DNA of 64,000 nucleotides from IMG/VR virus record IMGVR_UViG_3300047673_000158, positions 19,412 to 83,411 of that record, one strand, 5' to 3'. Made by a program: the position numbers and the translations under genes. This DNA is from a virus. A model generated the notes under the pieces. That model was given only the letters and a program-made list of their open reading frames with translations. It made no database searches and was not told the DNA's origin. This document shows, in pieces, positions 1-64,000 of the stretch. How positions within the stretch are numbered: the stretch's first letter is position 1; each line of letters starts with the position of its first letter.

Positions 1-959
1 ATGGCAACAAAGTAAACCCGGCTGCTGACTGGATTGATTCGAAGCCATGGGACGGCATACCGCGCATTGAGGCGCTGGCCGACACGCTGGACGCAGCAGA
101 CCCGGAACTGGCCCGCGTGCTGGTGAAACGCTGGATGATTGGCGCCGTGGCGTGTGCGTTCGAAAACCACGGATTTGCCATGCAAGGCGTGCTGGTGTTG
201 CAGGGCGCGCAAGGCGCAGGTAAGACGACGTGGATTATGGGGCTGGCCGACAATAACCGCGATCTGGCCGCCGAATCCGTGATTTTGAACCCGGCCGACA
301 AAGACAGCGTGAAGCAGTTCGCATCTTACTGGCTGGTAGAGTTGGGCGAACTGGAAGCGACTTTCAGTAAGTCAGACATTACCGCGCTGCGCGGCTTCCT
401 CACCAAAAAGGTTGACGAACTGCGCCTGCCGTATGCGAAGGCCACAAGCAAATTTCCACGACGCACGGCGGCTGCCGCGTCCGTGAATGATCGGGCGTAT
501 CTGCGCGACGAAACGGGGAACCGGCGATACTGGACGATTGAGTGCGGCGCAGGCTTGAACGGTATGCACGGGATCGACATACAGCAGGCATGGGCCGAAG
601 CGAAGGTGCTTTACCTGGCTGGCGAGCGGCACCCGTTGACCAAAGATGAAATGGAGCGCCTGTCTGAGTCGAACATGACCTACACAGAACGCAATCCGCT
701 GTCCGACTTGATTATGGACCGCTTCGATTGGGAAAGCCTGTCCGTGGTCAAAATGTCGGCAACTGACGTTTGCATTGCGGTGGGTTACGACAAGCCGACC
801 ACCAAACAGGTGAAGGACGCGGGCACGATCCTGCGCAAGGCGACCGGCAAAGAGCCTTCCCGTTCGAACGGCCGCGTTGTGTTCGCTGTACCACCTTTGA
901 AGCGAAACAGTTACAAACAGGAACAAAATTTCGAAGACGACAACAGCCGCCCTTTCTAA
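1..959 (+). CDS. Primase-helicase, VirE/VapE P-loop domain and C-terminal winged helix (5' truncated by window), copy A
   Basis: Walker A GAQGAGKT, LRDETGNRRYW motif; near-identical to the 3' part of 42319-44730. Confidence 0.88.
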   Translation, partial: GNKVNPAADWIDSKPWDGIPRIEALADTLDAADPELARVLVKRWMIGAVACAFENHGFAMQGVLVLQGAQGAGKTTWIMGLADNNRDLAAESVILNPADKDSVKQFASYWLVELGELEATFSKSDITALRGFLTKKVDELRLPYAKATSKFPRRTAAAASVNDRAYLRDETGNRRYWTIECGAGLNGMHGIDIQQAWAEAKVLYLAGERHPLTKDEMERLSESNMTYTERNPLSDLIMDRFDWESLSVVKMSATDVCIAVGYDKPTTKQVKDAGTILRKATGKEPSRSNGRVVFAVPPLKRNSYKQEQNFEDDNSRPF

Positions 960-1041
960 AATTTGCTAAACTGCGCCCACATGCCCGATGATTCGGGCTT
1001 TGTCAACGGCGGGGATTACAAAATTGTGAAAGGGGAAGGCC

Positions 1042-1245
1042 ATGGGATCATTGCTCAACGAACAGGAAGCGCGTGAATTACTGGACGGATTCGGCAAGGC
1101 TAACAGCCTGGAGGAAGCCGAACTGCGCGGAATGCAGCGCATGTTGTCGCTTGTGTGCAACAGCGGAAAACGAGACTTCCCCACGCTGGTGGGGCGCATG
1201 CGCCGTGTGATCGAGGCAGCGCGCGAGGAAACGACGGCGCACTAA
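1042..1245 (+). CDS. Hypothetical protein (67 aa)
   Basis: RBS aagggg; conserved at 44813-45016; followed by terminator. Confidence 0.7.
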   Translation: MGSLLNEQEARELLDGFGKANSLEEAELRGMQRMLSLVCNSGKRDFPTLVGRMRRVIEAAREETTAH

Positions 1246-1267
1246 TGACGACAGCACGTAAGCGATT

Positions 1268-1291
1268 AAGCCACCTTCGGGTGGCTTTTTT
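1268..1291 (+). terminator. Intrinsic terminator AAGCCACC-TTCG-GGTGGCTTTTTT
   Basis: GC stem, UUCG loop, U tract; same family at 2223, 4852, 23863 and in copy B. Confidence 0.85.
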
Positions 1292-1309
1292 ATTTGTGCG
1301 GCAAAATGC

Positions 1310-1345
1310 TTGCGTTTCCCTAGGGAAACATGGAAAATCGCTTTC
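1310..1345 (+). promoter_or_regulatory. Sigma70-like early promoter with 16-bp operator GTTTCCCTAGGGAAAC and a 13-bp motif over the -10
   Basis: TTGCGT-17-GAAAAT; perfect palindrome 1314-1329; GAAAATCGCTTTC 1333-1345. Confidence 0.7.
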
Positions 1346-1370
1346 ATTGACAACGAAGGCGGGGTGCGAG

Positions 1371-1616
1371 ATGAACGAAGCGAAGGCAATCGAATATGCA
1401 ACCGTGCATTCTGTCACGGTTTCGACGGATAGAAAGAGCGGAAAGGGGGCGCGGGCGTTTGCGTGGTTTCGTGCTGGTGGTTTCGTCGTTCGATCGATTG
1501 CGGGGCAGCAATGGCGCGTGATCGGCGATGATGGCGCGACGTTCACTGGTAGGCGCGGGCAGTGCATAGAATTCTGCGTGAATGCGACGGTTATGCGCCG
1601 CTCCGATGTCGTTTAA
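1371..1616 (+). CDS. Hypothetical early protein (81 aa)
   Basis: ATG just after the promoter; distant homolog at 45145-45402. Confidence 0.6.
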   Translation: MNEAKAIEYATVHSVTVSTDRKSGKGARAFAWFRAGGFVVRSIAGQQWRVIGDDGATFTGRRGQCIEFCVNATVMRRSDVV

Positions 1617-1660
1617 CAACCAGCCCGCCAAGCGCGGGCTTTTCCATGGAGAAACAAAGG

Positions 1661-1993
1661 ATGGCGAATCAAACCCTGGCGGAAATGATCGCGGCGCGTG
1701 ACGAGCTAACGCGCCAGATTGACGAGTTGCAGGCGGCAACCAGGGCCGAAGCGGTGCGGACGGTGGCGGCGCTGATCGCTGAACACGACATGACGGCGCA
1801 CGAAGTGGGGCTGGTGAGAACGCGGCACATCAAGCCTGGCCGCAAAGGTGCGCCGACGTTCAAGCAGAAGGCGAAGCGACCGCCTAACCCGCCGAAGTAT
1901 CGGGACCCGAAGACGGGCGCGACGTGGACGGGGAACGGCAAGGCACCTGCCTGGCTGAACGGGCAGGATCGGGACGAGTTTCTAATCTATTGA
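1661..1993 (+). CDS. hns: H-NS family protein (Bv3F-like) with variant NGK hook
   Basis: N-terminal coiled coil plus PKYRDPKTGATWTGNGKAPAWL. Confidence 0.85.
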   Translation: MANQTLAEMIAARDELTRQIDELQAATRAEAVRTVAALIAEHDMTAHEVGLVRTRHIKPGRKGAPTFKQKAKRPPNPPKYRDPKTGATWTGNGKAPAWLNGQDRDEFLIY

Positions 1994-2060
1994 GGGGCGG
2001 CGCCCGCGAAAGGTGAGGAAATGCGGGATACAATGGGCCGCCAACAACACGGGGTGGTAC

Positions 2061-2201
2061 ATGGTCCTGTTCCTTCTGTTTTTAATATTCGCGCTGCTGT
2101 TTTTTGTGGCGGCGCTTTGGTACTTCCTTCTGGCGCTGTCGCTGTTCCGTGCAGTGAGTACATTGCAGCGGGCGAAACCACGGCGCGAACACGCACACTA
2201 G
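2061..2201 (+). CDS. Small membrane protein (46 aa), moron-like
   Basis: Hydrophobic N-terminal ~28 aa, upstream TACAAT, own terminator; same-length ortholog at 45955-46095. Confidence 0.65.
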   Translation: MVLFLLFLIFALLFFVAALWYFLLALSLFRAVSTLQRAKPRREHAH

Positions 2202-2222
2202 ACCCGCGCGATAGTCACTTTC

Positions 2223-2246
2223 AAGCCACCTTCGGGTGGCTTTTTT
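2223..2246 (+). terminator. Intrinsic terminator
   Basis: AAGCCACC-TTCG-GGTGGC-TTTTTT. Confidence 0.85.
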
Positions 2247-2279
2247 GTTGCGTTTTTTCGTTTAAACGCAAAACGGTGC

Positions 2280-2308
2280 TTGTGTTTGCTTATGGAAACA
2301 TTTATGAT
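2280..2308 (+). promoter_or_regulatory. Early promoter with operator GTTTGCTTATGGAAAC
   Basis: TTGTGT-17-TATGAT; operator 2284-2299. Confidence 0.75.
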
Positions 2309-2343
2309 TCTTCCATCGACAACGAAACACGAAGTGGAACGAA

Positions 2344-2541
2344 ATGAACGCAATCTACAAGCACATTCGCGCAGCATACAAGGCAGGTCAAATGTCTAAC
2401 ATTGCTATCGAGCGCGCCGAAGATGGAAACGGTTGTTTCGTTCGCGCGAATGGCAAATTTCTGCAATGGTTTGCGTCCGTGAATCTTGCTGAACAGGAAA
2501 TAGCAAAGCAGCAATCCAAGTGCGCTAAGTTCATTGCATAA
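2344..2541 (+). CDS. Hypothetical early protein (variable cassette)
   Basis: Directly after promoter and RBS; unrelated gene occupies this slot in copy B. Confidence 0.65.
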   Translation: MNAIYKHIRAAYKAGQMSNIAIERAEDGNGCFVRANGKFLQWFASVNLAEQEIAKQQSKCAKFIA

Positions 2542-2589
2542 CCAGCTAACCGCGCCCGCTTCGGCGGGCATCAATGAGGGGATGCGGAA

Positions 2590-2769
2590 ATGGAAAAGCA
2601 AATTGCAATCAAACACGCGCCGCGCAATTGGTCTTCGCTGAAGCGCTTCGCATGGTCGGACCAGCGCCCTTTTGTGGTGTACGTGGACGGCCAGATAGCG
2701 AAGGATAAGAAAGGCAACGAACGCCGGTTTTCGACGGCCGAAGGCGCCAGAAAAGCGTTTTCAAAATAA
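2590..2769 (+). CDS. Hypothetical protein (59 aa, MEKQIAIK..., not in ORF track)
   Basis: RBS GAGG upstream, open frame to TAA 2769, flanked by conserved linkers. Confidence 0.6.
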   Translation: MEKQIAIKHAPRNWSSLKRFAWSDQRPFVVYVDGQIAKDKKGNERRFSTAEGARKAFSK

Positions 2770-2842
2770 ACACCAAGCCCGCCGCGCGCGGGCTTTTCCA
2801 CTGAAACGGTGGCCGGTGCCGCCGTCGTTCGGAATCCTGAAA

Positions 2843-3037
2843 ATGACTATCAAAAATCGGGCGAAGGTGGCGGAACGGGCAAAGGCTTACGATGCAGCCA
2901 CGGTGCCGACGACGGTGCTAATTTATGCCCTGGCTGACGCAGTGGCGCAGAGTGTCGCAGATGCTACCGGGGCGCCGGTTGATTTCGTGATTCATGGTGT
3001 GGTTAAAATTTCCAGGCAGCCGCAGAAGGCGGCATAG
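2843..3037 (+). CDS. Hypothetical protein
   Basis: Conserved at 46769-46963. Confidence 0.6.
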   Translation: MTIKNRAKVAERAKAYDAATVPTTVLIYALADAVAQSVADATGAPVDFVIHGVVKISRQPQKAA

Positions 3038-3047
3038 GGGGGGTTGT

Positions 3048-3578
3048 GTGAAGGGTCAAATTGAACTGGTGTTGCGCTGGGCTTGCCCGTGCGAAAACAA
3101 CGAAGAATTGCAGGTGGTTTCCCGCCTGCCAGCATGGGCGAATTGCGCAATGGGCGAGGCTACGTTCCGCGAAGCCTGGGCGCAGTTCGCTGGTGAGATT
3201 AAGGCGCATTCGCCTGCCGCGCCATCGGTCGAGCAGGACGAGCGCGGGGCGTTCGAGCGAGCATTGATTAGCTATGCCATGGACGAGGCAGAGAGCACCG
3301 ACGCGGAGGTAATCAGGCAATCACGGGCGCGAGTAATGGCCTTGTTCGACGCCGCCCGCGCCGCATCAACTTCCGCCAATGTGGCGCAGGGAGAGAAGCG
3401 CGATGCGAAAAGCGACCGCTATTTCTTGGTCGTTGAAAATGGCTCTTATCTGATAGTTGATCGCGAAAGAAGTGAGATGCGGGGAGACGAGCCTGACTAC
3501 TTTGTATTGGCGTGGACACCGAATAAAGACGATGCCAAGTTTGTGTGTGATGTCATGAACGAGTCAAGGGAGTTTTAA
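3048..3578 (+). CDS. Mosaic hypothetical protein
   Basis: GTG start after RBS; ERGAFE and NVAQG linker motifs. Confidence 0.55.
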   Translation: MKGQIELVLRWACPCENNEELQVVSRLPAWANCAMGEATFREAWAQFAGEIKAHSPAAPSVEQDERGAFERALISYAMDEAESTDAEVIRQSRARVMALFDAARAASTSANVAQGEKRDAKSDRYFLVVENGSYLIVDRERSEMRGDEPDYFVLAWTPNKDDAKFVCDVMNESREF

Positions 3579-4073
3579 ATGAAACTGACATCTGACGCTA
3601 AAGGCACTGACGCGGCGCGCCGTTATTTGGCCGAGCTTTTGAGAAACGGAAACGGCTCAAATCAATACGCGGATTACATTCGTCATGAACTGGCGGGCGA
3701 CTTCGCGTGGGAATTGGTGAACCGCCTTCTTTACCCCAATGTGGCGCAGGGTGCGGAGGCGGTGTATCAGCAGCAGTATCGCGGCGAAGGCGTGTGGCGA
3801 GACATGCCGAAAGATAAGTGGGACGAGAAACAAGCCGGAATCCTCGCGAGTGACCAACGATTCCGCATCGTCTACACCGCCCCGCCAGCACAGACAGCGC
3901 TCACGGCAACATGCGGACAACTTATCGCCGCTTGCACCGCATACAACGAAGAAATGCGAAAGCGAAACACAGCCAACGTTGGTATGGCGGCGCCTGATGC
4001 GATGCGCAAAGCCATCGACGCCGCCATGACCGCCGCTCAATCAGCAAGCGGGGAAACGAAATGCGGCCAATAA
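3579..4073 (+). CDS. Mosaic hypothetical protein
   Basis: RBS ggag; NVAQGAEAV linker. Confidence 0.6.
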   Translation: MKLTSDAKGTDAARRYLAELLRNGNGSNQYADYIRHELAGDFAWELVNRLLYPNVAQGAEAVYQQQYRGEGVWRDMPKDKWDEKQAGILASDQRFRIVYTAPPAQTALTATCGQLIAACTAYNEEMRKRNTANVGMAAPDAMRKAIDAAMTAAQSASGETKCGQ

Positions 4074-4279
4074 CAAACGCCGACCTATGGGACATTCTGA
4101 CCCAGGCGGAAAGCCGGGTGCGCGAGTATGCCGGAACTGAATTCGACCACGTGGCGAAGCATGCGCAGGAAACCGTGGATTTGGTCATGGCGCGGCTGGA
4201 ACGTAAAGGACTTACGCGGGTGGATTTGGAAGGGCTGGCGGGTATCGAGCGCATGGCTGTGGCGTGTGCGGGTGTTTAA
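4061..4279 (+). CDS. Hypothetical protein
   Basis: Ortholog at 48151-48384. Confidence 0.65.
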   Translation: MRPITNADLWDILTQAESRVREYAGTEFDHVAKHAQETVDLVMARLERKGLTRVDLEGLAGIERMAVACAGV

Positions 4280-4326
4280 TCAACCAGGCGGCCACGGGGT
4301 GGCCGTCGATTTGCGAGGGTGGCGAA

Positions 4327-4824
4327 ATGACGAAAGCGGTAATCATAGTGGGCAGCCCGGCCGACAGCGCGACGCAGTGCGCCAGTGCGCTTGCGCAGCA
4401 CTTCGGGAAAACCGACATTGAGCATGCGGACCTGCCTGCCGACTTCTACACAGGCGGCGCATTCCCGGATAACGCGCTGGTGTTGACGACGGATGACGAC
4501 TTGGCCGTGCATCACAAGACAATCCACGGCGCGACGGTGTACACGTTTAAGGAAGCGGCGCTGGCGGCCGGGCTTAACAACGGCATGCGCGAGCCGGTGG
4601 ACGGCGTGCTGGACGGATACGCGGCCGTTCGCGTGAATAGCTCGCTGCCTCACGTGGCCGTGCTTGATTCTGTGGGCAAGGGGATTTTTACGCTGCCTGT
4701 CGATTACACCGCCCAGCAGGTGAATACAGCGATACGCATTTATGAACAGGCGTGGAAGTGCGGCCATGCATTCGGCGCGGACTTCGTTCGGCATTCAATC
4801 CGCAATGCGTTGGGTATCGTATAG
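4327..4824 (+). CDS. Small P-loop-like protein with degenerate Walker A
   Basis: AVIIVGSPADSAT aligns with AVIIYGPQGCGKT of the copy B ortholog. Confidence 0.6.
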   Translation: MTKAVIIVGSPADSATQCASALAQHFGKTDIEHADLPADFYTGGAFPDNALVLTTDDDLAVHHKTIHGATVYTFKEAALAAGLNNGMREPVDGVLDGYAAVRVNSSLPHVAVLDSVGKGIFTLPVDYTAQQVNTAIRIYEQAWKCGHAFGADFVRHSIRNALGIV

Positions 4825-4851
4825 CCGCTTTCTTCGTACCCTCTACTACAC

Positions 4852-4875
4852 AAGCCACCCTAGGGTGGCTTTTTT
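4852..4875 (+). terminator. Intrinsic terminator
   Basis: AAGCCACCC-TA-GGGTGGCTTTTTT. Confidence 0.8.
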
Positions 4876-4951
4876 GTTTCCAAAAAACAACGCGTGTACG
4901 TAGTGAATGAAGGTAAGTAATGACACCACCCACATTCACTTTCATTCGCAC

Positions 4952-4980
4952 TTGCTTACTTTGATGTACTTGTGGATAAT
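4952..4980 (+). promoter_or_regulatory. Sigma70-like promoter; DnaA box TGTGGATAA (4971-4979) overlaps the -10
   Basis: TTGCTT-17-GATAAT; copy B has TTGCTT-17-GACAAT without the box. Confidence 0.6.
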
Positions 4981-5058
4981 GTAAATCACCGCGTTACCTA
5001 TTAGTAACCTGTTCTGATTCACTGTTTGACTGCATATCATCCACTACACCCTAAGACC

Positions 5059-5640
5059 ATGAAAACCATTATCGAACTGATCCACGAAGCGAACCGGATA
5101 GCGCATAACGAAGCCATTGGCGAAATCACCGTGGACGGCATTCTAGTGGCGCTGGCGACGCTGGAAGCGGCCAGCGGGAAGCGTACGCGCCGCACGCCTG
5201 ACGAGTTCAACCCGGCCGACCACGACGCGGTGGCTAACCTGGTTGCCAATCTCGCAGAAGACGTGGTGAGCGCTTCCATGGTCTATCGCGAGTTATACGG
5301 CCGCACGGGCACCACGGCCGAACTGCGCACCGTGTCGGACGCGCTGCGGGCCTGTGAGTGGGTGCCGTACAAGTCCAATGGGCGCACCAAGTGGCGGCGC
5401 AAGACCATCGCGGAAGACGGCCTGCTGGGGCTGGAAAACGGCCAGGAAATCTATGACCGCGTGCTGGCGTGGGGCGAGAGTGTGCCGCGTTTCCGTGACA
5501 CCGCATCCACCATTTTCCGCCGTGTCATGGGGCGCGATCCGGTGGGGCATGAGGCGCGCGCGGCTGGCGCTGCCCTGCGTGACCTGGGCGCACTGTCGCG
5601 ACGCTCGAATGGCAGCCTGATTTACGAGAAACGCGGGTAA
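5059..5640 (+). CDS. Tandem winged-helix DNA-binding protein next to the origin
   Basis: Two internal repeats ending KSNG and RSNG that resemble the primase C-terminal domain (RSNG). Confidence 0.6.
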   Translation: MKTIIELIHEANRIAHNEAIGEITVDGILVALATLEAASGKRTRRTPDEFNPADHDAVANLVANLAEDVVSASMVYRELYGRTGTTAELRTVSDALRACEWVPYKSNGRTKWRRKTIAEDGLLGLENGQEIYDRVLAWGESVPRFRDTASTIFRRVMGRDPVGHEARAAGAALRDLGALSRRSNGSLIYEKRG

Positions 5641-5850
5641 CGCTACCCTGGAACCCTGCGCACTTACCTGCCATCTACCCTGTCACGAAGCCTTGCCCGG
5701 CAAGGCTTTAAGCCATTTAGGGTGCTTTAGTTAACCAGATTTACCAAATAACTAGGATGAAAGGGTATAGAGGTAATAAGTAGATATAAGCATTGTCTCT
5801 ATACCATAGCAAATCAAAACGTATAGAAATCACCGCCCTACCTACCCTGT
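5641..5850. other. Putative replication origin with ACCCT iterons, hairpin and AT-rich core
   Basis: Direct and inverted TACCCTG/AGGGT repeats around AAGCCTTGC-N-GCAAGGCTT; non-coding, AT-rich. Confidence 0.6.
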
Positions 5851-5932
5851 AGCTTTTCCGGTAATAAATACCGATTTCCGCTCGCATTCTGTTAACATAA
5901 CCCCGCAGTGGCAATTTTTACCGAACGGGGCT

Positions 5933-6322
5933 ATGGACACTAAACCACTACCGGCAAGCGTGCAGGAAATCGCGGACGTGATCGGACGCGAACAGGCGTT
6001 ACACCTTGTGGCGAGTCTGCCGCGACGGAGTGACAACCGACCAGGCAAAGCGTGCAAGCGGCCAATGCTCTATGTGCCGCAGCGAATCACGATGGACCAC
6101 AAGCTGGTGGCCATATTGGGATTTGAAGACGCGGCAAAGATGGTTAATGCGTTCGGCGGTGAAAACCTGTATCCGGCGACGTGTTCCGAAAACAAGGGCG
6201 GCCGACCGAAGAAAAACACCGCCGTGGAAAGCAAGCCTGAGCAACCCGAAAATGTGGCCACTGTCCACAGCGGGGTTTTCCACATGCTATTTCCTTTCCA
6301 CGGGAGTCCTGCCCGTGTTTGA
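5933..6322 (+). CDS. Mor/C-like late transcription activator
   Basis: IADVIGREQAL...LYVP...ILGFEDAAKMVNAFGGENLY; precedes the lysis and late genes. Confidence 0.65.
   Translation: MDTKPLPASVQEIADVIGREQALHLVASLPRRSDNRPGKACKRPMLYVPQRITMDHKLVAILGFEDAAKMVNAFGGENLYPATCSENKGGRPKKNTAVESKPEQPENVATVHSGVFHMLFPFHGSPARV
6212..6279 (+). promoter_or_regulatory. Late promoter motif AAAAACACCGCCGTGG with -10 GAAAAT and an inverted copy of the motif
   Basis: Motif 6212-6227, -10 at 6248, inverted CCACAGCGGGGTTTT 6265-6279. Confidence 0.6.
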
Positions 6323-6635
6323 TCTAATCAGGCGGTTCCCTGGCGCTGAATGGGCGATAGCCGCCTTATTCGGCGCATTGGTAGCCATGCCATTCCATGA
6401 CGAACTGAAGACGCGTAAAGGCTTCGTGGTCTTCGTTCTCACTGGTGTGTGCTGCGGCTACTTTCTGACTGGCGCTGTCATGCGCTATTTCCACATCAAT
6501 CCTGAATCAGCCGGTGGCGTTGGTTTTCTGCTGGGCGCATTTGGCGGCAGCATGATTTCCGCCGTGATCCGCTCGATTAAGGAAGCCGACCTGTGGGCGC
6601 TGGTGAAAGCCCGTTTCGGCGGGGGCGCGCAATGA
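6315..6635 (+). CDS. Holin
   Basis: About 3 TM segments, first gene of the lysis cassette. Confidence 0.7.
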   Translation: MFDLIRRFPGAEWAIAALFGALVAMPFHDELKTRKGFVVFVLTGVCCGYFLTGAVMRYFHINPESAGGVGFLLGAFGGSMISAVIRSIKEADLWALVKARFGGGAQ

Positions 6636-6892
6636 ATGAAACCATAACCGTGGCGGCTGCAATCGTGCTGGCTCTGTGGGCGTGCTGGTGTGGTTTTTCG
6701 CGCAGCGTCAACGACGGCATTGTGGGCAAGGCGATTTACTTCTGGATCGCCGTTTCCTCATTGGCAATCGTGCTGGGCGTTGCGGAATTGCGGACATATC
6801 AAACGCTGATAGTCGCTTTCGCAATGCTGGGCGTTCGGCATTACTGGCTGCGATACGTCAAAAAACAGCTATTCAAAAAGGCGGCAGCGTAA
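6632..6892 (+). CDS. Second holin/antiholin-like membrane protein
   Basis: About 3 hydrophobic segments, basic C-tail, ATGA-coupled to the holin. Confidence 0.6.
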   Translation: MNETITVAAAIVLALWACWCGFSRSVNDGIVGKAIYFWIAVSSLAIVLGVAELRTYQTLIVAFAMLGVRHYWLRYVKKQLFKKAAA

Positions 6893-7377
6893 TGGCTCGC
6901 ATAACAGCACAGCAAGCGGGCGGGGCGAACCGCGTTGCGTTTCTGGACATGATCGCGCATTCGGAAATCGGCGCGGCGCTGCTGGCGGAGTCGGACGACG
7001 GCTATAACGTGCTGGTGGGATCGACGCCAGCAAAGCCGCTGATTTTCCCGTCGTATGCAACGCATCCGAACGTGTTGAATCGGGCGCTGAATTCGACGGC
7101 GGCCGGGCGCTATCAATTGCTGTTCCGCTGGTTCAAGGCGTATGCGGCATTGCTGAAGCTAACGGATTTCAGCCCGCTGTCGCAAGACATGATTGCATTG
7201 CAGCAGATTCGCGAGCGGGGCGCATTTCCGCTGATCGACGCGGGCCAGTTCGAAACGGCCGTCGAGCGCTGTTCGAACATTTGGGCATCGCTGCCCGGCA
7301 ATTCGTATGGCCAGCATATGAACGATATCAAGGCGCTGAAAGTCGCTTTCGTTAATGCGGGCGGGGTGGCGGCATGA
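6892..7377 (+). CDS. Endolysin, lambda R-type lytic transglycosylase (GH104)
   Basis: AFLDMIAHSE, STAAGRYQ, FSPLSQD, IWASLPG motifs. Confidence 0.92.
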   Translation: MARITAQQAGGANRVAFLDMIAHSEIGAALLAESDDGYNVLVGSTPAKPLIFPSYATHPNVLNRALNSTAAGRYQLLFRWFKAYAALLKLTDFSPLSQDMIALQQIRERGAFPLIDAGQFETAVERCSNIWASLPGNSYGQHMNDIKALKVAFVNAGGVAA

Positions 7378-7682
7378 AAGACTTTCTGATTTTAATCGCG
7401 CTGTGCGGTGCGGTGATATTCGGAATTACTTCGTGTGAGCAATCGAAGTGGTATCAGGACAGCGAGAAATCGAGGCGCGAACAGGAAAGGCTTGATGCAA
7501 CACCGCACGTGATCCGTGAAGCGGACGGCTGCAAAGTGTACGCGTTCAAGTCGGGCGACAACTGGCATTACTTCACAAGATGCGCTGACGGCACAGTAAC
7601 GACAGAGCGCAACTATTCAGAACGGCACGGAAAGACGACCGTCCATAAATCCGAAACCATCGTTACGTCGGGGAACAGATGA
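7374..7682 (+). CDS. Putative lipoprotein (copy A only)
   Basis: Signal peptide with ITSC lipobox-like motif; absent from copy B. Confidence 0.6.
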   Translation: MKDFLILIALCGAVIFGITSCEQSKWYQDSEKSRREQERLDATPHVIREADGCKVYAFKSGDNWHYFTRCADGTVTTERNYSERHGKTTVHKSETIVTSGNR

Positions 7683-7804
7683 AGCAGGACGCAATTCTGG
7701 CGATGCTGTGTGGCGCAGTTTTCGTGGCCGGGTTGCTTACTGGCTATTTCGCAAAAGAGCCGGTGGCGAAGCCGGTTCATATCGTGAGGGTGATTCAGGC
7801 ATGA
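7679..7804 (+). CDS. Small membrane protein (41 aa)
   Basis: ATGA coupling at both ends; ortholog at 51557-51688. Confidence 0.55.
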   Translation: MKQDAILAMLCGAVFVAGLLTGYFAKEPVAKPVHIVRVIQA

Positions 7805-8019
7805 AGCGAGCATTGATTGGCGCGGCAATCGGCAGCGTGTTGGCGCGCAAGAGTGGCACGGTTGTGTCCATGGGCGGCGAACCCGTTGGCCTAGCGCGAG
7901 CGGATTTCAAAGATCGCATTGCAGCCATGCAAATGCGCGGAACGATTCGGACGTGCGTTAAGAATGCGCGGCGTGAATACAACCGCATGGCGGGCAGCGA
8001 CAAACTGCCGAAGCCGTGA
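7801..8019 (+). CDS. Hypothetical protein
   Basis: Core RAxFKDRIAAMQMRGTI shared with 51685-51909. Confidence 0.55.
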   Translation: MKRALIGAAIGSVLARKSGTVVSMGGEPVGLARADFKDRIAAMQMRGTIRTCVKNARREYNRMAGSDKLPKP

Positions 8020-8095
8020 TAGTCGCTTTCGCAATTGCAGTTCCGGTGGCGCTGGGGTTTGGCGCCTTCGTGTATCGGTTGACGGGGGAAATCAC

Positions 8096-8563
8096 ATGGC
8101 AGGACTGAGCATTTACGCAAAGCTGGTGGCAGCGGCAATCGTGGCGCTGCTGATAGTCGCTTTCGGCTGGCATGAATACAAGGCCGGTGAAACGGCAGGC
8201 ATGGCAGCGGTGCAGCAGAAGTGGGACCGGCAAACGGCTGCTGTGAGCCAGGCAACCACGGTGGCAGTGACGGCAGCGGCGAGCGATGCGCTGGCGAATT
8301 ACAAGGCGGCTGGTGCGAGTGCGCAGCAGGCCGACGAACACAAGGCGCAGCAGGCTGCTGTGCGGGCCGATTTCAAATCACAGGTGCAGGACTATGCGAA
8401 TCATCATGATGGGGCAAACGCCGGGCAAGACGCGACCGGGAATGCTGGCTGCGCTGCTGGGCTTGGCGCTGACGGGCTGCGCATCTGGAACAGCGCCAAT
8501 GCAGCCGCTAACGGTGGTGGTGCCGTCAAGCCATCCGACAGTGCGGCAAGCGTTGCTCAATGA
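8096..8563 (+). CDS. i-spanin (Rz-like)
   Basis: N-terminal TM, Ala-rich coiled coil, C-terminal CxxxLxADGLRIWN. Confidence 0.75.
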   Translation: MAGLSIYAKLVAAAIVALLIVAFGWHEYKAGETAGMAAVQQKWDRQTAAVSQATTVAVTAAASDALANYKAAGASAQQADEHKAQQAAVRADFKSQVQDYANHHDGANAGQDATGNAGCAAGLGADGLRIWNSANAAANGGGAVKPSDSAASVAQ

Positions 8564-8717
8564 TTGCGCGAGCGTTGCGCCTGCTGCTAGTGGTCGCCTG
8601 GTTGACCTGCTATCCAATCACGTGGACGTGGCGCTGGCATTGGCGGATTGTCGGAGAAGTAAGGCTGATCTGGCCGAAGCGCTCAAAGCGCAAAAAGGTA
8701 TTGACATTGTGCCGTGA
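8394..8717 (+). CDS. o-spanin (Rz1-like lipoprotein), overlapping the i-spanin
   Basis: Lipobox LTGC; two further Cys; overlapped architecture. Confidence 0.72.
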   Translation: MRIIMMGQTPGKTRPGMLAALLGLALTGCASGTAPMQPLTVVVPSSHPTVRQALLNDCASVAPAASGRLVDLLSNHVDVALALADCRRSKADLAEALKAQKGIDIVP

Positions 8718-8797
8718 CGTGCCGCTGGCCGTTCGCTATTCGCGAATGGCGAATACACGAACCACGTGAAGCGGCGGCCGTCAAGCGATATGTGTAG

Positions 8798-8871
8798 TTA
8801 TCCATAGGCAGGGCAGGTTATCCACAGCAGAAGCGCACCATGGTGGTGCATTGTGGATAACCTGTGGATAA
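8798..8871. promoter_or_regulatory. Cluster of four DnaA boxes flanking an NtrC-like palindrome
   Basis: TTATCCATA 8798, TTATCCACA 8818, CGCACCA-TGG-TGGTGCA 8834-8850, TGTGGATAA 8852 and 8863. Confidence 0.75.
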
Positions 8872-8873
8872 GT

Positions 8874-8922
8874 GGGTCCTTCCGGGCGGCACTGGCATGC
8901 GGGGGCCAAGCACGCGCGGGGT
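8874..8922 (+). other. cos site (cosQ plus putative cosN), copy A
   Basis: GGGTCCT matches lambda cosQ; TGCG-GGGGCCAAGCACG-CGCGG resembles lambda cosN; upstream of terS. Confidence 0.7.
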
Positions 8923-9025
8923 TGAAATTCTCCGAGCGTTTTTCAAACTCAAACTATCACTATCTGGCATTTGTCAAGTGTTTGAGCGTTAACGATAAAA
9001 GCATTTTTTCGAGATAGTAAACGCC

Positions 9026-9538
9026 ATGGCTGAATCGGCACGGGGAACCGTCGTAAATCGCGCAGGGCTGGCCGAAATCTTCGGCGTGGCGCTAACCACT
9101 ATCGACACCTGGGTGAAGGCCGGCTGCCCCGTTATGCAACGCGGCGGCCGAGGTGTTGAATGGCGCTTCGACACCGCCGCCGTGGCCCGCTGGCGCACCG
9201 ACGACGCCGCCCAGCGCGCGAAGGGCGACGTTCCAGACGATGCCGACAAGCTGGAACTGCGCAAGCTGGCCGCCGAAACGATGGTGGCCGAATTAAAGCT
9301 GGCCACCGCGCGCGGCGAAGTTGCGCCCGTGGCAGAGTTTGAGAAGGCCACCGCACGGTTAATGGCGACGATACGGGCTAACGTGCTGAACGTCGCGCCG
9401 CGCGCCGTCCTGCGCCTTCTAGCAGAAACGGACGAAACAACGTTTAAACGGGTTTTGCGCGAGGAATTGGCGCTGGCGCTTGAGCAATCGGCAGAAGCTC
9501 CGCTGGAACTGGACGAAGACGGGGAATCGGACGAATGA
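9026..9538 (+). CDS. terS: Terminase small subunit (Nu1-like)
   Basis: VNRAGLAEIFGV...WVKAGCP winged HTH; position after cos. Confidence 0.9.
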   Translation: MAESARGTVVNRAGLAEIFGVALTTIDTWVKAGCPVMQRGGRGVEWRFDTAAVARWRTDDAAQRAKGDVPDDADKLELRKLAAETMVAELKLATARGEVAPVAEFEKATARLMATIRANVLNVAPRAVLRLLAETDETTFKRVLREELALALEQSAEAPLELDEDGESDE

Positions 9539-10116
9539 AACGCGGGGAAGCGAAATCGTTAGGGCTAACTCATTATTCGACGGGCAAGCCATGTAAGGCA
9601 GGGCATATTTCAGCGCGGCGGGTTCAAGACGGCGTTTGCTCAATGTGCGCCGTGGAAAATTCAAGGGCTTGGCGCGGAAAGTACCCTGAAAGAAAAAAGG
9701 CAGTATCGCGTGCCGAATACGATAAAAACCGAGAAAAATACTCGGCGCGGCAGCGCCAAGCAAGGGGTGTAATGAAAGAAAATATCGCGCTAAGGCAGCG
9801 CGATTATTACCTTTCAAACAAGGGAAATTTTTACTCTGCTGTGTGGAGACGGCGTGCGGCGAAACTTCGCGCAATACCAGCGTGGTATGGCGAGTTAGAT
9901 AGTCTCGTGATGATCGAAGCGGCTGATTTATGCGCTATTCGACAGCAAACAACGGGAGTTAGTTGGCATGTTGACCACATGGTGCCGCTTCAGGCCAGAA
10001 ACGCATGTGGGCTGCACTGCGCAGAAAACGTGCAAGTAATCCCGGCGAAAATGAACATCGCAAAGCGCAACCATATGCGATTGACGCAGCCGCTTGAATG
10101 GCTGAAGCACATTTGA
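9535..10116 (+). CDS. HNH homing endonuclease (copy A only)
   Basis: WHVDHMVPL...CGLHCAENVQVIPAKMNIAKRN; lower GC. Confidence 0.88.
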   Translation: MKRGEAKSLGLTHYSTGKPCKAGHISARRVQDGVCSMCAVENSRAWRGKYPERKKAVSRAEYDKNREKYSARQRQARGVMKENIALRQRDYYLSNKGNFYSAVWRRRAAKLRAIPAWYGELDSLVMIEAADLCAIRQQTTGVSWHVDHMVPLQARNACGLHCAENVQVIPAKMNIAKRNHMRLTQPLEWLKHI

Positions 10117-10129
10117 GAAAGCCACTTTC

Positions 10130-12163
10130 ATGAACCACCCATTCAGCAACCTGGATGCCGTAGTTGCAGCAGCCAGCCGCGCCGCGCAAAACCTAATTCC
10201 GCCCGCCGAAATGAAGCCCAGCGAGTGGGCGGAAAAGAATATCCGAATCCCAATCGGAAACGCAGTTCCGGGTCCAATCAATTTCGACAATGCGCCATAC
10301 CAAAGGGGCATGATTGATTGCGTAGTTGAGCCTGGCATTAAGCGCGTTACTTTTCAGACCGGCGCGCAATTAGGCAAGACCACTACACAACAATGCATTA
10401 CGGGCTACTTCATCGACCACGACCCGCGTTCGCAGATTTTCGTCATGCCAACGCAGAACGACGTGCAGACATTCCAGCAAACGAAATTGGTTCCAATGTT
10501 GGAAGCCAATCCGCGCATTACGCGAAAGCTGGCAAAGGCGCGCGGACGCGAAGGCGTCAACAATTCGAGAATGATTAGTTTTGTTGGCGGGTTCCTGATG
10601 TTTTCATGGGCAGGCAGCCCGCGCACCCTTCGCGGACGATCTGCGCCGATTACCCAAGCCGATGAAATCGACGGCATGGAAATGATTGAAGGCGAAGGCG
10701 ATCCGCTGGAACTGCTGGACCAGCGCGCGGCCACTTTCGGCGACCTGGCGATTAACACGGCATCAAGCACGCCGACAATCAAGGGAATTTCGAGAATTGA
10801 AAAGCGCTTTCTGGCGGGCGATCAACGGCGTTATTTTGTTCCGTGCCCGGATTGCGACGAGCCGCAATATTTGAAGTGGACGCAGGTTTTTTGGGACGGC
10901 CGCGACGCGCCAGAAGCCGAACAACACCCGCACACCGCGCGCTATGTGTGTGAGCATTGCGGCAGCATGTGGAACGACGGCCAGCGCGTGGCGGCGATTC
11001 GAAACGCAGAGAAAAACGGTGGCGGCTGGAAGGCGGCGAATCCGTTCAAGGGCCACGCGTCATTTCATGCGCCGGAAATGCTTTCGACGTTCCGCAAGCT
11101 GGGCGACATTGTCCAGTCGTATTTGAATAAGCTGGCCGCTGGCGATTTGCAATCTTTCGTCAACGTTTCTTTGGGCGAATGTTTCGAGGAAACCGCCGAA
11201 CAGGCCGACCCGGATTCACTCTGCGCGCGCCGGGAAGTGTACGCGGCGCAGGTGCCAATGCACGGCCTTTATCTGACGTGCGGCGTGGACATGCAAACCG
11301 ACCGGCTGGAAGTCGAAATAGTGGCCTGGGGGCTGTTCGAACAGTCATGGTCTGTCGCTTACCGCGTGCTGTACGGCGATCCGCTATCGGGCGACGTGTG
11401 GAACGACCTGGACGACCTGCTGGCCGAAGAATTCCAGCATGAAAGCGGCGCGCTGCTATCCATCCAGGCAACCACCGTGGACACGGGCGGCACGACGGGT
11501 TACACCCAGGCCGCCTATGAATACATTCGCGCCCGCCGCGCCCGAAAGATATTCGCTATCAAGGGCATTCCGGGCTGGGGTCGCGCCATTGTCGAGAAGC
11601 CGCAGCGCAAGCAATCCGGCAAACACAGCCGGAAAGTCGATTTGTACCAGGTGGGCGTGGACGAAGCGAAGCTGGTTGTTATGCGCCGACTTGCAATGAA
11701 GCGCGAAGGGCCGGGTTATTGCCACTTTCCGGCCGACGAAGACCACGGCGAAGACTATTTCAAGCAATTAACGGCTGAAAAGCTGAAAACCCGCTTCGTG
11801 CGGGGCTTCCCGGTGCGCGAGTGGCACAAGGGCGACAAGGTGCGAAACGAGGCTTTGGACTGCCGCGTGTACGCCATGGCAGCCCTAAAAATCATGAATC
11901 CATCATTGCGCCAGCTTGCAAAACGGCTGATTTTGAACCCGGAAACGCAGACATGGGCGCCCGTGGCCGACAATCCGGCCGAAATCGCGCCGATTCAGCC
12001 CGAAAAGCCACGCCCACTGCCCAAACCGACGCCGAAGCCCGTTAAGGCGGCAGAAAACCCCGCCGTGGCTAAGGAACAAGCGCCCAGCGAAACTAGGCCC
12101 ATTAAACGGGCGAAATCGCTAACCGCAGGCAGGCGCCGTGGGGGATTCGCCACCAACTGGTGA
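10130..12163 (+). CDS. terL: Terminase large subunit (GpA family)
   Basis: GAQLGKT, ADEID, SSTPT, VPCPDC, GVDMQ, NEALDC. Confidence 0.95.
   Translation: MNHPFSNLDAVVAAASRAAQNLIPPAEMKPSEWAEKNIRIPIGNAVPGPINFDNAPYQRGMIDCVVEPGIKRVTFQTGAQLGKTTTQQCITGYFIDHDPRSQIFVMPTQNDVQTFQQTKLVPMLEANPRITRKLAKARGREGVNNSRMISFVGGFLMFSWAGSPRTLRGRSAPITQADEIDGMEMIEGEGDPLELLDQRAATFGDLAINTASSTPTIKGISRIEKRFLAGDQRRYFVPCPDCDEPQYLKWTQVFWDGRDAPEAEQHPHTARYVCEHCGSMWNDGQRVAAIRNAEKNGGGWKAANPFKGHASFHAPEMLSTFRKLGDIVQSYLNKLAAGDLQSFVNVSLGECFEETAEQADPDSLCARREVYAAQVPMHGLYLTCGVDMQTDRLEVEIVAWGLFEQSWSVAYRVLYGDPLSGDVWNDLDDLLAEEFQHESGALLSIQATTVDTGGTTGYTQAAYEYIRARRARKIFAIKGIPGWGRAIVEKPQRKQSGKHSRKVDLYQVGVDEAKLVVMRRLAMKREGPGYCHFPADEDHGEDYFKQLTAEKLKTRFVRGFPVREWHKGDKVRNEALDCRVYAMAALKIMNPSLRQLAKRLILNPETQTWAPVADNPAEIAPIQPEKPRPLPKPTPKPVKAAENPAVAKEQAPSETRPIKRAKSLTAGRRRGGFATNW
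12054..12094 (+). promoter_or_regulatory. Late promoter motif inside the terL 3' end
   Basis: AAAACCCCGCCGTGG-N20-GAAACT. Confidence 0.65.
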
Positions 12164-12167
12164 CGTA

Positions 12168-12698
12168 ATGCAGGGGCAATTTCCGAACAGCATCCGTGCT
12201 GGCGTGACGTTTTCGCGCACCGTGTGCCTGAAACAGTACCAAGCGCCCCTGTGGGCGCTTTCTGTGCTGCTGCGCGGACCAAAGGCTATTGATTTTTCCA
12301 GCGCGCCTTCGGGCAGTGACCACCTTCTGACGGTGGACGCCGCGACCACGGCGACGTGGCCCGCCGGGGATTACGTTTTTTCCATGCGCGCCGTGTCGAG
12401 CGGCACCGTAATGGAAGTCGAATCCGGGCTGGTGACGGTTCAGCCCGACATTGCCGCGATGGCTGACGGCACCGACACCCGCGTGCACGCCCAGCGTGTC
12501 CTGGATGCCGTCGAAGCGGTGCTGGAGAAGCGCGCAACGCAGGATCAAATGCGCTACGCCATCAATAACCGCGAGTTGTGGCGCACGCCCATTGCCGACC
12601 TGATGGCCCTGCGGAATTTCTACAAAAGCGAACTGCGCCGCATGAAGGCCGCCCAGCGTGGCCGCCTGTTTGGCGACCAGGTAAAGGTGATTCTCTAA
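12168..12698 (+). CDS. Head-tail joining/head completion protein (gpW-like C-terminus)
   Basis: Between terL and portal; YAINNREL motif. Confidence 0.7.
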   Translation: MQGQFPNSIRAGVTFSRTVCLKQYQAPLWALSVLLRGPKAIDFSSAPSGSDHLLTVDAATTATWPAGDYVFSMRAVSSGTVMEVESGLVTVQPDIAAMADGTDTRVHAQRVLDAVEAVLEKRATQDQMRYAINNRELWRTPIADLMALRNFYKSELRRMKAAQRGRLFGDQVKVIL

Positions 12699-14278
12699 TG
12701 GGAATGTTCGATTTCATTCGCTCGCGTGGGCTGATGCCCGCCCGCGCCGTCGAAATGCCGTCCACCACGCCACCTTCGCGCCCGGCGCGCGCCCTTCGCG
12801 CTGCTGGCCGCGCGATCCGTTCCGCGATGCAGTTCAATGCTGCGGGCTTTGACCGTTTAAACGCAACATGGACCGGCACGGCGCTGCCCGCTGACTGGAT
12901 CATTACGAGGAACTATCGCCCACTTGTCGCGCGTTCGCGCGAACAGGCGATGAACAACGACTATGCGCGGGCGTTCCTGCGCATGTGTAGCCAGAACATC
13001 GTGGGGCCGAAAGGCATAACCATGAAAGCCGCTTTCCAGAAAGCGGACGGCAGCCACGACGCTGACACCAGCCGGGCGCTGAAGGCCGCATGGGAACAGT
13101 GGGGCCACAAAAGCACGGCTGACGTGGCGGGCAAAAAGTCGTGGCGCGCTATCCAGCGCTTGCTGGTTAAAAGCGCGGTGCAGGACGGTGAATTTTTCCT
13201 GCGCATCGTGACGGGCAAAGACGCCGGAAAGTGGGGTTTCGCGGTGCAGGTGATCGACCCGCTGCGGGTGCCTGTCGATTACAACGTGGACCGCTACAAC
13301 CAAAGCAACTTCATTCGCCACGGCATCGAATTTACCCGCTTCGGCCGCCCGGTGGCCTACCACCTTTCGACGGTGGACGACGGCGAAGCCGAATATGAGT
13401 ATGCGGGCGTCGGTTACACGACCGTACCGGCCGACCAGATGGTGCACGGCTTCCTGGAAGACATGGTGGGCCAGAAGCGCGGACTGCCCTGGATGGCCAC
13501 GGCGCTGTTTCGTATGCGGAATATGGGCGCATTCGAAGACGCGGCAATCATCAACGCCCGTGTCGGCGCGTCAAAAATGGGCTTCGTCCAGTGGAAGGAA
13601 GGGCAGGCGCCTGAATTTGAAGACGGCGACGACCCGACGAGCCTGGAATTCGACGCTGAACCGGGCTCATTCAACGTGCTGCCAGAAGGCGCGGAAATGA
13701 AGGAATGGCTGCCGCAATACCCCAGCGGCGAGTTCCTTCCCGTGTTCAAAACTCTGCTGCGCGGCGCAAGCGCTGGCTTTGGTGTTTCGTATAACAACCT
13801 GGCCAGCGACCTGGAAGGCGTCAATTTTTCGAGTATCCGCCAGGGCACGCTGGACGAACGCGAACACTGGAAAGAGTTGCAGGAATGGCTTATTGAAGAC
13901 GCCATTCAGCCGGTGCAGGAAGCGTGGCTGCGCTATTCGCTGCTGAAAGGGCGAATCAAGGTTAAAGGAAAGCCGCTTTCACCTGCGCTTCTGGACGAAC
14001 TGCAAGGCGCGATTAGCTGGCAGCCGCGCCGCTGGCAGTGGATCGACCCAACGGCCGACGTAGCCGCCGCCGTGGAGTCGAAAAACAACCTGCTAACCAG
14101 CGCCGGGCGAATCATCCGTGAATGGGGCGGCGACCCTGACGAAATCTTTGCAGACATTGCCGCAGACATTAAGGCGATGGAAGCCGCTGGCATTGACGAG
14201 AAATACATTCTGGCATCCATGGGCCAGGCGCTTGCGCCGCCGCCCGTGGCGTCAGAAGGCAGCCACCCGAACAGCTAA
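12698..14278 (+). CDS. Portal protein, lambda family
   Basis: LVARSR..NND, GQKRGLPW, VNFSSIRQG, WIDPTAD. Confidence 0.95.
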   Translation: MGMFDFIRSRGLMPARAVEMPSTTPPSRPARALRAAGRAIRSAMQFNAAGFDRLNATWTGTALPADWIITRNYRPLVARSREQAMNNDYARAFLRMCSQNIVGPKGITMKAAFQKADGSHDADTSRALKAAWEQWGHKSTADVAGKKSWRAIQRLLVKSAVQDGEFFLRIVTGKDAGKWGFAVQVIDPLRVPVDYNVDRYNQSNFIRHGIEFTRFGRPVAYHLSTVDDGEAEYEYAGVGYTTVPADQMVHGFLEDMVGQKRGLPWMATALFRMRNMGAFEDAAIINARVGASKMGFVQWKEGQAPEFEDGDDPTSLEFDAEPGSFNVLPEGAEMKEWLPQYPSGEFLPVFKTLLRGASAGFGVSYNNLASDLEGVNFSSIRQGTLDEREHWKELQEWLIEDAIQPVQEAWLRYSLLKGRIKVKGKPLSPALLDELQGAISWQPRRWQWIDPTADVAAAVESKNNLLTSAGRIIREWGGDPDEIFADIAADIKAMEAAGIDEKYILASMGQALAPPPVASEGSHPNS

Positions 14279-14284
14279 GACACC

Positions 14285-16213
14285 ATGACGACACCGACGA
14301 CAAAAGAGCCGATTTCCCTGCGCGAAATTAACAGCCGTGGCGTGCACCTGCGCACGGCCGAAGTGGGCGCGATTGACGTAGAGGCGCGCACCGTCGAACT
14401 GGCGTTCAGTTCGGAAATCGAAGTGCCGCGCTGGTGGGGCGTTGAGATTCTTTCGCACGCCGAAGGGGCCGCCGACCTGTCGCGCCTGAATAACGGCGGT
14501 GCACTTCTGATGGACCACGACCGCACCGACCAGGTGGGCGTGATCGAGTCCGCGCGAATCGACGGCGACAAGCGCGGCCGGGCTGTCGTTCGTTTCGGGC
14601 GCGGCGTGCGAGCCAGCGAAGTGTTCCAGGACGTTATCGACAAAATCCGCACGCACGTTTCCGTGGGTTACACCATTGACGCGTACATGCTGACCGAGGA
14701 ACGCGAAGGCGAGCCCGTGTACACCGTCACATCCTGGATGCCGATGGAAATTTCTTTCGTGAGCATTCCGGCCGACGATTCCGTGGGCGTAGGGCGTTCG
14801 GCAGAAAACCCCGCCGTGGAAACACCCGTGGCAGCGCCGCAAAATCCAAACGTGCCCGAAAAGGGCAATGAAATCCAGAACGCAAACATTACAGGAATCC
14901 GAAGCATGCCGGAACCGACACAGGAAACGCAAACCATCGACGCCGACGCACAGCGCCGCGCCGGTGCTGATGCCGAGCGCGCCCGCGTTCGGGACATTAT
15001 CGCGGCTGGCACCCAATACGGTGCCGACGAACTGGCACGTGAATTCGTGTCGAACGGCAAAGGCATGGACGAGTTCCGCGCCGCGCTTCTGACGCACGTC
15101 GAACAGCGCCAATCGCGCCCGCTTGCCGAGCAAACGCTGGACGCCAGCGTGGGCCTGTCGGCAGAAGACGCGCGTAAGTTTTCGTTCATGAAGGCAATCC
15201 GCGCACTGGCGAATCCGACCGACCGCAAGGCGCAGAAGGAAGCCGGTTTCGAAATCGAAGCTGGCCGCGCTGCCGCCGAAAAGCTGGGCAAGGAAGCGCA
15301 GGGCATCATGGTGCCGCCTGAAGTGCTGGGCCGCTCACTGATCGAGTCGCGCAATTTCAACGCAGGCCAGAACGGACAGACCGGCGCAGGCAGCACGGGC
15401 GGCGCATCCATCGCCACCGAACTGATGGCGAGCGCGTTTATCGACTTGCTGCGCAACGCAACCACCATCATGCAATTGGGCCGACCGATTGGCGGCCTGG
15501 TCGGCAACGTGGACATTCCGCGCAAAACTGCCCGCTCGCAAGGCTACTGGATCGGTGAAGGCGACGACGCGCCAGAAGGCGAAATGGACCTGGGCCAAAT
15601 CGCACTGTCTCCCAAGACGGTTGCGGCCTATTCGGACATTACCCGCCGCTTGATGATGCAATCGAGCCTGGACGTTGAAGCGCTGGTGCGCGCCGATCTG
15701 GCCGAAGCGCTGGGCCTGGCGATCGACTACGCCGGTTACTACGGTTCGGGCACGGCACACCAGCCGAAGGGCATTTCGAACTACACGGGCATTTCCGCCG
15801 TTCCGTTCGCTGCGGCCAATCCGTCGTATTCGGAAATCGTTTCGATGGAAACCGCGATTGCGTCGAAAAACGCGGCCGTGGCAAACATGGCTTACGTCGT
15901 CAACGCGACCACCAAGGGCGGCGCAAAGACCACGCAGAAATTCCCTGGCACGCCGACCGGCGCCACCCTGTGGGAACAGGGCGACACCATGAACGGCTAC
16001 CAGACGCGCGTGACGAACCAGCTTGCTGGCGATGACGTGTTTTTCGGCAACTTTGCCGACCTGATTATTGCCATGTGGGGCGGCCTTGACCTGACGGTGG
16101 ACACCATGTCCCTGTCGAAGTCGGGCGGAACCCGCATCGTGGTTTTCCAGGATGTCGATTTCGCACTGCGTCGCGTCGAATCGTTCGCTGTCGGTCGCCA
16201 TACCGGCGCGTAA
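14285..16213 (+). CDS. Prohead protease-major capsid protein fusion (HK97 fold)
   Basis: LLMDH, VSVGY, EISFVSIPAD protease motifs followed by a capsid domain; in-frame ATG 14906 with RBS. Confidence 0.93.
   Translation: MTTPTTKEPISLREINSRGVHLRTAEVGAIDVEARTVELAFSSEIEVPRWWGVEILSHAEGAADLSRLNNGGALLMDHDRTDQVGVIESARIDGDKRGRAVVRFGRGVRASEVFQDVIDKIRTHVSVGYTIDAYMLTEEREGEPVYTVTSWMPMEISFVSIPADDSVGVGRSAENPAVETPVAAPQNPNVPEKGNEIQNANITGIRSMPEPTQETQTIDADAQRRAGADAERARVRDIIAAGTQYGADELAREFVSNGKGMDEFRAALLTHVEQRQSRPLAEQTLDASVGLSAEDARKFSFMKAIRALANPTDRKAQKEAGFEIEAGRAAAEKLGKEAQGIMVPPEVLGRSLIESRNFNAGQNGQTGAGSTGGASIATELMASAFIDLLRNATTIMQLGRPIGGLVGNVDIPRKTARSQGYWIGEGDDAPEGEMDLGQIALSPKTVAAYSDITRRLMMQSSLDVEALVRADLAEALGLAIDYAGYYGSGTAHQPKGISNYTGISAVPFAAANPSYSEIVSMETAIASKNAAVANMAYVVNATTKGGAKTTQKFPGTPTGATLWEQGDTMNGYQTRVTNQLAGDDVFFGNFADLIIAMWGGLDLTVDTMSLSKSGGTRIVVFQDVDFALRRVESFAVGRHTGA
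14805..14845 (+). promoter_or_regulatory. Internal late promoter upstream of the capsid domain
   Basis: AAAACCCCGCCGTGG-N20-CAAAAT. Confidence 0.65.
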
Positions 16214-16256
16214 CAGTTAAGGCAGTAAGCGGCATAGGCTGCCGCTACTGAGACAC

Positions 16257-16286
16257 GGAACGGGCAGCGAAGCGCTGCCCGTTTTC
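16257..16286 (+). terminator. Terminator after capsid gene
   Basis: AACGGGCAGCG-AAG-CGCTGCCCGTT followed by TT; same sequence in copy B. Confidence 0.7.
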
Positions 16287-16302
16287 ACATCAAAATGGAG
16301 AA

Positions 16303-16497
16303 TTGAAAGTGGCTTTCGAACGCGGGGAAGTGCTGGAAGTGCTGAAGCCGTTTTTTGTGGACGGCGAAATGGTTATGCCGGGTGATCGGGTGGAATTGCT
16401 GCGCGCCGACGCCATGCACCTGAAATCACGCGGCATGGTGGTGGCAGAAGGCACCCAGCGGGCCGCCAAGTCGCCCGCCAAGGGCAAGGCAGCCTGA
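16303..16497 (+). CDS. Small head-associated protein
   Basis: RBS ggag; conserved at 59890-60084. Confidence 0.6.
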   Translation: MKVAFERGEVLEVLKPFFVDGEMVMPGDRVELLRADAMHLKSRGMVVAEGTQRAAKSPAKGKAA

Positions 16498-16814
16498 TGC
16501 CAGCGCATCCCGCCTGGGACGTTCTGGACGACTTTCTGGACCCGGACGACTTCGCCAGCCAGGCAACAATCACGCTGGGCGACGGCAGCGTGGTAATTGC
16601 CATGGGCGTGCTGGATGAACCGGGGCAGACCATTGGCGTGGGCACGGCCGAAATGGACACCACGCGGCCGATTTTCACGTGCAAGTTTGTGGACGTGGCA
16701 GCCGTTCGGCGCGGCAATTTTGTGGCTATCGAGGGAAAGCCTTACGAAGTCCACAAAAGCCCGCACGCCCTGGGTGACGGCATGGCCCTGCTGTACCTGG
16801 AGCCGTCGTTATGA
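16497..16814 (+). CDS. Head-tail joining protein (gpFII-like)
   Basis: FLDPDDFA...DGMALLYL; synteny. Confidence 0.75.
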   Translation: MPAHPAWDVLDDFLDPDDFASQATITLGDGSVVIAMGVLDEPGQTIGVGTAEMDTTRPIFTCKFVDVAAVRRGNFVAIEGKPYEVHKSPHALGDGMALLYLEPSL

Positions 16815-17389
16815 ACGGCACGCAGTGGATAGGAATAAGTGAAATCGGCTTTGATCGTATCGAAGCCTTCTTGTCGGCAACGCCTAAGCAGGTGGACCAG
16901 GCCATTGCATCAACGTGCGTAAAAATGGCGCGGTGGCTAACCACAAAGTCTGTCCGCGAACTGGCGAGGCATCTGAATTTGCCGCAGAAGGAGGTACGCC
17001 GCCGCCTGCGCACGTTCCGCATGCATGCGGTGGACAAGCGCCGCTATATACGCGTGTGGTACGGGCTGGACCCTATCGGTGCGATCCACCTTGGTGCAAA
17101 GGATCAAAGGGCGCCTGGCGGCGGGGTGGCAGCCTACGGCGGGCGTTTTTTTAAGGGCGCCTTTATCGCCAAGGGCCGGGCAGGCAACGGCAACGCGTCG
17201 GAGTCAAACCGGCAAGTGTTCGAACGCGTGGGACGCGCCCGGCTGAAAATCAAAAAAGTTACGGTGGCGCTATCCGACCCGGCGCAAACCTACATTGAAG
17301 ACCACCTGCTAGGCGGCCACGCCTTCACAGACCAGTTTTACAAAACATTCGAACATGAACTGACATGGCGACAGCAACGCTCCCAATAG
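16811..17389 (+). CDS. Minor tail protein (gpZ-like)
   Basis: Basic; AFIA...VFER.GRARL motif; synteny. Confidence 0.72.
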   Translation: MNGTQWIGISEIGFDRIEAFLSATPKQVDQAIASTCVKMARWLTTKSVRELARHLNLPQKEVRRRLRTFRMHAVDKRRYIRVWYGLDPIGAIHLGAKDQRAPGGGVAAYGGRFFKGAFIAKGRAGNGNASESNRQVFERVGRARLKIKKVTVALSDPAQTYIEDHLLGGHAFTDQFYKTFEHELTWRQQRSQ

Positions 17390-17931
17390 TCCAGATTTCT
17401 GGCGTTAAAGCCGCCATCGTGGCTGCGATCCAGGCGACATTCCCCGATTTTAAAGCGGTGGTATTTGACCGCGAGGAAACCGACCGCGAGGCGCTGGAAG
17501 CCGACGAACTGCCGGGCATCCTGCTGGACATTACCGAATTCGAAGAGGAACCCGATTGCGACCGCTCAAACGGGCTTGTCCCGATGCGTGGCCGCTTCGA
17601 AGCGCGCGTGGTGGTCGGATTCAAGACGACGCAGGCGAAGACCGCAGCGCAGGCCGCAGCCATGACCCTGGCCGCATGGCTGCGCCTGAAACGGTTCAAT
17701 TCAGATTCGTGCTGGACTGAAGCGGCGCACGTGATTGGCGCATATCGCGACGAGTTCCACCCGATGGCCGACCGCTATGTGGTGTGGCGTGTCGAGTGGG
17801 CGCAGGTAATCCAGTTCGGCACGGACATTTACGCAGAAGGCGACCTGCCGACGCCGAACCCGTCTTACAGCTTTGCGCCGGATATTGGCACGGGCCACGA
17901 AGCTGATTACACGCCGCTGGTGCCGCAATGA
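17365..17931 (+). CDS. Tail terminator/completion protein
   Basis: Acidic; VVWRVEW; synteny. Confidence 0.65.
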   Translation: MATATLPIVQISGVKAAIVAAIQATFPDFKAVVFDREETDREALEADELPGILLDITEFEEEPDCDRSNGLVPMRGRFEARVVVGFKTTQAKTAAQAAAMTLAAWLRLKRFNSDSCWTEAAHVIGAYRDEFHPMADRYVVWRVEWAQVIQFGTDIYAEGDLPTPNPSYSFAPDIGTGHEADYTPLVPQ

Positions 17932-18599
17932 GCGCCCAGGACATTGGCGAACTGCAACGGCAGATTTCGCAGCTAATCCGCATTGGCACGGTGGTATCCG
18001 TTACCGGCGACATGGCCACGGTGGAAATTGGCGGGGTGGAGTCGGACCCGATGCAGTGGGCGGTGCAGCGCGCCGGGCCAGATGCCGAATGGTGGGCGCC
18101 GGAACCGGGCGAACAGGTGGTGATCCTGACGCCTTACGGCGACGTGGCGCAGGCCATCATTCTGTTTTCGCTGTATCAGGACCTGTACGCGGCGCCCGCG
18201 AACGATCCGAACGTGCATCGGGTTTCGTACAAAGACGGAACCGTGATCCAGCACGACCGCAGCGCGAAGGCTTACAGCGTCAACGTGCCTGCTGGCGGCA
18301 GCATTTCGCTGACCGTGGGCAGCACGTCGCTGGTTCTGGTGGACGGCAAGGCGACGCTTACCGCGCAGCAGTTCGAACACGTAGGCGAACAGGCGACATT
18401 CGACGGCGCGGCCACCATCAAAAAGCTGCTGTCGTGGCTGTCCGGGGTATCCGGTGCGGCTGGCGCGAGCGGCGGAACGAACGCGATTAACGGCGGCGTA
18501 AATGTCGTCAATGGCGACGTGGTGGTGGATGGCATCGGAGTTAAGTCTCACCACCACAACGAACACGACGGCCCGCCGACAAGCGACGCGCAAGCCTAA
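17928..18599 (+). CDS. Baseplate spike (P2 gpV-like)
   Basis: LIRIGTV, RAG..WWAPEPGEQV, C-terminal HxH. Confidence 0.9.
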   Translation: MSAQDIGELQRQISQLIRIGTVVSVTGDMATVEIGGVESDPMQWAVQRAGPDAEWWAPEPGEQVVILTPYGDVAQAIILFSLYQDLYAAPANDPNVHRVSYKDGTVIQHDRSAKAYSVNVPAGGSISLTVGSTSLVLVDGKATLTAQQFEHVGEQATFDGAATIKKLLSWLSGVSGAAGASGGTNAINGGVNVVNGDVVVDGIGVKSHHHNEHDGPPTSDAQA

Positions 18600-18637
18600 A
18601 CCCCGCCGTGGAACGGGACACTGGCCACGGCCAGAAT
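18598..18637 (+). promoter_or_regulatory. Late promoter motif before the baseplate wedge gene
   Basis: AAACCCCGCCGTGG-N20-CAGAAT. Confidence 0.65.
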
Positions 18638-18644
18638 CCCGTTC

Positions 18645-18983
18645 ATGAACGGAACCGACGCGACCACTGGAAAGCCGCTTTCAGGCGTTGAACACCTGCG
18701 GCAATCCATAACCGACATTCTCACGACGCCAATAGGCAGCCGTGTGATGCGTCGCGACTACGGCAGCAAGCTGTTCAGCCTGGTTGATGCCCCAATGAAT
18801 CTTTACACCGTGTCGCGCGTCTATGCCGCCACGGCGGCCGCGATTCGCAAGTGGGAGCCGCGCTTTAAGGTTACTCGCGTAAGCCTTTCCAGCGCCGAAC
18901 CGGGCGCAATCGCGCTGGACATTTCCGGCAATTACCTGCCTGACGGGCAGCCCGTAAAAATCGACGGCATAAAGGTTTCGTAA
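18645..18983 (+). CDS. Baseplate wedge protein (P2 gpW/gp25-like)
   Basis: HLRQSITDILTTPIGSRVMRRDYGS, WEPR. Confidence 0.93.
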   Translation: MNGTDATTGKPLSGVEHLRQSITDILTTPIGSRVMRRDYGSKLFSLVDAPMNLYTVSRVYAATAAAIRKWEPRFKVTRVSLSSAEPGAIALDISGNYLPDGQPVKIDGIKVS

Positions 18984-19906
18984 TGTCCAACGCCTACACA
19001 GCGGTGGACCTGTCCACACTCGCCCCGCCGCAGGTTATCGAAGCACTGGATTTCGATACGATTTTCGCGGACATGCTGGCCGATCTGATCGCGCGCAGCG
19101 CTAACGACCCATACCCGTTTACCGCGCTTGTCGAGTCGGACCCGGCTTACAAGGCATTGCAGGTTTGCGCCTATCGCGAAGTGCTGCTACGCCAGCGCAT
19201 CAACGAAGCCGCCCAAGCGCTAATGCTCGCGTATGCGCAGAAAAGCGACCTGGACCAAATCGGCGCCGGGCTGGACGTGCCGCGCCTTGTCATTACGCCC
19301 GCCGACGATACTACGGTGCCGCCCACGGCTGCCGTAATGGAAAGCGACGCCGCATATAAAGCCCGCATCCAGCAGTCTTTCGAAGGCTTCAGCAGCGCCG
19401 GGCCGGTGGGCGCCTATCAGTTTTACGCGCTGTCGGCGGATGGCCAGGTGCGCGACGTAAGCGTTACGTCGCCAACGCCTGGGACCGTGCTGGTAACGAT
19501 CCTGTCCGCGAATGGCGACGGCGGCGCAGACAGCGACCCGGACGGCACGCTACTGGCGGCCGTCACTGCCGCACTGACGGCGGAAAACGTGCGCCCGCTG
19601 TGCGACACGGTACAGGTGCAGTTCGCGCAAATCCTGCCCTACACGGTGAACGCCACGCTTGAGATTTACGCGAGCGTGGACCAGGCGGCCGTGCTTGCCA
19701 TGGCAAACGCAACGATTGCGGAATACACGCTGGCCTGCTGGAAATGCGGCGCCGCGCCGACGTTGGCGGGCGTGTATGCGGCGCTGTTTGTTACGGGCGT
19801 TCAGAACGTGATTCTTCACGCGCCGGGCATCCAGGCCGACATGGTGGCCACGAAGACGCAGGCGGCGTTTTGTACGGGAATCACCATTAACGGGGTGGTG
19901 GCGTGA
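18983..19906 (+). CDS. Baseplate J-like protein
   Basis: DLSTLAPP, ESDP, AGPVGAY, VRPLCD. Confidence 0.93.
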   Translation: MSNAYTAVDLSTLAPPQVIEALDFDTIFADMLADLIARSANDPYPFTALVESDPAYKALQVCAYREVLLRQRINEAAQALMLAYAQKSDLDQIGAGLDVPRLVITPADDTTVPPTAAVMESDAAYKARIQQSFEGFSSAGPVGAYQFYALSADGQVRDVSVTSPTPGTVLVTILSANGDGGADSDPDGTLLAAVTAALTAENVRPLCDTVQVQFAQILPYTVNATLEIYASVDQAAVLAMANATIAEYTLACWKCGAAPTLAGVYAALFVTGVQNVILHAPGIQADMVATKTQAAFCTGITINGVVA

Positions 19907-20490
19907 CGGACGCGGTGCAGGAAGACAGCCTGCTGCCCGTCAACGCGACACAGGCAGAGCGGAACCTGGCGCTGGCCGCTTCGCGCGTAAGCGCCGTTCC
20001 GGTGCCCATGCGTTCGCTTTATAACCCGGCAACGTGCCCGGCCGTTGCGCTGCCATGGCTCGCGTGGGCGTGGTCGGTTAGCGAGTGGGATAGCAACTGG
20101 CCCGAAGCCACGAAACGCGCCGTGATCGCGGCCAGTGTGGCAGTCCACAAAATCAAAGGCACGCCAGCATCCATAAAGGCAGCGCTAGCCGCTGCTGGCT
20201 ATCCGGGCGCTGAAGTAATCGAGGGCGCAGGTAGCTGGTATCTGGACGGCTCGCGAATGCTCAATGGCGCCGACTTCCTGGGCGACAGCGACGGCACGAA
20301 GTGGGCCTGGTATCGCGTGCGGCTTGCCCAGCCGATTGCAAACAGTCAGGTGGCGCAGGTGAAACGGATTCTGGCTAACACCGCGCCAGCGCGCTGCTAC
20401 CTGGAAGCGCTGGATTTCACCGCCGCCGCATTCATTCTGGACGGCAGCGTAAAGCTGGACGGGACATATAACCTTGGAACAGTGATTTAA
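19903..20490 (+). CDS. Tail protein I (P2 gpI-like)
   Basis: SLLPVNAT, LPWLAWAWSV, HKIKGT. Confidence 0.92.
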   Translation: MTDAVQEDSLLPVNATQAERNLALAASRVSAVPVPMRSLYNPATCPAVALPWLAWAWSVSEWDSNWPEATKRAVIAASVAVHKIKGTPASIKAALAAAGYPGAEVIEGAGSWYLDGSRMLNGADFLGDSDGTKWAWYRVRLAQPIANSQVAQVKRILANTAPARCYLEALDFTAAAFILDGSVKLDGTYNLGTVI

Positions 20491-22415
20491 TGGCCAATCT
20501 TACAGAAAACGACGCATACGATTCTGGCGTATATCAGTGGGAAACCACCGATTCGGCGCTGGGTGGCCCGCTGGGGGTAATGAACAAGCCCCTGCTGTCG
20601 CTGGTGAACCGTTCGCGTTACCTGCTGAACCGGCTTCTGGACGGAGCGCTGGGCTTCATGGCCGACACGGGCGCGAAAAACGCCATTGCCACAACGCTGG
20701 CCCAGCCAATGCCGGGCCTGGTTGACGGGGTGAAAGTCACTTTCAGGACGAAAGTAACGAACGACGGCGCGGTAACGCTTGCGCTGACGAACGCGACAGG
20801 TGGCCCGACGCTGGCCACGCTTCCCGTGTACGGCAGCGACCAGGCGGCGCTTATCGGCGGCGAACTGCCAGCCGGTTCCGTCGTGAATGTGCGGCTGAAT
20901 ACGGCGCTGAATGCGGCCAACGGCGGCGCCTGGGTTATCGAGTCGATTTCTGGCGGCTATGCCAACATTCCGACCGCGCCCACGGGCGACATGACGAAGA
21001 AAGCCGCGAACATGGCGGCCATCTTTGCCGCGACGGACGGCTATCAGGTGGTGGACGTTTCGGGCAGCACGGACACGACGCTAACCCAGGCGCAGTATGG
21101 CGTGGCCATGCTGAAGCTAACCGGCGTGCTGGGCGCTTCGAAAAACCTGATTCTTCCGGCGCAGTCGGGCCAGTGGATTATCGACAACGAAGCCACGGGC
21201 AATTTCAACGTGACGGCGAAGGCTGCGGGCAGCAGCGGCAGCACGGTTATCCTGCCTGCCGGTTCGCCTGTGATCGTGTGCAGCGACGGCACCAACGTTA
21301 AGTTTGCGAGCGCTGGCGGCCAGTCCTACATGAAGGCTTACCCGTTCTCCGGGCTGGCCACGAACACGCTGACGATTACGGGCGGCTATACGCCCGGCGC
21401 AATCATTGTCGAGCGGAACGGCGCGCTTCAGGAACCCGGCACGGCCGCGAATCCTGACTACACGGCAACGGACGGCGCAACGATTGTATTTAACACGGCG
21501 CTGACTTCTGACGAGTACGTGACCGTGTACACGTTCGCCACGTTCAGCGTGGCCAACGCGGTGCAGAAATCCGGCGACACCATGGGCGGGCCGCTGGCGT
21601 TGTATGCGGGATCGACGGTAAGCACGCCTGCTGCGCTGGACAATAGCGCGGCCGTGGCCAATACCGCAGCAATGAATCGCGTGGGCGGCGTAGTTGGTTC
21701 GGTTCGGAATGGCCGCATGGTGGTTGGCGCTGTCAGTTCAACGGCAACCTATACCGCAGACGAAGTGGTGCTGGAAACCGCGCTGGGTGGTGCGCCGTTC
21801 CGCGCGTCGGCAGTCAACCAGGCAATCAACCTGGCAACGACGGGCGCAGGCGGCATTTCCGGTTCGCTGACGGCTTCTGGATTCGCGGCCACGTATCTGA
21901 TTTACGGGCCTGTCACTGGCCTGTCGAACATTACGATTGACGCCACCAGCACGGTTGCGCCTGAAGTGTGCCCGGCCGGGAACATTCCGAGCGGCTACAC
22001 GGCCAGCGCGCTGGTGAGCGTGTGGCCGCTGAACGCGAGCAAGCAATTTATTGTCGGCTCGCTGATTGATAGGACGGTTAATTTTGCGCAGACCACTGGC
22101 TATTCGGGTTCTGGCGCAATTTCCATTGTCGCTGCGCCAATCGCGTGCGTGCCGAAAAACGCCAAGTTCGGCAGTGGGTCGCTGTCCATTACGGTTACAA
22201 ACAGCGGAATTTCGACGTTCAATGCATTTACGCAAACGGCCGTTGGCGCTTCCACGGCGGTGGTTTCGATAAACACGCCGAATGCGGGCGGCGGCGGAAT
22301 GACAATCAATTTTTCGCGTCTTCCGTTCCTCACGCAGCAAACGTGGTATGTGGCGACGACACAAGGCGCGACCATTTCGAACGTTACCCTTTCACTTGTC
22401 GGCTACGAATTCTAA
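20490..22415 (+). CDS. Tail fibre protein
   Basis: MANLTE...GVYQWE N-terminus; Gly/Ala/Thr-rich; follows gpI. Confidence 0.85.
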   Translation: MANLTENDAYDSGVYQWETTDSALGGPLGVMNKPLLSLVNRSRYLLNRLLDGALGFMADTGAKNAIATTLAQPMPGLVDGVKVTFRTKVTNDGAVTLALTNATGGPTLATLPVYGSDQAALIGGELPAGSVVNVRLNTALNAANGGAWVIESISGGYANIPTAPTGDMTKKAANMAAIFAATDGYQVVDVSGSTDTTLTQAQYGVAMLKLTGVLGASKNLILPAQSGQWIIDNEATGNFNVTAKAAGSSGSTVILPAGSPVIVCSDGTNVKFASAGGQSYMKAYPFSGLATNTLTITGGYTPGAIIVERNGALQEPGTAANPDYTATDGATIVFNTALTSDEYVTVYTFATFSVANAVQKSGDTMGGPLALYAGSTVSTPAALDNSAAVANTAAMNRVGGVVGSVRNGRMVVGAVSSTATYTADEVVLETALGGAPFRASAVNQAINLATTGAGGISGSLTASGFAATYLIYGPVTGLSNITIDATSTVAPEVCPAGNIPSGYTASALVSVWPLNASKQFIVGSLIDRTVNFAQTTGYSGSGAISIVAAPIACVPKNAKFGSGSLSITVTNSGISTFNAFTQTAVGASTAVVSINTPNAGGGGMTINFSRLPFLTQQTWYVATTQGATISNVTLSLVGYEF

Positions 22416-22430
22416 AGGCGAACACACATC

Positions 22431-22955
22431 ATGAGTCTTGCGGCCAATCTGGCGAAACTTGGAAAGCTGCTGCTGGCGCAAGCCAGCGGCGTTATCAACG
22501 GCCCGACGCCGAACGCGGGCGACAACAGCCAGGCAGTGATTAACAGCGCCTGGTTCAAGGCCGAACAGGCGACGGAAACGGCGCAGGGTACGGCGAAGGT
22601 GGCCACGCAGGCAATCACGAACGCAGGCACGGACGACGCCACGATTGTGACGCCGAAAAAGCTGCGGGCGGGGTTTGCTATCAGCCTGGGCACCAATGGT
22701 TACATTACATTCCCCACTTGGCTGGGTGGCCTGATTATTCAGTGGGGGACAATTTCCGCGTCTACTGGTTGGGCGTGGACATATCCGATTGCGTTTCCGA
22801 CGCAGTGCGCGGGCGCATATGCGACGAACGGGGACACTGGAGCAACGTTTGTGGCGTTATATAGCGCTACAAAAACATCCGTATTCGGCAATCGCTGGAA
22901 TACTTCGGGGCAGGGCGCGAGCGGGTCAACCACAATTTTAGTTATCGGGTACTGA
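22431..22955 (+). CDS. Short tail-fibre-like protein (gp53-like C-terminal domain)
   Basis: GTDDATIVTPKKL, NGYITFP..GLIIQWG, YPIAFP. Confidence 0.8.
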   Translation: MSLAANLAKLGKLLLAQASGVINGPTPNAGDNSQAVINSAWFKAEQATETAQGTAKVATQAITNAGTDDATIVTPKKLRAGFAISLGTNGYITFPTWLGGLIIQWGTISASTGWAWTYPIAFPTQCAGAYATNGDTGATFVALYSATKTSVFGNRWNTSGQGASGSTTILVIGY

Positions 22956-22959
22956 GAAC

Positions 22960-23535
22960 ATGGGCCAAAAACGCGCGGCATATGACGACGCCGGAACAAT
23001 CACGGCGTTCTATGACGATTCAATCAGCCCCGCGCCGCAAGGCGTGGCCACTATTCCGCTAACGACCGACCAGTGGCAAGCGTGCCTGTCGAGCCAGGGC
23101 GGCTATATCGTGCAGAATGGCGCGCTGGTGAATGCGCCGACAGCCACGGCGGCCGAATTGCTGGCAGCCGCGAAAGCCGCCAAGGTGGCCGAACTGACGG
23201 CGGTATGCAGGGCGGCAATTCTCGCTGGCTTCATGTCCAGCGCGCTGGGCACGCCGTACAGTTATCCGGCGAAAGACACGGACCAGCAGAACCTTAACGC
23301 GTCCGTGGTGGCGTCGCTGCTGCCGGGCCTGGCTGACGATTGGGCGACGCCATTCTGGTGCGCCGACGCGCAGGGCGTGTGGGCATTCCGCATGCACACC
23401 GTGGCGCAAATCCAGCAGGTTGGCAAAGACGGCAAGGCCGCGATTGTGGCCGCCATGGTGAAAAACCAGGCGCTGGCCGACCAGGTGGCAGCCGCCACCA
23501 CCGTGGCCGACGTTGAAGCCATCGCCTGGGCCTGA
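22960..23535 (+). CDS. Tail fibre assembly chaperone (DUF4376-like)
   Basis: GFMSSALG..Y...TDQQNL, FWCAD, VEAIAW. Confidence 0.75.
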   Translation: MGQKRAAYDDAGTITAFYDDSISPAPQGVATIPLTTDQWQACLSSQGGYIVQNGALVNAPTATAAELLAAAKAAKVAELTAVCRAAILAGFMSSALGTPYSYPAKDTDQQNLNASVVASLLPGLADDWATPFWCADAQGVWAFRMHTVAQIQQVGKDGKAAIVAAMVKNQALADQVAAATTVADVEAIAWA

Positions 23536-23537
23536 CC

Positions 23538-23837
23538 ATGAAAGCGCGTGCAAAACTGGTTTTGCTGTGGGCCATGTGCGCCGCGTTTTCCGGCGTGCTG
23601 CTGCTGGCCATGCTAGTGCAGGCGCTTTTCGGTTCCGAAGCGCGAGCGCTGAATATGGCAATCGCCTATGACGAGTGCGCCAACGCGCTTTTCGGGGACG
23701 ACCCGAAGGTGACGATTTCGGAACGCACGGGCAATGCGCTGATCGCGGGCAAGCGCTGGGCGAAGTTGGCGGCGCCGTGCATTGATTTCATTTTCGGGCC
23801 TGGCCACTGCCTGGCGCGCGCCACCACACCACACTGA
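23538..23837 (+). CDS. Hypothetical membrane protein
   Basis: TM segment plus AYDECANALFG..TISER motif. Confidence 0.65.
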   Translation: MKARAKLVLLWAMCAAFSGVLLLAMLVQALFGSEARALNMAIAYDECANALFGDDPKVTISERTGNALIAGKRWAKLAAPCIDFIFGPGHCLARATTPH

Positions 23838-23862
23838 AAGCGACTTTCAAGCGGCAGCCATT

Positions 23863-23887
23863 GGCCACCTTCGGGTGGTCTTTTTTT
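23863..23887 (+). terminator. Intrinsic terminator
   Basis: GGCCACC-TTCG-GGTGGTC-TTTTTTT. Confidence 0.85.
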
Positions 23888-23891
23888 GCCC

Positions 23892-23932
23892 AAAACCCCG
23901 CCGTGGAACGGTTAGCCGCCCAGCGCGATGAT
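23892..23932 (+). promoter_or_regulatory. Late promoter motif for the sheath/tube operon
   Basis: AAAACCCCGCCGTGG-N20-GATGAT immediately after a terminator. Confidence 0.72.
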
Positions 23933-23961
23933 TGCGGCAATATTAAGGGGTGGCCCATTAC

Positions 23962-25413
23962 ATGAGCACAGACTTTCTCCACGGCGTAGAAGTCCTGGAA
24001 ATCAACGACGGTTCGCGGACCATTAGCATTGCGTCCAGTTCGGTTATTGGCATTATCGGCACCGCGCCGAATGCCGACCCGGCCGCATTCCCGCTTAACA
24101 CGCCCGTGCTGGTGGCTGGCTCGCGTGTGGAGGCGGCCAAGCTGGTGGCGCTGACGACTTCGGCGGATAACGGCACGCTGCCGGATGCAATCGACAGCAT
24201 TTTCGACCAGTCCAAGGCGGTTTTGATCGTGGTCCGCGTGGATGCCGACGAAGACCCGGCCGCGCAGCTTGCCAATCTGATTGGCGGCGTTGACGCGAAC
24301 GGCAATTACCTTGGCGTCCAGGCTTTCGTGGGCGCCGAACACGTGACGGGCTACAAGCCGCGCATTCTGCTGGCGCCGGGCTTCACGCACCAGCGCGTGG
24401 CCAACGGCGTTTCCACGCTGGCAATCAACAACGCGGGCGCTGGCTACACAGACGGCACTTACGCACTGACGGCCACGGGCGGCGGTGGCGGCACGGGCGC
24501 AGCGGCCACGGCAACGGTGGCAGGCGGCAAGGTTACGGCTGTTGCCATCGCGAAAAACGGCGGCGGATATACGGCCGTACCGACGTTCGCACTTCCCGCT
24601 GGCGCAGGCGCTGGCACGACCCAGGCCACCTTCACGGCGACCACGGGCACGGTGGCAAACGCGGTGGTGGCGGAAATGCTTGGCATTGCCGAATCGCTGC
24701 GCGCCGTGATTATCGCGGACGCGCCCAGCACGAACGACGTGGACGCCATCGCATACGCGGGCGATTTCGACAGCCGCCGCGTGTACCTGGTTGAACCCCA
24801 GGTGACGAAGACCGACAGCAGCGGCAACAACGTAACCGCCTTCACCAGCGCGCACACGGCTGGCCTGATTGCGAAGTCGGACAACGAACGCGGCTTCTGG
24901 TGGTCCCCGTCGAACCAGGCCATTAACGGCGTGACGGGCACCGCTCGCGTGATCGACTTCACCATGGGCGACACGACCTGTCGCGCCAATCTGCTGAACG
25001 CGAAAAACGTCAACGTCGTGATTCGCCAGAACGGTTATCGGCTGTGGGGCAATCGAACGCTGTCGAGCGATGCCAAATGGAAGTTCCTCTGCGTGGTCCG
25101 CACGTCGGACATTATCGCGGACAGCCTGATGGCGGCGCACCTGTGGGCGGTTGACCAGGGCATTACAAAAAACTACGTCAGCGACGTGGTGGAAGGCGTG
25201 AACGCGTTCCTGCGCAACCTGACGGCGCGCGGCGCGATCCTGGGCGGCCAGTGCTGGGCAGACCCGGACCTGAACACGCCGGATCAAATCGCGGCCGGTG
25301 CAATCGCGTTCGATTTCGATTTCACGCCGGTTTATCCGTCCGAGCGCGTGACGTTCCGCGAACACCTGGTGAATGACTATATCGCCAGCATTTTTTCGAC
25401 TAGCGCGAGCTAA
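23962..25413 (+). CDS. Tail sheath protein (P2 FI-like) with an inserted Gly/Thr-rich domain
   Basis: FLHGVEV, PRILLAPG, GFWWSPSN, RLWGNRT. Confidence 0.95.
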   Translation: MSTDFLHGVEVLEINDGSRTISIASSSVIGIIGTAPNADPAAFPLNTPVLVAGSRVEAAKLVALTTSADNGTLPDAIDSIFDQSKAVLIVVRVDADEDPAAQLANLIGGVDANGNYLGVQAFVGAEHVTGYKPRILLAPGFTHQRVANGVSTLAINNAGAGYTDGTYALTATGGGGGTGAAATATVAGGKVTAVAIAKNGGGYTAVPTFALPAGAGAGTTQATFTATTGTVANAVVAEMLGIAESLRAVIIADAPSTNDVDAIAYAGDFDSRRVYLVEPQVTKTDSSGNNVTAFTSAHTAGLIAKSDNERGFWWSPSNQAINGVTGTARVIDFTMGDTTCRANLLNAKNVNVVIRQNGYRLWGNRTLSSDAKWKFLCVVRTSDIIADSLMAAHLWAVDQGITKNYVSDVVEGVNAFLRNLTARGAILGGQCWADPDLNTPDQIAAGAIAFDFDFTPVYPSERVTFREHLVNDYIASIFSTSAS

Positions 25414-25418
25414 AGCCC

Positions 25419-25925
25419 ATGCCGATCCAGAATATCCGCAAGTATTTCAACGTCTTTTATAACGGGCTTGGAAAGGCTGGCAAGTGCGAGGAATTCAACC
25501 CGCCGAAGCTGGCCGCCAAGCTGGAAGACTTCCTGGGCGGCGGCATGTTCGCGCCCGCCGAAATCACGATGGGGCTAGAAAAGCTCGAATCGGATTTCAC
25601 GCTGAAGTCCTACGATAAAGACGTTATCGCAACTTTTGGCGTGACCGAAGGAACGGACATTACCGTGTCCCTTCGCGAAGTGCTGGAAGACGACGACGGC
25701 ACGCAAACCGGCGTGGTCCACACCCTGCGCGGCAAGGTGAAGGAAATCGACCAGGGTTCCGTGCAGACCGGCACGGCCGCCAAGCTGAAAACCACGCTTA
25801 CCCTGAAGTATTACAAGCTGGAACACGGCGGCACCACGGTGCTGGAAATCGACGTTGTGAACATGGTTTTCAAGCGCAACGGCGTGGACGCACTGGCCAA
25901 CGTGCGCAGCCTGCTGGGCATCTAA
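25419..25925 (+). CDS. Major tail tube protein (P2 FII-like)
   Basis: PPKL...GGM, YYKL...EIDVVNM. Confidence 0.93.
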   Translation: MPIQNIRKYFNVFYNGLGKAGKCEEFNPPKLAAKLEDFLGGGMFAPAEITMGLEKLESDFTLKSYDKDVIATFGVTEGTDITVSLREVLEDDDGTQTGVVHTLRGKVKEIDQGSVQTGTAAKLKTTLTLKYYKLEHGGTTVLEIDVVNMVFKRNGVDALANVRSLLGI

Positions 25926-25989
25926 AGACAGCGCAGGGCTGGTGCAACGCCAGCCCTGAAAGCGACTTTCATAAAAACAGGAATCATCC

Positions 25990-26295
25990 ATGGCAACCCG
26001 CAAGCAAACCGAAGAAAAGAAAACGCCCGAAGACTTCGTGGAATATATCGAAGGCTTCGCAGATATTACGCTGTCGCGCCCGCTGGACGTTGCAGGCGTT
26101 CCGGTGAAAAAACTCCGCATGCGCGAGCCGACCGTCCGAGACCAGCTTGTGTATGACAAGCTGAAGGGAAGCGACATTGAGCGCGAAGTAACCATTTTCG
26201 CCAATCTGTGCGAAATGGACGAAAAGCAGATGCAAAGCCTTTCCGTTCGCGACTACCGGCGCGTGTCGGCGGCCTATTCGGGTTTTCTGGACTAG
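25990..26295 (+). CDS. Tail assembly chaperone (P2 gpE-like)
   Basis: LRMREPTVRD; slippery G-GGT-TTT at 26280-26286. Confidence 0.85.
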   Translation: MATRKQTEEKKTPEDFVEYIEGFADITLSRPLDVAGVPVKKLRMREPTVRDQLVYDKLKGSDIEREVTIFANLCEMDEKQMQSLSVRDYRRVSAAYSGFLD

Positions 26296-26438
26296 CGCCC
26301 GCGCTTATCCGACGCGGTGCGCTTTCCCTGGCAAGCCACACTGGCTGGGGTGAATCGGAAATATTAGGCATGGCCGCTTCGCGGTTCCTGTGGTGGATCG
26401 ACGGTCTAAACGAACTGACAGCGAGCGATGGCGAATAA
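26280..26438 (+). CDS. -1 frameshift extension of the chaperone (gpE+E'-like)
   Basis: -1 frame reads LASHTGWGESEILGM..RFLWW, like P2 E'. Confidence 0.72.
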   Translation, partial: GFSGLAPALIRRGALSLASHTGWGESEILGMAASRFLWWIDGLNELTASDGE

Positions 26439-28473
26439 GCGGCTAAATGCCACAATCGTTATTGGTGGCACGATTTCCGGCGCGCTTAAGGGCGCGCTGG
26501 GCGTGGCCCAAAACGGGCTGAAGCAAATCAGCAGCGAAATGGGGCGCGTGACCAAGCGCCAGGTTTTGCTGGGGAAGTCTATCCAGACGTTTTCCCGCAT
26601 GGGTAAAGACGTTTCTGCATTGCGCAACGAGTATGCGAAAACCGTTTCGACGCTTGACAACCTGCGCCGTGCGCAGGATCGGCTAAATAAATCCCAGGCG
26701 AGCTACACCAGCGCAAAGGAAACCCGTTCGAAATTGAACGGCGCGGCCGTGCGAATGGGCGCCACTGGCCTGGCGATTGGCGGCGTTCTGTCCAGGGGCG
26801 TGCACGCTGCAATCGAGCGTGAAAACGTCGTGGCCGTGATCCGCAATTCTGGCGTATCGAAGGAAGACGGCGACGCCATGATTAGCGCCGCGCAGCATTC
26901 AAAGCAGTTTGGCGTGTCAGTCACGAAGGCGACGGACACGGTTAGCGAACTGCGCACTGCGCTGGGCGACGCACACCACGCCATCGAAGCGCTGCCAACG
27001 GCGCTAAAAGCGATTTCTGGGCTTCAGCTTTACGACCGCCTGCACCACACTGATATGGCATCGGGCGATTCTGCCTATCAGATGGCGAAGGTAGCCGACG
27101 AGCGCGGCGGGGCAACCGACCCGGCCGCCATGCGCGAAAAATACAATTGGGCGTTTAAGGCGCTGACTGGCTCAAACGGCAAAGTGACTGTGAGCGATCT
27201 GCTTACGTCCGTGCGTTCCGGTAAGGGCGCCGTGCAGGCAATGAGCGATGAAGCGTTTTTCGGTGATACGTTTTTGCAGCAAAGCATGGGCGCCGACCGT
27301 TACGGCACGTCCAGCAGTTCGCTGGTAAATGCGTGGATCGGCGGGCACCAAACGCACGGCGCGTTTGACCACATGATGCAATTGGGCCTGCTGAACAAAA
27401 AGGGCGTGAAGTTCGACAAGACCGGCAAGGTTAAGACGATCTCGCCTGACGCGCTGGTGGACGCCCAAACGTTCCTGAAAGACCCGCAAACCTGGGTGGA
27501 TAAACACCTGGTGCCGCTGGCGAAGAAAAAGGGCGTTGACGTGAACGACCCGGCGCAGGTTATGGCGTTTGTAAACGCCATCGCGTCGAACACGAACGCG
27601 GCAAACATGCTGCTAAGTCGCATCCGGTTCAGTTCGAACATTTGGAAGGATCGGCGCAACGTCTTGCAGGCGAACGACACCGAAGGTTCAGACAAGGCCA
27701 ATCAGCAGTCCACGGCAGGGAAGATGGACAACGCCCGTGCGCGCCTGGATGATGCGCAGACCCGTGTGGGCGAGGTGCTGATACCCGCTTTCGCCAACGC
27801 CATGGAACGGCTGGCCACGGGGCTGGAATCCGTTAACAAGTTCGCGGACGCAAACCCGAAGCTGATGGAAGGCGTAGTGCTGGGCCTGGGCGGGCTGGCT
27901 GTGGGCCTGACATTGGCAGCGCCCATTCTGGCCACGGCGGGCGGCGCCCTGACGATTATCGCGGGTATCAAGCTGGCGGGCGCGGTGGCATCGCTGCGCG
28001 ATCTGAAGACGGCCGCCGAAGGTGTGGGACCCGCGACGGGCGGCGCAGCGAAGGGAATCTGGGGATTTCTCGGAAAGCTGGGGCTGGTGGCGGGGCTGGT
28101 GGAAACCGGGCTTACCGTGGCGAAGGCGGCCGGGCTGCCTGACGTGGACAAGGAAAAGGGCGCGGACGACGTTAAAAACGGCCGCTGGTGGGCCGCATCG
28201 GCGCACCTTAACCCGGTTGATTTCGGCGCGGCAGTATGGCGCCACATGACCGGGAAAGACCAGGACGCAGGCCCGGCCGCCGCGCCGACCATTCCGCCGA
28301 TTGCGGGCGGCCGAAGCGGCGGCGGTGCGCAGACTATCGATCAGCGCCAGTATCACGTCGCCTTCCACCAGCAGCCGGGCCAGTCCGGTAAGGACGCGGT
28401 AAACGAGCTAATGACCCGCCTGGGGGCGCCAGCTAACAAGCTGGGTTCCGGGCTTTACGATTCGGGGCTGTAA
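26428..28473 (+). CDS. Tape measure protein
   Basis: Long Ala/Gly-rich helical protein after the chaperone. Confidence 0.85.
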   Translation: MANKRLNATIVIGGTISGALKGALGVAQNGLKQISSEMGRVTKRQVLLGKSIQTFSRMGKDVSALRNEYAKTVSTLDNLRRAQDRLNKSQASYTSAKETRSKLNGAAVRMGATGLAIGGVLSRGVHAAIERENVVAVIRNSGVSKEDGDAMISAAQHSKQFGVSVTKATDTVSELRTALGDAHHAIEALPTALKAISGLQLYDRLHHTDMASGDSAYQMAKVADERGGATDPAAMREKYNWAFKALTGSNGKVTVSDLLTSVRSGKGAVQAMSDEAFFGDTFLQQSMGADRYGTSSSSLVNAWIGGHQTHGAFDHMMQLGLLNKKGVKFDKTGKVKTISPDALVDAQTFLKDPQTWVDKHLVPLAKKKGVDVNDPAQVMAFVNAIASNTNAANMLLSRIRFSSNIWKDRRNVLQANDTEGSDKANQQSTAGKMDNARARLDDAQTRVGEVLIPAFANAMERLATGLESVNKFADANPKLMEGVVLGLGGLAVGLTLAAPILATAGGALTIIAGIKLAGAVASLRDLKTAAEGVGPATGGAAKGIWGFLGKLGLVAGLVETGLTVAKAAGLPDVDKEKGADDVKNGRWWAASAHLNPVDFGAAVWRHMTGKDQDAGPAAAPTIPPIAGGRSGGGAQTIDQRQYHVAFHQQPGQSGKDAVNELMTRLGAPANKLGSGLYDSGL

Positions 28474-28476
28474 GGC

Positions 28477-29418
28477 ATGGCGAACGACAGCGGAAACCTG
28501 CCCACAATGATGGTGCTGGGCGATTACATTTTCTCGCTAAACACCCTGGTTTTTCAGGAATGGGCGCGAACGACAGAATGGAAGTGGCCCGCGCAGGAAC
28601 GCATGGGCCAGCTTGCCGCCAAGCAATTCACGGGGCGAGGCGAAGACGCGCTGGAACTGCCGGGCGTGATCTATCCCGATTTCGCGGGCGACATTCAGAG
28701 CCTGGATGAACTGCGCGCCATGGCTAACGACGGGCTGCCCTACGATCTGACGGACAGCCTGGGGTTCTATCAGGGCCGATGGGTTATCAACCGGCTGGAC
28801 GAAAAGCAGACGCACCACAAGACGGACGGCACGCCGCGCAAAGTGGAATTCACGCTGCGCCTGTCGATCTTTGACGACGGTACGACGGCCGACGACGGCA
28901 GCAGCGTGCTGGACAAGGCCAGCGGGCTGGTGACGGCCGCCACCACGGCAACCGGCACCACCAGCGCCCTGTCCGGGTTCGCGAGCATGGCAAAGACCGT
29001 GCAGACCACGGCCGCCACGGCGCTGGGCAGCCTGAAGGCGGCCGCCGCGCAGGTGCAGACTGTCGTGGGGCCGGTGCTGGCCGAAGCAAACAGCGCTATC
29101 GGCGCGCTGAACCGTTCCATTTCCGTGGTGAATGATCTGCGATCCACGGCCGCCAATGTGGCCGCGCAGGTGCAATCCATCGGCAATATCGGCGCCGTGT
29201 TGAGCGGGTCAAAAACGCTGCTGGACAAAATCGAGGCACTGGGCACGGGCGCTTCGTCGGCAACCCGCGTTATCGGGAATATCAGCCTTGTGGCGGGTTC
29301 CGTGCCGTCCAGTGTGTCCATGGCCCTGTCGAGCGCGAGTAACGCCACCACGTCCGTTTCCAGCCTGCTGGATAGCACAAAGACCGCTGCAAATTCCCTG
29401 CTGGCCAAATTCTCATGA
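28477..29418 (+). CDS. P2 gpU-like tail protein with long Ala/Ser/Thr-rich C-terminal extension
   Basis: MMVLGDYIF, QFTGRGED, PRKVEFTLRL. Confidence 0.82.
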   Translation: MANDSGNLPTMMVLGDYIFSLNTLVFQEWARTTEWKWPAQERMGQLAAKQFTGRGEDALELPGVIYPDFAGDIQSLDELRAMANDGLPYDLTDSLGFYQGRWVINRLDEKQTHHKTDGTPRKVEFTLRLSIFDDGTTADDGSSVLDKASGLVTAATTATGTTSALSGFASMAKTVQTTAATALGSLKAAAAQVQTVVGPVLAEANSAIGALNRSISVVNDLRSTAANVAAQVQSIGNIGAVLSGSKTLLDKIEALGTGASSATRVIGNISLVAGSVPSSVSMALSSASNATTSVSSLLDSTKTAANSLLAKFS

Positions 29419-29636
29419 CAGCACAATATCTTTCCCGCGAAGGCGACACGCTGGACTATATCGCCTGGGCGCAATACGGGACCGTCACACCGTCGGTTCT
29501 TAACGCGGTGCTGGCGGCTAACTATGGGCTGGCCGACCTGGGGCCGGTGCTGCCGGTGGGCACCGTCGTGGCGCTGCCTGCAATCGACGTGGCAACGGAC
29601 GTGGCGACCACGGGCGAGGTTTCGCTATGGACGTGA
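29415..29636 (+). CDS. Tail protein X (LysM-like)
   Basis: GDTLDYIAWAQYG...N.GLADLGPVLP.G, VSLW. Confidence 0.9.
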   Translation: MTAQYLSREGDTLDYIAWAQYGTVTPSVLNAVLAANYGLADLGPVLPVGTVVALPAIDVATDVATTGEVSLWT

Positions 29637-30685
29637 ACGTTACGCCGTCGTTTTCGCTGAAGGCGAACGACAACGACATAACGGCCATCATCGTGGATCG
29701 GTTTGTATCGCTTTCGCTGACGGACGAAACCGGCGACAACGCGGACAAGCTGGAAATTGTGCTGGCCGACCACGTGGACGATGCGCGCATTAAAAAGCCG
29801 CCCACGGGCGCGGAAATCGCACTATCGCTGGGCTATGACGGCGTGATGACGGCGAAAGGTATTTTCGTATGTGACAGCGTGCGCCGCACGGGCTGGCCGC
29901 GCCAGCTTACGATTGTGGCGCACGCTGCGCCGTGGGACGAAACACCGAAAGGCAAAATAGACTTTCAGTCCCACAAGTCGCGAGCGTGGAAGGTGGGAAC
30001 GACCATCGGCGCAATGGTCCAGAAGATGGCGAAAGAGCATGGCATGACCGCGCTGGTTTCGCCATCGCTGGCCAGCGTGGCGCTGCCGCACATTAACCAG
30101 TCCGAAGAATCGGATATAAACCTGCTGCTGCGCATCGCGAAGAAATACGACGCCATTGCAAAGCCAGCCGGTGGAAAGCTGATTTTCACCAAGCGAGGCG
30201 ACGCCACGACGGTAAGCGGCGCGGCGCTGCCAAAAATTCCGGTGGCGGCCAGCGATTGCGGCGCATTCCAGTGGGAAGAATCCACGCGCGAGTCGGCGGG
30301 CACCGTGGTGGCCTATTACCACTCGAAGCGCAGCGCGAAGCGGCACGAAGTAACGGCGGGAACAGGCGAGCCGGTGAAGCGGCTGAAGCAGTATTTCCCC
30401 ACGCCAGCCATGGCCCTGGCTGCCGCAAAAGCGGAACTGGCGAAGCGGGCGCGCGGCGCGTTCCGGTTCAACGTGAATATTCCAGGCGAGCCGCGATTGA
30501 CGGCCGAATGCCTGCTGGACGTTACCGGGTTTGGTGACGAGTCAGACGGCGAATGGCTGGTGAAGCGCGCAATTCACAATATGAGTAAAGACGCGTACCG
30601 CTGCGTGGTTGACTGCGAAAGACCGAACAGCGACGCCGACGTGGAAGCAGTCATGAATGGCACGGAATCGGACGCGGCAGACTAG
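29627..30685 (+). CDS. Late control D/baseplate hub protein
   Basis: SLSLTDETG..ADKLEI, QSEESD..LLRIA. Confidence 0.9.
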   Translation: MDVNVTPSFSLKANDNDITAIIVDRFVSLSLTDETGDNADKLEIVLADHVDDARIKKPPTGAEIALSLGYDGVMTAKGIFVCDSVRRTGWPRQLTIVAHAAPWDETPKGKIDFQSHKSRAWKVGTTIGAMVQKMAKEHGMTALVSPSLASVALPHINQSEESDINLLLRIAKKYDAIAKPAGGKLIFTKRGDATTVSGAALPKIPVAASDCGAFQWEESTRESAGTVVAYYHSKRSAKRHEVTAGTGEPVKRLKQYFPTPAMALAAAKAELAKRARGAFRFNVNIPGEPRLTAECLLDVTGFGDESDGEWLVKRAIHNMSKDAYRCVVDCERPNSDADVEAVMNGTESDAAD

Positions 30686-30696
30686 CGAGAGCCGTA

Positions 30697-30791
30697 TTAT
30701 CCAGATGGACGAAACGCCGACCGTTCGCCACCGATGCCGCCGCCCCGCGCGCCCCTGGATGCCAGGGCGGCGGGGTTTATCCAGATGAACG
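30697..30791. repeat. 15-bp direct repeat TTATCCAGATG(G/A)ACG bracketing a GC-rich hairpin
   Basis: Copies at 30697-30711 and 30777-30791 in the convergent intergenic gap. Confidence 0.6.
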
Positions 30792-30815
30792 CAGGCCGCC
30801 CGCCTGCGCTTCGCT

Positions 30816-31457
30816 TTAGTCTTCCTCGCCTTCCACGTCCATGGCTCCATGAAGCGGGCAGGGCGGGCGGCCGACTTCCAACCACTTGCGCGTGATTCGC
30901 ACCGTGTAGCCGCATTCGGCGCACATGGCTTTGAGAAGCCGGGCGGATTGCTTTTTGGGGCCGGTGGACGATTCGCCGTCGCTTTCTTCACCCAGGCTAG
31001 GACCGTCTTCGCCTTCGCCACGTTGTTGCCCGCGTGCGTTGGTCCACCGCAGGCTGGCGTGGGGAATCTTGCCCAGCTTGTCAATGAACGGCTGCGCCCA
31101 CTCTTTGAATTCTTCGCCTACGACCGTGGACGTAAGCGGGCGTTTCAGGCCCAGCGCCATGACGACACGGGCAAACGCGCCTTGGTGCCCGCATTCGAAC
31201 CCCACGGCAGCGTGCGCCAGTTCATGCGCCAGGTGGCCGGAAATCATCATTGAATCTGCTTCGTCAGGGCGGATATGGATTTGAAAGCGCTTATCCGCGC
31301 TGGCGCTGGAATGCCAGCACTCCGCTGCTGCGCGTCCGTCTTTGCCTGCGGCCGGGAAGCCCACGGACACATAGAACGGCGGCAGCGGGTGGCCCAATTC
31401 TTCGAAGCGCGGGGCCATGAGGTTTGCCATTTCGTTAAGCCAGGTTTCGCGGTTCAT
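30816..31457 (-). CDS. SprT-like zinc metalloprotease domain protein
   Basis: LAHELAHA...GH...F; C-terminal CxxC...CPxH. Confidence 0.75.
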   Translation of the reverse strand: MNRETWLNEMANLMAPRFEELGHPLPPFYVSVGFPAAGKDGRAAAECWHSSASADKRFQIHIRPDEADSMMISGHLAHELAHAAVGFECGHQGAFARVVMALGLKRPLTSTVVGEEFKEWAQPFIDKLGKIPHASLRWTNARGQQRGEGEDGPSLGEESDGESSTGPKKQSARLLKAMCAECGYTVRITRKWLEVGRPPCPLHGAMDVEGEED

Positions 31458-31502
31458 GCTGAAAGTCCCTTTCGTTTCGTTATTCGTTTAAACGCAAAAC
31501 GG

Positions 31503-31531
31503 ATTCTAGTCGTTTACTTTTGGAAACGCAA
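31503..31531 (-). promoter_or_regulatory. Early promoter with operator
   Basis: Minus strand TTGCGT-17-TAGAAT; operator GTTTACTTTTGGAAAC 31512-31527. Confidence 0.75.
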
Positions 31532-31538
31532 GCGGGCG

Positions 31539-31571
31539 TAAAAAAGCCCGTGGCGAACAATCCACGGGCTT
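31539..31571 (-). terminator. Terminator of the ssb operon
   Basis: AAAAAAGCCCGTGG...CCACGGGCTT. Confidence 0.75.
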
Positions 31572-31606
31572 ATTACTTCAGGCTATGGAATCAGCCTTAC
31601 TTATGG

Positions 31607-32077
31607 CTAAAACGGTATATCGTCGTCCATTTCATCGAAGCCGCCGCCGTTCGTTGGCTTGCCTGCTGCGGCCGGGCGTTCCTGCCGTTCGCGCGCCGGG
31701 CGTTCGCTGCGCTGGCCACCATCGCCTGACGATCCGCCGCCTTCGCGCGGGCTGCCTAGCATTTTCATGGTATCGGCCACAATTTCCGTGCTGTAACGGG
31801 TTTCGCCGTCTTTCTCCCAGGTTCGCGTTTGAATGCGACCCTGGATAAACACCTGGCTGCCTTTCTTCAGGAATTCGCTAACGATTTCCGCCAGCTTGCC
31901 GAAGAATGCCACGCGGTGCCATTCGGTGCGTTCCTGTTTGGCGCCGTCTTTGTCTTTCCACGTTTCCGTGGTTGCAATGCGGATATTTGCTACAGCGTCA
32001 CCGCTGGGCAAGTACCGCACTTCAGGGTCCGCGCCCAGGTTGCCAATGAGTTGAACTTGATTCAAATATGCGGGCAT
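31607..32077 (-). CDS. ssb: Single-stranded DNA-binding protein
   Basis: [21 protein letters not shown]-terminal DDDIPF. Confidence 0.97.
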
Positions 32078-32122
32078 GAAAGTGACTTTCCGAAAGTTAA
32101 ATTGTATTACGAAAGACGCATG

Positions 32123-32383
32123 TTACGCGAACGTGGACGGCTGCGCCACGGCGCGAGTAAGCATCATGAAGCCGATTTGCAAATGGCGCTTCCCTTCTTC
32201 TTCCCAGCCCATGGCTTCGATTACCACGGCCTGTTTTTCTTCGTCGCCACGCGCGGCCGTGTACTGCTTCGCGGTGCGCTTTTGTACGGCTTCCACCAGC
32301 CGTTTTGTTTCTTCCCCGTGCGCTTCGATGCGTGCCAGAAGTTCTTCCGTTTCCGGGCTGGTGTTTTGCGTCATTTGGTCCAT
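32123..32383 (-). CDS. Acb2-like (anti-CBASS sponge fold) protein, divergent
   Basis: RIxxxG..QY..W...GK.HLQIGFMMLTRAVAQPSTF matches the recalled Acb2 pattern [22 protein letters not shown]. Confidence 0.72.
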   Translation of the reverse strand: MDQMTQNTSPETEELLARIEAHGEETKRLVEAVQKRTAKQYTAARGDEEKQAVVIEAMGWEEEGKRHLQIGFMMLTRAVAQPSTFA

Positions 32384-32443
32384 TGTGGTTCCTTTCTTGC
32401 TATGTCAACGCGGAACGTTTAATACATTCCGCATGAATGATTA

Positions 32444-32665
32444 TCAGCGATACCTTTCAAATTCTCTAGCGCAAACAGGGCCACAAAACAGCCTTAATTC
32501 GTCGCCTTCGAACGGTTCGGCACACCGTGGATTTTTGCAGCAGCCTTCTGCGGCCACACGCGGCGCTGCTTCCGCGCGTGCCCGTTGAGCCTGGATGGAT
32601 TGCGCCAGGTCAATCTCGATTCTGTGCTGGGCCTGGTCCAGCACGTCCGAAAACAATTCAGCCAT
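32444..32665 (-). CDS. TraR/DksA-like C4 zinc-finger protein
   Basis: SDVLDQAQ N-terminal helix plus CxxxxC...FCxxxC. Confidence 0.65.
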   Translation of the reverse strand: MAELFSDVLDQAQHRIEIDLAQSIQAQRARAEAAPRVAAEGCCKNPRCAEPFEGDELRLFCGPVCAREFERYR

Positions 32666-33161
32666 TTGCCTGGTTCTCTGCGCGTTCCATGGCGATGACG
32701 GCGCCAGCCAGGTAATTGATTGCGCCCAGCAGTTCCCGCACGCCAGCGCCGTGCGGCAGGCGCTGCGATTCTTCGGATTTTTTGAACGCCTGGCCCAGCA
32801 GCGCGCCGACACCGAAACGCCGCGCCATGTCCTGCATAACTTGCGCGTCGAACGGTTCGCCGTCTTGCGCGTGGCGTTCCGCACCCTTGCCGTGGGCTGC
32901 CTGCTGGAAAGCGCGAGCCAGTACGCGGGCTAAGCTTTGATAGCCCGGCGCGTCCAGCAGCACGCCGGATTCAGCGCGCGGCTTCTGTGGAATCACTTCC
33001 AAGGCGCCGAAATGGAAATGGTCGTGGGCGCCGGGGATTTTGCTGGCAAGCTGCACCACCACCATGCTGCCGTCGAACCGAACCACGCGGCCGTCGCAGC
33101 CTGCCATGGGCACGTGTACCGTGTCGCCCACGGATACGGAAAGTGTATTGGTGGCTGTCAT
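32658..33161 (-). CDS. Conserved phage hypothetical protein
   Basis: GKGAERHA...GQAFKK..E...ELLGAINYLA; coupled within the operon. Confidence 0.65.
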   Translation of the reverse strand: MTATNTLSVSVGDTVHVPMAGCDGRVVRFDGSMVVVQLASKIPGAHDHFHFGALEVIPQKPRAESGVLLDAPGYQSLARVLARAFQQAAHGKGAERHAQDGEPFDAQVMQDMARRFGVGALLGQAFKKSEESQRLPHGAGVRELLGAINYLAGAVIAMERAENQANG

Positions 33162-34135
33162 TATTCGGCACCTTCCAAAGCCGCATTCACGCCTGCCAGT
33201 TCAGTGCCGCCCGCCTGCGCTTCGGTGCGTTGCTTGTCGAACGCAGCGGCCTGTTCCTTCAGGTCTTCCGGGCAGCCCTTGGTGCTGATGCGCTTTTTGA
33301 TCGCGGCCGGTACGGCTGCCCACGCCTTCACCAGTTCCGCCGTGCCCTTTGCCGCTTCCATGCGCAGCGCGTCCAGCGTGCGCTGCTTTTCTTCGTCCAC
33401 CTTGGTGCCGCCGTCCACCCATTCACGGATGCGCAGGCCGTGTTCATAGCCCAGGAAGCCTTCGTGCCAGCCGACCGTCCCCACGATTTCTTCCAGGTCC
33501 GGGTGGCTTTTCAGCACTTCGCGCTGTTTGCCGCCGTCGTACATCATGATCGACACGGTAAGTTCGAACGGGAAATTCTTTTCGCAAATCGGCTGGATGC
33601 CCTGCGGTTCGTATTCCGTCTTTCCGTTGACCCGGACCATTTTCGTTTTTTCGCGGGCACGCATGCACGCGATAACGTGCATCGGCGACGACAGCAGCGC
33701 ATTCACGAAACGCTTATGCTCTGCCTTTGCGTCGTTCCATTTTGGAACCTTCAACACTGAGCCGGGCGGGTTCGCGATTTCTTCACAGCCGCCAGTGCCT
33801 TCCCATTCGTGCGACGTGCTATCAATAATCAGCACTTCGAAACCAGCCTTTGCCGCGCCTTCAATCACGTCAATGTAGCGTTGCGGGCTGAACGGCGCGT
33901 ACAGGTCGTGAATCATGAATTTCTTCACGTTGCCTTCTGCGTCCTGCAGGACGCGGGCGAACAGACGGCCGCGCCGGTTTTCCGTGCAGACAAAGCCGAT
34001 TTTCGACGTGTCGCCCTTCACCATGCCGTGGGCGATTTCCAGCGCCGTGCGGGTCTTTCCGCCGCCGCTTACCCCAGCCAGGCCAATCACCAGCCGGGCG
34101 CCTTCGCGTTCCGCAACTTCAAATTTGATAGTCAC
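33161..34135 (-). CDS. AAA ATPase, Sak4-like recombinase
   Basis: GVSGGGKT, LIIDSTSHEW; between exonuclease and ssb. Confidence 0.8.
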   Translation of the reverse strand: MTIKFEVAEREGARLVIGLAGVSGGGKTRTALEIAHGMVKGDTSKIGFVCTENRRGRLFARVLQDAEGNVKKFMIHDLYAPFSPQRYIDVIEGAAKAGFEVLIIDSTSHEWEGTGGCEEIANPPGSVLKVPKWNDAKAEHKRFVNALLSSPMHVIACMRAREKTKMVRVNGKTEYEPQGIQPICEKNFPFELTVSIMMYDGGKQREVLKSHPDLEEIVGTVGWHEGFLGYEHGLRIREWVDGGTKVDEEKQRTLDALRMEAAKGTAELVKAWAAVPAAIKKRISTKGCPEDLKEQAAAFDKQRTEAQAGGTELAGVNAALEGAE

Positions 34136-34150
34136 TTTCTTATGTTCCCT

Positions 34151-35275
34151 TTATGCGCCAAGACGCTGCACGCCCTGGCTGACATACCAAGCTGGCAATG
34201 CCAGGCTTTCCACTTTCTCGCTATACGCCGGAAACTTCCCGCTTTGCAGGCATTCCGCGTATCGGTTCAGATTTGCCCGATACTGCATCCGGCCTAGCTC
34301 TACGTCTTCCGCTCGCAACACATACACGCCGACCGCATACGGCGCCTTTTTTTCCACCGCGATAAACACAAACGCACGCGGCTTGCGCTTCACTGCCGCC
34401 AGGCCATCCCTGTAAAACGGGTCCTGGACGTGATACCGATAGTTAGCGCAAGACTTCGCGAATTCATGCGGGCTTGCGTCTTCTGTGGTCTTCAGGTCCA
34501 CCACAAAGTCGTCGTCAGTCAGGTAATCCGGCCGACAGCGACACAGCACGCCTGTTACCTTGTCAATCCAGTACACGGATTGTTCAGGACGCCCAGGTTT
34601 TTGCAGCAAGGCTGCTGCCTTCGGATGCGCCATAACGGCTTCGCGCATCTTGTGCAGCACGTCCCATTCTTCCGTTTGCAGGATCGAGCGGTGGCCGTTG
34701 TTGCGCTCCCATTCCGCCTTCAAATCCCGCCACAACGTCACCGGCTTACCGTTTGACCGCAGCAGTGTTGCAAGCTGTTCCGTCGATCCTGAAACGGGCA
34801 GCAGCCCTTCACGCGATTCGTTCAGCACACCAATAAGCTGCTTAAGTTCCGCGCCGCTCATTGCTTCGCAGGCTTCACGCGTCCACACCATCGTGTCCAC
34901 GTCAGTTTGCGCTGCAATGATGCGTTCAATCTGTTCTGCCTTCGCGCCCGTGGTTGCCAGTTTTGGCAGCCGCCTTGCGTTCAGGCTTTCCACCATCGAC
35001 ACCAGCACTTCCTTATCGTCAATGGCTTCCGGGTAATCGCTGCGCCGCATGCCCAGCGTGTATTCCGTCGCAAACACCTTGGGTTCCAACACCAGCGCAT
35101 GGAACGCGGTTCCGATGGCCTGCGCCGCCGTTGGCACCCTGTCTTCACGCGGCGCGTCCAGTGCTGCTTTCAGATGCGCCGGGCTTCGTTCGATCAGGTC
35201 CAGAAGCGACTTTGAAACCCCTGGGCCGCCGTGGTAATCCGCGTTCGAAATATCCGGGTAAATGCCTGGCTTCAT
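34151..35275 (-). CDS. RecE/exonuclease VIII-like PD-(D/E)xK nuclease (DUF3799)
   Basis: PGIY.DISNADYH, GTAFH, RCRPD, VDLKTT, YHVQ..FY. Confidence 0.9.
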   Translation of the reverse strand: MKPGIYPDISNADYHGGPGVSKSLLDLIERSPAHLKAALDAPREDRVPTAAQAIGTAFHALVLEPKVFATEYTLGMRRSDYPEAIDDKEVLVSMVESLNARRLPKLATTGAKAEQIERIIAAQTDVDTMVWTREACEAMSGAELKQLIGVLNESREGLLPVSGSTEQLATLLRSNGKPVTLWRDLKAEWERNNGHRSILQTEEWDVLHKMREAVMAHPKAAALLQKPGRPEQSVYWIDKVTGVLCRCRPDYLTDDDFVVDLKTTEDASPHEFAKSCANYRYHVQDPFYRDGLAAVKRKPRAFVFIAVEKKAPYAVGVYVLRAEDVELGRMQYRANLNRYAECLQSGKFPAYSEKVESLALPAWYVSQGVQRLGA

Positions 35276-35349
35276 GCGTTGAAATCCTGTGCTTCCTATC
35301 GAACATACACAAGCGCTAGAGCGTGTTATGTGCCTGTTCAATAAGGATA

Positions 35350-35475
35350 TTTTTAATCTTACGTTTCCAAATGTCAACACATAGGGAAACATTATTTAGG
35401 CTGTCGTTTACTACCAACAGGCCATTTTTACCTATGCGGTAAAGTTTGCCGATATTACCCGGATTCGGTCATAAT
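35350..35475. promoter_or_regulatory. Divergent promoter region with operator
   Basis: Leftward TTGACA-17-AAAAAT overlapping GTTTCCAAATGTCAAC (35363-35378); rightward TTGCCG-18-CATAAT. Confidence 0.6.
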
Positions 35476-35501
35476 TACCGAATCGTGGCGTGGATACGAC
35501 A

Positions 35502-36947
35502 ATGGCCGTAGTTCTCCGGGAATACCAATCCGAACTGATTGCGCAGGCGCGGCAAGCCCTGCGCAGGACTAAGCGCGTGCTGATTCAATCGGCCACGGGA
35601 TCGGGCAAAACGGCGCTGGCCACGCACATGGCCATTGAGTCGGTGGCGCGCGGCCGGAAAGTGAATTTCATTTGCCATCGCGCCGAACTGGTGGACGGCA
35701 CCAGCAAGACATTCCACAAATTTGGATTGCCCCACGGGTTCATTGCGGCCGGGCGGCCTATGACCGTTCAGACCATGGCGAACGTGTGCAGCATTGACAC
35801 GCTGAAAGCCCGGCTGGAACAAGTTAAGGCGCCCGACGTGGCCATATGGGACGAGTGCCACCACATGGGCGCAGCGGGCTGGCAGCTTGTCATGAAGGCG
35901 TGGCCCGACACGTACCACATAGGGCTGTCCGCGACGCCGTGGCGGCTGGATGGCACGGGGCTGGGCGATTTCTTCGATGAAATGGTTATGGGTCCGTCCG
36001 TGGCATGGCTGATCGAGGAAGGGCACCTGTCGGAATATCGGGTGTATGCGCCGCACGTGCCCGACATGAAGGGCGCGCGTAAGTCTATGGGCGACTTCGC
36101 CAAGGCCGACGCAGCGGAACGCATGGACAAGCCCAAACTAACGGGCGACACAATCGAGCATTGGAAACGGCTGGCAGCCGGAATGCGAACGGTGGTTTTC
36201 GCCACCACGATTGCGCACAGCGAACACGTGGCCGAACAGTTCAACGCGGCAGGCGTGCCCGCTGCGCACCTGGATGGCAACACGCCTAAAGCGCTGCGCC
36301 GACAAATCATTCAGGACTATGCGGCCGGGGAAATCCTGGTGCTGTGCAATGTGGACCTGTTCGGGGAAGGGTTCGACCTGGCCAGCATCGCGCAATGTGA
36401 CGTGACGATTGACTGCGTGGTCATGCTGCGGCCGACGCACAGCCTTTCTCTGTTCCTGCAAATGGTGGGCCGCGCGCTGCGCCCGTACCTTGGCAAAGTC
36501 GCTGTGATCCTGGACCAGGCGGGCAACACGCTGCGCCACGGCTTCCCCGACGACGAACGCGAATGGCAACTGGAAGGCCGCGACAAAAAGAAAGGCGGCA
36601 AAAAACAGGAAGGGCCGCCGCCGCCAATCACCTGCGATAAGTGCTTTCAGCAAATCCGCCGACCGCTGCCGCCGAAGTGCCCCACGTGCCAAAAAATCCT
36701 GCTGGGAGAAGCGAAGCTGCCGGAATCCGACGACGGCGAACTGGTGGAAATCACCGAAGCAGAGAAGAAACGACGGCGTGCGATCCTGCGGCAAGAGGAA
36801 TCCGAAGCGAAGGATTTGGGCGCGCTGATCGCGCTAGGGGCGCGGCGCGGCTACAAAAACGCGACCGGCTGGGCGCATAAGAAATTCCAGAATAGCCCTT
36901 GGAGAAAGCAGCTTTCTGAAAAACAACAGCCCGTGGTTGATGTGTAA
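35502..36947 (+). CDS. SF2 DEAD/DEAH helicase
   Basis: LREYQ, ATGSGKT, DECHH, GLSATP, QMVGRALR. Confidence 0.93.
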   Translation: MAVVLREYQSELIAQARQALRRTKRVLIQSATGSGKTALATHMAIESVARGRKVNFICHRAELVDGTSKTFHKFGLPHGFIAAGRPMTVQTMANVCSIDTLKARLEQVKAPDVAIWDECHHMGAAGWQLVMKAWPDTYHIGLSATPWRLDGTGLGDFFDEMVMGPSVAWLIEEGHLSEYRVYAPHVPDMKGARKSMGDFAKADAAERMDKPKLTGDTIEHWKRLAAGMRTVVFATTIAHSEHVAEQFNAAGVPAAHLDGNTPKALRRQIIQDYAAGEILVLCNVDLFGEGFDLASIAQCDVTIDCVVMLRPTHSLSLFLQMVGRALRPYLGKVAVILDQAGNTLRHGFPDDEREWQLEGRDKKKGGKKQEGPPPPITCDKCFQQIRRPLPPKCPTCQKILLGEAKLPESDDGELVEITEAEKKRRRAILRQEESEAKDLGALIALGARRGYKNATGWAHKKFQNSPWRKQLSEKQQPVVDV

Positions 36948-36954
36948 AAACTGG

Positions 36955-36983
36955 TTGTGTTTTCTTTTGGAAACATCCATAAT
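36955..36983 (+). promoter_or_regulatory. Promoter with operator GTTTTCTTTTGGAAAC
   Basis: TTGTGT-17-CATAAT; operator 36959-36974. Confidence 0.72.
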
Positions 36984-37013
36984 TGCTGCAAGTCGTGATG
37001 TTACGGGGTTTGT

Positions 37014-37142
37014 ATGTGGTGGGTTCTAGTGATTAGCGGGCTTTTTGCTGTCCTGTTTATCTATTTGCTATGGGACAGTCTTCGGGGTGCGGCGATGTTT
37101 CCGCCGCGTGAAAACGTAAATAAGGGAGTTTGTGGATCATGA
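37014..37142 (+). CDS. Small membrane peptide (42 aa, MWWVLVISG...)
   Basis: First ORF after the promoter, single TM, ATGA-coupled to the next ORF. Confidence 0.5.
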   Translation: MWWVLVISGLFAVLFIYLLWDSLRGAAMFPPRENVNKGVCGS

Positions 37143-37237
37143 AGAAATTCGCTTTCAACGTCGCAGGTGGTGTGGTGCTGGGCCTGGTGCTGATGATTGG
37201 CCCAATCCTGGACGGTCTTCGTAACATCGCGGCCTGA
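37139..37237 (+). CDS. Small membrane peptide (32 aa, MKKFAFNV...)
   Basis: RBS aagggag, single TM. Confidence 0.55.
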   Translation: MKKFAFNVAGGVVLGLVLMIGPILDGLRNIAA

Positions 37238-37241
37238 CAGG

Positions 37242-37550
37242 ATGGCCCGCGTTCATACCCGGTGCAGGCATTGCGAAACGCGCCGCGTACTGAAGCAGCA
37301 CCCGGACAAATATCACGTGGTGCCGCAGTGCAGAGTGTGCGGCCGTCGCGATTTCCGCGTGGATGCCTGGATGAACAAGCGCAACACGCGGGCCATGGCT
37401 TGCATGTGTAGCGGGTATGCGTGGGCTGGAATGATGACTGGTGCAATGCACCGCAAGGGTTCGAAGCAATGCTGGTATAGGGCCGATGGAACGCGCCGGG
37501 AGTATGGCGATTCTGATTACTTTGTACCGGATTTTTTGAAGGCCGCCTGA
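37242..37550 (+). CDS. Cys-rich zinc-finger protein
   Basis: CRHC, CRVC, CMC...HRKGS..C. Confidence 0.65.
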   Translation: MARVHTRCRHCETRRVLKQHPDKYHVVPQCRVCGRRDFRVDAWMNKRNTRAMACMCSGYAWAGMMTGAMHRKGSKQCWYRADGTRREYGDSDYFVPDFLKAA

Positions 37551-37576
37551 CGGCCGATTACTAGGAGAACTTACAA

Positions 37577-38560
37577 ATGGCAGAGAAACAGAAATCGTAT
37601 CGTGACCTGATCGCAGAAGGCACGGCATCCCGCGCGAACGCCATCAAAGTACGCATTGAGGACATTCACGAACAGCCGGGCTTTAACCTGCGCGACCCTG
37701 ACGCCGTGGACGAAAACGGCGAAACGTTCGCAGAAGGGATTAACCGATTCGCAGAATACATCGTGGCGGGTGGCACGTTCCCGCCCATTGAAATCCGCAT
37801 TCGCGCAGAAGGTGGCGTGTGGGTGGTGGACGGACACCGCCGACGCCTTGCCGTGCTGCGCGCCATGGAAATGGGCGCGCCGCTGGCCGATAAAAACGGC
37901 GACGTGTGGATTCACACTATCGCGTTTGAAGGCAACGACGTAGACCGCCTTACGCGCATCATGACTTCCAATGAGTCGCGCAAGCTGACTGATTTGGAGC
38001 GCGCGAACGGTTACAAGCGCATGGCCGCATTCGGGCTGTCGTCCAGCGACATTGCAGCGCGAGTGGGCCGCAGCCGCCCGCACGTCGAACAGCTTTTGAT
38101 CCTGGCGAACGCTAACCACGACGTGCAGGAAATGGTTAAGGCCGGGAAGGTATCGGCCACGGCCGCCATTGACCTGGTGCGAAAGGAAGGCGAAAACGCG
38201 GGCGCCGTGCTGGGCGAAAAGGTTGCAGCAGCCGGTGGCGGGCGCGTGAAGAAAGGCGACCTGAAACCGGCAGGGCTGCCGCGCAAGGTGGTGGACGAAG
38301 TGGTGGACGCGCTGGGCTGGTTCAGGAAACACGGCCTGAATGCCGAGCAGCGCAAGGTGGTGGCCCGCGCAGAGAAAGACGGCAGCGCACACGCTGACGT
38401 GGAAGTAACCGTGACGGCGGGCGCGCTGGCCGAACTGATGAAAGCGGCCGGGCTGGTGGAAGAAACCCGCAAGCAGCAGGCAGCGAAGGCGGCGGAAAAG
38501 GCAGCGAAGGCCAGCCAGGCAGAACTGCCCGAAGGCGACGACGAGCAGGACGCAGCGTAA
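37577..38560 (+). CDS. ParB/Spo0J-like DNA-binding protein
   Basis: PGFNLR, VVDGHRR, HTH SSDIAARVGRS..HVEQLL. Confidence 0.82.
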   Translation: MAEKQKSYRDLIAEGTASRANAIKVRIEDIHEQPGFNLRDPDAVDENGETFAEGINRFAEYIVAGGTFPPIEIRIRAEGGVWVVDGHRRRLAVLRAMEMGAPLADKNGDVWIHTIAFEGNDVDRLTRIMTSNESRKLTDLERANGYKRMAAFGLSSSDIAARVGRSRPHVEQLLILANANHDVQEMVKAGKVSATAAIDLVRKEGENAGAVLGEKVAAAGGGRVKKGDLKPAGLPRKVVDEVVDALGWFRKHGLNAEQRKVVARAEKDGSAHADVEVTVTAGALAELMKAAGLVEETRKQQAAKAAEKAAKASQAELPEGDDEQDAA

Positions 38561-39273
38561 TGGTCCGGGGCTACATCATTTCTTTGTGTGACCTGACGGG
38601 CCACATGGTGCAGCCCTGGGTGGATGCGGGTTATCACGCCGTACTGGTGGACCCGCAACACCCGAAAGGGGTCCACACCAGCGAGCCGAACGCTAAGGGC
38701 GGCACCATTACGCGAATCGGCGCAACCATCGTGGAATGCGCCGACGTGCTGGGCGCTTTCTTCCGGCTGTTTCCGGCCGCGCCCGTGGTATTCGTGGCGG
38801 GCTTCCCGCCCTGCACGGACGTGGCGGTATCGGGCGCCCGGTGGTTCAGCCACAAGGCGAAGGCCGATAAGCACTTTCAGACTAAGGCCGCGCTGGTGGC
38901 AGAACAATGCCGCATGGTGGGCCTGCTGTCCGGTGCGCCGTGGTTTTTCGAAAATCCCGTGTCTGTCTTCAGCGGCATTTTCGGCAAGCCTTCGCACACG
39001 TTCAACCCTTACGACTACACGGGATTTGAACCGGCCGACAACTACACGAAGAAAACCTGCCTGTGGACTGGTGGCGGGTTTGTGATGCCAGCCCCGTGCC
39101 GCGACTTGTCGCTGGGTGCGCCGGATAACCGGATTCACACGGCGCCGCCCAGCGCCGACCGGGCCAATTTCCGCAGCGCCACGCCCATGGGTTTTGCGCG
39201 GGCTGTGTTTGAAGCGAACGCGCCGCACTTGCGCGCAATTCGAACCCCTGCATTTTTTGCGGCGGCAGCATGA
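38560..39273 (+). CDS. DNA cytosine-C5 methyltransferase-like protein
   Basis: ISLCDLTG, FPPCT, ENP, YTKKTCLW, RSATPMGFA. Confidence 0.75.
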   Translation: MVRGYIISLCDLTGHMVQPWVDAGYHAVLVDPQHPKGVHTSEPNAKGGTITRIGATIVECADVLGAFFRLFPAAPVVFVAGFPPCTDVAVSGARWFSHKAKADKHFQTKAALVAEQCRMVGLLSGAPWFFENPVSVFSGIFGKPSHTFNPYDYTGFEPADNYTKKTCLWTGGGFVMPAPCRDLSLGAPDNRIHTAPPSADRANFRSATPMGFARAVFEANAPHLRAIRTPAFFAAAA

Positions 39274-39650
39274 AAGAAACCGGAATCCAGAACGAAATCC
39301 GCAACGCGCTGGCGGGGCACTGCATGCTGTTCCGCGCGAACGTCGGCACGGCGTGGACGGGGAACGATATTAAGCGGCTGCCTGACGGGTCCATTTTGAT
39401 CCGCGATCCGCGCCCGTTCAGCACGGGACTGCCGCCCGGCTTTTCGGACCTGTTCGGGCTGGTGACGGTTGAAATCACGCCGGAAATGGTGGGGCAGAAG
39501 TTTGCGCAGTTCCTGGCGGGCGAAGTGAAGACGGCGACGGGCCGCAAGCGCAAGGCGCAGGGTCCGTTCCTGGATGCAATTAAACAAGCTGGTGGCCGCG
39601 CCGACGTATGGCGAAGCGCTGCCGACGCACTGCGGACCATCGGCAAATGA
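39270..39650 (+). CDS. VRR-NUC nuclease
   Basis: E..IQ, FRANVG, GFSDLFG, EVKT..GR. Confidence 0.85.
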   Translation: MKETGIQNEIRNALAGHCMLFRANVGTAWTGNDIKRLPDGSILIRDPRPFSTGLPPGFSDLFGLVTVEITPEMVGQKFAQFLAGEVKTATGRKRKAQGPFLDAIKQAGGRADVWRSAADALRTIGK

Positions 39651-39886
39651 AAGCAAAGCGCGCACCGTATCGAGCCACGGACTACGAACCGCCCGTGATT
39701 GTGGTGGAAAGCGGCGACGTGGAACGGGACGCGCTGCGCGTTATGGGGCTGCCGAAGCTGTGGCAGCGCCAGCACGAAATCTGGCGCGTGGGGCACCTGC
39801 ACGGGCTGGCACACGAAACCGCTGTTAAAAGGCGGGTATCTCAACTCTGGAAGGAAAAGGAAGGGGAATTTAAAAATGCAGCATGA
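39647..39886 (+). CDS. Hypothetical protein
   Basis: ATGA-coupled to the VRR-NUC gene. Confidence 0.5.
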   Translation: MKAKRAPYRATDYEPPVIVVESGDVERDALRVMGLPKLWQRQHEIWRVGHLHGLAHETAVKRRVSQLWKEKEGEFKNAA

Positions 39887-40265
39887 CAACCACGCAATCG
39901 AAGTATCGGGGCAAATTCTTACTGATCGCTGTTTCGGCGCGTCGTTCGCTTCTGGATGGTGGACGGACCTGAAGACCGGCGAAGACCTGCGCATGGCCAA
40001 CAACGTGCCAGAAAAGCTAATGCTGATTGTTTCGGAAGTGTCCGAAGCGATGGAAGGCCACCGCAAAAACCTGATGGACGACAAGCTGCCGCACCGTCCG
40101 ATGGTGGAAGTTGAACTGGCAGACGCAGTGATTCGGATTTTTGACCTGGCGGGCGCTAAGGGTTACGACGTGGCGGGCGCGATTGTCGAAAAGCTGGCGT
40201 ACAACGCGCAGCGCGCCGACCACAAACCGGAAAACCGGCTGGCAGAAGGCGGCAAGGCGTACTGA
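39876..40265 (+). CDS. MazG-like nucleotide pyrophosphohydrolase
   Basis: LIVSEVSEAMEGHRK, VELADAVIRIFDLAG, EKLAYN. Confidence 0.85.
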   Translation: MQHDNHAIEVSGQILTDRCFGASFASGWWTDLKTGEDLRMANNVPEKLMLIVSEVSEAMEGHRKNLMDDKLPHRPMVEVELADAVIRIFDLAGAKGYDVAGAIVEKLAYNAQRADHKPENRLAEGGKAY

Positions 40266-40408
40266 TGCTTTCCGCCTTCAAAACGCGCAGGGCGGCTTCA
40301 AATATCGGCCGCCTGTACGGAATCAAGCGCCGATGGTTTGGGCTTGAGCCTGAACCGTGGTATAGGGCGCGGCTTATCAGGGTGCTGGAATGCAATCGCC
40401 ACCACTGA
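40265..40408 (+). CDS. Small basic hypothetical protein (47 aa)
   Basis: TGATG coupling; fills the gap in the operon. Confidence 0.45.
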   Translation: MLSAFKTRRAASNIGRLYGIKRRWFGLEPEPWYRARLIRVLECNRHH

Positions 40409-40758
40409 CAACCCGCGCAATGGTAATGGCTGCCCTGGCTGGCGAAGACATGACGGTGGCGCAGGCTGCCGAAGTGCTGGCGATGCACCGTAACACGGTT
40501 GAATATCACCTGCGCCGTGCGCATAAGGAAGGCCGCGCCCATGTGTGCGGGTGGCACCGAAACATTGGCGTGCAGGGCGATTGGGGCGCTATTTACCGGG
40601 CTGGCGAAGGCGAAGACGTTCCGCCGCCTAGCGCGCCTATGAAAGTTCGGGTGAAGGTGTACAGCCGACGCTACTACAAGGCAAACCGGGCGCTGATACG
40701 CGCCCGGAGCGCGGCAAAACGGGGAAAACTGGGCCACTACGTGCAACTGCTGACATGA
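40390..40758 (+). CDS. HTH DNA-binding protein
   Basis: MTVAQAAEVLAMHRNTVEYHL. Confidence 0.7.
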   Translation: MQSPPLTTRAMVMAALAGEDMTVAQAAEVLAMHRNTVEYHLRRAHKEGRAHVCGWHRNIGVQGDWGAIYRAGEGEDVPPPSAPMKVRVKVYSRRYYKANRALIRARSAAKRGKLGHYVQLLT

Positions 40759-41006
40759 AAAAGAAAATCGCTTTCGTGATTCATCCGGGCTTCGTCACTT
40801 CGCAGAACGACGGACAGCGCCACTACATTACGGCCGAACAGCTTGTGCGCCTGTACCGGCTTCATCCAGGCACGTGGGTGGTGTATCAGCCGCCGCGAGC
40901 ATTCGACCGGGCGGCAAGCTGGCGACGAAACCCGTATGAAGGCTTGAAAGCGATTTTCCCGCGCAACGATGGCAAGTATCCGATTTTTGACGGGGCCGAA
41001 TCATGA
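40755..41006 (+). CDS. Hypothetical protein
   Basis: HPG.V.S.NDGQRHYI...QL..LY; coupled. Confidence 0.6.
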   Translation: MKKKIAFVIHPGFVTSQNDGQRHYITAEQLVRLYRLHPGTWVVYQPPRAFDRAASWRRNPYEGLKAIFPRNDGKYPIFDGAES

Positions 41007-41332
41007 ACGCTGCACAGTTTTCGCGGGCACGTGACCGAATTGGACGGGAAGCAAAAGCCCGTAAGGGGTACGAAGCAAAAGCAATGCGCCGACTTATCCG
41101 CGAAGCCCGCGCAGTGATCGTGATTTCTGGCCGAACCATCATCGGCTGGCGCATGCCTGACGGCGCAATAGTCTGCTACAAGCGCAGGTATGGAACGATT
41201 GGTGCCGCGCAAATGGACATGCTAGGCATTCAGGCGGAATACGGTAAGCGCGGGGTTCCGCGCCGGGCTTACCAGTGTGATTTTTGCGGTGGCTTTCACT
41301 TGACCAGTAAGATTTCGATTAAAGAGGATTGA
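41003..41332 (+). CDS. Hypothetical protein with CxxC-H motif
   Basis: RAYQCDFCGGFHLTS. Confidence 0.6.
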   Translation: MNAAQFSRARDRIGREAKARKGYEAKAMRRLIREARAVIVISGRTIIGWRMPDGAIVCYKRRYGTIGAAQMDMLGIQAEYGKRGVPRRAYQCDFCGGFHLTSKISIKED

Positions 41333-41844
41333 ATATGTTGTGCCCGAAATGCAAACACGCGACGCAGGTTAAAGACACACGCGGCACGATGCGCCGCCGC
41401 CAGTGCATGAACATCGCATGCGGGGACCGCTTCGTTACCGACGAAGTGTTAAGCGATAGGCCGATGCCGCGCACGACGGCCGAAGCAAACAAGCTGGACA
41501 CGCTGGAAGAAATCGGCAGGCGCAGCCCGACGATTAAGGCGCTTCGCAAACAGGTGGCCGCACTGGAAGCGGCACTGAAGGCAGCGACCGCAGCGCCCGT
41601 GGCCGTCGAACCGGCACCTGTCGAACCCGTGGCCGCAAAACCTGAACCCGTGACAGAACCCGCGCCGGTTCTGCGCGTTCCGCCGCCGAAGAAAACGCCC
41701 GTGACAATCAATGGACGCCCGGCCGCATTCTTCAGCCGGGAATCGCTGGTGGCCGACGTGCCGCCGACCGCAGAAGCCCCGCCCGTGGGCGCACCTTCCT
41801 GGGTGCCCCGCCTGCCGCCTGCCGCGTTCGGACGGATGCGGTAA
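41329..41844 (+). CDS. Ogr/NrdR-like zinc-ribbon protein with Pro-rich tail
   Basis: CPKC...RRRQC...C..RF.T.E. Confidence 0.65.
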   Translation: MNMLCPKCKHATQVKDTRGTMRRRQCMNIACGDRFVTDEVLSDRPMPRTTAEANKLDTLEEIGRRSPTIKALRKQVAALEAALKAATAAPVAVEPAPVEPVAAKPEPVTEPAPVLRVPPPKKTPVTINGRPAAFFSRESLVADVPPTAEAPPVGAPSWVPRLPPAAFGRMR

Positions 41845-41859
41845 AAAAGGAACAAAGTT

Positions 41860-41890
41860 ATTTACCTATGGAAACGTCCAGGGCTATAAT
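41860..41890 (+). promoter_or_regulatory. Promoter with operator ATTTACCTATGGAAAC
   Basis: TATAAT 41885-41890; operator 41860-41875. Confidence 0.7.
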
Positions 41891-41926
41891 GCGCTGGACG
41901 TTTTTACTATTTGCGCGGCGCGAGAA

Positions 41927-42319
41927 ATGACCACTACAAAAACAGCGAAGACCCAGGCCGACCGGCTTACCTACCTGATGCGGCGGCACCACCTGGACAG
42001 CGCCGACGTGGCCGCGCTGCTGGGGCGGGGTGAAAAGACCGTGCGCCAGTGGGCAGCCGGTAAGGCCATGATTTCCGACGAACTGCTGGACAAGCTGCGC
42101 GCCAAGCTGGCGACGCGCCCGCGCGAGCTAGACCCGCGCACCGCTCGCCTGTTCGAAATCATGGAGAAAAACAAACTGAGCTTGCGCGATGTTGGCAGGC
42201 TGGTGGGCCGATCTGAACAGACGGTGCGAATCTGGCGCTGCGAGGCGAAAATTATCCCGCTGCATACGCTGGCTTTCCTGGAAACGCAGGTGGACAGCGC
42301 CGCAGGGGTGGCCGCGTAA
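41927..42319 (+). CDS. Tandem Cro/XRE-like HTH regulator
   Basis: Two repeats: DVAALLGRGEKTVRQW and DVGRLVGRSEQTVRIW. Confidence 0.78.
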   Translation: MTTTKTAKTQADRLTYLMRRHHLDSADVAALLGRGEKTVRQWAAGKAMISDELLDKLRAKLATRPRELDPRTARLFEIMEKNKLSLRDVGRLVGRSEQTVRIWRCEAKIIPLHTLAFLETQVDSAAGVAA

Positions 42320-44730
42320 TGTCAATAGATTTTCGCGTTGTAAATGCTGCGCTGGACCCGCTCAGGGTCGTGCCTGAATGGCTGCCTGATGGCAAAAAGG
42401 TGGGCGACAACTGGATGGCGCGCAATGGTTCCCTGGCCGTGAACCTGACGACGGGCAAGTGGGCGCTATTCTCAAGTGATGAAAAATCAGACCGTGGCGG
42501 CGACCTGGTGGGCCTGTACGCCTGGGTTTTTCACAACAAAAACCAGGTGGAAGCGGCGCGCGAACTGATGCGAACGCACGGCATCGTGGACAACGCGCAA
42601 ACGCGCGAGCAAGCCGCGAAAATCACGCCGCTGCAACAGCCGACCTATACGCCGGTAATGCCCGTTCCTGAAGACGTGCCGCAGGAACCTAACCTGTCGT
42701 GGCAGAAGGGCTTTAAGCACCCTAAGCTTGGCATGCCGTCGAAGGTGTGGGCGTACCGCGATTCGGAAGGCCGCCTGCTGATGTACATCGGCCGGTATAC
42801 CGACGAAGCCGGGGACAAACAGGTGGTGCCGTGGTCGTGGGGCACGCACCCGACGAACGGGAAAGTGGGCTGGCAAATCCGTGGGCTTACGGGCCGCATG
42901 AAACGCCCGCTGTACGGGCTGGACAAGCTGGCGCAATACCCTGAACACGACGTGCTGGTGGTGGAAGGCGAAAAGACCACGGACGCAGCGCAGGCGCTGC
43001 TGGGCGACGCCTGCGTGGTCGTTTCCTGGATGGGTGGCATGGGTGCCGCCGACAAAGCCGCCGTGCGCCGCTTGCAAGGCCGCCGCGTGTTCTTCTGGCC
43101 TGACTTCGATATGTTCCGCGAAAAGCTGACGCCGGAAGAAAAGGCCGCCAACGTGGACCCAGAAACTAAGCCCATTCTGCCGCTGCATAAGCAGGGCGGT
43201 GCGCTGGCAATGATGGCGATTGCCGAGAAGCTACGCGGCCACACGCCGGATGCGAATTTGCGCATGGTGGGTTATCAGCCAGGCGAGAAGCCGCACGGGT
43301 GGGATTTGGCCGACGCGCTGGCCGAAGGCTGGACCGGCGAAGACGTGCTGAAAATGCTTGCCGAGCGTTCGCGCGATCCACGCGAGGTAATGACGGCGGA
43401 AACGATTAAACCGGCCGCGCCCGTCGAACCCGTGTCGGCTGCACCTGCGCCTGCGGCTGCCTCACCCGCCGCGCCCGCTGCACCAGCGCCGAAATATACG
43501 CCGCTGGAATACCCGGTGAATGAATTCGGTTTTCCAGACCGTGGCGATAAAGGGCCGCTGGACACGCTGGAAAATCTGGCGTACCTGATGCGCCAGTATG
43601 GGATCGAGTCGCGTTACAACGTGATTTCTAAAGACGTGGAAATCAGCATACCTAACACACGGTTTAGCCAGGATAACCACATGGAGGCATGTTTGGCCAC
43701 TATCGGCAGTCTTTGTGCCCGCAACCGCATGCCCCGCGCCAATGTGCCGGGCTATATCACCACGCTGGCCGATGGCAACAAAGTTAACCCGGCCGCTGAC
43801 TGGATTGATTCGAAGCCGTGGGACGGCGTGCCGCGCATTGAAGCGCTGGCCGATACGCTGGACGCAGCCGACCCGGAACTGGCCCGCGTGCTGGTGCGCC
43901 GCTGGATGATTGGCGCCGTGGCGTGCGCGTTCGAAGACCACGGCTTTGCCATGCAAGGCGTGCTTGTGTTGCAGGGCGCGCAGGGCGCAGGTAAGACGAC
44001 TTGGATTATGGGGCTGGCCGACAATAACCGCGATCTGGCCGCCGAATCCGTGATTTTGAACCCGGCCGACAAAGACAGCGTGAAGCAGTTCGCATCTTAC
44101 TGGCTGGTGGAGTTGGGCGAACTGGAAGCGACTTTCAGTAAGTCAGACATTACCGCTCTGCGTGGCTTCCTCACCAAAAAGGTTGACGAACTGCGCTTGC
44201 CGTATGCAAAGGCCACCAGCAAATTTCCCCGACGCACGGCGGCTGCCGCGTCCGTGAATGATCGGGCGTATCTGCGCGACGAAACGGGGAACCGGCGCTA
44301 CTGGACGATTGAGTGCGGCGCGGGCTTGAACGGCATGCACGGGATCGACATGCAGCAGGCATGGGCCGAAGCGAAGACCCTTTACCTGGCTGGTGAGCGG
44401 CACCCGTTGACCAAAGATGAAATGGAACGGCTGTCGGAGTCGAACATGATCTACACGGAACGTAATCCGCTGTCCGACTTGATTATGGACCGCTTCGATT
44501 GGGAAAGCCTGTCGGTCGTCAAAATGTCCGCTACTGACGTTTGCATTGCCATGGGTTACGACAAGCCGACCAATAAGCAGATTAAAGACGCTGGCGCGAT
44601 CCTGCGCAAGGCGACGGGCAAAGAGCCTTCGCGGTCGAACGGCAAAGTTTTGTTCGCTGTACCACCTTTGAAGCGAAACAGTTACAAACAGGAACAAAAT
44701 TTCGAAGACGACAACAGCCGCCCTTTCTAA
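42319..44730 (+). CDS. TOPRIM primase fused to VirE/VapE helicase and winged helix
   Basis: GGDLVGLYA, RPLYGL, VVEGEK, WPDFD, GWDLAD, GAQGAGKT. Confidence 0.9.
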   Translation: MSIDFRVVNAALDPLRVVPEWLPDGKKVGDNWMARNGSLAVNLTTGKWALFSSDEKSDRGGDLVGLYAWVFHNKNQVEAARELMRTHGIVDNAQTREQAAKITPLQQPTYTPVMPVPEDVPQEPNLSWQKGFKHPKLGMPSKVWAYRDSEGRLLMYIGRYTDEAGDKQVVPWSWGTHPTNGKVGWQIRGLTGRMKRPLYGLDKLAQYPEHDVLVVEGEKTTDAAQALLGDACVVVSWMGGMGAADKAAVRRLQGRRVFFWPDFDMFREKLTPEEKAANVDPETKPILPLHKQGGALAMMAIAEKLRGHTPDANLRMVGYQPGEKPHGWDLADALAEGWTGEDVLKMLAERSRDPREVMTAETIKPAAPVEPVSAAPAPAAASPAAPAAPAPKYTPLEYPVNEFGFPDRGDKGPLDTLENLAYLMRQYGIESRYNVISKDVEISIPNTRFSQDNHMEACLATIGSLCARNRMPRANVPGYITTLADGNKVNPAADWIDSKPWDGVPRIEALADTLDAADPELARVLVRRWMIGAVACAFEDHGFAMQGVLVLQGAQGAGKTTWIMGLADNNRDLAAESVILNPADKDSVKQFASYWLVELGELEATFSKSDITALRGFLTKKVDELRLPYAKATSKFPRRTAAAASVNDRAYLRDETGNRRYWTIECGAGLNGMHGIDMQQAWAEAKTLYLAGERHPLTKDEMERLSESNMIYTERNPLSDLIMDRFDWESLSVVKMSATDVCIAMGYDKPTNKQIKDAGAILRKATGKEPSRSNGKVLFAVPPLKRNSYKQEQNFEDDNSRPF

Positions 44731-44812
44731 AATTTGCTAAACTGCGCCCACATGCCCGATGATTCGGGCTTTGTCAACGGCGGGGATTACAAAATTGTGA
44801 AAGGGGAAGGCC

Positions 44813-45016
44813 ATGGGATCATTGCTCAACGAACAGGAAGCGCGGGAATTACTGGAAGGCTTCGGCAAGGCTAACAGCCTGGAAGAAGCCGAACTGCGCG
44901 GAATGCAGCGCATGCTGTCGCTTGTGTGCAACAGCGGGAAACGAGACTTCCCCACGCTGGTGGGGCGCATGCGCCGTGTGATCGAGGCAGCGCGCGAGGA
45001 AACGACGGCGCACTGA
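44813..45016 (+). CDS. Hypothetical protein (copy B)
   Basis: Ortholog of 1042-1245. Confidence 0.7.
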   Translation: MGSLLNEQEARELLEGFGKANSLEEAELRGMQRMLSLVCNSGKRDFPTLVGRMRRVIEAAREETTAH

Positions 45017-45144
45017 TGACGGCGACACGTAAGCGATTAAGCCACCTTCGGGTGGCTTTTTTATTTGTGCGTCAAAAGGGCTTGCGTTTACTTAGGGAAA
45101 CATGGAAAATCGCTTTCATTGACAACGAAGGCGGGGTGCGGGCA

Positions 45145-45402
45145 ATGAACGAACAGGACGCAATCGAGTTCGCCAGCATAAACGGCGTGACTGTGACAAC
45201 AGATAAGGTTGACCGCTTCAAGGTTGGCGGAAAGTGGAGCCGCCGAATTTCTTTCCGCGTTGGGAAGTTCATCGTTATTCGATTTGGCGATGAAACCGCA
45301 TGGAGGATAGCGGGAGTTAGCCCGCGTCCGTTCAGGCGCGGCGAAGCAATCGAACGCTGCGTGAATCTAACTATCGAGCAAATTCAGATGGAGGATGAAT
45401 GA
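45145..45402 (+). CDS. Hypothetical early protein (copy B)
   Basis: Follows promoter and operator 45082-45117. Confidence 0.6.
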   Translation: MNEQDAIEFASINGVTVTTDKVDRFKVGGKWSRRISFRVGKFIVIRFGDETAWRIAGVSPRPFRRGEAIERCVNLTIEQIQMEDE

Positions 45403-45731
45403 GTCAGCAAACCCTGGCGGAACTGATCGCGGCGCGTGACGAGCTAACGCGGCGCATTGAGGATATGCAGGCGGCAACCAGGGCAGAAGCGGTGCGGACG
45501 GTGGCGGCGCTGATCGCTGAACACGACATGACGGCGCACGAAGTGGGGCTGGTGCGAACCCAGCAATTGAAGCCGGGCCGCAAGGGTGCGCCGACGTTCA
45601 AGCAGAAGGCAAAGCGACCGCCGAACCCGCCGAAGTATCGAGACCCGAAAACGGGCGCGACGTGGACGGGGAACGGCAAGGCACCTGCCTGGCTGAACGG
45701 GCAGGATAGGGACGAGTTTTTAATCTACTGA
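45399..45731 (+). CDS. hns: H-NS family protein (copy B)
   Basis: Ortholog of 1661-1993. Confidence 0.85.
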   Translation: MSQQTLAELIAARDELTRRIEDMQAATRAEAVRTVAALIAEHDMTAHEVGLVRTQQLKPGRKGAPTFKQKAKRPPNPPKYRDPKTGATWTGNGKAPAWLNGQDRDEFLIY

Positions 45732-45737
45732 GGGTAA

Positions 45738-45914
45738 ATGATGGACGATACGATACGCAGGCCGGGCGTGCTGCCCATTGCAAAGCGGCTGGCAGTGCAA
45801 AACCCAAGCTGGACGCAAGAGCGCGTGAATTGTGAGGCGAAGCGAATTTTTATCGAGCAGCAGCGGGCCGCGAAATACGACAGCAAAGGTGGCGACGGTT
45901 CAAAGGTGAGGTAA
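45738..45914 (+). CDS. Hypothetical protein (58 aa, copy B only)
   Basis: RBS gagg, open frame; insertion relative to copy A. Confidence 0.5.
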   Translation: MMDDTIRRPGVLPIAKRLAVQNPSWTQERVNCEAKRIFIEQQRAAKYDSKGGDGSKVR

Positions 45915-45954
45915 TACGGGATACAATGGGCTACCAATAACTACGGGGTGGCCT

Positions 45955-46095
45955 ATGTTTGTGTTCCTGCTGCTATTATTCGCAGCGCTAATGGTCTTCG
46001 GGCTGGCGCTTGCATTCTTCCTGCTGTCGCTGGCCCTGTACCGCGCAGCGAGTTCATTAGAGCGGGCCAAACCACAGCGCGAACACGCACACTAG
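45955..46095 (+). CDS. Small membrane protein (46 aa, copy B)
   Basis: Ortholog of 2061-2201, ends ERAKPQREHAH. Confidence 0.65.
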   Translation: MFVFLLLLFAALMVFGLALAFFLLSLALYRAASSLERAKPQREHAH

Positions 46096-46237
46096 ACCCG
46101 CGCGATAGTCACTTTCTAGCCACCTTCGGGTGGCTTTTTTGTTGCCTTTTTCGTTTAAACGCAAAACGGGGCTTGTGTTTGCTTTTGGAAACATTTATGA
46201 TTCTTCCATCGACAACGCAACACGAAGGGGAAACGAA

Positions 46238-46459
46238 ATGGCCGCAGGATTCAAGAGCCGCGCAACGAAAGTCGTGAACTTCGTTCAAATCAATCATCAA
46301 CGCTTCTGGACTTTCGATAACGGCCATTTCGCATACTCGATTGGCGATGGCGTGAAGTGCTGCAACGCTCGCGGCCGTTCGTTCGCCAACACGGGACACT
46401 ACGCGCCGTTAGTGGAAGCGCAGCACAAAGCAATGCAGCGATTCGAGCGCAACGCCTAA
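46238..46459 (+). CDS. Hypothetical early protein (variable cassette)
   Basis: Same slot as 2344-2541, unrelated sequence. Confidence 0.6.
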   Translation: MAAGFKSRATKVVNFVQINHQRFWTFDNGHFAYSIGDGVKCCNARGRSFANTGHYAPLVEAQHKAMQRFERNA

Positions 46460-46502
46460 CAACCGCGCCCGCTTCGGCGGGCATCAATGAGGGATGGAAT
46501 AA

Positions 46503-46694
46503 ATGGAAATCTCACTGAACATAACTTTTGACGACGGCACGGAAGAAAACGACATAGCAAACGCCCTAAGCATCGCAGGGGATCGAGCGTCAGAGTGTGG
46601 ACGCGAGATAGCGGCAATGAAAGTTGACGACCAAATACAAATTGATGTCAATTATCCAGGTGTGCAGGACGTTTCAATTTTCCGCCACGCCTGA
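46503..46694 (+). CDS. Small acidic protein (variable cassette)
   Basis: Same slot as 2590-2769, unrelated; D/E-rich. Confidence 0.65.
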   Translation: MEISLNITFDDGTEENDIANALSIAGDRASECGREIAAMKVDDQIQIDVNYPGVQDVSIFRHA

Positions 46695-46768
46695 ACACCA
46701 AGCCCGCCGCGTGCGGGCTTTTGCAGTGAAACGGTGGTGTGGTGCCGCCGTCTTTCGGAATCCTGAAA

Positions 46769-46963
46769 ATGACTATCAAAAAACGGGCGCAGGTGACGGA
46801 ACGGGCGAAGGCTTACGACGCAGCCGCACAGCCGACAACGGGGCTAATCTATGCCCTGGCTGACGCGGTGGCGCAGAGTATCGCTAACGTGACGGGTGCG
46901 CCGGTTGATTTTGTCATTCATGGGATAGTGAAGATTTCCAGGCAGCCGCAAAAGGCGGCATAG
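46769..46963 (+). CDS. Hypothetical protein (copy B)
   Basis: Ortholog of 2843-3037. Confidence 0.6.
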   Translation: MTIKKRAQVTERAKAYDAAAQPTTGLIYALADAVAQSIANVTGAPVDFVIHGIVKISRQPQKAA

Positions 46964-46971
46964 GGGGTTGT

Positions 46972-47412
46972 GTGAGTGAGGATAAATACAAGGCAGCGCG
47001 GCAGGAATTCGCGCAGTGGTTCGCGTCGAACTATCCTGGACCGGATACGATAATTCACGATCCGTTCTGGCATGCGCCGAAAGTGTTTCGGGCTGCGCTG
47101 ACGGCTATCGAGCGGAACGCGCAATCGTGCGGTGACGCCGAGCAAGCAGACGCTCCGCAAAAGCTGTGTTCCATCTGCCACGGATACGGACGCTATCAGG
47201 ACGGCAACAGCGGGACGGAATCAGACGGCTACGCTCCGAATATTGTTGAGTGCGAATGCGCTCCTGAAGAACGATTCCCGAAAACATCGTCAATGCCAAG
47301 CGGTTCGACCGCGAGACATTTGCAGATGACACGGAGTTCGCAGATTAGGTTCAGAGCCGCGCACGCCACACACTCGCTCGCGCAAAGGACAGCAAATGAA
47401 CACGACAAATAA
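46972..47412 (+). pseudogene. Mosaic ORF with a probable frameshifted, nonsense-interrupted 3' module
   Basis: Alternative frame reads NAKRFDRETFADDTEFAD*VQSRARHTL (TAG 47346) and ends ATGA-coupled to the next gene. Confidence 0.45.
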
Positions 47413-48154
47413 CACTTCGCTCACCGATGAGCAGATTCGCAACATCGAGAACGACCAGGCGAAGATGCCCGGCGTTACCCGCGAAAACCTGACGGCGCGA
47501 ACCGTACGCGCGGCCCTAATTGCGCAGCATGGATTCTGTCTCGATGAAGATCAATGCACATGCGCTCGCGAAATTGGCTACCGAGTGTGCCAGCCAAGCA
47601 CCCACACTTCGCCGAGCGGTGAGGATGCCGCAAATGGGGCGATGGGGGAGCGGGAAGCGTTTGAGGCGATCCACGAGTTTCTAGGCATCGCAGCAAAGCG
47701 TCTCTACCCAACTCCCGACAAGCCTAATAGTGATTGGGCAAAACTTCGGGCAGCAGTTGACGCGCTCGCACTACTCCAAGCCCGCGCCGCACTCACCGCC
47801 GAAAAGGTGGCAGCGGAGCCGGTGGCGGGTGAGATTCAAGCATTCGAAGCATGGTTCAAGACTTCCGGCTTCTGGAATAACGCGATTACGGAAAAGGCTT
47901 GGCGTGCGGCGTGCGCATGGATGCGTGAATCGAACGCGACTATGTGCGAGGAAGTCATGGAGCAAAGCCGTAATTCACTATTTCGGAGCGCCGCGAAGAT
48001 ATGCGCGGGACTCATACGCGCCGGAAGAAAGGCGCAATGCGACTTGCCGCCAAAAGGCTGGTACTGCACGCGCGATAAAGGCCACGAAGGACCATGTGCA
48101 GCGCATTCAACCGAGCAGCAGCCCGCGCAATCTGCCGAGCAGGACGACGAATGA
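47396..48154 (+). CDS. Mosaic hypothetical protein
   Basis: LTDEQI, EREAFE, ARAAL..AAEPVA linkers; CTRxxGHxGPCAAH. Confidence 0.6.
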   Translation: MNTTNNTSLTDEQIRNIENDQAKMPGVTRENLTARTVRAALIAQHGFCLDEDQCTCAREIGYRVCQPSTHTSPSGEDAANGAMGEREAFEAIHEFLGIAAKRLYPTPDKPNSDWAKLRAAVDALALLQARAALTAEKVAAEPVAGEIQAFEAWFKTSGFWNNAITEKAWRAACAWMRESNATMCEEVMEQSRNSLFRSAAKICAGLIRAGRKAQCDLPPKGWYCTRDKGHEGPCAAHSTEQQPAQSAEQDDE

Positions 48155-48384
48155 AGCCACTTACACACTGCGATCTATTGGACATTCTCACGCAGGCGGA
48201 AAGCCGGGTGAAGCAATACGCCGGGACGGAGTTCGACCACGTGGCCAAGCATGCTCAGCAAACCGTGGATTTGGTAATGGCGAAGCTGGCGCGCGAAGGG
48301 ATAACGCGGCGCGATCTGGAAGGGCGCGCGGATATTGAACGGCTGGAAATGAAGTTTGCGGGCGGGGTAGTGAGCGCGGTTTAA
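48151..48384 (+). CDS. Hypothetical protein (copy B)
   Basis: Ortholog of 4061-4279. Confidence 0.65.
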   Translation: MKPLTHCDLLDILTQAESRVKQYAGTEFDHVAKHAQQTVDLVMAKLAREGITRRDLEGRADIERLEMKFAGGVVSAV

Positions 48385-48431
48385 TCAACCAGGCGGCCAC
48401 GGGGTGGCCGTCGATTTCGAAGGGGAACGAC

Positions 48432-49001
48432 ATGGGCAGGGCAGTGATTATTTATGGTCCGCAGGGATGCGGGAAAACGACGCACGCGAAGCAAATTGCG
48501 CAGCACTTCGGGAAGGCTGAAGTAATCGAAGCGGGCGACTTGCCTAGCGACTTCTGGAAGGGTGCGCCGTTCAGCAATAACGCGCTGGTGCTGACGAACG
48601 ACCAAGCGCTGGCGATGCACCACGGTGAGCATTTCGGCGCGAAGGTGTACACGTTCAACGAAGCGATGCTGGCGTGCGGCATCAATGAGCGGCAGCCGTA
48701 CCAAACAGAAGGCCACCCGCCACCCGGAGAATTGCTTGAAGGCATAAAGCCCGGATTCATAGCAATGCGCCGCACGCGGGCACCGTATGAGAAGGAAGCA
48801 ATGATAGATGTTTTCGACTCATTCGAAGACGGCAGCAGGCCGCTTGAAGGGCGGAAAAAGCTATTCAGTGTTCCGGCGACGTGGACGGCTGAACACATTA
48901 ACGTGGCGCTGGAAATCGAACGGCTGTCTTACCTGGATGGTGAGCGGGACGGCCGGGCCAGCGCGCAGTTCGAGATTCGCAAGGCGCTGGGGCTGAGATA
49001 G
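48432..49001 (+). CDS. Small P-loop protein
   Basis: Walker A GPQGCGKT. Confidence 0.65.
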   Translation: MGRAVIIYGPQGCGKTTHAKQIAQHFGKAEVIEAGDLPSDFWKGAPFSNNALVLTNDQALAMHHGEHFGAKVYTFNEAMLACGINERQPYQTEGHPPPGELLEGIKPGFIAMRRTRAPYEKEAMIDVFDSFEDGSRPLEGRKKLFSVPATWTAEHINVALEIERLSYLDGERDGRASAQFEIRKALGLR

Positions 49002-49240
49002 ATAGCCGCTTTCTTCGTACCCTTCACTACACAAGCCACCCTAGGGTGGCTTTTTTGCGTCCAAAAAACGGCGCAGATATGTAGTGTATGTGCAAAAATT
49101 CATATCAACTCACCTGCACTTTGCATCCACACTTGCTTATTTTGATACCCTCATAGACAATGATTATCACCGTGTTACCTACTGCAACCATGGTTAGGTA
49201 CACTCTCGGATTGCATTCCATCCCTCATACACTGAAGACC

Positions 49241-49822
49241 ATGAAAACCATTATCGAACTGATCCACGAAGCGAACCGGATAGCGCATAACGAAGTCATT
49301 GGCGAAATCACGGTGGACGGCATTCTGATAGCCCTGGCGACGCTGGAAGCGGCCAGCGGGAAGCGTACACGCCGCGCGCCTGACGAGTTCCAGCCCGCCG
49401 ACCACGACGCCGTGGCTAACCTGGTTGCCAATCTCGCAGAAGACGTGGTGACGGCTGCCACGGTCTACCGCGAACTGTACGGCAGGGCTGGCACTACGGC
49501 CGAACTGCGCACGGCGTCGGAGGCGCTGCGGGCCTGTGGCTGGGTGCCGTACAAGTCAACCGGCCGCACCAAGTGGCGGCGCAAGTCGGTTGCAGAAGAC
49601 GGCCTATACGGGCTGGCGAACGGCAGCGAAATATACGACCGCGTGACGGCGTGGGCGGACAGCATGCCGCACTTTCGGGACACCGCATCAACCATCTTTC
49701 GCCGGGTCATGGGCCGCGATCCTACGGCGATTGAGGCGCGTGCGGCGGGTGCTGCACTTCGTGACCTTGGTATCCCGTCCAGACGCACAAACGGCAGCCT
49801 GACATACGAGAAACGGGCCTGA
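49241..49822 (+). CDS. Tandem winged-helix protein (copy B)
   Basis: Ortholog of 5059-5640. Confidence 0.6.
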   Translation: MKTIIELIHEANRIAHNEVIGEITVDGILIALATLEAASGKRTRRAPDEFQPADHDAVANLVANLAEDVVTAATVYRELYGRAGTTAELRTASEALRACGWVPYKSTGRTKWRRKSVAEDGLYGLANGSEIYDRVTAWADSMPHFRDTASTIFRRVMGRDPTAIEARAAGAALRDLGIPSRRTNGSLTYEKRA

Positions 49823-50032
49823 AGCTACACTGCTACCCTGCCCGATACACTGCCAACTACACTGTTACCAAGCCTTGCCCAGCAAGGCTTTCAGCCATTT
49901 AGTGCATCTTAGGTAATCACTTTTACCAAATAACTAGGATGAAAGGGTATATAGTGGATAAGTAAGAATAGTGATTGTCTCTATACCATAGCAAATCAAA
50001 ACGTATAGAAACTGCTGCACTGGTGCACTGGT
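49823..50032. other. Putative origin, ACACT/GCACT iteron variant
   Basis: TACACTG x3, TGCACTGG x2, inverted AGTG copies, same hairpin as copy A. Confidence 0.6.
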
Positions 50033-50115
50033 GTGGTTTTTCGGTAATAAATACCGATTCGTGTCCGCATTCTGTTAACATAACCCCGCAGTGGCAATTT
50101 TTACCGAACGGGGCT

Positions 50116-50505
50116 ATGGACACTAAACCACTACCGGCAAGCGTGCAGGAAATCGCGGACGTGATCGGACGCGAACAGGCGTTACACCTTGTGGCAAATC
50201 TGCCGCGACGGAGTGACAACCGACCAGGCAAAGCGTGCAAGCGGCCAATGCTATATGTGCCGCAGCGAATCACGATGGACCACAAGCTGGTGGCCATATT
50301 GGGATTTGAAGACGCGGCAAAAATGGTTAATGCGTTCGGCGGTGAAAACCTGTATCCGGCGACGTGTTCCGAAAACAAAGGCGGCCGACCGAAGAAAAAC
50401 ACCGCCGTGGAAAGCGAGCCTGAGCAACCCGAAAATGTGGCCACTGTCCACAGCGGGGTTTTCCACATGCTATTTCCTTTTCACGGGAGTCCTGCCCGTG
50501 TTTGA
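50116..50505 (+). CDS. Mor/C-like activator (copy B)
   Basis: Ortholog of 5933-6322. Confidence 0.65.
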   Translation: MDTKPLPASVQEIADVIGREQALHLVANLPRRSDNRPGKACKRPMLYVPQRITMDHKLVAILGFEDAAKMVNAFGGENLYPATCSENKGGRPKKNTAVESEPEQPENVATVHSGVFHMLFPFHGSPARV

Positions 50506-50818
50506 TCTAATCAGGCGGTTCCCTGGTGCTGAATGGGCGATAGCCGCCTTATTCGGCGCATTGGTAGCCATGCCATTCCATGACGAACTGAAGACGCGTA
50601 AAGGCTTCGTGGTCTTCGTTCTCACTGGTGTGGCGTGCGGCTACTTCCTCACTGGAATGACGATCCGTTACTTCCATATCAATCCCGAATCAGCAGGTGG
50701 CGTGGGCTTTCTGCTGGGCGCATTCGGCGGCAGCATGATTTCCGCCGTTATCCGCTCGATTAAGGAAGCCGACTTGTGGGCGCTGGTGAAAGCCCGTTTC
50801 GGCGGGGGTTCGCAATGA
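50498..50818 (+). CDS. Holin (copy B)
   Basis: Ortholog of 6315-6635. Confidence 0.7.
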   Translation: MFDLIRRFPGAEWAIAALFGALVAMPFHDELKTRKGFVVFVLTGVACGYFLTGMTIRYFHINPESAGGVGFLLGAFGGSMISAVIRSIKEADLWALVKARFGGGSQ

Positions 50819-51075
50819 ACGAAACCATAACCGTGGCGGCTGCAATCGTGCTGATGCTGTGGGCGTGCTGGTGTGGTTTTTCGCGCAGCGTCAACGACGG
50901 CATTGTGGGCAAGGCGATTTACTTCTGGATCGCCGTTTCTGCGCTGGCCATTGTGTTGCACGTGGCTGAATTGCGGACATATCAGACTTTGATAGTCGCT
51001 TTCGCAATGTTGAGCGTTCGGCATTACTGGCTGCGATACGTCAAAAAACAGCTATTCAAAAAGGCGGCAGCGTAA
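50815..51075 (+). CDS. Second holin/antiholin-like protein (copy B)
   Basis: Ortholog of 6632-6892. Confidence 0.6.
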   Translation: MNETITVAAAIVLMLWACWCGFSRSVNDGIVGKAIYFWIAVSALAIVLHVAELRTYQTLIVAFAMLSVRHYWLRYVKKQLFKKAAA

Positions 51076-51560
51076 TGGCTCGCATAACAGCACAGCAGGC
51101 GGGTGGGGCGAACCGCGTTGCATTTCTGGACATGATCGCCCATTCGGAAATTGGCCTGCTACTGCTGGCAGAAACGGATAACGGCTATAACGTGCTGGTG
51201 GGATCGACGCCAGCTAAGCCGCTCATTTTCCCGTCGTATGCAACGCATCCAAACGTGCTGAATAAGGCGCTGAATTCGACGGCGGCCGGGCGCTATCAAT
51301 TGCTGTTCCGCTGGTTTAAGGCGTATGCGGCTTTGCTGAAGCTGCCGGATTTTAGTCCGCTGTCTCAAGACCTGATTGCATTGCAACAGATTCGCGAGCG
51401 TGGCGCATTTGCGCTGATCGACGCGGGCCAGTTCGAAGCGGCAGTGGCGAAGTGTTCGAACATTTGGGCATCGCTGCCGGGCAACTCGTATGGGCAGCAT
51501 ACGAACGATATTGCGGCGCTGAAGTTCGCCTATTTGAATGCGGGCGGGGTGGCGGCATGA
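51075..51560 (+). CDS. Endolysin GH104 (copy B)
   Basis: Same catalytic motifs as copy A. Confidence 0.92.
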   Translation: MARITAQQAGGANRVAFLDMIAHSEIGLLLLAETDNGYNVLVGSTPAKPLIFPSYATHPNVLNKALNSTAAGRYQLLFRWFKAYAALLKLPDFSPLSQDLIALQQIRERGAFALIDAGQFEAAVAKCSNIWASLPGNSYGQHTNDIAALKFAYLNAGGVAA

Positions 51561-51688
51561 AGCGGGATTGCAAAGAGTTCATTCTGGCGCTGCTGTGTGC
51601 TGCCGCATTCGTGGCGGGAATGCTTAGCGGCTATTTCGCAAAAGAGCCGGTGAAGCCGGTTCATGTGGTGAGGGTTTATCAGGCATGA
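51557..51688 (+). CDS. Small membrane protein (copy B)
   Basis: Ortholog of 7679-7804. Confidence 0.55.
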   Translation: MKRDCKEFILALLCAAAFVAGMLSGYFAKEPVKPVHVVRVYQA

Positions 51689-51909
51689 ACGAAATTTCTG
51701 GAGTGCTGCCGCGAGCGAGCTTTAAGGATCGAATCGCGGCTATGCAAATGCGCGGAACGATTCAAACGTGCATTAAGAATGCGCGGCGTGAATACAACCG
51801 AATCGAGCGCAAGCGGCTGGGCGGCATGGCGGAAAGCATGGCGCATAAGGCAATGGACGCGGTTGAAAATCGCGTGTTTGCCCTGTACGACCAAACGAAC
51901 CCGCTGTGA
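51685..51909 (+). CDS. Hypothetical protein (copy B)
   Basis: Shares core with 7801-8019. Confidence 0.55.
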   Translation: MNEISGVLPRASFKDRIAAMQMRGTIQTCIKNARREYNRIERKRLGGMAESMAHKAMDAVENRVFALYDQTNPL

Positions 51910-51988
51910 TAGTCGCTTTCGCAATTGCAGTTCCGGTGGCGCTGTGGTTTGGCGCCTTCGTTTGGGTGTTATGGGGAGCAATTTTCGA

Positions 51989-52462
51989 ATGATCGGACTG
52001 AGCATTTACGCAAAGGTGGCAGCGGCGGCAATCGTGGCGCTGGTGATAGTCGCTTTCGGCTGGCATGAGTACAAGGCTGGCGAAACGGCAGGCATGGCGA
52101 CCGTGCAGCAGAAGTGGGATGCACAGACGGCAGCCGTGGACCATGCAACCACGGTGGCGGTGCAGGCAGCGGCCAGTGATGCGCTGGCGAATTACAAGGC
52201 GGCTGGCGATAGCGTGCAGGCTGCCGACGAACACAAGGCGCAGCAGGCCGCTGTGCGCGATCAATTGACGAAGCGAGCAATCGACTATGCAAACAAACCG
52301 GGCAACGTGGGAACGGCGGGCAGTGCTGCTGGTGCTAGTGGCAGTGTGGGCGTGTGTGGGCTTGATGCTGACGGGTTGCGCATCTGGAACGATGCCAATG
52401 CAGCAGCCAACGGTGGCAGTGGTGGCAGCGCATCCGACAGTGCGGGAAGCGTTGCTAAATGA
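51989..52462 (+). CDS. i-spanin (copy B)
   Basis: Ortholog of 8096-8563. Confidence 0.75.
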   Translation: MIGLSIYAKVAAAAIVALVIVAFGWHEYKAGETAGMATVQQKWDAQTAAVDHATTVAVQAAASDALANYKAAGDSVQAADEHKAQQAAVRDQLTKRAIDYANKPGNVGTAGSAAGASGSVGVCGLDADGLRIWNDANAAANGGSGGSASDSAGSVAK

Positions 52463-52616
52463 TTGCGCGAGTGTTGCGCCTGCTGCTAGTGGTCGCCTGG
52501 TTGACCTGCTATCCAATCACGTGGACGTGGCGATGGCATTGGCGGATTGTCGGCAGAGTAAGGCTGATCTGGTTGATGCGATACGCAAACAGGTTGGTAT
52601 TGACATCGTGCCGTGA
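52287..52616 (+). CDS. o-spanin (copy B)
   Basis: Lipobox LTGC. Confidence 0.72.
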   Translation: MQTNRATWERRAVLLVLVAVWACVGLMLTGCASGTMPMQQPTVAVVAAHPTVREALLNDCASVAPAASGRLVDLLSNHVDVAMALADCRQSKADLVDAIRKQVGIDIVP

Positions 52617-52746
52617 TGCCAAATGAAAACGGCCAGCGCGATGGCTGGCCGTGATGGAAGACGTTGCAGTGTCCGCCGACTTACTTGCTTCTCAAGAGCG
52701 GCGCAAATCTACAACGGAATCTGTATCGTGTCAAGTGCTAGCATAG

Positions 52747-52820
52747 TTATCCACAGGGCTATGCAGTTATCCACAGGCTGATGCACCATGATGGTGCGAT
52801 TGTGGATAACCTGTGGATAA
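52747..52820. promoter_or_regulatory. Four perfect DnaA boxes flanking an NtrC-like palindrome (copy B)
   Basis: TTATCCACA 52747 and 52767; TGCACCA-TGA-TGGTGCG 52782-52798; TGTGGATAA 52801 and 52812. Confidence 0.78.
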
Positions 52821-52823
52821 TTA

Positions 52824-52870
52824 GGGTCCTTCCTGACGGGGCCAGGGTGCGGGGTCCAAAGCACCGCGTA
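52824..52870 (+). other. cos site (copy B)
   Basis: cosQ GGGTCCT, then TGCG-GGGTCCAAAGCAC-CGCG at the same spacing as copy A. Confidence 0.7.
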
Positions 52871-52976
52871 AATAAAAATCTGAGAGGGTTTTTTTAAACG
52901 CGGACTACGACTAGTGAGCGCTTGTCAAGTGCTTTGATTGTTAACGAAAAACGAAATCTGACAAAGTAGTTTACCT

Positions 52977-53510
52977 ATGGCAACAGGCGTGCGGGGAATG
53001 CTCGTAAATCGGGCGAAGCTGGCCGAAGTCTTCGACGTGGCTCTGACGACCATCGACACCTGGGTGAAGAAAGGCTGTCCCGTCCACCAGCGTGGCGCGA
53101 AGGGGATCGAGTGGCAGTTCAACACCGCCGACGTGGCCCGGTGGCGCGAAGACGAACGCGCCAAACAGGCCGCTGGCACCGCGCCCGACGATATGGACAA
53201 GCTGGACCTACGGAAGGCGCAGGCCGACACCCTGCGCGCCGAACTGGAACTAGCGAAGGCCCGCGACGAAGTGGCGCCCGTGGCCGAATTCGAGAAGGCC
53301 ACCAGCCGCATGCTGGCCACGATCCGCACCAACGCCCTGAACATTCCCGCACGCGCCGCACTCCGGCTGCTGGGCGAGACCAACGAAACAACGTTTAAAC
53401 GCATTTTGCGCGAAGAAATCACGCTGGCGCTTGAAACATCGGCCGAATCCGACGTGGCGCTGGAAGACGAAGACGAAGACGGGGAAGCGAAGAATGACCG
53501 CGAGATTTGA
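52977..53510 (+). CDS. terS: Terminase small subunit (copy B, divergent)
   Basis: VNRAKLAEVFDV...WVKKGCP. Confidence 0.9.
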   Translation: MATGVRGMLVNRAKLAEVFDVALTTIDTWVKKGCPVHQRGAKGIEWQFNTADVARWREDERAKQAAGTAPDDMDKLDLRKAQADTLRAELELAKARDEVAPVAEFEKATSRMLATIRTNALNIPARAALRLLGETNETTFKRILREEITLALETSAESDVALEDEDEDGEAKNDREI

Positions 53511-53712
53511 CCGCCTGAAGGCCACGCGCCTAGCCAACGAACTGGCCGCCGAACTGGCAAAGCTGGCCGAAGTGCCGCACAAAATCCAGAAGGGCGGCGA
53601 CGTTCTGAGCATGACGAAGTTTTGCCTTCCCGCGCTGGCTCGCTGCTTTGAACATGGCGTGTACGAAGGTTTGGAACCTGGCAACGATCTGCCCGCGTGG
53701 CTGAAAGACTGA
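53494..53712 (+). CDS. Hypothetical protein in the slot occupied by the HNH gene in copy A
   Basis: 72 aa ORF between terS and terL. Confidence 0.55.
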   Translation: MTARFDRLKATRLANELAAELAKLAEVPHKIQKGGDVLSMTKFCLPALARCFEHGVYEGLEPGNDLPAWLKD

Positions 53713-53723
53713 AAGCCACTTTC

Positions 53724-55757
53724 ATGCGCCACCTTTTCAGCAATATCCCCGCCATTCGCAAGGCGCTAAAGCGCGCTGCCCGCAACCTTGTGCCGCCCGC
53801 CGACATGCTGCCGTCCGTGTGGGCTGAAGCCAATCTGATGATTCCGGCCGGTAACGCCGTACCGGGCTTGATTCGCTTCGACAATGCGCCGTACCAGCGC
53901 GGCATGCTGGACGTGATCGTTAAGCCGGGCATTAAGCGTGTTACTTACATGACCGGCGCGCAGCTTGGAAAGACGACTATCCAGCAGGCTATCGCCGGGT
54001 TTTTTATCGACCACGACCCGCGCAGCCAGATTTTCATTCAGCCGACGCAGGGCGACGTGCAGACGTTCCAGGAAACGAAACTGCGGCCGATGCTGGACGC
54101 GAACAAAAGCATTTCGCGCAAGCTGGCGAAGTCGCGCGGGCGCGATGGCGTCAACAACAGCCGCATCATTTCGTTTATCGGCGGCTGGCTTATGTTCGGC
54201 TGGGCAGGTTCGCCACGGACCCTGCGCGGCCGTTCCGCACCTGTCACGCAGGCCGACGAAGTGGACGGCATGCTGGCCGACACGGGCGAGGGCGACCCGC
54301 TGGAACTGCTGGCGCAGCGCGCCGCGACGTTCGGGGATTTGCAGCTTAGAACCGAATCCAGCACGCCGACCATTAAGGGCGCATCGCGCATCGAAACGTC
54401 GTTCCTGATGGGCGATCAACAGCGCTATTACGTGCCGTGCCCTGACTGCGGCGAGGCGCAGTATTTGAAGTGGCCGCAAGTGATCTGGACCGGCCGCGAC
54501 AATCTGGAAGGCGAGCAAGACCCGGACAGCGCGCGATACTGCTGCGAACACTGCGGCAGCCTGTGGGACGACGGCCAGCGGGTAATGGCCATTCGCACGG
54601 CTGAAGCCAAGGGCTGGGGCTGGAAGGCTTCGAAGCCGTTCAAGGGCCACGCATCATTCCACGCACCCGAAATTCTTTCGACGTTCCGCAAGCTGCGCGA
54701 CATCGTGCAGTCCTATTTGGACAAGCTGGCGGCCGGTGATCTGCAATCGTTCGTGAACGTTTCCCTGGCTGAAACATTCGAGGAAACCGCCGAACAGGCC
54801 GACCCGGATTCACTCTACGCGCGCCGGGAAGTGTACGCGGCGCAGGTGCCAATGCACGGCCTGTATCTGACGTGCGGCGTAGACATGCAAATCGACCGCC
54901 TGGAAGTGAAAATTACGGCGTGGGGGTTGTTCGAACAGTCATGGTCTATCGCTTACCGCGTGCTGTACGGCGACCCGCTGGCGGGCGACGTGTGGAACGA
55001 TCTGGACGACTTGCTGGCGGAAACGTTCGAACATGAAAGCGGCACGCTGCTATCCATCCAGGCCACCTGCCTGGACACGGGCGGCACCACGGGTATGACG
55101 CAGGCCGCCTATGAATACATTCGCGCCCGGCGCGGCCGAAAGATATTCGCTATCAAGGGTATTCCAGGCTGGGGCCGCCAGATTGTCGAGAAGCCGCAGC
55201 GCAAGCAATCGGGCAAGCACAGCCGGAAAGTGGACCTGTACCAGGTGGGGACCGACGAAGCCAAGCTGGTGGTAATGCGCCGCCTTGCGCTGAAGCGTGA
55301 AGGGCCGGGCTATTGCCACTTTCCGGCCGACGAAGACCACGGCGAAGACTATTTCAAGCAAATAACGGCTGAAAAGCTGAAAACCCGCTTTGTACGGGGC
55401 TTTCCGGTGCGCGAGTGGCACAAGCCAGATAAGGCCAGAAACGAGGTTTTGGACTGCACTGTGTACGCCATGGCAGCCCTAAAAATCATGAATCCGAGCC
55501 TGAAACAGCTTGCAAAAAGGCTGATTTTGAACCCGGAAACGCAGACATGGGCGCCCGTGGCCGACAATCCGGCCGAAATCGCGCCGGTTCAGCCCGAAAA
55601 GCCGCGCCCGTTGCCAAAACCGACGCCGAAGCCCGCCAGGCAGCCGGAAAACCCCGCCGTGGCTAAGGAACAGGCGCCCAGCGAAACTAGGCCCATTAAA
55701 CGGGCGAAATCGCTAACCGCAGGCCGACGCCGTGGGGGATTCGCCACCAACTGGTGA
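53724..55757 (+). CDS. terL: Terminase large subunit (copy B)
   Basis: GpA motifs as in copy A. Confidence 0.95.
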   Translation: MRHLFSNIPAIRKALKRAARNLVPPADMLPSVWAEANLMIPAGNAVPGLIRFDNAPYQRGMLDVIVKPGIKRVTYMTGAQLGKTTIQQAIAGFFIDHDPRSQIFIQPTQGDVQTFQETKLRPMLDANKSISRKLAKSRGRDGVNNSRIISFIGGWLMFGWAGSPRTLRGRSAPVTQADEVDGMLADTGEGDPLELLAQRAATFGDLQLRTESSTPTIKGASRIETSFLMGDQQRYYVPCPDCGEAQYLKWPQVIWTGRDNLEGEQDPDSARYCCEHCGSLWDDGQRVMAIRTAEAKGWGWKASKPFKGHASFHAPEILSTFRKLRDIVQSYLDKLAAGDLQSFVNVSLAETFEETAEQADPDSLYARREVYAAQVPMHGLYLTCGVDMQIDRLEVKITAWGLFEQSWSIAYRVLYGDPLAGDVWNDLDDLLAETFEHESGTLLSIQATCLDTGGTTGMTQAAYEYIRARRGRKIFAIKGIPGWGRQIVEKPQRKQSGKHSRKVDLYQVGTDEAKLVVMRRLALKREGPGYCHFPADEDHGEDYFKQITAEKLKTRFVRGFPVREWHKPDKARNEVLDCTVYAMAALKIMNPSLKQLAKRLILNPETQTWAPVADNPAEIAPVQPEKPRPLPKPTPKPARQPENPAVAKEQAPSETRPIKRAKSLTAGRRRGGFATNW

Positions 55758-55761
55758 CGCA

Positions 55762-56292
55762 ATGCAGGGGCAATTTCCTAACAGCATCCGTGCTGGCGTG
55801 ACGTTTTCGCGCACCGTGTGCCTGAAACAGTACCAAGCGCCCGAATGGGCGCTTTCTGTGCTGCTGCGCGGACCAAAGGCCATTGATTTTTCCAGCGTGC
55901 CTTCTGGTAGCGACCACCTGCTGACGGTGGACGCCGCGACCACGGCAACGTGGCCCGCTGGTGATTACGTTTTCGCAGTCCGGGCAGTATCGAACGGCAC
56001 CGTAATGGAAGTGGAAGCCGGGCTGGTGACGGTTCAGCCTGACATTGCCGCGATGGCTGACGGCACCGACACCCGCGTGCATGCCCAGCGTGTCCTGGAT
56101 GCCATCGAAGCGGTGCTGGAAAAGCGCGCGACGCAGGATCAAATGCGCTACGCCATCAATAACCGCGAGTTGTGGCGCACGCCCATTGCGGACCTGCTGG
56201 CCCTGCGGAATTTCTACAAAAGCGAACTGCGCCGCATGAAGGCCGCCCAGCGTGGCCGCCTGTTTGGCGAACAGGTAAAGGTGATTCTCTAA
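55762..56292 (+). CDS. Head completion protein (copy B)
   Basis: Ortholog of 12168-12698. Confidence 0.7.
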   Translation: MQGQFPNSIRAGVTFSRTVCLKQYQAPEWALSVLLRGPKAIDFSSVPSGSDHLLTVDAATTATWPAGDYVFAVRAVSNGTVMEVEAGLVTVQPDIAAMADGTDTRVHAQRVLDAIEAVLEKRATQDQMRYAINNRELWRTPIADLLALRNFYKSELRRMKAAQRGRLFGEQVKVIL

Positions 56293-57872
56293 TGGGAATG
56301 TTCGATTTCATTCGTTCGCGCGGGCTGATGCCTGCCCGCGCCGTCGAAATGCCGTCCACCACGCCACCTTCCCGCCCTGTGCGCGCCCTGCGCGCTGCTG
56401 GCCGCGCGCTTCGTTCCGCGATGCAGTTCAACGCTGCTGGATTTGATCGTTTAAACGCAACGTGGACCGGCACGGCGCTGCCCGCTGACTGGATCATTAC
56501 GCGGAACTATCGCCCGCTTGTCGCGCGCTCGCGTGACCAGGCGATGAATAACGACTATGCGCGGGCGTTCCTGCGCATGTGTAGCCAGAATATCGTGGGG
56601 CCGAAAGGCATAACCATGAAAGCCGCTTTCAAAAAAGCGGACGGCAGCCACGACGCGGACACCAGCCGGGCGCTGAAGTCCGCATGGGAACAGTGGGGCC
56701 ACAAAAGCACGGCCGACGTGGCGGGCAAAAAGTCGTGGCGCGCTATCCAGCGCTTGCTGGTGAAAAGCGCGGCGCAGGACGGAGAATTTTTCCTGCGCAT
56801 TGTCACGGGCAAAGACGCTGGAAAGTGGGGTTTTGCGGTGCAGGTGATCGACCCGTTGCGGGTGCCGATTGACTACAACGTGGACCGCTACAACCAGGGC
56901 AATTTCATTCGCCACGGGATCGAGTTCAACCGTTACGGCCGCCCGGTGGCCTACCACCTTTCGACGGTGGACGACGGCGAAGCCGAATATGAGTATGCGG
57001 GCGTTGGTTACACGACCGTACCTGCCGACCAGATGGTGCACGGCTTCCTGGAAGACCTGGTGGGCCAGAAACGCGGCCTGCCATGGATGGCCACGGCGCT
57101 ATTCCGTATGCGGAATATGGCCGCATTCGAAGACGCGGCAATCATCAATGCACGCGTTGGCGCGTCAAAAATGGGTTTCGTCCAGTGGAAAGACGGCGAG
57201 GCGCCGGAATTCGAAGACGGCGACGACCCCACTAGCCTGGAATTCGACGCAGAACCTGGCTCTTTCAACGTGCTGCCGCAGGGCGCCGAAATGAAGGAGT
57301 GGCTGCCGCAGTATCCCAGCGGTGAATTTCTGCCCGTCTTCAAAACTCTGCTTCGCGGCGCAAGCGCAGGCTTTGGTGTTTCGTACAACAACCTAGCCAG
57401 CGACCTGGAAGGCGTCAATTTTTCGAGTATCCGCCAGGGCACGCTGGACGAACGCGAGCATTGGAAAGAATTGCAGGAATGGCTGATTGAAGACGCCATC
57501 CAGCCGGTGCAGGAAGCATGGCTGCGCTATTCGCTGCTGAAAGGCCGAATCAAGGTTAAAGGAAAGCCGCTTTCACCTGCGCTTCTGGACGACTTGCAGG
57601 ACGCCATTAGTTGGCAGCCGCGCCGCTGGCAGTGGATCGACCCGACAGCCGACGTAGCAGCCGCCGTGGAGTCGAAAAACAACCTGCTAACCAGCGCTGG
57701 CCGAATCATTCGCGAATGGGGCGGCGATCCTGACGAAATCTTTGCCGACATTGCCGCCGACATTAAGGCGATGGAAGCCGCTGGCATTGACGAAAAATAC
57801 ATTCTGGCATCCATGGGCCAAGCGCTTGCGCCGCCGCCCGTGGCGTCAGAAGGCAGCCACCCGAACAGCTAA
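56292..57872 (+). CDS. Portal protein (copy B)
   Basis: Ortholog of 12698-14278. Confidence 0.95.
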   Translation: MGMFDFIRSRGLMPARAVEMPSTTPPSRPVRALRAAGRALRSAMQFNAAGFDRLNATWTGTALPADWIITRNYRPLVARSRDQAMNNDYARAFLRMCSQNIVGPKGITMKAAFKKADGSHDADTSRALKSAWEQWGHKSTADVAGKKSWRAIQRLLVKSAAQDGEFFLRIVTGKDAGKWGFAVQVIDPLRVPIDYNVDRYNQGNFIRHGIEFNRYGRPVAYHLSTVDDGEAEYEYAGVGYTTVPADQMVHGFLEDLVGQKRGLPWMATALFRMRNMAAFEDAAIINARVGASKMGFVQWKDGEAPEFEDGDDPTSLEFDAEPGSFNVLPQGAEMKEWLPQYPSGEFLPVFKTLLRGASAGFGVSYNNLASDLEGVNFSSIRQGTLDEREHWKELQEWLIEDAIQPVQEAWLRYSLLKGRIKVKGKPLSPALLDDLQDAISWQPRRWQWIDPTADVAAAVESKNNLLTSAGRIIREWGGDPDEIFADIAADIKAMEAAGIDEKYILASMGQALAPPPVASEGSHPNS

Positions 57873-57878
57873 GACACC

Positions 57879-59801
57879 ATGACGACACCGACGACAAAAG
57901 AGCCGATTTCCCTGCGCGAAATTAACAGCCGTGGCGTGCATTTGCGCACCGCCGAAGTGGGCGCAATCGACGTGGAAGCGCGCACCGTAGAACTGGCGTT
58001 TAGTTCGGAAATTGAAGTGCCGCGCTGGTGGGGCGTTGAGATTCTTTCGCACGCCGAAGGTGCCGCCGACTTGTCGCGCCTGAATAACGGCGGTGCGCTG
58101 CTGATGGACCACGACCGCACCGACCAGGTGGGCGTGATCGAATCCGCGCGAATCGACGGCGACAAGCGCGGCCGGGCTGTCGTTCGCTTCGGGCGCGGCG
58201 TGCGCGCCAGCGAAGTGTTCCAGGACGTTATCGACAAAATCCGCACCCACGTGTCCGTGGGTTACACCATTGACGCGTACATCCTGACCGAGGAACGCGA
58301 AGGCGAGCCCGTGTACACCGTCACTTCCTGGATGCCCATGGAAATTTCCTTTGTGAGCATTCCGGCTGACGACTCCGTGGGCGTAGGGCGTTCGGCAGAA
58401 AACCCCGCCGTGGAAACGCCCGTGGCAGCGCCGCAAAATCCGAACATGCCCGAAACGGGCAGCGAAACACCACACACTCAAGGAATCCGAAGCATGCCGG
58501 AACTGAACCAGGAACCGCAAACCATCGACGCCGACGCACAGCGCCGCGCCGGTGCTGATGCCGAGCGCGCCCGCGTTCGGGAAATCATGGCCGCAGGCAA
58601 CAAATATGGCGCCGACGACTTGGCGCGCGATTTCGTTTCGAGCGGCAAGACCATGGACGAGTTCCGCGAAGCGCTTCTGGCGCACGTCGAACAGCGCCAA
58701 ACGCGCCCGCTGGCCGAACAGACGCTGGACGCGTCCGTGGGCCTGTCGGCTGAAGACGCGCGCAAATTTTCGTTCATGAAGGCAATCCGCGCGCTGGCGA
58801 ATCCGACCGACCGCAAGGCGCAGAAGGAAGCCGGTTTCGAAATCGAAGCTGGCCGCGCTGCCGCCGAAAAGCTGGGCAAGGAAGCGCAGGGCATCATGGT
58901 GCCGCCCGAAGTGCTGGGCCGCTCGCTGATCGAATCGCGAAATTTCAACGCTGGCCAGAACGGCCAAACCGGCGCAGGTTCGACGGGCGGCGCATCCATC
59001 GCCACCGAACTGATGGCGAGCGCGTTTATCGACTTGCTGCGCAACGCCACGACCATCATGCAATTGGGCCGACCGATTGGCGGCCTGGTCGGAAACGTGG
59101 ACATTCCGCGCAAAACTGCCCGCTCGCAAGGCTACTGGATCGGTGAAGGCGACGATGCGCCCGAAGGCGAAATGGACCTGGGCCAAATCGCGCTTTCTCC
59201 GAAGACGGTTGCAGCGTATTCGGACATTACGCGTCGCCTGATGATGCAATCGAGCCTGGACGTGGAAGCGCTGGTGCGCGCCGATCTGGCCGAGGCGCTG
59301 GGCCTGGCGATCGACTACGCCGGTTACTACGGTTCGGGCACGGCACACCAGCCGAAGGGCATTTCTAACTACACGGGCATTTCCGCCGTGGCGTTCGCAG
59401 CGGCCAATCCGTCGTATGCAGAAGCCGTGGCGATGGAAACCGCGATTGCGTCGAAAAACGCGGCCGTGTCGAACATGGCCTATGTCGTCAATGCGACCAC
59501 CAAGGGCGGCGCAAAGACCACGCAGAAATTCCCCGGCACGCCGACCGGCGCGACGCTGTGGGAGCAAGGCGACACGATGAACGGGTATCAAACCCGCGTG
59601 ACGAACCAGCTTCAGAGCGACGACGTGTTTTTTGGCAACTTCGCGGATCTGATTATCGCCATGTGGGGCGGCCTGGACCTGACGGTTGACACCATGTCCC
59701 TGTCGAAGTCGGGCGGAACCCGCATCGTGGTTTTCCAGGATGTCGATTTCGCATTGCGTCGCGTCGAATCGTTCTGCGTGGGTCGCCATACCGGCGCGTA
59801 A
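57879..59801 (+). CDS. Protease-major capsid fusion (copy B)
   Basis: Ortholog of 14285-16213; internal ATG 58494. Confidence 0.93.
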   Translation: MTTPTTKEPISLREINSRGVHLRTAEVGAIDVEARTVELAFSSEIEVPRWWGVEILSHAEGAADLSRLNNGGALLMDHDRTDQVGVIESARIDGDKRGRAVVRFGRGVRASEVFQDVIDKIRTHVSVGYTIDAYILTEEREGEPVYTVTSWMPMEISFVSIPADDSVGVGRSAENPAVETPVAAPQNPNMPETGSETPHTQGIRSMPELNQEPQTIDADAQRRAGADAERARVREIMAAGNKYGADDLARDFVSSGKTMDEFREALLAHVEQRQTRPLAEQTLDASVGLSAEDARKFSFMKAIRALANPTDRKAQKEAGFEIEAGRAAAEKLGKEAQGIMVPPEVLGRSLIESRNFNAGQNGQTGAGSTGGASIATELMASAFIDLLRNATTIMQLGRPIGGLVGNVDIPRKTARSQGYWIGEGDDAPEGEMDLGQIALSPKTVAAYSDITRRLMMQSSLDVEALVRADLAEALGLAIDYAGYYGSGTAHQPKGISNYTGISAVAFAAANPSYAEAVAMETAIASKNAAVSNMAYVVNATTKGGAKTTQKFPGTPTGATLWEQGDTMNGYQTRVTNQLQSDDVFFGNFADLIIAMWGGLDLTVDTMSLSKSGGTRIVVFQDVDFALRRVESFCVGRHTGA

Positions 59802-59889
59802 GTTTTAGGCAGTAAGCGGCATAGGCTGCCGCTACTGAGACACGGAACGGGCAGCGAAGCGCTGCCCGTTTTCACATCAAATCGAGGAA

Positions 59890-60084
59890 ATGAAAGTGGC
59901 TTTCGAACGCGGGGAAGTGCTGGAAGTGCTGAAGCCGTTTTTTGTGGACGGCGAAATGGTTATGCCGGGTGATCGGGTGGAATTGCTGCGCGCCGACGCC
60001 ATGCAACTGAAATCACGCGGCATGGTGGTGGCAGAAGGCGCCCAGCGGGCTGCCAAGCCATCGGCCAAGGGCAAGGCCGCCTGA
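59890..60084 (+). CDS. Small head-associated protein (copy B)
   Basis: Ortholog of 16303-16497. Confidence 0.6.
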   Translation: MKVAFERGEVLEVLKPFFVDGEMVMPGDRVELLRADAMQLKSRGMVVAEGAQRAAKPSAKGKAA

Positions 60085-60401
60085 TGCCAGCGCATCCCGC
60101 CTGGGACGTTCTGGACGATTTTCTGGACCCGGACGACTTCGCCAGCCAGGCAACAATCACGCTGGCCAATGGCAGCGTGATTGTTGCCATGGGCGTGCTG
60201 GACGAGCCGGGGCAGACCATTGGCGTGGGCACCGCCGAAATGGACACCACGCGGCCGGTTTTCACGTGCAAGTTTGTGGACGTGGCAGCCGTTCGGCGCG
60301 GCAATGCGGTGGTGATCGAGAGCAAGGCTTACGAAGTCCACAAAAGCCCGCACGCCCTGGGTGACGGCATGGCCCTGCTGTACCTGGAACCCTCGCTGTG
60401 A
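60084..60401 (+). CDS. Head-tail joining protein (copy B)
   Basis: Ortholog of 16497-16814. Confidence 0.75.
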   Translation: MPAHPAWDVLDDFLDPDDFASQATITLANGSVIVAMGVLDEPGQTIGVGTAEMDTTRPVFTCKFVDVAAVRRGNAVVIESKAYEVHKSPHALGDGMALLYLEPSL

Positions 60402-60964
60402 TTGAAATTTCGATTGACGAACACAGCCTGGACGCTATCGAAGCGTTTCTGGCTGCGACGCCTAAGCAGGTGGACAAGGCGCTGAATTCGACTTTCACGA
60501 AGATGGCGCGCTGGCTAACGGCCAAATCAATCCGCGAGCTATCCGCACACCTGAAGCTGCCGCGAAAGGAAATGAAACGGCGGCTGCGCACGTTCCGGCT
60601 GTCGCGCGTGGCGGGCGGTAAGGGCGTGCGGGTGTGGTACGGGCTGGACCCGATAGGCGTCATTCACCTGGACGCAAAGGAAGACCGGGGGATAGGCGGT
60701 GGCGTGGCCGCCTACGGCGACCGCTTTTTTGCTAACGCGTTCATAGCGAAGGGCCGGGCAGGCAACGGCGGCACGGCCGCGTCCAACAGGCAGGTTTTCA
60801 AGCGCAAGGGCCGCGCCCGGCTGCCGCTTCAGAAAGTCACTGTCGCGCTGGGCGATCCGGCGCAAACGTACATCGAAGACCACCTGCTGGGCGGGTCCGT
60901 CTTTATGGATCGGTTTTTTAAAACATTCGAACACGAACTGACATGGCGACAACGCTCCCAATAG
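60398..60964 (+). CDS. Minor tail protein Z-like (copy B, divergent allele)
   Basis: Ortholog of 16811-17389. Confidence 0.72.
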   Translation: MIEISIDEHSLDAIEAFLAATPKQVDKALNSTFTKMARWLTAKSIRELSAHLKLPRKEMKRRLRTFRLSRVAGGKGVRVWYGLDPIGVIHLDAKEDRGIGGGVAAYGDRFFANAFIAKGRAGNGGTAASNRQVFKRKGRARLPLQKVTVALGDPAQTYIEDHLLGGSVFMDRFFKTFEHELTWRQRSQ

Positions 60965-61506
60965 TCCAGATTTCTGGCGTTAAAGCCGCCATCGTGGCCG
61001 CGATCCAGGCGACATTCCCCGACTTTAAGGCGGTGGTATTTGACCGCGAGGAAACCGACCGCGACGCGCTGGAAGCCGACGAACTGCCGGGCATCCTGCT
61101 GGACATTACCGAATTTGAAGACGAACCCGATTGCGACCGCTCAAACGGGCTTATCCCGATGCGTGGCCGCTTCGAAGCGCGGGTGGTGGTCGGATACAAG
61201 ACGACGCAGGCGAAGACCGCAGCGCAGGCCGCAGCAATGACGCTGGCCGCATGGCTGCGCCTGAAGCGGTTCAATTCGGATTCATGCTGGACCGAGGCGG
61301 CGCACGTGATTGGCGCGTACCGTGACGAGTTCCACCCGATGGCCGACCGCTATGTGGTTTGGCGTGTCGAGTGGACGCAGGTAATTCAGTTCGGTACGGA
61401 CATTTACGCAGAAGGCGACCTGCCGACGCCGAACCCGTCTTACAGCTTTGCGCCTGACATTGGCACGGGCCACGAAGCTGATTACATCCCGCTGGTGCCG
61501 CAATGA
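60943..61506 (+). CDS. Tail terminator (copy B)
   Basis: Ortholog of 17365-17931. Confidence 0.65.
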   Translation: MATTLPIVQISGVKAAIVAAIQATFPDFKAVVFDREETDRDALEADELPGILLDITEFEDEPDCDRSNGLIPMRGRFEARVVVGYKTTQAKTAAQAAAMTLAAWLRLKRFNSDSCWTEAAHVIGAYRDEFHPMADRYVVWRVEWTQVIQFGTDIYAEGDLPTPNPSYSFAPDIGTGHEADYIPLVPQ

Positions 61507-62174
61507 GCGCCCAGGACATTGGCGAACTGCAACGGCAGATTTCGCAGCTAATCCGCATTGGCACCGTGGTTTCCGTGACCGGCGACATGGCCGCGGTGGA
61601 AATTGGCGGGGTGGAGTCGGACCCGATGCAATGGGCGGTGCAGCGCGCCGGGCCAGATGCCGAATGGTGGGCGCCGGAACCGGGCGAACAGGTGGTGATC
61701 CTGACGCCTTACGGCGACGTGGCGCAGGCCATCATCCTGTTTTCGCTGTATCAGGATTTGTACGCGGCGCCCGCGAACGATCCGAACGTGCATCGGGTTT
61801 CGTACAAAGACGGGACCGTGATCCAGCACGACCGCAGCGCGAAGGCGTACAGCGTCAACGTGCCCGCTGGCGGAAGCATTTCGCTTACCGTGGGCAGCAC
61901 GTCGCTGGTGCTGGTTGACGGCAAAGCGACGCTGACGGCGCAGCAGTTCGAACACGTGGGCGACCAGGCGACATTCGACGGCGCGGCGACCATTAAAAAG
62001 CTGCTGTCGTGGCTGTCCGGGGTATCCGGTGCGGCTGGAAGTGGCGGCGGAACGAACGCCATCAATGGCGGCGTAAATGTCGTGAATGGTGACGTGGTTG
62101 TGGATGGCATTGGTGTTAAGTCGCACCACCACAACGAACACGACGGCCCGCCGACCAGCAACGCGCAAGCCTAA
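61503..62174 (+). CDS. Baseplate spike gpV-like (copy B)
   Basis: Ortholog of 17928-18599. Confidence 0.9.
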   Translation: MSAQDIGELQRQISQLIRIGTVVSVTGDMAAVEIGGVESDPMQWAVQRAGPDAEWWAPEPGEQVVILTPYGDVAQAIILFSLYQDLYAAPANDPNVHRVSYKDGTVIQHDRSAKAYSVNVPAGGSISLTVGSTSLVLVDGKATLTAQQFEHVGDQATFDGAATIKKLLSWLSGVSGAAGSGGGTNAINGGVNVVNGDVVVDGIGVKSHHHNEHDGPPTSNAQA

Positions 62175-62219
62175 ACCCCGCCGTGGAACGGGGCGCTGGC
62201 CACGGCCAGAATCCCGTTC

Positions 62220-62558
62220 ATGAACGGAACCAACGCGACTACTGGAAAGCCGCTTTCAGGCGTTGAACACCTGCGGCAATCCATTACTGACATTCTCACG
62301 ACGCCAATAGGCAGCCGTGTGATGCGCCGCGACTACGGCAGCAAGCTGTTTAGCCTGGTTGATGCCCCAATGAATCTTTCCACCGTGTCGCGCATCTACG
62401 CCGCTACGGTGGCCGCGATTCGCAAGTGGGAACCCCGCTTTCAGGTTACACGCGTAAGCCTTTCCAGCGCCGAACCGGGCGCAATCGCGCTGGACATTTT
62501 CGGCAATTACCTGCCTGACGGGCAGCCCGTAAAAATTGACGGCATAAAGGTTTCGTAA
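62220..62558 (+). CDS. Baseplate gpW-like (copy B)
   Basis: Ortholog of 18645-18983. Confidence 0.93.
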   Translation: MNGTNATTGKPLSGVEHLRQSITDILTTPIGSRVMRRDYGSKLFSLVDAPMNLSTVSRIYAATVAAIRKWEPRFQVTRVSLSSAEPGAIALDIFGNYLPDGQPVKIDGIKVS

Positions 62559-63481
62559 TGTCCAACGCCTATACAGCGGTGGACCTGTCCACACTTGCAC
62601 CGCCGCAGGTTATCGAAGCGCTGGATTTCGATACGATTTTCGCGGACATGCTGGCCGATCTGATTGCGCGAAGCGCGAACGATCCATACCCGTTTACCGC
62701 GCTTGTCGAGTCAGACCCGGCTTACAAGGTTTTGCAGGTGGCGGCCTATCGTGAAGTCCTGCTGCGCCAGCGCATCAACGAAGCCGCCCAGGCGCTAATG
62801 CTCGCGTATGCGACCGGGACCGACCTGGACCAAATCGGCGCCGGGCTGGACGTGCCGCGCCTGACAATCACGCCAGCCGACGATACGACCATACCGCCGA
62901 CGCCTGCCGTGATGGAGAGCCACGCCGCATACCGCGCCCGCATCCAGCAGTCTTTCGAAGGCTTCAGCAGCGCCGGGCCGGTGGGCGCCTATCAGTTTTA
63001 CGCGCTGTCGGCAGATGGCCAGGTGCGGGACGTAAGCGTTACGTCGCCCACGCCTGGGACCGTGCTGGTAACGATCCTGTCTGCAAATGGCGACGGCGGC
63101 GCAGACAGCGACCCGGACGGCAAGCTGCTGGCGGCCGTCACTGCGGCGCTGACGGCGGAAAACGTGCGCCCGCTGTGCGACACGGTTCTGGTCCAGTTCG
63201 CGGGAATCCTGCCCTACACGCTGAACGCCACGCTGGAAATTTACGCGAGCGTGGACCAGGAAGCGGTTCTGGCCATGGCGAACCAAACGGCGGCCGAATA
63301 CACGCTGGCCTGCTGGAAATGCGGCGCCGCGCCGACGCTGGCAGGCGTGTATGCGGCGCTGTTTGTTACGGGCGTTCACAACGTGATTCTTCACGCGCCG
63401 GGCATCCAGGCCGACATGGTGGCGACGAAGACGCAGGCCGCCTTCTGTACTGGAATCACGATTAACGGGGTGGTGGCGTGA
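62558..63481 (+). CDS. Baseplate J-like (copy B)
   Basis: Ortholog of 18983-19906. Confidence 0.93.
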   Translation: MSNAYTAVDLSTLAPPQVIEALDFDTIFADMLADLIARSANDPYPFTALVESDPAYKVLQVAAYREVLLRQRINEAAQALMLAYATGTDLDQIGAGLDVPRLTITPADDTTIPPTPAVMESHAAYRARIQQSFEGFSSAGPVGAYQFYALSADGQVRDVSVTSPTPGTVLVTILSANGDGGADSDPDGKLLAAVTAALTAENVRPLCDTVLVQFAGILPYTLNATLEIYASVDQEAVLAMANQTAAEYTLACWKCGAAPTLAGVYAALFVTGVHNVILHAPGIQADMVATKTQAAFCTGITINGVVA

Positions 63482-64000
63482 CGGACGCGGTGCAGGAAGA
63501 CAGCCTGCTGCCCGTCAACGCGACGCAGGCAGAGCGCAATCTGGCGCTGGCCGTTTCGCGTATAAGCGCTGTTCCTGTGCCCCTGCGCTCGCTTTACAAC
63601 CCGGCAACGTGCCCGGCCGTGGCGCTGCCATGGCTCGCGTGGGCGTGGTCGGTTAGCGAGTGGGATAGCAACTGGCCCGAAGCCACGAAACGCGCCGTGA
63701 TAGCGGCCAGCGTGGCGGTCCACAAAATCAAAGGCACGCCAGCATCCATAAAGGCGGCGCTGGCTGCTGCGGGCTATCCGGGCGCTGAAGTGATCGAGGG
63801 TGCAGGTAGCTGGTATCTGGATGGCTCGCGAATGCTCAATGGCGCCGACTTCCTGGGCGACAGCGACGGCACGAAATGGGCCTGGTATCGCGTGCGGCTT
63901 GCCCAGCCGATTGCAAACAGTCAGGTGGCGCAGGTGAAACGGATTCTGGCTAACACCGCGCCAGCGCGCTGCTACTTGGAAGCGCTGGATTTCACCGCCG
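63478..64000 (+). CDS. Tail protein I (copy B, 3' truncated by window)
   Basis: Ortholog of 19903-20490. Confidence 0.9.
   Translation, partial: MTDAVQEDSLLPVNATQAERNLALAVSRISAVPVPLRSLYNPATCPAVALPWLAWAWSVSEWDSNWPEATKRAVIAASVAVHKIKGTPASIKAALAAAGYPGAEVIEGAGSWYLDGSRMLNGADFLGDSDGTKWAWYRVRLAQPIANSQVAQVKRILANTAPARCYLEALDFTA

Follow-up and report, generated by a model that had tools for sequence, protein, structure and literature searches.

A selected 13-bp palindrome dispersed through the genomes of soil Burkholderia-type phages

We analyzed a 64,000-nt window of an 83,411-bp virus record and found that a 13-bp palindrome, GAWAGYSRCTWTC, forms a real, selected and phage-specific network of sites. 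Its carriers are a small group of soil Burkholderia-type phages, in which one palindrome occurs per ~1.7 kb, genes included. The best explanation, held tentatively with a probability of about 0.45, is that the palindromes are docking sites for a homodimeric DNA-binding protein from the phage early module, silencing or insulating transcription genome-wide; that a protein binds, that it silences and which protein it is are inferences.

Enrichment, anatomy and conservation of the sites

The window contains 25 exact matches (15 in unit A and 10 in copy B), compared with none in any of 100 shuffles that preserved dinucleotide counts. The earlier note was right on all 15 exact positions in unit A, and each of the nine near matches it lists is a one-mismatch site; three more (27780, 35657 and 40946) had been overlooked, giving 12 one-mismatch sites in unit A and ~26–27 sites of both kinds per 43.6-kb genome unit. 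For the whole record, 50 order-3 Markov simulations produced on average 0.12 exact and 1.98 one-mismatch sites, against 28 and 23 observed, and two-mismatch sites were close to chance (35 vs. 22.4). The excess persisted in the codon-preserving comparison proposed at the outset: using our own gene calls and 200 synonymous-codon shuffles, we counted seven exact genic sites (mean 0.18 and maximum 2 in shuffles) and nine one-mismatch genic sites (mean 2.2, maximum 6). The same procedure in a Caballeronia relative gave eight exact genic sites vs. 0.33 and seven one-mismatch sites vs. 2.26.

Sites in the window:

353–365: one mismatch (GGAAGCGACTTTC), 3′ part of the primase gene; arose in the clade via a D-to-E change plus a synonymous T in the conserved LGELDATF motif
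1333–1345: one mismatch (GAAAATCGCTTTC), over the –10 of an early promoter with a 16-bp operator at 1314–1329; arrangement found twice in relative L064
2210–2222: exact, 8 bp past a stop codon, adjoining terminator hairpin 2223–2242
2839–2851: one mismatch, 23 nt into gene 2816–3037
4820–4832: one mismatch, over the stop of gene 4327–4824; terminator 4852–4871 starts 20 bp on
6808–6820: exact, in holin-like gene 6593–6892; codons ATA GTC GCT TTC
7338–7350: exact, close to the 3′ end of endolysin-like gene 6892–7377
8018–8030: exact, over the stop of gene 7801–8019
8152–8164: exact, transmembrane segment of gene 8096–8563; ATA GTC GCT TTC
10117–10129: exact, fills the 13 bp from a stop codon to the terL ATG (10130)
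11548–11560: one mismatch, within terL; the Caballeronia relative encodes these residues with other codons and lacks the site
13024–13036: exact, in the portal gene; MKAAF vs. LQAQT/MQAQA in motif-free relatives
13968–13980: exact, in the portal gene; GGA AAG CCG CTT TCA
16305–16317: exact, over the start of a 64-aa gene (16303–16497; no family match), after the major head gene
18670–18682: exact, 25 nt into gene 18645–18983; less-used codons GGA, CTT, TCA
20732–20744: exact, in tail-fibre-like gene 20490–22415
23836–23848: exact, over the stop of gene 23538–23837, followed by a terminator hairpin and a late-promoter motif at 23894
25958–25970: exact, intergenic; tail tube gene on one side, gene 25990 on the other
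27780–27792: one mismatch, in the tape-measure gene
31461–31473: one mismatch (centre), 3 nt ahead of the ATG of gene 30816–31457 (minus strand, 213 aa; sole match phrog_6361, a family without assigned function), within a leftward early promoter's leader
32078–32090: exact, adjoins the ATG of minus-strand ssb (31607–32077)
34127–34139: exact, over the start of the AAA_24 ATPase gene (33161–34135, minus strand)
35657–35669: one mismatch, in the helicase gene
36904–36916: one mismatch, near the helicase 3′ end, ~50 bp upstream of an early promoter/operator at 36959; counterpart in L064 exact
37144–37156: one mismatch, 5 nt inside a 32-codon ORF that precedes the ParB-like gene
40763–40775: one mismatch, 4 bp past the stop of the winged-helix gene; position occupied by a site in unit 1, G004, L064 and the Caballeronia relative
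40946–40958: one mismatch, reverse complement of 40763
44124–62257: copy B, 15 sites (10 exact, five one-mismatch)
Copy B, exact: 46104, 49001, 50991, 51908, 52045, 53711, 56618, 57562, 59892, 62245
Copy B, one mismatch: 44124, 45105, 46765, 55142, 60832

Each site consists of two GAWAGY half-sites flanking one central S. Among the 27 sites of unit A, mirror positions 3 and 11 are complementary in 19 and positions 6 and 8 in 12, positions 5 and 9 are noncomplementary in eight, and no compensating changes were found at the mismatched pairs. As read from the sequence, independent half-sites arranged in this way fit a protein dimer bound to duplex DNA, in agreement with the dimeric binder that had been suggested.

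Genic sites are built with the codons GGA, CTT, TCA and ATA or with residues altered relative to motif-free relatives. ATA accounts for 39 of 587 Ile codons, and its reported use in genic sites is seen at 6808, 8152, 11548 and 27780. Site DNA is ~5 times better conserved than the remaining DNA: when a third genome is used to define the site columns, the two units differ at 5 of 286 of them (1.7%), compared with 9.4% elsewhere. The Caballeronia relative has kept 24 sites but shares just eight to nine of the 13 alignable ones, so that sites turn over while their number stays constant.

Placement and phylogenetic distribution

Of the 27 sites, 17 are no more than 40 bp from a gene end, compared with 17% expected (P = 1.6e-7), and the Caballeronia relative shows a weak enrichment (7 of 24, P = 0.075); both statistics rest on rough in-house gene calls. 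The placements described in the earlier note hold: sites adjoin or overlap the start codons of terL (10117), of the minus-strand ssb gene (32078), of the AAA_24 ATPase gene (34127) and of genes 16303 and 31457, others fall on or after stop codons (2210, 4820, 8018 and 23836), and one covers a –10 (1333). Its report that the site before terL is retained in copy B (53711) is also correct, the DNA upstream being different; the site is likewise retained in G004 and the Caballeronia relative. Three sites (2210, 4820 and 23836) stand just before terminators. About 10 sites overlap translation start regions, while more than half are elsewhere. Most sites are not close to predicted promoters, which, together with the weak gene-end enrichment in the Caballeronia relative, counts against a silencing role. 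The spacing is more even than chance (coefficient of variation [CV] 0.61, P = 0.005), with a mean of ~1.7 kb and a largest site-free gap of 3.7 kb (P = 0.008), and similarly even in three genomes (CV 0.59–0.69); such regularity agrees with the suggestion that one protein may coat the whole genome. Site strength differs between regions, with 12 exact and two imperfect sites in the late region and one exact and nine imperfect sites in the rightward early region.

A scan of host chromosomes, as had been proposed, indicated that the sites are phage-specific. Within a Caballeronia fortuita genome (7.4 Mb), 13 of the 17 sites fall on one 42-kb phage contig, which has a 77-bp terminal overlap; the host DNA outside the phage contains four exact sites in ~7.36 Mb, two in ORFs and two in no high-GC3 ORF by a crude filter. 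In a Paraburkholderia metagenome-assembled genome (5.6 Mb), all four exact sites are within its prophage, and another Burkholderia genome has six scattered sites. The Paraburkholderia prophage carries four exact and eight imperfect sites, three of them in its unrelated early region, an arrangement that fits a "relic" reading less well.

Among loci selected by TerL, all 16 with at least 78% identity carry 2–11 exact sites, and none of the 18 with at most 67% identity has one; on this sequence comparison, the motif is clade-specific. Relatives sharing the late module only have kept their sites, mostly with one mismatch, and in two of them (G005 and G006) the sites are confined to the late module, with none in ~14 kb of their own early DNA. 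This pattern points to the early module as the place where the binder is encoded.

Candidate binders and rival explanations

No candidate binder fits cleanly, but by distribution the winged-helix protein and other small proteins restricted to the clade fit better than the ParB-like protein. We would rank the winged-helix protein first, then the NrdR-like zinc-ribbon protein or one of the other small proteins of the clade, and the ParB-like protein last.

40390–40758, plus strand: winged-helix protein, 122 aa, candidate binder; Pfam HTH_20 and others
41335–41844, plus strand: NrdR-like zinc-ribbon protein without ATP-cone, 169 aa, candidate binder; PF22811, E = 1.3e-6
1051–1245, plus strand: 64-aa protein, no assigned function; confined to motif-bearing genomes
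37577–38560, plus strand: orphan ParB-like protein, 327 aa, candidate binder; HTH_ParB E = 1.7e-10, KorB domain E = 0.0039

The winged-helix protein, one of the binders named in the earlier note, has the best phyletic fit and is kept as a candidate: every genome that carries an exact site also has a member of its family. The predicted structure of the protein (pLDDT 78.9) consists of three helices, a wing and a long C-terminal helix; it comes closest to the folds of ArsR/SmtB, PadR and MarR repressors, though with weak E-values starting at 3e-3. Against it, phages with the same sites carry two alleles just 36% identical, distant family members occur also in motif-free phages, and the recognition helix diverges further in the Paraburkholderia prophage. 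The zinc-ribbon protein is confined to motif-bearing genomes and matches NrdR chains (E = 0.013); it may read NrdR boxes instead, since NrdR's D/R specificity residues are kept. The tandem-HTH protein (41927), also suggested earlier, more probably serves a different, 16-bp operator, which we found separately at early promoters.

The ParB-like protein leads to the most serious rival, which we nevertheless consider doubtful: the palindromes would be loading sites for a partner-less CTP clamp of the ParB/KorB type, whose dimers load, close and slide to silence or protect the genome, as KorB does from the OB operators of plasmid RK2. The protein aligns to Spo0J/ParB, GHRRRLA box included, has the ParB HTH domain and the weak KorB-domain match, and is kept at 67–100% identity across all motif-bearing genomes. 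The 13-bp 6-1-6 palindrome resembles the OB core, AGCSGCT being central both in its common form and in the OB oligonucleotide of PMC11790492, and KorB silencing, reaching 1.5 kb from its site (PMC11790492), fits the mean spacing and largest gap seen here. However, homologues are encoded in 10 of 77 motif-free helicase-selected loci (29–47% identity) and in all 77 ParB-selected loci (40–53% identity), and these 87 loci contain no exact site, which disfavors the ParB-like binder proposed in the earlier note; the 77 ParB-selected loci also have no dispersed palindrome with more than four copies. The Mano homologue has a nearly identical recognition helix (RSRTHVDQLL vs. RSRPHVEQLL) and yet neither an exact nor a one-mismatch site, no ParB-like gene was detectable in 55 kb of the Paraburkholderia prophage despite its four exact sites, and a Burkholderia alba prophage has another ParB type and no site. 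We found no integrase, resolvase, ParA or S24 repressor in the phage; the missing ParA also weighs against the clamp, and, with no ParA-type gene, the network is not a classical parS/partition system, as had been considered.

Less probable still is a physical role, in which a phage protein uses the sites for compaction, packaging or protection of incoming or replicating DNA. The even spacing, the many sites far from any predicted promoter and their persistence in late modules with an exchanged early module would suit it; it does not need the preference for gene ends, terminators and the –10, although junctions are the cheapest positions, and no candidate structural DNA-binding protein was found, the 64-aa gene at 16303 having no family match. 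Survival through early-module exchange would also suit a host transcription factor of Caballeronia or Paraburkholderia, bound by a phage that reads the host state or soaks the factor up, and phages with host-factor sites are known (PMC9437464), but this is improbable given the few exact sites in Caballeronia host DNA, the six scattered ones in the other Burkholderia genome and the absence of sites in relatives from the same bacterial family. We give very little weight to a hairpin of RNA or single-stranded DNA (stem 5 bp, loop 3 nt) that would control translation or RNA processing and stability: the word is palindromic, overlaps translation starts at ~10 sites and has its left arm, GAAAG, at the ribosome-binding-site position of terL and ssb, but the absent covariation and the 3/11 pair broken in 8 of 27 sites rule against it as the functional form, as do the 5/9 pair, equally often broken, the majority of sites away from starts and the weakness of a 5-bp A/U-rich stem. 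Linkers guiding recombination between modules of related phages seem just as implausible. Sites do lie at gene boundaries, repeat recombination is reported for Cluster O phages and, when the two units are compared, 3 of 35 ends of homology blocks come within 15 bp of a site, but neither this (P = 0.066) nor the other comparisons (1 of 41 and 1 of 31) are significant against the 2.6% of the genome that is this close to a site, and sites built inside conserved genes are left unexplained.

Proposed mechanism and known systems

Among described systems, the closest counterpart is a 17-bp repeat, itself unexplained, in Cluster O mycobacteriophages; the authors who described it thought a transcriptional role unlikely, most repeats not being near predicted promoters. 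The sites do not belong with the stoperators, as first proposed, because they are symmetric and without consistent orientation.

Under the docking-site explanation, each monomer would read one GAWAGY half-site beside the central G/C, and selection has written ~26 sites into each 43.6-kb genome, cheaply at gene junctions and through less-used codons or conservative residue changes within long genes. Once bound, the protein would obstruct or halt RNA polymerase at the ends of operons, at gene starts and at the –10 of some early promoters. Perfect sites, presumably of high affinity, are found in the late genes and the leftward genes, whereas the rightward early operon, which probably encodes the binder, has imperfect ones. 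As the phage has no integrase and a relative assembles as a circle in a bacterial isolate, the silencing may serve a non-integrated carrier state.

Abundance and range of the palindrome

The window covers bases 19412–83411 of an IMG/VR virus record of 83,411 bp. Self-comparison of the record separated two genome units of ~43.3–44.2 kb each, arranged head to tail and termed unit A and copy B. The blocks common to both are 73–94% identical (~90% overall) and are broken by replaced segments; the record may come from an assembly path that ran through two strains, or it may be a real concatemer. The terminase large subunit (TerL) is 60–66% identical to those of Achromobacter phage Mano, Pseudomonas phages PPpW-3 and Persinger, and Burkholderia phage Mica, and the genes follow the order seen in Mano and PPpW-3:

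late module: terS, terL, lambda-like head, P2-like tail
leftward early block: ssb, AAA_24 ATPase, exonuclease VIII
rightward early block: helicase, ParB-like protein, methyltransferase-like protein, resolvase, small regulators, primase
remaining region: small genes, Mor-like late activator, lysis genes

The whole 83-kb record contained no detectable tyrosine or serine recombinase (integrase), no S24 peptidase or S24-type immunity repressor and, in a PF01656 search, no CbiA/ParA-type ATPase, the AAA_24 protein being the sole ATPase near the ParB-like region. A 42.4-kb contig (G001:C29) from a Caballeronia fortuita isolate, hereafter the Caballeronia phage, has ends that overlap by 77 bp, implying that its template in the isolate assembly was circular or concatemeric. 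A phage protein of 110 aa (1661–1993, + strand) has an H-NS C-terminal DNA-binding domain (PF00816, E 6.9e-13); it was present in the close relative G004 and was not detected in the Caballeronia phage or in L064, another close relative.

The 13-bp palindrome GAWAGYSRCTWTC had 25 matches in the window and none in each of 100 shuffles. Across the whole record, 28 exact and 23 one-mismatch sites compare with means of 0.12 and 1.98 in order-3 Markov simulations, and two-mismatch matches were near chance in the same simulations (35 vs. 22.4). G004, a single complete relative of 43.3 kb, carries 15 exact and 11 one-mismatch sites, and we therefore took ~26–27 sites per genome as the working number. 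The site coordinates of the earlier note were all correct; its list had missed the one-mismatch sites of unit A at 27780, 35657 and 40946.

We counted the word in three bacterial genomes, using the reversed pattern as a control (1, 0 and 0 matches). In the Caballeronia fortuita genome (7.4 Mb), 13 of 17 sites fall on the single 42.4-kb contig that is the phage, and in a Paraburkholderia MAG (5.6 Mb) all four lie inside its prophage; the six sites of the Burkholderia alba genome are scattered across six contigs. The scan of the host chromosome proposed in the earlier note thus left only 4 sites in ~7.36 Mb of Caballeronia DNA outside the phage contig, none in a context that looked like an operator, and the word is phage-specific. 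These whole-genome counts reject a host-wide word such as a DNA uptake sequence, Chi or REP, which would be abundant in the host.

Among 40 loci selected by TerL, all 16 at 78% identity or above have 2–11 exact sites, six at 73% have 0–4 exact and 5–9 one-mismatch sites, and none of the 18 at 67% or below has any. Mano and PPpW-3 have no exact site, and of 80 loci selected by the helicase only three, all from the close clade, contain the word. A limited literature search found no description of this word or of such an array in this phage group, in agreement with what the earlier note had said.

Structure, selection and placement of the sites

The left and right halves of the site vary independently: among 27 sites, mirror positions 3/11 and 5/9 are complementary in 19 each and positions 6/8 in 12. 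Since mirror positions are so often noncomplementary, a hairpin or cruciform is not the conserved thing, and on these counts we reject an RNA hairpin, cruciform or intrinsic terminator, whose stem positions would be kept complementary. The site is described most simply as a pair of GAWAGY half-sites flanking a central G/C, which suggests binding by a dimer to double-stranded DNA. The word is of the palindrome class and matches on both strands. GATAG is always the left half in this record and is the right half at several sites of the Caballeronia and Paraburkholderia relatives, in genes of the same direction; we attribute the asymmetry in this record to coding context.

The codon-preserving shuffles suggested in the earlier note supported an excess within genes. 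With 200 synonymous-codon shuffles on crude gene calls, we found 7 exact in-gene sites against a mean of 0.18 (maximum 2) and 9 one-mismatch sites against 2.2 (maximum 6); the corresponding numbers for the Caballeronia phage were 8 and 7, against 0.33 and 2.26. Individual sites appear as changes to the coding sequence. One codon alignment has GGA AAG CCG CTT TCA at the site and GGC AAG CGC CTG GGT in motif-free relatives, the portal site codes for MKAAF where other phages have LQAQT, and the primase site is made by a D to E replacement and an ACG to ACT change inside the conserved LGELDATF. The string ATA GTC GCT TTC is found in three membrane helices; of 587 Ile codons, 39 are ATA, and 4 of these ATA codons fall in sites.

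The sites are also conserved between the two units, which differ at 5 of 286 site columns (1.7%, sites defined in G004) compared with 9.4% elsewhere; in a direct unit-against-unit comparison, 18 of 22 sites are identical, compared with 44% of random 13-mers. The Caballeronia phage has 24 sites and shares 8–9 of the 13 that can be aligned, and at this greater distance the number of sites is kept while their positions turn over. We conclude that the array is real, selected and lineage-specific, and that its most probable role is protein docking.

Of the 27 sites in unit A, 17 are no more than 40 bp from a gene end (17% expected, P 1.6e-7), as are 15 of 26 in G004 and only 7 of 24 in the Caballeronia phage (P 0.075); all gene ends come from our own crude gene caller, and distances to start codons are therefore approximate. 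Sixteen of the 27 are wholly inside genes. A site touches or overlaps the gene start at terL, ssb, the AAA_24 gene and three small genes; at 2210/2223, 4820/4852 and 23836, a site has a stop codon on one side and a strong terminator on the other. The rightward early region contains three near-identical terminator hairpins, AAGCCACC-loop-GGTGGCTT followed by a T run, two of them directly after a 13-bp site:

1268–1287, terminator hairpin
2223–2242, terminator hairpin
4852–4871, terminator hairpin

At 1333 a site lies over the −10 of an early promoter that carries a separate 16-bp operator in its spacer, and L064 has two promoters with the same combination of a site over the −10 and an operator. 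Spacing is more even than random, with a CV of 0.61 (P 0.005) and a largest gap of 3.7 kb (P 0.008); it is similar in G004 and weaker in the Caballeronia phage (CV 0.69, P 0.04). Site quality is graded by region: exact sites outnumber imperfect ones 12 to 2 in the late region and 2 to 1 in the leftward early block, and the rightward early block has 1 exact and 9 imperfect sites. An association of sites with the ends of homology blocks, as for recombination linkers, was not significant.

Other words and candidate binding proteins

Further word families mark the promoters. The first is the 16-bp operator-like GTTTNC-N4-GGAAAC, lying in early-promoter spacers, with 15 matches against 1.5 expected. 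The second, AACCCCGCCGTGG, is a putative late-promoter word standing before late genes:

1314, 2284, 31512, 35363, 36959, 41860, 16-bp operator-like word
45086, 46177, 52969, 16-bp operator-like word in copy B
5899, 12056, 14807, 18599, 23894 (+), AACCCCGCCGTGG

The 16-bp word also stands immediately upstream of the tandem-HTH gene and moves together with the early module; it is found in G004 and the Caballeronia phage and absent from more distant relatives. The Caballeronia phage is without AACCCCGCCGTGG, its Mor-like protein is 42% identical and its palindrome is unchanged, which suggests that activator and late-promoter site changed together. Because separate families mark early and late promoters, each of the tandem-HTH and Mor-like proteins probably has a site family of its own. 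A late-activator (Mor/C-type) role for the palindrome is rejected, as the late promoters carry AACCCCGCCGTGG and this word keeps no fixed distance to the palindrome.

A different palindrome, CGTTTAAACG, occurs at 2259, 9441, 12854 and 31485 and, in copy B, at 46152, 53392 and 56448 (7 copies against 0.09 expected), twice between a 13-bp site and a 16-bp operator. The enriched oriented words are other, Chi-like octamers: CACCAGCACG and CACCAGCGCG have 8 copies each in this unit, CCTGGCTGCC has 14 in the Caballeronia phage, and a 10-mer containing GCTGGTGG has 11 in the relative G007. Two repeat sets in other loci were rejected as analogous networks. Eight copies of CTGGCTATCGCGGCACCGCGACGGCTGG at multiples of 24 bp, ~5 kb downstream of the helicase gene in L092 (16579–16830), form a local tandem array and are probably origin iterons. 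G009, the 41-kb record of L098, has five copies of AACAATSATTGTT (AACAAT-S-ATTGTT, a 13-bp 6-1-6 palindrome) at 13.8–23.5 kb, all in its early region; they look like ordinary early operators with the geometry of our 13-bp word.

The candidate binders considered were the following:

37577–38560, ParB-like protein
40390–40758, winged-helix protein
41335–41844 (+), NrdR-like zinc-ribbon protein
1051–1245, small protein of 64 aa

The ParB-like protein matches HTH_ParB (E 1.7e-10) and, weakly, KorB, and has GHRRRLA in the Spo0J alignment, the CTP-binding arginine box; the common form of the site shares AGCSGCT with the core of the KorB operator. Scans covered the 80 helicase-selected loci and all 77 loci selected by ParB, and across them ParB was not supported as a general explanation. 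The 87 loci with a ParB homologue, 10 of them motif-free loci from the helicase selection and 77 from the ParB selection, had no exact site and no dispersed palindrome in more than four copies. The recognition helix of the Mano ParB-like protein is almost the same as that of this phage, and the Paraburkholderia prophage has sites and no ParB-like gene in the 55 kb fetched. The parS-like reading of the earlier note fails on these points, with the partner ATPase absent and the sites not co-occurring with the ParB gene in relatives. The ParB-bearing relatives showed a modest excess of GCAG-YSR-CTGC (13 vs. 4.9 expected), a lead that we dropped because the copies did not map to orthologous places.

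The winged-helix and zinc-ribbon proteins and the small proteins at 1051 and 39647 (64 and 79 aa) are confined to motif-bearing genomes. Distant members of the winged-helix family occur in G006 and the Paraburkholderia prophage, lineages of the 73%-identity clade that still have exact sites, and none was found in the G005 group of that clade, which has no exact site. The structure model (pLDDT 78.9) has a three-helix winged domain and a long C-terminal helix, its nearest folds being dimeric ArsR/SmtB, PadR and MarR repressors at weak E-values from 3e-3, and a site follows the stop codon of the gene in all five motif-bearing genomes. Against this candidate, two alleles only 36% identical stand alongside the same sites, and 20 distant members in other phages (L068–L087) are without the site. 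The zinc-ribbon protein lacks the ATP-cone of NrdR and keeps its D and R specificity residues and RRR patch, after which come a coiled-coil-like stretch and a Pro-rich tail; a search matched only the same clade. The domain is of the NrdR type, which binds palindromic boxes as a pair. NrdR boxes are 16 bp long, and the 13-bp word does not resemble what we take to be their consensus. With the D and R residues kept, the protein may read NrdR boxes instead and could be a competitor of host NrdR at the promoters of ribonucleotide reductase genes. In the part of the source drawn on, NrdR boxes are palindromic and come two per promoter, about three helix turns apart (PMC9110341). As each candidate fits in a mixed way, the winged-helix protein is ranked first as a candidate only.

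The 73%-identity relatives G005 and G006 and the Paraburkholderia prophage share only the late module with this phage. In G005 and G006 almost all sites are imperfect and confined to that module, and their own early DNA (~14 kb) has none; by comparison of these sequences, the sites look as if they have been decaying since the late module was parted from an early module that encodes the binder. The fit is poorer for the Paraburkholderia prophage, where 3 of the 12 sites (4 exact, 8 imperfect) are in early DNA of its own.

Known arrays and possible function

A few actinobacterial phages are known to carry dispersed arrays of binding sites, and so is plasmid RK2, which has 12 OB sites; for the symmetric kind of Cluster O, we know of no function or binder established since 2015. 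The Cluster O report describes a 17-bp dyad repeat, TGTTCGGNNNCCGAACA, with a variable 3-bp center. Its 34 copies per genome are found in intergenic DNA, at 5′ ends and within genes; the host has none, single changes abolish copies in relatives, and the proposed ligand is a dimeric protein (PMC4351075). Our array agrees with this description in every general respect except sequence and host: both are symmetric, number tens of copies genome-wide, lie in and between genes, and are absent from the host. The arms differ (7-3-7 there, 5-3-5 or 6-1-6 here), as do the sequences, and ~70-kb actinobacterial siphoviruses contrast with ~44-kb proteobacterial genomes of myovirus type; the array here was put through tests of synonymous shuffling, conservation and spacing.

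The stoperators of Cluster A phages L5 and Bxb1, with which the earlier note had compared the word, are 13 bp long in 24–34 copies, many at gene junctions, and are proposed to stop stray transcription; the passages drawn on describe them as asymmetric, oriented one way relative to transcription and mainly intergenic (PMC3029335). Length, copy range and gene-junction placement are alike. The stoperator-like reading nevertheless does not hold, for our site is symmetric, has no consistent orientation and is not mainly intergenic, and neither immunity repressor nor integrase was found in this record. KorB of the IncP plasmid RK2 binds OB, a 13-bp core palindrome with sites near and far from promoters, as given in the part of the source used (PMC11790492). 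Only the central AGCSGCT of the common site form equals the OB core, flanked by TTT/AAA there and GAA/TTC here; both systems have sites close to promoters and also distant from them, encode a ParB-family protein with a CTP box and have a second, promoter operator family (OA there, the 16-bp operator here). In contrast to RK2, no ParA/IncC partner exists here, and the ParB-like family is common in relatives with no network.

We infer that the array acts as a genome-wide transcriptional silencer or insulator, because sites precede terminators, mark gene starts and cover a −10, because site strength is highest in late genes and lowest in the operon probably encoding the binder, and because integration genes are lacking while a relative assembles as a circle in an isolate. 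A structural or coating role still competes with this reading. For Cluster O, the authors judged a transcriptional role unlikely, most sites being far from promoters (PMC4351075). The fuller form of the silencing reading, in which an integrase-less free-circle phage would mark its genome with evenly spaced palindromes and one phage protein would cover or silence all 44 kb, we regard as doubtful, at about one chance in five; the protein might be a partner-less CTP clamp of ParB/KorB type or a winged-helix repressor. Because the Caballeronia fortuita isolate appears to carry its relative as a circle, binder and effect could be tested directly, with GAAAGCCGCTTTC as the site sequence for a binding probe.

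The kind of array is already known but poorly understood, and the version in this phage group is new. It places the same architecture in a proteobacterial, P2-tailed, integrase-less phage clade, with clear evidence that selection writes sites into genes, holds their number constant amid turnover and spaces them evenly. If the fuller reading were true, the phage would have a self-marking, genome-wide control layer that evolves by rewriting its own genes and decays once recombination separates a module from the binder. Silencing or coating of this kind would bear on the quiescence of nonintegrating phages and on the limits that regulatory networks set to phage mosaicism.

Follow-up and report, generated by a model that had tools for sequence, protein, structure and literature searches.

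The 83,411-bp virus record IMGVR_UViG_3300047673_000158 is very probably an assembly artefact. Its head-to-tail array of two genomes is best explained as a chimeric walk of the assembly graph through two co-occurring strains, A and B, and not as a hetero-concatemer. The record is a single virus contig with zero N, catalogued as a linear 83-kb virus with a completeness of 100%, and it amounts to 1.92 laps of a cos myophage genome of about 43.3 kb. The window, the whole 64,000-nucleotide stretch analysed, comprises positions 19,412 to 83,411 of the record; coordinates are those of the window unless given as contig positions.

The two laps run colinearly, with an identity of about 90% in the parts that align. 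Self-BLAST pairs window 1-20425 with 43772-64000 in 11 colinear blocks of 70-94% identity, the biggest of which spans 10,320 bp at 89.4%, and over the whole record it pairs contig 1-39836 with contig 43338-83411, head to tail. An earlier note had described two colinear but differing genomes with synonymous changes throughout, and both observations were borne out, the latter by an excess of differences at third codon positions in the genes for the portal (96 of 116), baseplate V (32 of 38), and baseplate J (57 of 83). The TerL genes of the two laps are 80.5% identical in nucleotides; their codon-position count may be off register through an indel and so was not used. Because the differences cluster at third codon positions, they seem to be natural divergence and not errors. 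The later part of lap 1, the strain-A arm, occupies 1-20425 (contig 19412-39836, plus strand), as judged by its colinearity with 43772-64000, Pfam matches, and depth in a sequencing run called X1 below. A tail-fibre cassette follows (20426-23926, plus strand), and lap 2, the strain-B genome, runs from 24054 to 64000 (plus strand), from the sheath gene round to a P2-I-like baseplate gene at the record end.

The switch from strain A to strain B falls on a word of 127 bases. The first 127 bases of the record are directly seen to recur, exactly, at 23927-24053 (contig 43338-43464, plus strand), overlapping the beginning of the gene for the tail sheath, and base 128 is the first mismatch; only 8 of the 41,178 aligned positions give a forward run of exactly 127. 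The JGI metagenome workflow runs metaSPAdes with k = 33, 55, 77, 99, and 127, the last k being 127, and we infer that the source assembly of the record used this value. According to the CheckV paper (PMC8116208), repeats one k-mer long at contig ends are left by assemblers, and among IMG/VR contigs 290 exceed twice the expected length and are probable assembly artefacts. A repeat of the presumed k length where the circle closes, as in concatenated contigs made by an assembler, is present here. Two contigs from two other samples (L006 and L007) both begin 92 bases further on, share exactly their first 127 bases, and then differ. The earlier note had also reported a join with neither host DNA nor a visible scar. 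The first part stands; the second holds within the window but not for the whole record, given that its starting 127-mer recurs at the join. The same note raised the pasting of two separately assembled genomes, a database or scaffolding artefact, which would suit a record of 1.92 units. This is scarcely credible, since the record contains no N run and the join lies in register within a gene, on a k-length overlap, as expected of a graph path and unlike an end-to-end paste.

The chimeric walk would have arisen in a sample where a single cos myophage of about 43.3 kb was represented by at least two strains (A and B). An assembler working on a de Bruijn graph, with 127 as its last k, would have set out from a branching 127-mer where the sheath gene begins, followed strain A for one full lap (contig 1-43337), A's fibre cassette included, returned to the same 127-mer, and exited by strain B's branch rather than ending. 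The path would then have tracked strain B for 40 kb, breaking off just before B's fibre cassette. Assembly presumably failed at this spot because it holds the longest exact run common to A and B. A B-type locus (L015) matches the record without a difference over contig 43231-43556, indicating that the run shared by the two strains at the join is about 225-234 bp, longer than the 194-bp maximum elsewhere. Two observations count against such a walk. Seven other exact A/B runs, of 130-194 bp, show no haplotype switch, which would have to reflect their resolution by read pairs. In addition, the record end is off any k boundary, lying 24 bases past the last site at which the laps differ, in what would be a shared run of about 108 bp.

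Other assemblies provide independent evidence for two separate haplotypes. For this comparison, 24 runs were used as Logan contigs (k = 31, shorter than the shared run at the join); depth is contig k-mer depth, given for those variant rows (40 of 2,376) and X1 pieces (8 of 350) that were listed. X1, the run that holds the record best, contains 0.86 of its words and, at a guess, is its source sample. Here the record allele has a depth of 33.4-54.2 at all 17 listed sites in lap 1 and the cassette and of 0-23.9 at all 23 listed lap-2 sites, and the listed exact pieces have depths of 31.8, 46.9, 34.8, 36.1, and 34.4 versus 21.3. A joint that substitutes for window 23531-23828 in X1 has a depth of 23.1, and its breakpoints are the points at which the B-type loci L001 and L002 stop, and then resume, matching the record. 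Another run, X2, contains the lap-2 haplotype only, at about 200-260x and with its own fibre cassette: its alleles are those of lap 2 at 8 of 8 sites checked, the depth of the other allele is 0-3.4 at all 23 listed lap-2 sites, and the lap-1 allele is missing at 15 of the 17 listed sites in lap 1 and the cassette. Four X2 Logan contigs (8,269 bp) show 0 differences from window 24607-33509, at a depth of 196-230. Both haplotypes are thus directly observed to exist independently, each with an abundance of its own, and each strain has its own continuation at the junction. For strain A, this is seen in a 5-kb contig from another sample (L005), which matches the record exactly for 1,566 bp, over contig 42488-43337, the 127-mer, and contig 128-716, in the order fibre cassette, 127-mer, strain-A arm. 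Such a match indicates that lap 1 closes on itself. A strain-B-like genome, G001, is known as a single unit of 43,301 bp that CheckV scores as 100% complete and that carries its own fibre cassette; lap 2 is 95-97% identical to it, and lap 1 90-92%. Among 80 related IMG/VR contigs the longest is 51,681 bp, and near-complete relatives are 40-52 kb.

These results bear most directly on the reading preferred in the earlier note, that the array is a real A-B hetero-concatemer or cointegrate generated by homologous recombination between co-infecting strains (through RecE-like, Sak4-like, and SSB functions) or by recombination-dependent replication. Strains A and B do co-occur in the same runs, the phage encodes suitable recombination proteins and lacks an integrase, and the join falls where A and B are exactly identical, so that a crossover would be scarless. 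The recombination module (31607-35392, minus strand; Pfam, PHROG) consists of an SSB (31607-32077; Pfam SSB, 3.9e-38), a Sak4-like ATPase (33161-34135; Pfam AAA_24, 1.3e-8), and a DUF3799/exonuclease VIII-like PD-(D/E)XK nuclease (34151-35392; DUF3799, 1.2e-37; PHROG 412 exonuclease VIII, 8.6e-104), all on the minus strand. These genes are present, yet nothing connects them with the join. Moreover, if the molecule were real, there would be no reason why the record should start on the very 127-mer at which the haplotype switches. Neither the equal depth nor the constant co-occurrence of A and B expected of a hetero-concatemer is observed, as the two are about twofold apart at the listed sites in X1 and X2 has B without A, and none of the 80 related contigs is of double length. 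A real array is therefore highly improbable, and so, to the same degree, is the variant in which a minority of real molecules are A-B hetero-concatemers, produced by co-infection and RecE-like/Sak4-like/SSB recombination-dependent replication, one of which was caught by the assembler. Together, the haplotype switch on a 127-mer, the unequal depths, the occurrence of B alone in X2, and the single-unit records (with L005) leave the cointegrate unsupported and favour the chimeric two-strain assembly, which the earlier note had given as an alternative.

The tail-fibre cassette, of which the record has no second copy, encodes a 641-aa fibre protein, a gp53-like protein, a DUF4376 protein, and a 99-aa ORF, with the fibre families assigned by Pfam and PHROG. 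The four exact cassette pieces listed for X1 (46.9, 34.8, 36.1, and 34.4) are at the strain-A level, a second cassette variant is present at 12-17 among the listed pieces, and the cassette in the record belongs to strain A. B-type relatives carry other, mosaic cassettes, and fibre cassettes are swapped among related contigs. Such swapping, a record size of two units minus one cassette, and record ends that abut the two sides of the cassette would fit an assembler walk over a real cassette-to-B-arm junction, in which a recombinant with B arms and the A cassette made the cassette a collapsed node of a figure-eight graph. This explanation is unlikely, because the cassette depth of 34-47 in X1 is that of A and not of A plus B, because X1 also contains the second variant and a B-type entry into the 127-mer (at 23.1), and because the record end is not on a shared 127-mer. 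A clean figure-eight, with a cassette identical in both strains, was dropped on the same two grounds of cassette depth and record end.

The gene content of the record is that of a phage probably using lambda-type cos packaging. The strain-A arm carries early and accessory genes, lysis genes, a lambda-type portal, a protease-capsid fusion, and a P2-type baseplate; in lap 1, Pfam identifies a Nu1-like TerS (9026-9538, plus strand) and a GpA-type TerL (10130-12163, plus strand). The packaging genes match PF07471 (2.5e-12 and 4.2e-9), PF05876 and PF20454 (1e-71 to 1e-88), and, for the lambda-family portal, PF05136 (1.2e-86). Upstream of TerS, the lap-1 region (8717-9026, plus strand) contains a putative cos-core string at 8902-8914 and TTATCCACA repeats at 8818-8871, and the lap-2 region (52616-52977, plus strand) contains a second putative string at 52852-52864 and TTATCCACA repeats at 52747-52820. 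Each string occurs once, the two being at homologous sites upstream of the Nu1-like TerS genes; the argument that their difference speaks against cohesive-end ligation is now irrelevant. A 360-aa minus-strand ORF (39002-40084) was deemed spurious, as it has no PHROG match and the plus-strand ORFs overlapping it match a DNA methyltransferase (1.1e-67) and an endonuclease.

The earlier note had stated that a full unit lacks tyrosine and serine recombinases, transposases, and protelomerases, and the searches made agree with this. A six-frame search of the whole record yielded no PF00589, PF00239, or PF16684 match at E<=1, and hence no integrase, resolvase, or protelomerase, and among 72 called ORFs a general Pfam scan matched none to a recombinase or transposase family. 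This absence bears on another possibility, that the laps are related prophages integrated in tandem, in a chromosome or plasmid whose flanking host DNA was trimmed off, or a dimer of related plasmid-prophages. Tandem prophages are known in general, a ParB-like gene is present (Pfam, PHROG), and in a Caballeronia isolate assembly a relative stands as a separate 42.4-kb contig bearing end repeats. However, the part of the record outside the window extends the first lap, making 1.92 units in all, and reveals no host junctions: lap homology reaches both ends of the whole record, with no host or other non-phage DNA. Thus, the host flanks, att repeats, and site-specific recombinase expected of tandem prophages all appear to be missing, and the depth and 127-mer evidence opposes this explanation as well. 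A PLSDB megablast with window 24000-48000 returned only ssb snippets of 79-136 bp in 4 Pseudomonas plasmids, lending no support to a plasmid cointegrate. A search of genome contigs with the sheath protein gave as nearest the 42,413-bp Caballeronia fortuita contig (78% aa) and a Cupriavidus yeoncheonensis contig (68%) and no close prophage with host junctions. Tandem prophages or a plasmid dimer are extremely unlikely.

If real, the array would have been direct evidence of inter-strain recombination intermediates caught in nature. As an artefact, its importance is mainly one of data hygiene: such a record can bias genome-size statistics upwards, give rise to false "large phage" clusters, and lead strain-level analyses astray. 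Because the copies are only about 90% identical, the mean 20-mer multiplicity of the record is just 1.15, and a k-mer-frequency check would probably miss it. A possible screen for the same fault is to look for first k bases that recur exactly one genome length in. What is genuine is a clade of integrase-less phages, from rhizosphere samples, whose tail-fibre cassette is mosaic.

Megablast of two 20-24-kb pieces against a phage collection found no close isolate, the best matches being 72-76% identical over 2-5% of the query, and the crossover could therefore not be placed by isolate alignment. The phage resembles Pseudomonas phages PPpW-3 and Persinger, Achromobacter phage Mano, and Burkholderia phage Mica, whose genomes are 42.5-44.0 kb, in combining a lambda-like head module with a P2-like tail module, with 72-76% nucleotide identity in head and tail genes. 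IMG/VR records of 42,452, 43,564, and 44,033 bp, the sizes of Mano, PPpW-3, and Persinger, contain a PF00589 integrase, whereas this record, G001, and the Caballeronia contig do not. Like the replication concatemers of cos phages with a lambda-type Nu1/GpA terminase, the record has head-to-tail units, one cos/TerS region per unit, and lambda-type terminase genes. However, natural concatemers are copies of one genome, whereas the units here differ throughout and are unequal in abundance, and nothing indicates that such a molecule exists. The assembler-made concatenated contigs of IMG/VR, as characterized in the CheckV paper (PMC8116208), offer a parallel too: the record is about twice the expected size (83,411 versus 43,301 bp), its duplicated region is well over 20% of the contig, and a k-length repeat lies at the closure of the circle. 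It differs from them in that its copies are different strains, about 90% identical, and not one genome repeated, for which the k-mer frequency would be well above 1. The record is a two-strain variant of the concatenated-contig artefact.

The record is a single contig of 83,411 bp with zero N, of which the window covers bases 19412-83411, and is listed as linear and 100% complete. By self-BLAST, contig positions 1-39836 are colinear with 43338-83411, and the record holds 1.92 laps of a unit of ~43.3-43.8 kb. Within the window, positions 1-20425 align with 43772-64000 as 11 blocks whose identity ranges from 70 to 94%, and the longest block spans 10,320 bp at 89.4%; the sole segment in single copy is a 3.5-kb cassette of tail-fibre genes (window 20426-23926). 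Judged from the sequence, the inter-lap differences appear to be natural divergence, as they lie mostly at third codon positions (96 of 116 in the portal gene, 32 of 38 in baseplate-V, and 57 of 83 in baseplate-J). Thus, the two diverged, colinear, head-to-tail units described in the earlier note are indeed present. The mean 20-mer multiplicity of the record is only 1.15, because the two copies are different strains. Lap homology extends up to both ends in the self-BLAST, and therefore the record contains no host DNA.

The laps meet at an exact repeat. Bases 1-127 of the record reappear unchanged at contig 43338-43464 (window 23927-24053, at the start of the sheath gene), and the laps differ from base 128. 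A forward exact run of precisely 127 is found at 8 of 41,178 aligned positions, and the chance of such a run is ~1% even when summed over k = 33, 55, 77, 99, and 127. The description of the JGI metagenome workflow gives 127 as the final k-mer size of metaSPAdes (10.1101/2020.09.30.320929). A path through the assembly graph would start on a branching 127-mer, close the circle of strain A (lap 1, contig 1-43337, with its own cassette) upon returning to the same 127-mer, and then exit via the other branch into strain B (lap 2, window 24054-64000). Such a start, closure, and exit would leave exactly the pattern of this record, which is very probably an assembler-made concatenated contig, the two-strain form of a known class. 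That the record was instead pasted together is a negligible prospect, given the zero N and a join that is in register and on a k-length overlap.

The same 127-base mark recurs in sister samples. A B-type contig (L006) and an A-type contig (L007), from two other samples, both start 92 bases further on than the record; their first 127 bases are identical, exactly, and then they differ. Another B-type contig, L015, matches the record exactly over contig 43231-43556, so the run shared by A and B types at the join is ~234 bp. Other exact inter-lap runs reach 194 bp at most, with seven of 130-194 bp. We infer that the run at the join, the longest between A and B, is the reason that read pairs lost phase. 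Further haplotype switches may have gone unnoticed at the seven others.

Each strain also has a continuation of its own. In another sample, contig L005 (5,027 bp) reproduces 1,566 bp of the record without a mismatch, namely contig 42488-43337, then the 127-mer, then contig 128-716, and is still 99.5% identical to lap 1 as far as contig 4178. Since L005 runs from the fibre cassette into the strain-A arm, lap 1 closes on itself. B-type contigs (L001-L004 and L015) enter the 127-mer from other, mosaic fibre cassettes. The record G001 (43,301 bp; CheckV 100%) comprises a single B-like unit with a fibre cassette of its own; its identity is 95-97% with lap 2 versus 90-92% with lap 1. Among 80 related IMG/VR contigs there is no double-length relative, the maximum being 51,681 bp. 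One unit is one genome, as the nearest isolate phages (PPpW-3, Persinger, Mano, Mica, and KA2-1) have genomes of 42.5-44.0 kb; in parts of their head and tail genes, these phages are 72-76% identical to the record in nucleotides. Near-identical sister-sample phages (L001-L005, L008, L015) are mosaic in the cassette, where blocks of 92-100% identity alternate with non-aligning blocks, and a 99-aa ORF (window 23538-23837) is swapped out in some of them. This is a clade with a hypervariable tail-fibre cassette.

The junction region (window 19500-28500) is contained in 24 runs, all rhizosphere/soil metagenomes, as Logan contigs (k=31), and 4 of these were compared over window 14001-34000 at ≥85% likeness. 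Depths are contig k-mer depths, at sites from 40 of 2,376 variant rows plus a few of the pieces. The best holder, X1 (0.86 of words), is at a guess the source sample. There, the record's allele has a depth of 33.4-54.2 at all 17 sites listed in lap 1 and the cassette versus 0-23.9 at all 23 listed in lap 2; at the latter, the depth of other alleles rises to 36-69. Among the exact pieces listed for X1, those that lie in lap 1 and the cassette have depths of 31.8, 46.9, 34.8, 36.1, and 34.4, versus 21.3 for lap 2. A second cassette variant is also present at depth 12-17, and a joint substituting window 23531-23828 (depth 23.1) has its breakpoints, window 23530 and 23829, where the B-type contigs L001 and L002 stop and resume matching the record. 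Another run, X2, contains the lap-2 haplotype only. Its four contigs (8,269 bp), of depth 196-230, show zero differences from window 24607-33509; the lap-1 allele is missing at 15 of the 17 sites listed in lap 1 and the cassette, other alleles have a depth of 0-3.4 at all 23 listed lap-2 sites, and the left-arm alleles are those of lap 2 at 8 of 8 sites checked. Together, the depths in X1 and X2 indicate that the two haplotypes vary independently in abundance, and hence are separate genomes.

At its end (window 63841-64000), the record stops 24 bases past the last lap difference, in a P2-I-like baseplate gene and off any 127-mer boundary, and B-type relatives continue past this point into their own cassette. 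The length arithmetic agrees with a figure-eight walk through a true recombinant that combines the arms of B with the cassette of A. However, this reading is at odds with both the cassette depth and the off-boundary end, and is very unlikely. Less likely still is the real hetero-concatemer preferred in the earlier note, which gives no reason for a start on the switch 127-mer and leaves unexplained the unequal haplotype depths and the presence of B without A in X2. The off-boundary end may reflect overlap trimming or a third strain.

By Pfam and PHROGs, one unit encodes a Nu1-like TerS, a GpA-type TerL, a lambda-family portal, and a protease-capsid fusion; a P2-type contractile tail (sheath, tube, tape measure, homologues of gpU, gpX, gpD, gpV, gp25, gpJ, and gpI, and fibre proteins); a minus-strand recombination module of SSB, an AAA_24 (Sak4-like) ATPase, and an exonuclease VIII-like DUF3799 nuclease; a helicase, a ParB-like protein (window 37577-38560), a DNA methyltransferase, and a VapE-type primase for replication and DNA metabolism; and an H-NS-domain protein, holin, endolysin, and spanin. 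The H-NS C-terminal DNA-binding domain is found in both laps, in proteins called at 143 aa (window 1562-1993, 1.1e-12) and 110 aa (45399-45731, 6.8e-13). Between the SSB and Sak4-like genes, an 86-aa ORF (window 32123-32383, minus strand) weakly matches the Acb2/Tad1 hairpin domain at a sub-threshold score (21.2 bits versus a cut-off of 27; E 3.3e-4), and may be an anti-defence sponge or a chance match.

Six-frame searches of the whole record gave no hit at E<=1 to tyrosine integrases, serine recombinases, or protelomerases, in agreement with the earlier note. The PF00589 integrase is absent from the record, G001, and G004 (L014/L094), a Caballeronia fortuita contig of 42,413 bp whose ends are direct repeats. 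The integrase is present, placed after the tail genes, in three records that are more distant. That an isolate assembly contains the whole phage as one contig is a hint of an episomal or carrier state; within bacterial assemblies, the nearest relatives come from Caballeronia and Cupriavidus. A tandem-prophage array or a plasmid dimer is barely credible, since there are no host flanks and neither a recombinase nor a similar plasmid was found.

Directly upstream of the Nu1-like TerS genes, TTATCCACA is present in three copies in lap 1 (window 8818-8871) and four in lap 2 (52747-52820), in inverted arrangement; another copy lies at 4971-4979. The 8 copies in the window compare with 0.21 expected, and 8 was reached in 0 of 100 shuffles. 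This motif, identical to the E. coli DnaA-box consensus, could serve as TerS (cosB-type) binding sites or as DnaA boxes. Between the strains, nucleotide identity is 71.6% over TerS and the sequence upstream of it (window 8780-9538 versus 52730-53497), far below the 89.4% of the adjoining TerL-to-baseplate block, which suggests that a module for packaging specificity was swapped.

The head-to-tail array is most likely an artefact. The genuine content is modest: at least two strains that occur together, from a cos myophage clade that lacks an integrase and has a hypervariable fibre cassette. According to the CheckV paper (PMC8116208), assemblers produce terminal repeats of k-mer length, 290 IMG/VR contigs longer than twice the expectation are probably assembly artefacts, and 6,543 contigs have a duplicated region of ≥20%, owing to assemblers concatenating genome copies. 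The record is of the same class, in an uncommon form whose copies are two different strains.

Follow-up and report, generated by a model that had tools for sequence, protein, structure and literature searches.

Consensus DnaA boxes lie directly against the cosQ-like site of a lambda-type packaging region in both phage genomes represented in the 64-kb window, by which we mean the whole stretch of DNA analysed here. Boxes also adjoin cosQ in at least five further gpA-terminase lineages in reverse orientation and in two in forward orientation, with large terminase subunits (TerL) 28-55% identical to that of the focal phage. The explanation that we tentatively favour, as a serious possibility that still falls short of being probable, is that the cosQ flank serves as a docking site for host DnaA, which as a cos accessory would aid packaging arrest or shield the cut end. 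More broadly, a tightly conserved cluster at cos, matched by similar clusters in several unrelated phages, hints at an undescribed part for DnaA at the packaged end.

Results

The source record contains two related phage genomes

The window belongs to an 83,411-bp viral record in which, by self-comparison, positions 1-39836 align to 43338-83411 with about 90% identity. The record is a head-to-tail pseudo-dimer comprising nearly two related phage genomes of about 43.5-43.9 kb, with no host flank, and may be a genuine concatemer or the product of assembling two strains that occurred together. The earlier note had described two copies, A and B, of the module. Both are real, but "copy B" is the cos region of a second phage genome, about 90% identical to the first. 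As the two copies are relatives in either case, comparing A with B measures constraint.

Pfam and PHROG annotation identifies a myovirus with tail sheath and tape measure genes, encoding a lambda-type portal, a Nu1-family small terminase subunit (TerS) and a gpA-family TerL. The phage also encodes an SSB, a RecE-like exonuclease, a helicase, a ParB-like protein, a methyltransferase, H-NS-like proteins, a late activator, holins, an endolysin and Rz/Rz1. The primase-helicase previously attributed to it was found as a VapE-type gene, whereas the separate iteron origin proposed alongside was not recovered, TRF and direct-repeat scans giving no array of three or more copies. No tyrosine integrase or serine recombinase was found across the whole record (1.9 genome units). 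The GC skew tracks gene orientation and transcription and shows no inflection at cos, which is a weak test for a phage. The hosts named in the genome records of relatives are Burkholderiaceae (Caballeronia, Paraburkholderia and Burkholderia alba), and one relative occupies the entire 42.4-kb contig of a Caballeronia isolate. The phage studied here is a soil phage.

Both cos regions carry a DnaA-box and palindrome module

As first described from the sequence, two forward boxes, a palindrome and two reverse boxes are present in both modules (Table 1), and the start-to-start box spacings of 20/34/11 bp are identical in A and B. Measured against the R-type 9-mer consensus TTATCCACA, seven of the eight module boxes are perfect and one carries a single mismatch. 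Seven of the eight perfect 9-mers of the 64-kb window fall inside the two 74-bp modules. At one mismatch or fewer, the window holds 21 matches against 6.5 ± 2.3 expected, a number reached in none of 100 shuffles. The consensus match and the clustering are far above chance. The motif GCACCA-N3-TGGTGC is found in the window only at the two module sites (0.29 expected; two or more in 4 of 100 shuffles).

Table 1. Coordinates, in the window, of the features of the two cos regions
Feature	Copy	Position	Strand	Evidence or remark
Rz1/LysC-like lysis ORF, ends 80 bp before box 1	A	8286..8717	+	weak Pfam LysC match, below family cut-off
DnaA box 1, TTATCCAtA, one mismatch	A	8798..8806	+	perfect TTATCCACA in 5 other distinct relatives
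DnaA box 2, TTATCCACA	A	8818..8826	+	9-mer scan and relatives' alignment
Palindrome GCACCA-TGG-TGGTGC, GCACCATGGTGGTGC	A	8835..8849	.	arms invariant, centre variable, 6 distinct relatives
DnaA box 3 (TGTGGATAA on + strand)	A	8852..8860	-	scan and alignment
DnaA box 4	A	8863..8871	-	2-bp gap to box 3, 11-bp period
cosQ-like GGGTCCT	A	8874..8880	+	same 7-mer in lambda; invariant GGGTCCTTCC in relatives
Predicted 13-nt cohesive end (cosN)	A	8902..8914	+	homology to PPpW-3
AT-richer cosB-like interval, short direct repeats (CAAACT/ACTATCACTATC type)	A	8915..9025	+	sequence, alignment
terS, Nu1 family	A	9026..9538	+	Pfam Phage_Nu1 2.5e-12
terL, gpA family	A	10130..12163	+	Pfam GpA_ATPase 1.3e-74, GpA_nuclease 4.5e-88
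DnaA box 1, perfect	B	52747..52755	+	9-mer scan
DnaA box 2, perfect	B	52767..52775	+	9-mer scan
Palindrome GCACCA-TGA-TGGTGC, GCACCATGATGGTGC	B	52783..52797	.	motif scan
DnaA box 3, perfect	B	52801..52809	-	9-mer scan
DnaA box 4, perfect	B	52812..52820	-	9-mer scan
cosQ-like GGGTCCT	B	52824..52830	+	scan; relatives
Predicted 13-nt cohesive end (cosN)	B	52852..52864	+	homology to PPpW-3
terS, Nu1 family	B	52977..53510	+	Pfam Phage_Nu1 4.2e-9; PHROG terminase small subunit
terL, gpA family	B	53697..55757	+	Pfam

Relative to the boxes, the palindrome of one copy is displaced by 1 bp from that of the other (flanks of 8 + 2 nt in A against 7 + 3 nt in B), although the box-to-box distances are the same in both. 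In the full module the opposed boxes are 25 bp apart. As a single strand, the module of the two copies folds at -37 and -38 kcal/mol (z about -3.7), and a long hairpin is possible. One further perfect box stands alone at 4971, upstream of the late-activator region; it is not conserved in copy B and was set aside. The late-promoter motif TTGTCAAGTG shows no enrichment in the window (42 matches against 43.5 expected).

The module adjoins cosQ near the predicted right end of virion DNA

GGGTCCT is separated from the last box by 2 bp in A and 3 bp in B. The module stops about 30 nt short of the predicted nick, and 28 nt lie between the start of the heptamer and the predicted cohesive end; in the lambda record the heptamer starts 30 nt from the right end and stops 23 nt before it. 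In the accessible part of PMC4669245, cosQ is described as a highly conserved 7-bp site required for termination. Pseudomonas phage PPpW-3 aligns to the cos stretch at the very end of its own record, which ends with GGGGCATAGACTC and opens with the identical 13-mer. From the presence of this 13-mer at both PPpW-3 ends we predict the cohesive ends at the two places listed in Table 1, and the assignment of cosQ and of the predicted cosN is supported by this homology. For the physical ends, the assembled contigs of G004 and G012, which stop shortly after GGGTCCT, were drawn on as well. The view that the module is linked to the packaging site is supported, and its proposed placement at the extreme right end of virion DNA agrees both with the PPpW-3 ends and with a contig from another lineage (G004, described below). 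On these grounds the distance of the module from the predicted right end would be 31-104 nt.

Between the last lysis gene and cos, the space is taken up by the module; the Rz1/LysC-like ORF overlaps an ORF with a PHROG Rz-like spanin match. By Pfam, genes for a Nu1-type TerS and a gpA-type TerL lie directly downstream of cos in both copies.

A cluster of four consensus boxes that includes a pair separated by 2 bp, as is typical of oligomerising arrays, could also be a replication element, that is, a DnaA-dependent origin or a DnaB-loading site, perhaps for a plasmid-like state, which would be contiguous with the AT-richer cosB only once the cohesive ends join. Phage contigs commonly contain tandem boxes (at least 122 loci), in many cases next to iteron-like repeats, and no origin was identified elsewhere by the skew, TRF and direct-repeat scans. 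The encoded ParB-like gene, the lack of an integrase or serine recombinase in 1.9 genome units and the relative that fills its whole 42.4-kb Caballeronia contig are also in line with such a state. Yet no AT-rich unwinding element or trio-like repeats adjoin the boxes, which are followed by about 50 bp of GC-rich cosQ-cosN sequence. The nearest AT-richer stretch is about 45 bp away, beyond cosN, and the other flank is coding, with the relatives' coding sequence starting about 20 bp to the left of the module. The skew does not inflect at cos, and the phage has a primase-helicase, a helicase and an SSB of its own. An origin also leaves unexplained the adjacency to cosQ across lineages and the single-box versions presented below, and we regard it as quite unlikely.

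Boxes and palindrome arms are conserved within the focal family

A TerL search of viral contigs gave 35 loci. Perfect boxes occur upstream of terL in 16 of them, all 16 being among the 22 with a visible GGGTCCT. The full module is found in nine loci, and a tenth is cut by the contig start. Five loci at 73% TerL identity carry a reduced module of one forward and one or two reverse boxes. The reduced modules contain no palindrome, always end 3-5 bp from cosQ and keep the cosQ-proximal reverse box. In L138 and L141 the opposed boxes are directly adjacent. In the relative from Caballeronia fortuita LMG 29320, forward boxes occur together with a degenerate palindrome, and the elements are ordered differently. 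Relatives at 67% TerL identity or less mostly carry no boxes. Boxes at cos are absent in Burkholderia phage Mica, Pseudomonas phages Persinger and PPpW-3, Exiguobacterium phage 137 and Paenibacillus phage Lily, and no cultured phage with the module was present among the named phages compared.

Variation was counted by column over six distinct, aligned full-module sequences. Only 1 of 36 box columns and none of the 12 columns of the palindrome arms vary, against 9/12 in the spacer between boxes 1 and 2, 7/8 between box 2 and the palindrome, 3/3 between the palindrome and box 3, and 21/25 in the upstream flank. These counts bear out the proposal that diverged spacers and flanks around constant boxes point to selection, which for the boxes is purifying. 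In one sequence (L124) box 2 is shifted by 1 bp (21/33/11), yet in all six sequences boxes 1 and 3 lie at the same distance of 54 bp from each other. Judged from this alignment, the boxes and the palindrome arms are the selected parts of the module, and the overall geometry is held. Within the focal family there are two TerS types, which co-vary with two types of cosB repeat and not with the boxes, these being identical throughout.

The reduced versions (forward, reverse, reverse) resemble the DARS core with its three boxes, two of them opposed, as far as the accessible text of PMC6868365 describes it. This brings up the idea that boxes on replicating phage DNA manipulate the DnaA pool of the host, titrating DnaA in a datA-like manner or recycling it in a DARS-like manner, and so stop or drive host initiation. 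High-affinity consensus boxes at high copy number would be expected to titrate DnaA. In the same partial source, the opposed DARS boxes are 5 bp apart, whereas here they are 25 bp apart, or adjacent in L138 and L141. Lineages with a single box would titrate little, and the position and orientation of the boxes relative to cosQ would be unexplained. We consider a role in the DnaA pool highly improbable.

The palindrome is a separate and optional element

The NtrC consensus is TGCACCA-N3-TGGTGCA. The inner 12 of its 14 positions match the palindrome and are invariant, while in each copy just one of the two sides has the outer T/A. No sigma-54 promoter (GG-N10-GC) was found within about 250 bp, the best matches reaching 6/12 in A and 8/12 in B. 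The exact palindrome occurs 0, 2 and 0 times in three Burkholderiaceae genomes, and neither site is informative, one being inside a tRNA-synthetase gene and the other beside ORFs without a Pfam match. It is also present in Persinger, about 60 bp upstream of cosQ and straddling the stop codon of the Rz gene, without any DnaA box. Mica has a half-like form, and PPpW-3 has none, though its TerS N-terminus is almost identical to that of Persinger.

With an empty sigma-54 scan and uninformative host-genome counts, the NtrC reading found no support and was set aside. The proposed link to nitrogen status is likewise unsupported, the site being single, occurring without boxes in Persinger and missing from the reduced modules. 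TerS was likewise discarded as the binder of the palindrome because TerS N-termini are alike with and without it (Persinger and PPpW-3; L146 and L148). The palindrome is thus a separate, optional element of the cos neighbourhood that is not tied to TerS. It is an add-on, restricted to the closest relatives and some relatives that have no boxes. It probably binds some dimeric factor, for which NtrC is a possible but unsupported candidate.

With the lysis genes on one side and terS on the other, and on the transcribed strand, the module might control the terminase operon. In this reading, transcription into terS would be repressed, blocked or activated by DnaA, alone or together with NtrC at the palindrome, and late expression would be tied to host replication or to nitrogen state. 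The match of the inner 12 palindrome positions to the NtrC consensus would fit, as would two tandem sigma-54-like 17-mers (TGGCAC-N5-TTGC) just upstream of the box in an unrelated lineage (L179), and the orientation bias of the boxes reported below could relate to transcription and not to cosQ. The missing sigma-54 promoter speaks against such control, as does the sigma-70 scan, in which no promoter towards terS appeared in either copy; taken together, scans for sigma-70 promoters and for terminators produced no convincing candidate. Reduced modules have no palindrome, and the counts of the palindrome in the three host-family genomes lend no help. In another lineage (the G001 group), a terminator-like hairpin with a T-run, recognised by eye, stands directly upstream of the box, so that control of read-through would not be general. 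Operon control thus seems very unlikely to us.

DnaA boxes adjoin cosQ in other gpA-terminase lineages

All viral contigs were scanned for boxes within 1-12 bp of GGGTCCT, and a cos-like signature was scored by a crude definition of our own. The reverse box (TGTGGATAA) was found at 65 loci, 28 of which have the signature, and the forward box (TTATCCACA) at 116 loci, none of which has it. A control with the box read backwards gave 2 of 46. Counting distinct sequences, the figures are 15/47, 0/66 and 2/37, respectively. Reverse orientation is therefore enriched in cos-like contexts, on hits that are not phylogenetically independent (hence the 15 of 47 after dereplication). Of the 116 forward-box matches, 51 are at spacing 1, and all but a few of these belong to one conserved gene junction, with an ATG following, in one phage family and were rejected as cos sites. 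A few spacing-1 forward matches lie outside that junction, for example in L254 and L288.

Among individual lineages, a locus from a Lysobacter MAG (L163), whose TerL is 55% identical to that of the focal phage, carries one reverse box, 6 bp upstream of GGGTCCTTCC. In G001, G002 and G003 a gpA TerL is encoded 0.8-0.9 kb downstream of the box and GGGTCCT; the G001 group, whose nearest named TerL relatives are phages of Firmicutes, has a second box between cosQ and cosN. The G004 contig ends 40 nt after GGGTCCT, carries six reverse boxes in its last ~190 nt and has terL at its opposite end, and the two ends share an 11-mer with one mismatch; it looks like a genome opened at cos. The TerL of G001-G004 are 28-36% identical to that of the focal phage. 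Forward boxes accompany a gpA TerL about 39-40% identical to it in G006 and G010. Three candidates without a gpA TerL (G011, G013 and G014) were rejected as cos lineages, and G012 likewise shows none on a contig that ends 33 nt after GGGTCCT. G005 is a 4.5-kb fragment, and no relative of L179 or L174 was found in the phage collection. The gap between the proximal box and cosQ is 2-10 bp between lineages and 2-3 bp within the family.

These lineages bear on whether DnaA is the binder at all. The sites could instead serve a phage protein (TerS or another), or form a DNA cruciform or an RNA hairpin: the module folds well, and lambda TerS binds repeated sites near cosN. The single-box lineages, which have no inverted repeat, show that it is the box that recurs and not a hairpin. 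Moreover, the 9-mer accompanies at least three unrelated TerS HTH types, which makes a universal host protein the simpler binder, and TerS N-termini are near-identical in Persinger, which has the palindrome, and PPpW-3, which has none (likewise in L146 and L148). A Pfam search of 144 early-region ORFs retrieved no DnaA-C or Fis/NtrC-type HTH. We give this reading very little chance.

The contig ends are also pertinent to a role in DNA entry. In lambda, packaging finishes with the cosQ end, which is then the first to enter the cell, and DnaA is largely membrane-associated. By analogy, DnaA could tether or protect the first ~100 bp entering until the other cohesive end arrives, speeding circularisation. 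The 31-104 nt that would separate the module from the right end and the six boxes at the G004 contig end would suit such a device, and a need for proximity to the end would explain both the adjacency to cosQ and the 2-10 bp gap. In T5-like phages, conserved paired DnaA boxes, set in inverted repeats within the terminal repeat that is injected first, have been proposed as membrane-DnaA sites (bioRxiv 10.1101/866236, from the accessible part of the preprint). The T5 idea is itself a hypothesis, though, the entry order is drawn by analogy with lambda, and a passive tether has no obvious need for an orientation bias. We consider a role at the leading end unlikely.

Discussion

Boxes that recur against cosQ, and do so mostly in one orientation, point to a function in cos processing or at the DNA end. 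Readings of the module as an origin or as a datA-like sink leave this adjacency in a preferred orientation unexplained. We therefore lean, with some reserve, towards the module being an array of predicted high-affinity host DnaA sites that would have become an accessory of a lambda-type cosQ flank. Bound DnaA would act as a roadblock or an architectural cofactor on the side of cos reached first by the translocating terminase, and would aid motor arrest and cutting at the downstream cos, much as IHF does at lambda cosB. Another effect of bound DnaA could be to shield the cosQ-bearing end. The variable gap of 2-10 bp disfavours a rigid protein-protein contact and fits a roadblock or a role that only requires closeness to the end. 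Portal mutations that suppress cosQ defects have reportedly been explained by slower translocation. In lambda, according to the accessible text of PMC4856287, both the arrest of translocation at the downstream cos and bottom-strand nicking require cosQ, and the cosQ-bearing end is nuclease-exposed after cos cleavage.

Of the earlier suggestion of a device tying cos cleavage or terminase expression to host replication and nitrogen status, the link to the packaging site is supported across lineages, while the nitrogen part is unsupported. Against a cos-accessory role, G006 and G010 have forward boxes in gpA TerL lineages. Close functional relatives without boxes (PPpW-3, Persinger, Mica, L142-L154 and L161), together with box-less lambda, imply that any role of the boxes is dispensable or replaceable. 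The adjacency could in part reflect simple packing, the gap before cos being one of the few non-coding slots, and several of the readings discussed here could hold together. A wider version, in which host DnaA would be a general cofactor of lambda-type (gpA) terminases, in a fixed orientation, aiding the motor stop or terminal cut or capping the end, strikes us as rather unlikely. If true, packaging in phages of Proteobacteria and Firmicutes would be coupled to the state of the host initiator.

How cos phages stop the packaging motor at the next cos is still open, and the role of lambda cosQ is debated (PMC4856287, in the part accessible). A repeatedly acquired docking site for a host protein at cosQ would give a handle on termination or on protection of the cosQ end, and DnaA would, if the reading is true, join the short list of host factors at packaging sites. 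The combined signature of box and cosQ also helps to locate cos sites and true genome ends in metagenomic phage contigs. In the literature searched, no description was found of DnaA boxes at cos sites, cohesive ends, terminase or packaging sites; an older report is possible. What is new here is the recurrence of consensus DnaA boxes against cosQ across gpA-terminase lineages, the sole near parallel found being the T5 preprint, as far as its accessible part goes.

Comparison with known systems

The module resembles several known arrangements in its parts. It shares with NtrC activating sites of the glnAp2 type the inner 12 positions of the consensus, and differs from them in being a single site with no nearby sigma-54 promoter and with one-sided outer positions. 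Its consensus R-type boxes are those of oriC, plasmid and phage origins, and the 9 + 2 bp period of the reverse pair is common in phage contigs. Unlike origins of the oriC type, it has no adjacent unwinding element, iterons or skew signal, and boxes R1 and R4 of Escherichia coli oriC presumably face the opposite way to its two box pairs.

As a small cluster of boxes in mixed orientation, it is also comparable to DARS1, DARS2 and datA. In DARS2, boxes are likewise combined with sites for other DNA-bending proteins, as given in the accessible part of PMC6868365. In the DARS core as described there, boxes I and II are opposed with a 5-bp gap and boxes II and III point in the same direction, an arrangement that the module does not match. 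The DARS and datA elements further differ in being chromosomal and without a link to a DNA end.

Lambda cos offers the closest architecture, with GGGTCCT about 30 nt upstream of the nick, an AT-richer repeat region between cosN and terS, and Nu1/gpA-family terminase genes following. It also sets the precedent of a host DNA-binding protein, IHF, as a cos cofactor. The two differ in that the lambda IHF sites (I1, I2) are on the cosB side whereas the DnaA boxes described here are on the cosQ side, and in that no DnaA box lies upstream of lambda cosQ.

Finally, on the accessible part of the preprint, the injection-stop (iss) region of T5 has eight boxes, in pairs 3 bp apart and kilobases from the end, where the module has 11- and 2-bp gaps. 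T5 is a terminal-repeat phage without cos, its iss has no sequence homology to the module, and the role proposed there is hypothetical. Common to both, within the same part of that source, are conserved clusters of box pairs arranged as inverted repeats on either side of a spacer; the region that holds them is terminal, non-coding and distinct from the origin. T5-like inverted pairs around a spacer are present in the module, whose placement at the first-entering end is drawn from the analogy with lambda, and the module would be an independent parallel to the T5 idea of DnaA boxes near a genome end.

Two joined phage genomes

The record consists of two phage genomes joined head-to-tail, with record positions 1-39836 and 43338-83411 being about 90% identical. 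This arrangement corresponds either to a real heteroconcatemer or to two strains that were assembled together. The record holds no host flank, and neither an integrase nor a serine recombinase was found in it; the phage could be either virulent or temperate without integration. Both genomes encode H-NS-like proteins, and one small ORF gives a weak match to the Acb2/Tad1-hairpin family (E 3e-4, below the family cut-off).

Between terS and terL, copy A alone carries an endonuclease VII/HNH-like ORF, the corresponding interval of copy B being much shorter. The ORF has segments that match unrelated Ralstonia, Escherichia and Xanthomonas phages, and so looks like a mobile insertion. The GC-rich gap that extends from the last tail gene to the leftward early operon holds the one-mismatch DnaA box TTATCCAGATG(G/A)ACG twice, at a distance of 80 bp.

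Positions in the window of the features described in this section and the next
Feature	Window positions
H-NS-like ORFs and ORF with the weak Acb2/Tad1-hairpin match	1562-1993, 45399-45731, 32123-32383
Endonuclease VII/HNH-like ORF	9535-10116
TTATCCAGATG(G/A)ACG pair	30697-30711, 30777-30791
Direct repeat TGTCAAGTGCT..GTTA, copy A	8781, 8973
Direct repeat TGTCAAGTGCT..GTTA, copy B	52729-52749, 52923-52943
cosB-like repeats	8915-9025, 52865-52976

Sequences associated with cos and the DnaA boxes

The module of four DnaA boxes and a central palindrome is bracketed, together with cos, by the direct repeat TGTCAAGTGCT..GTTA, with a spacing of about 194 bp. The rest of the window shows no enrichment of this repeat, whose upstream copy is missing in several relatives.

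The Pseudomonas phage Persinger harbours the exact GCACCATGATGGTGC palindrome about 60 bp upstream of cosQ (L166, about 1091-1108), where the central TGA of the palindrome is the stop codon of Rz; no DnaA boxes stand beside it. Burkholderia phage Mica has a half-like version (L165, last ~260 nt), and the palindrome is absent from PPpW-3, a close relative.

In an unrelated gpA-terminase phage (L179, L180, L208 and L220), the DnaA box and cosQ are directly preceded by tandem 17-mers, TTGGCACGCCGCTTGCG and TTGGCATGGCGCTTGCG. Both fit the sigma-54 promoter pattern TGGCAC-N5-TTGC; they may be late promoters of this type, or they may be protein-binding repeats.

A scan of viral contigs for forward boxes close to GGGTCCT also recovered TTATCCACAGGGGTCCT(A/G)AATGGCCGA, a conserved gene junction of one phage family (L232-L347, 51 loci with spacing 1, apart from a few such as L254 and L288), which shows that a box beside GGGTCCT can also arise within coding sequence.

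Two reverse DnaA boxes accompany a cos-like site in the element L405 (G011, 8,967 bp), with an integrase on the same strand. That strand further carries genes for a late activator, a tape measure and a tail protein, as well as a 337-aa ORF of unknown family; terminase and head genes are absent from the element. L405 may represent a satellite; alternatively, it may be a defective prophage that was rearranged and retains the box-plus-cos cassette.

Finally, the cosB-like repeats are of two types, CAAACTCAAACTATCACTATC and GCGGACTACGACTAG, that pair with two TerS types. This pairing of repeat type and TerS type is much like the packaging specificities of phages lambda and 21.
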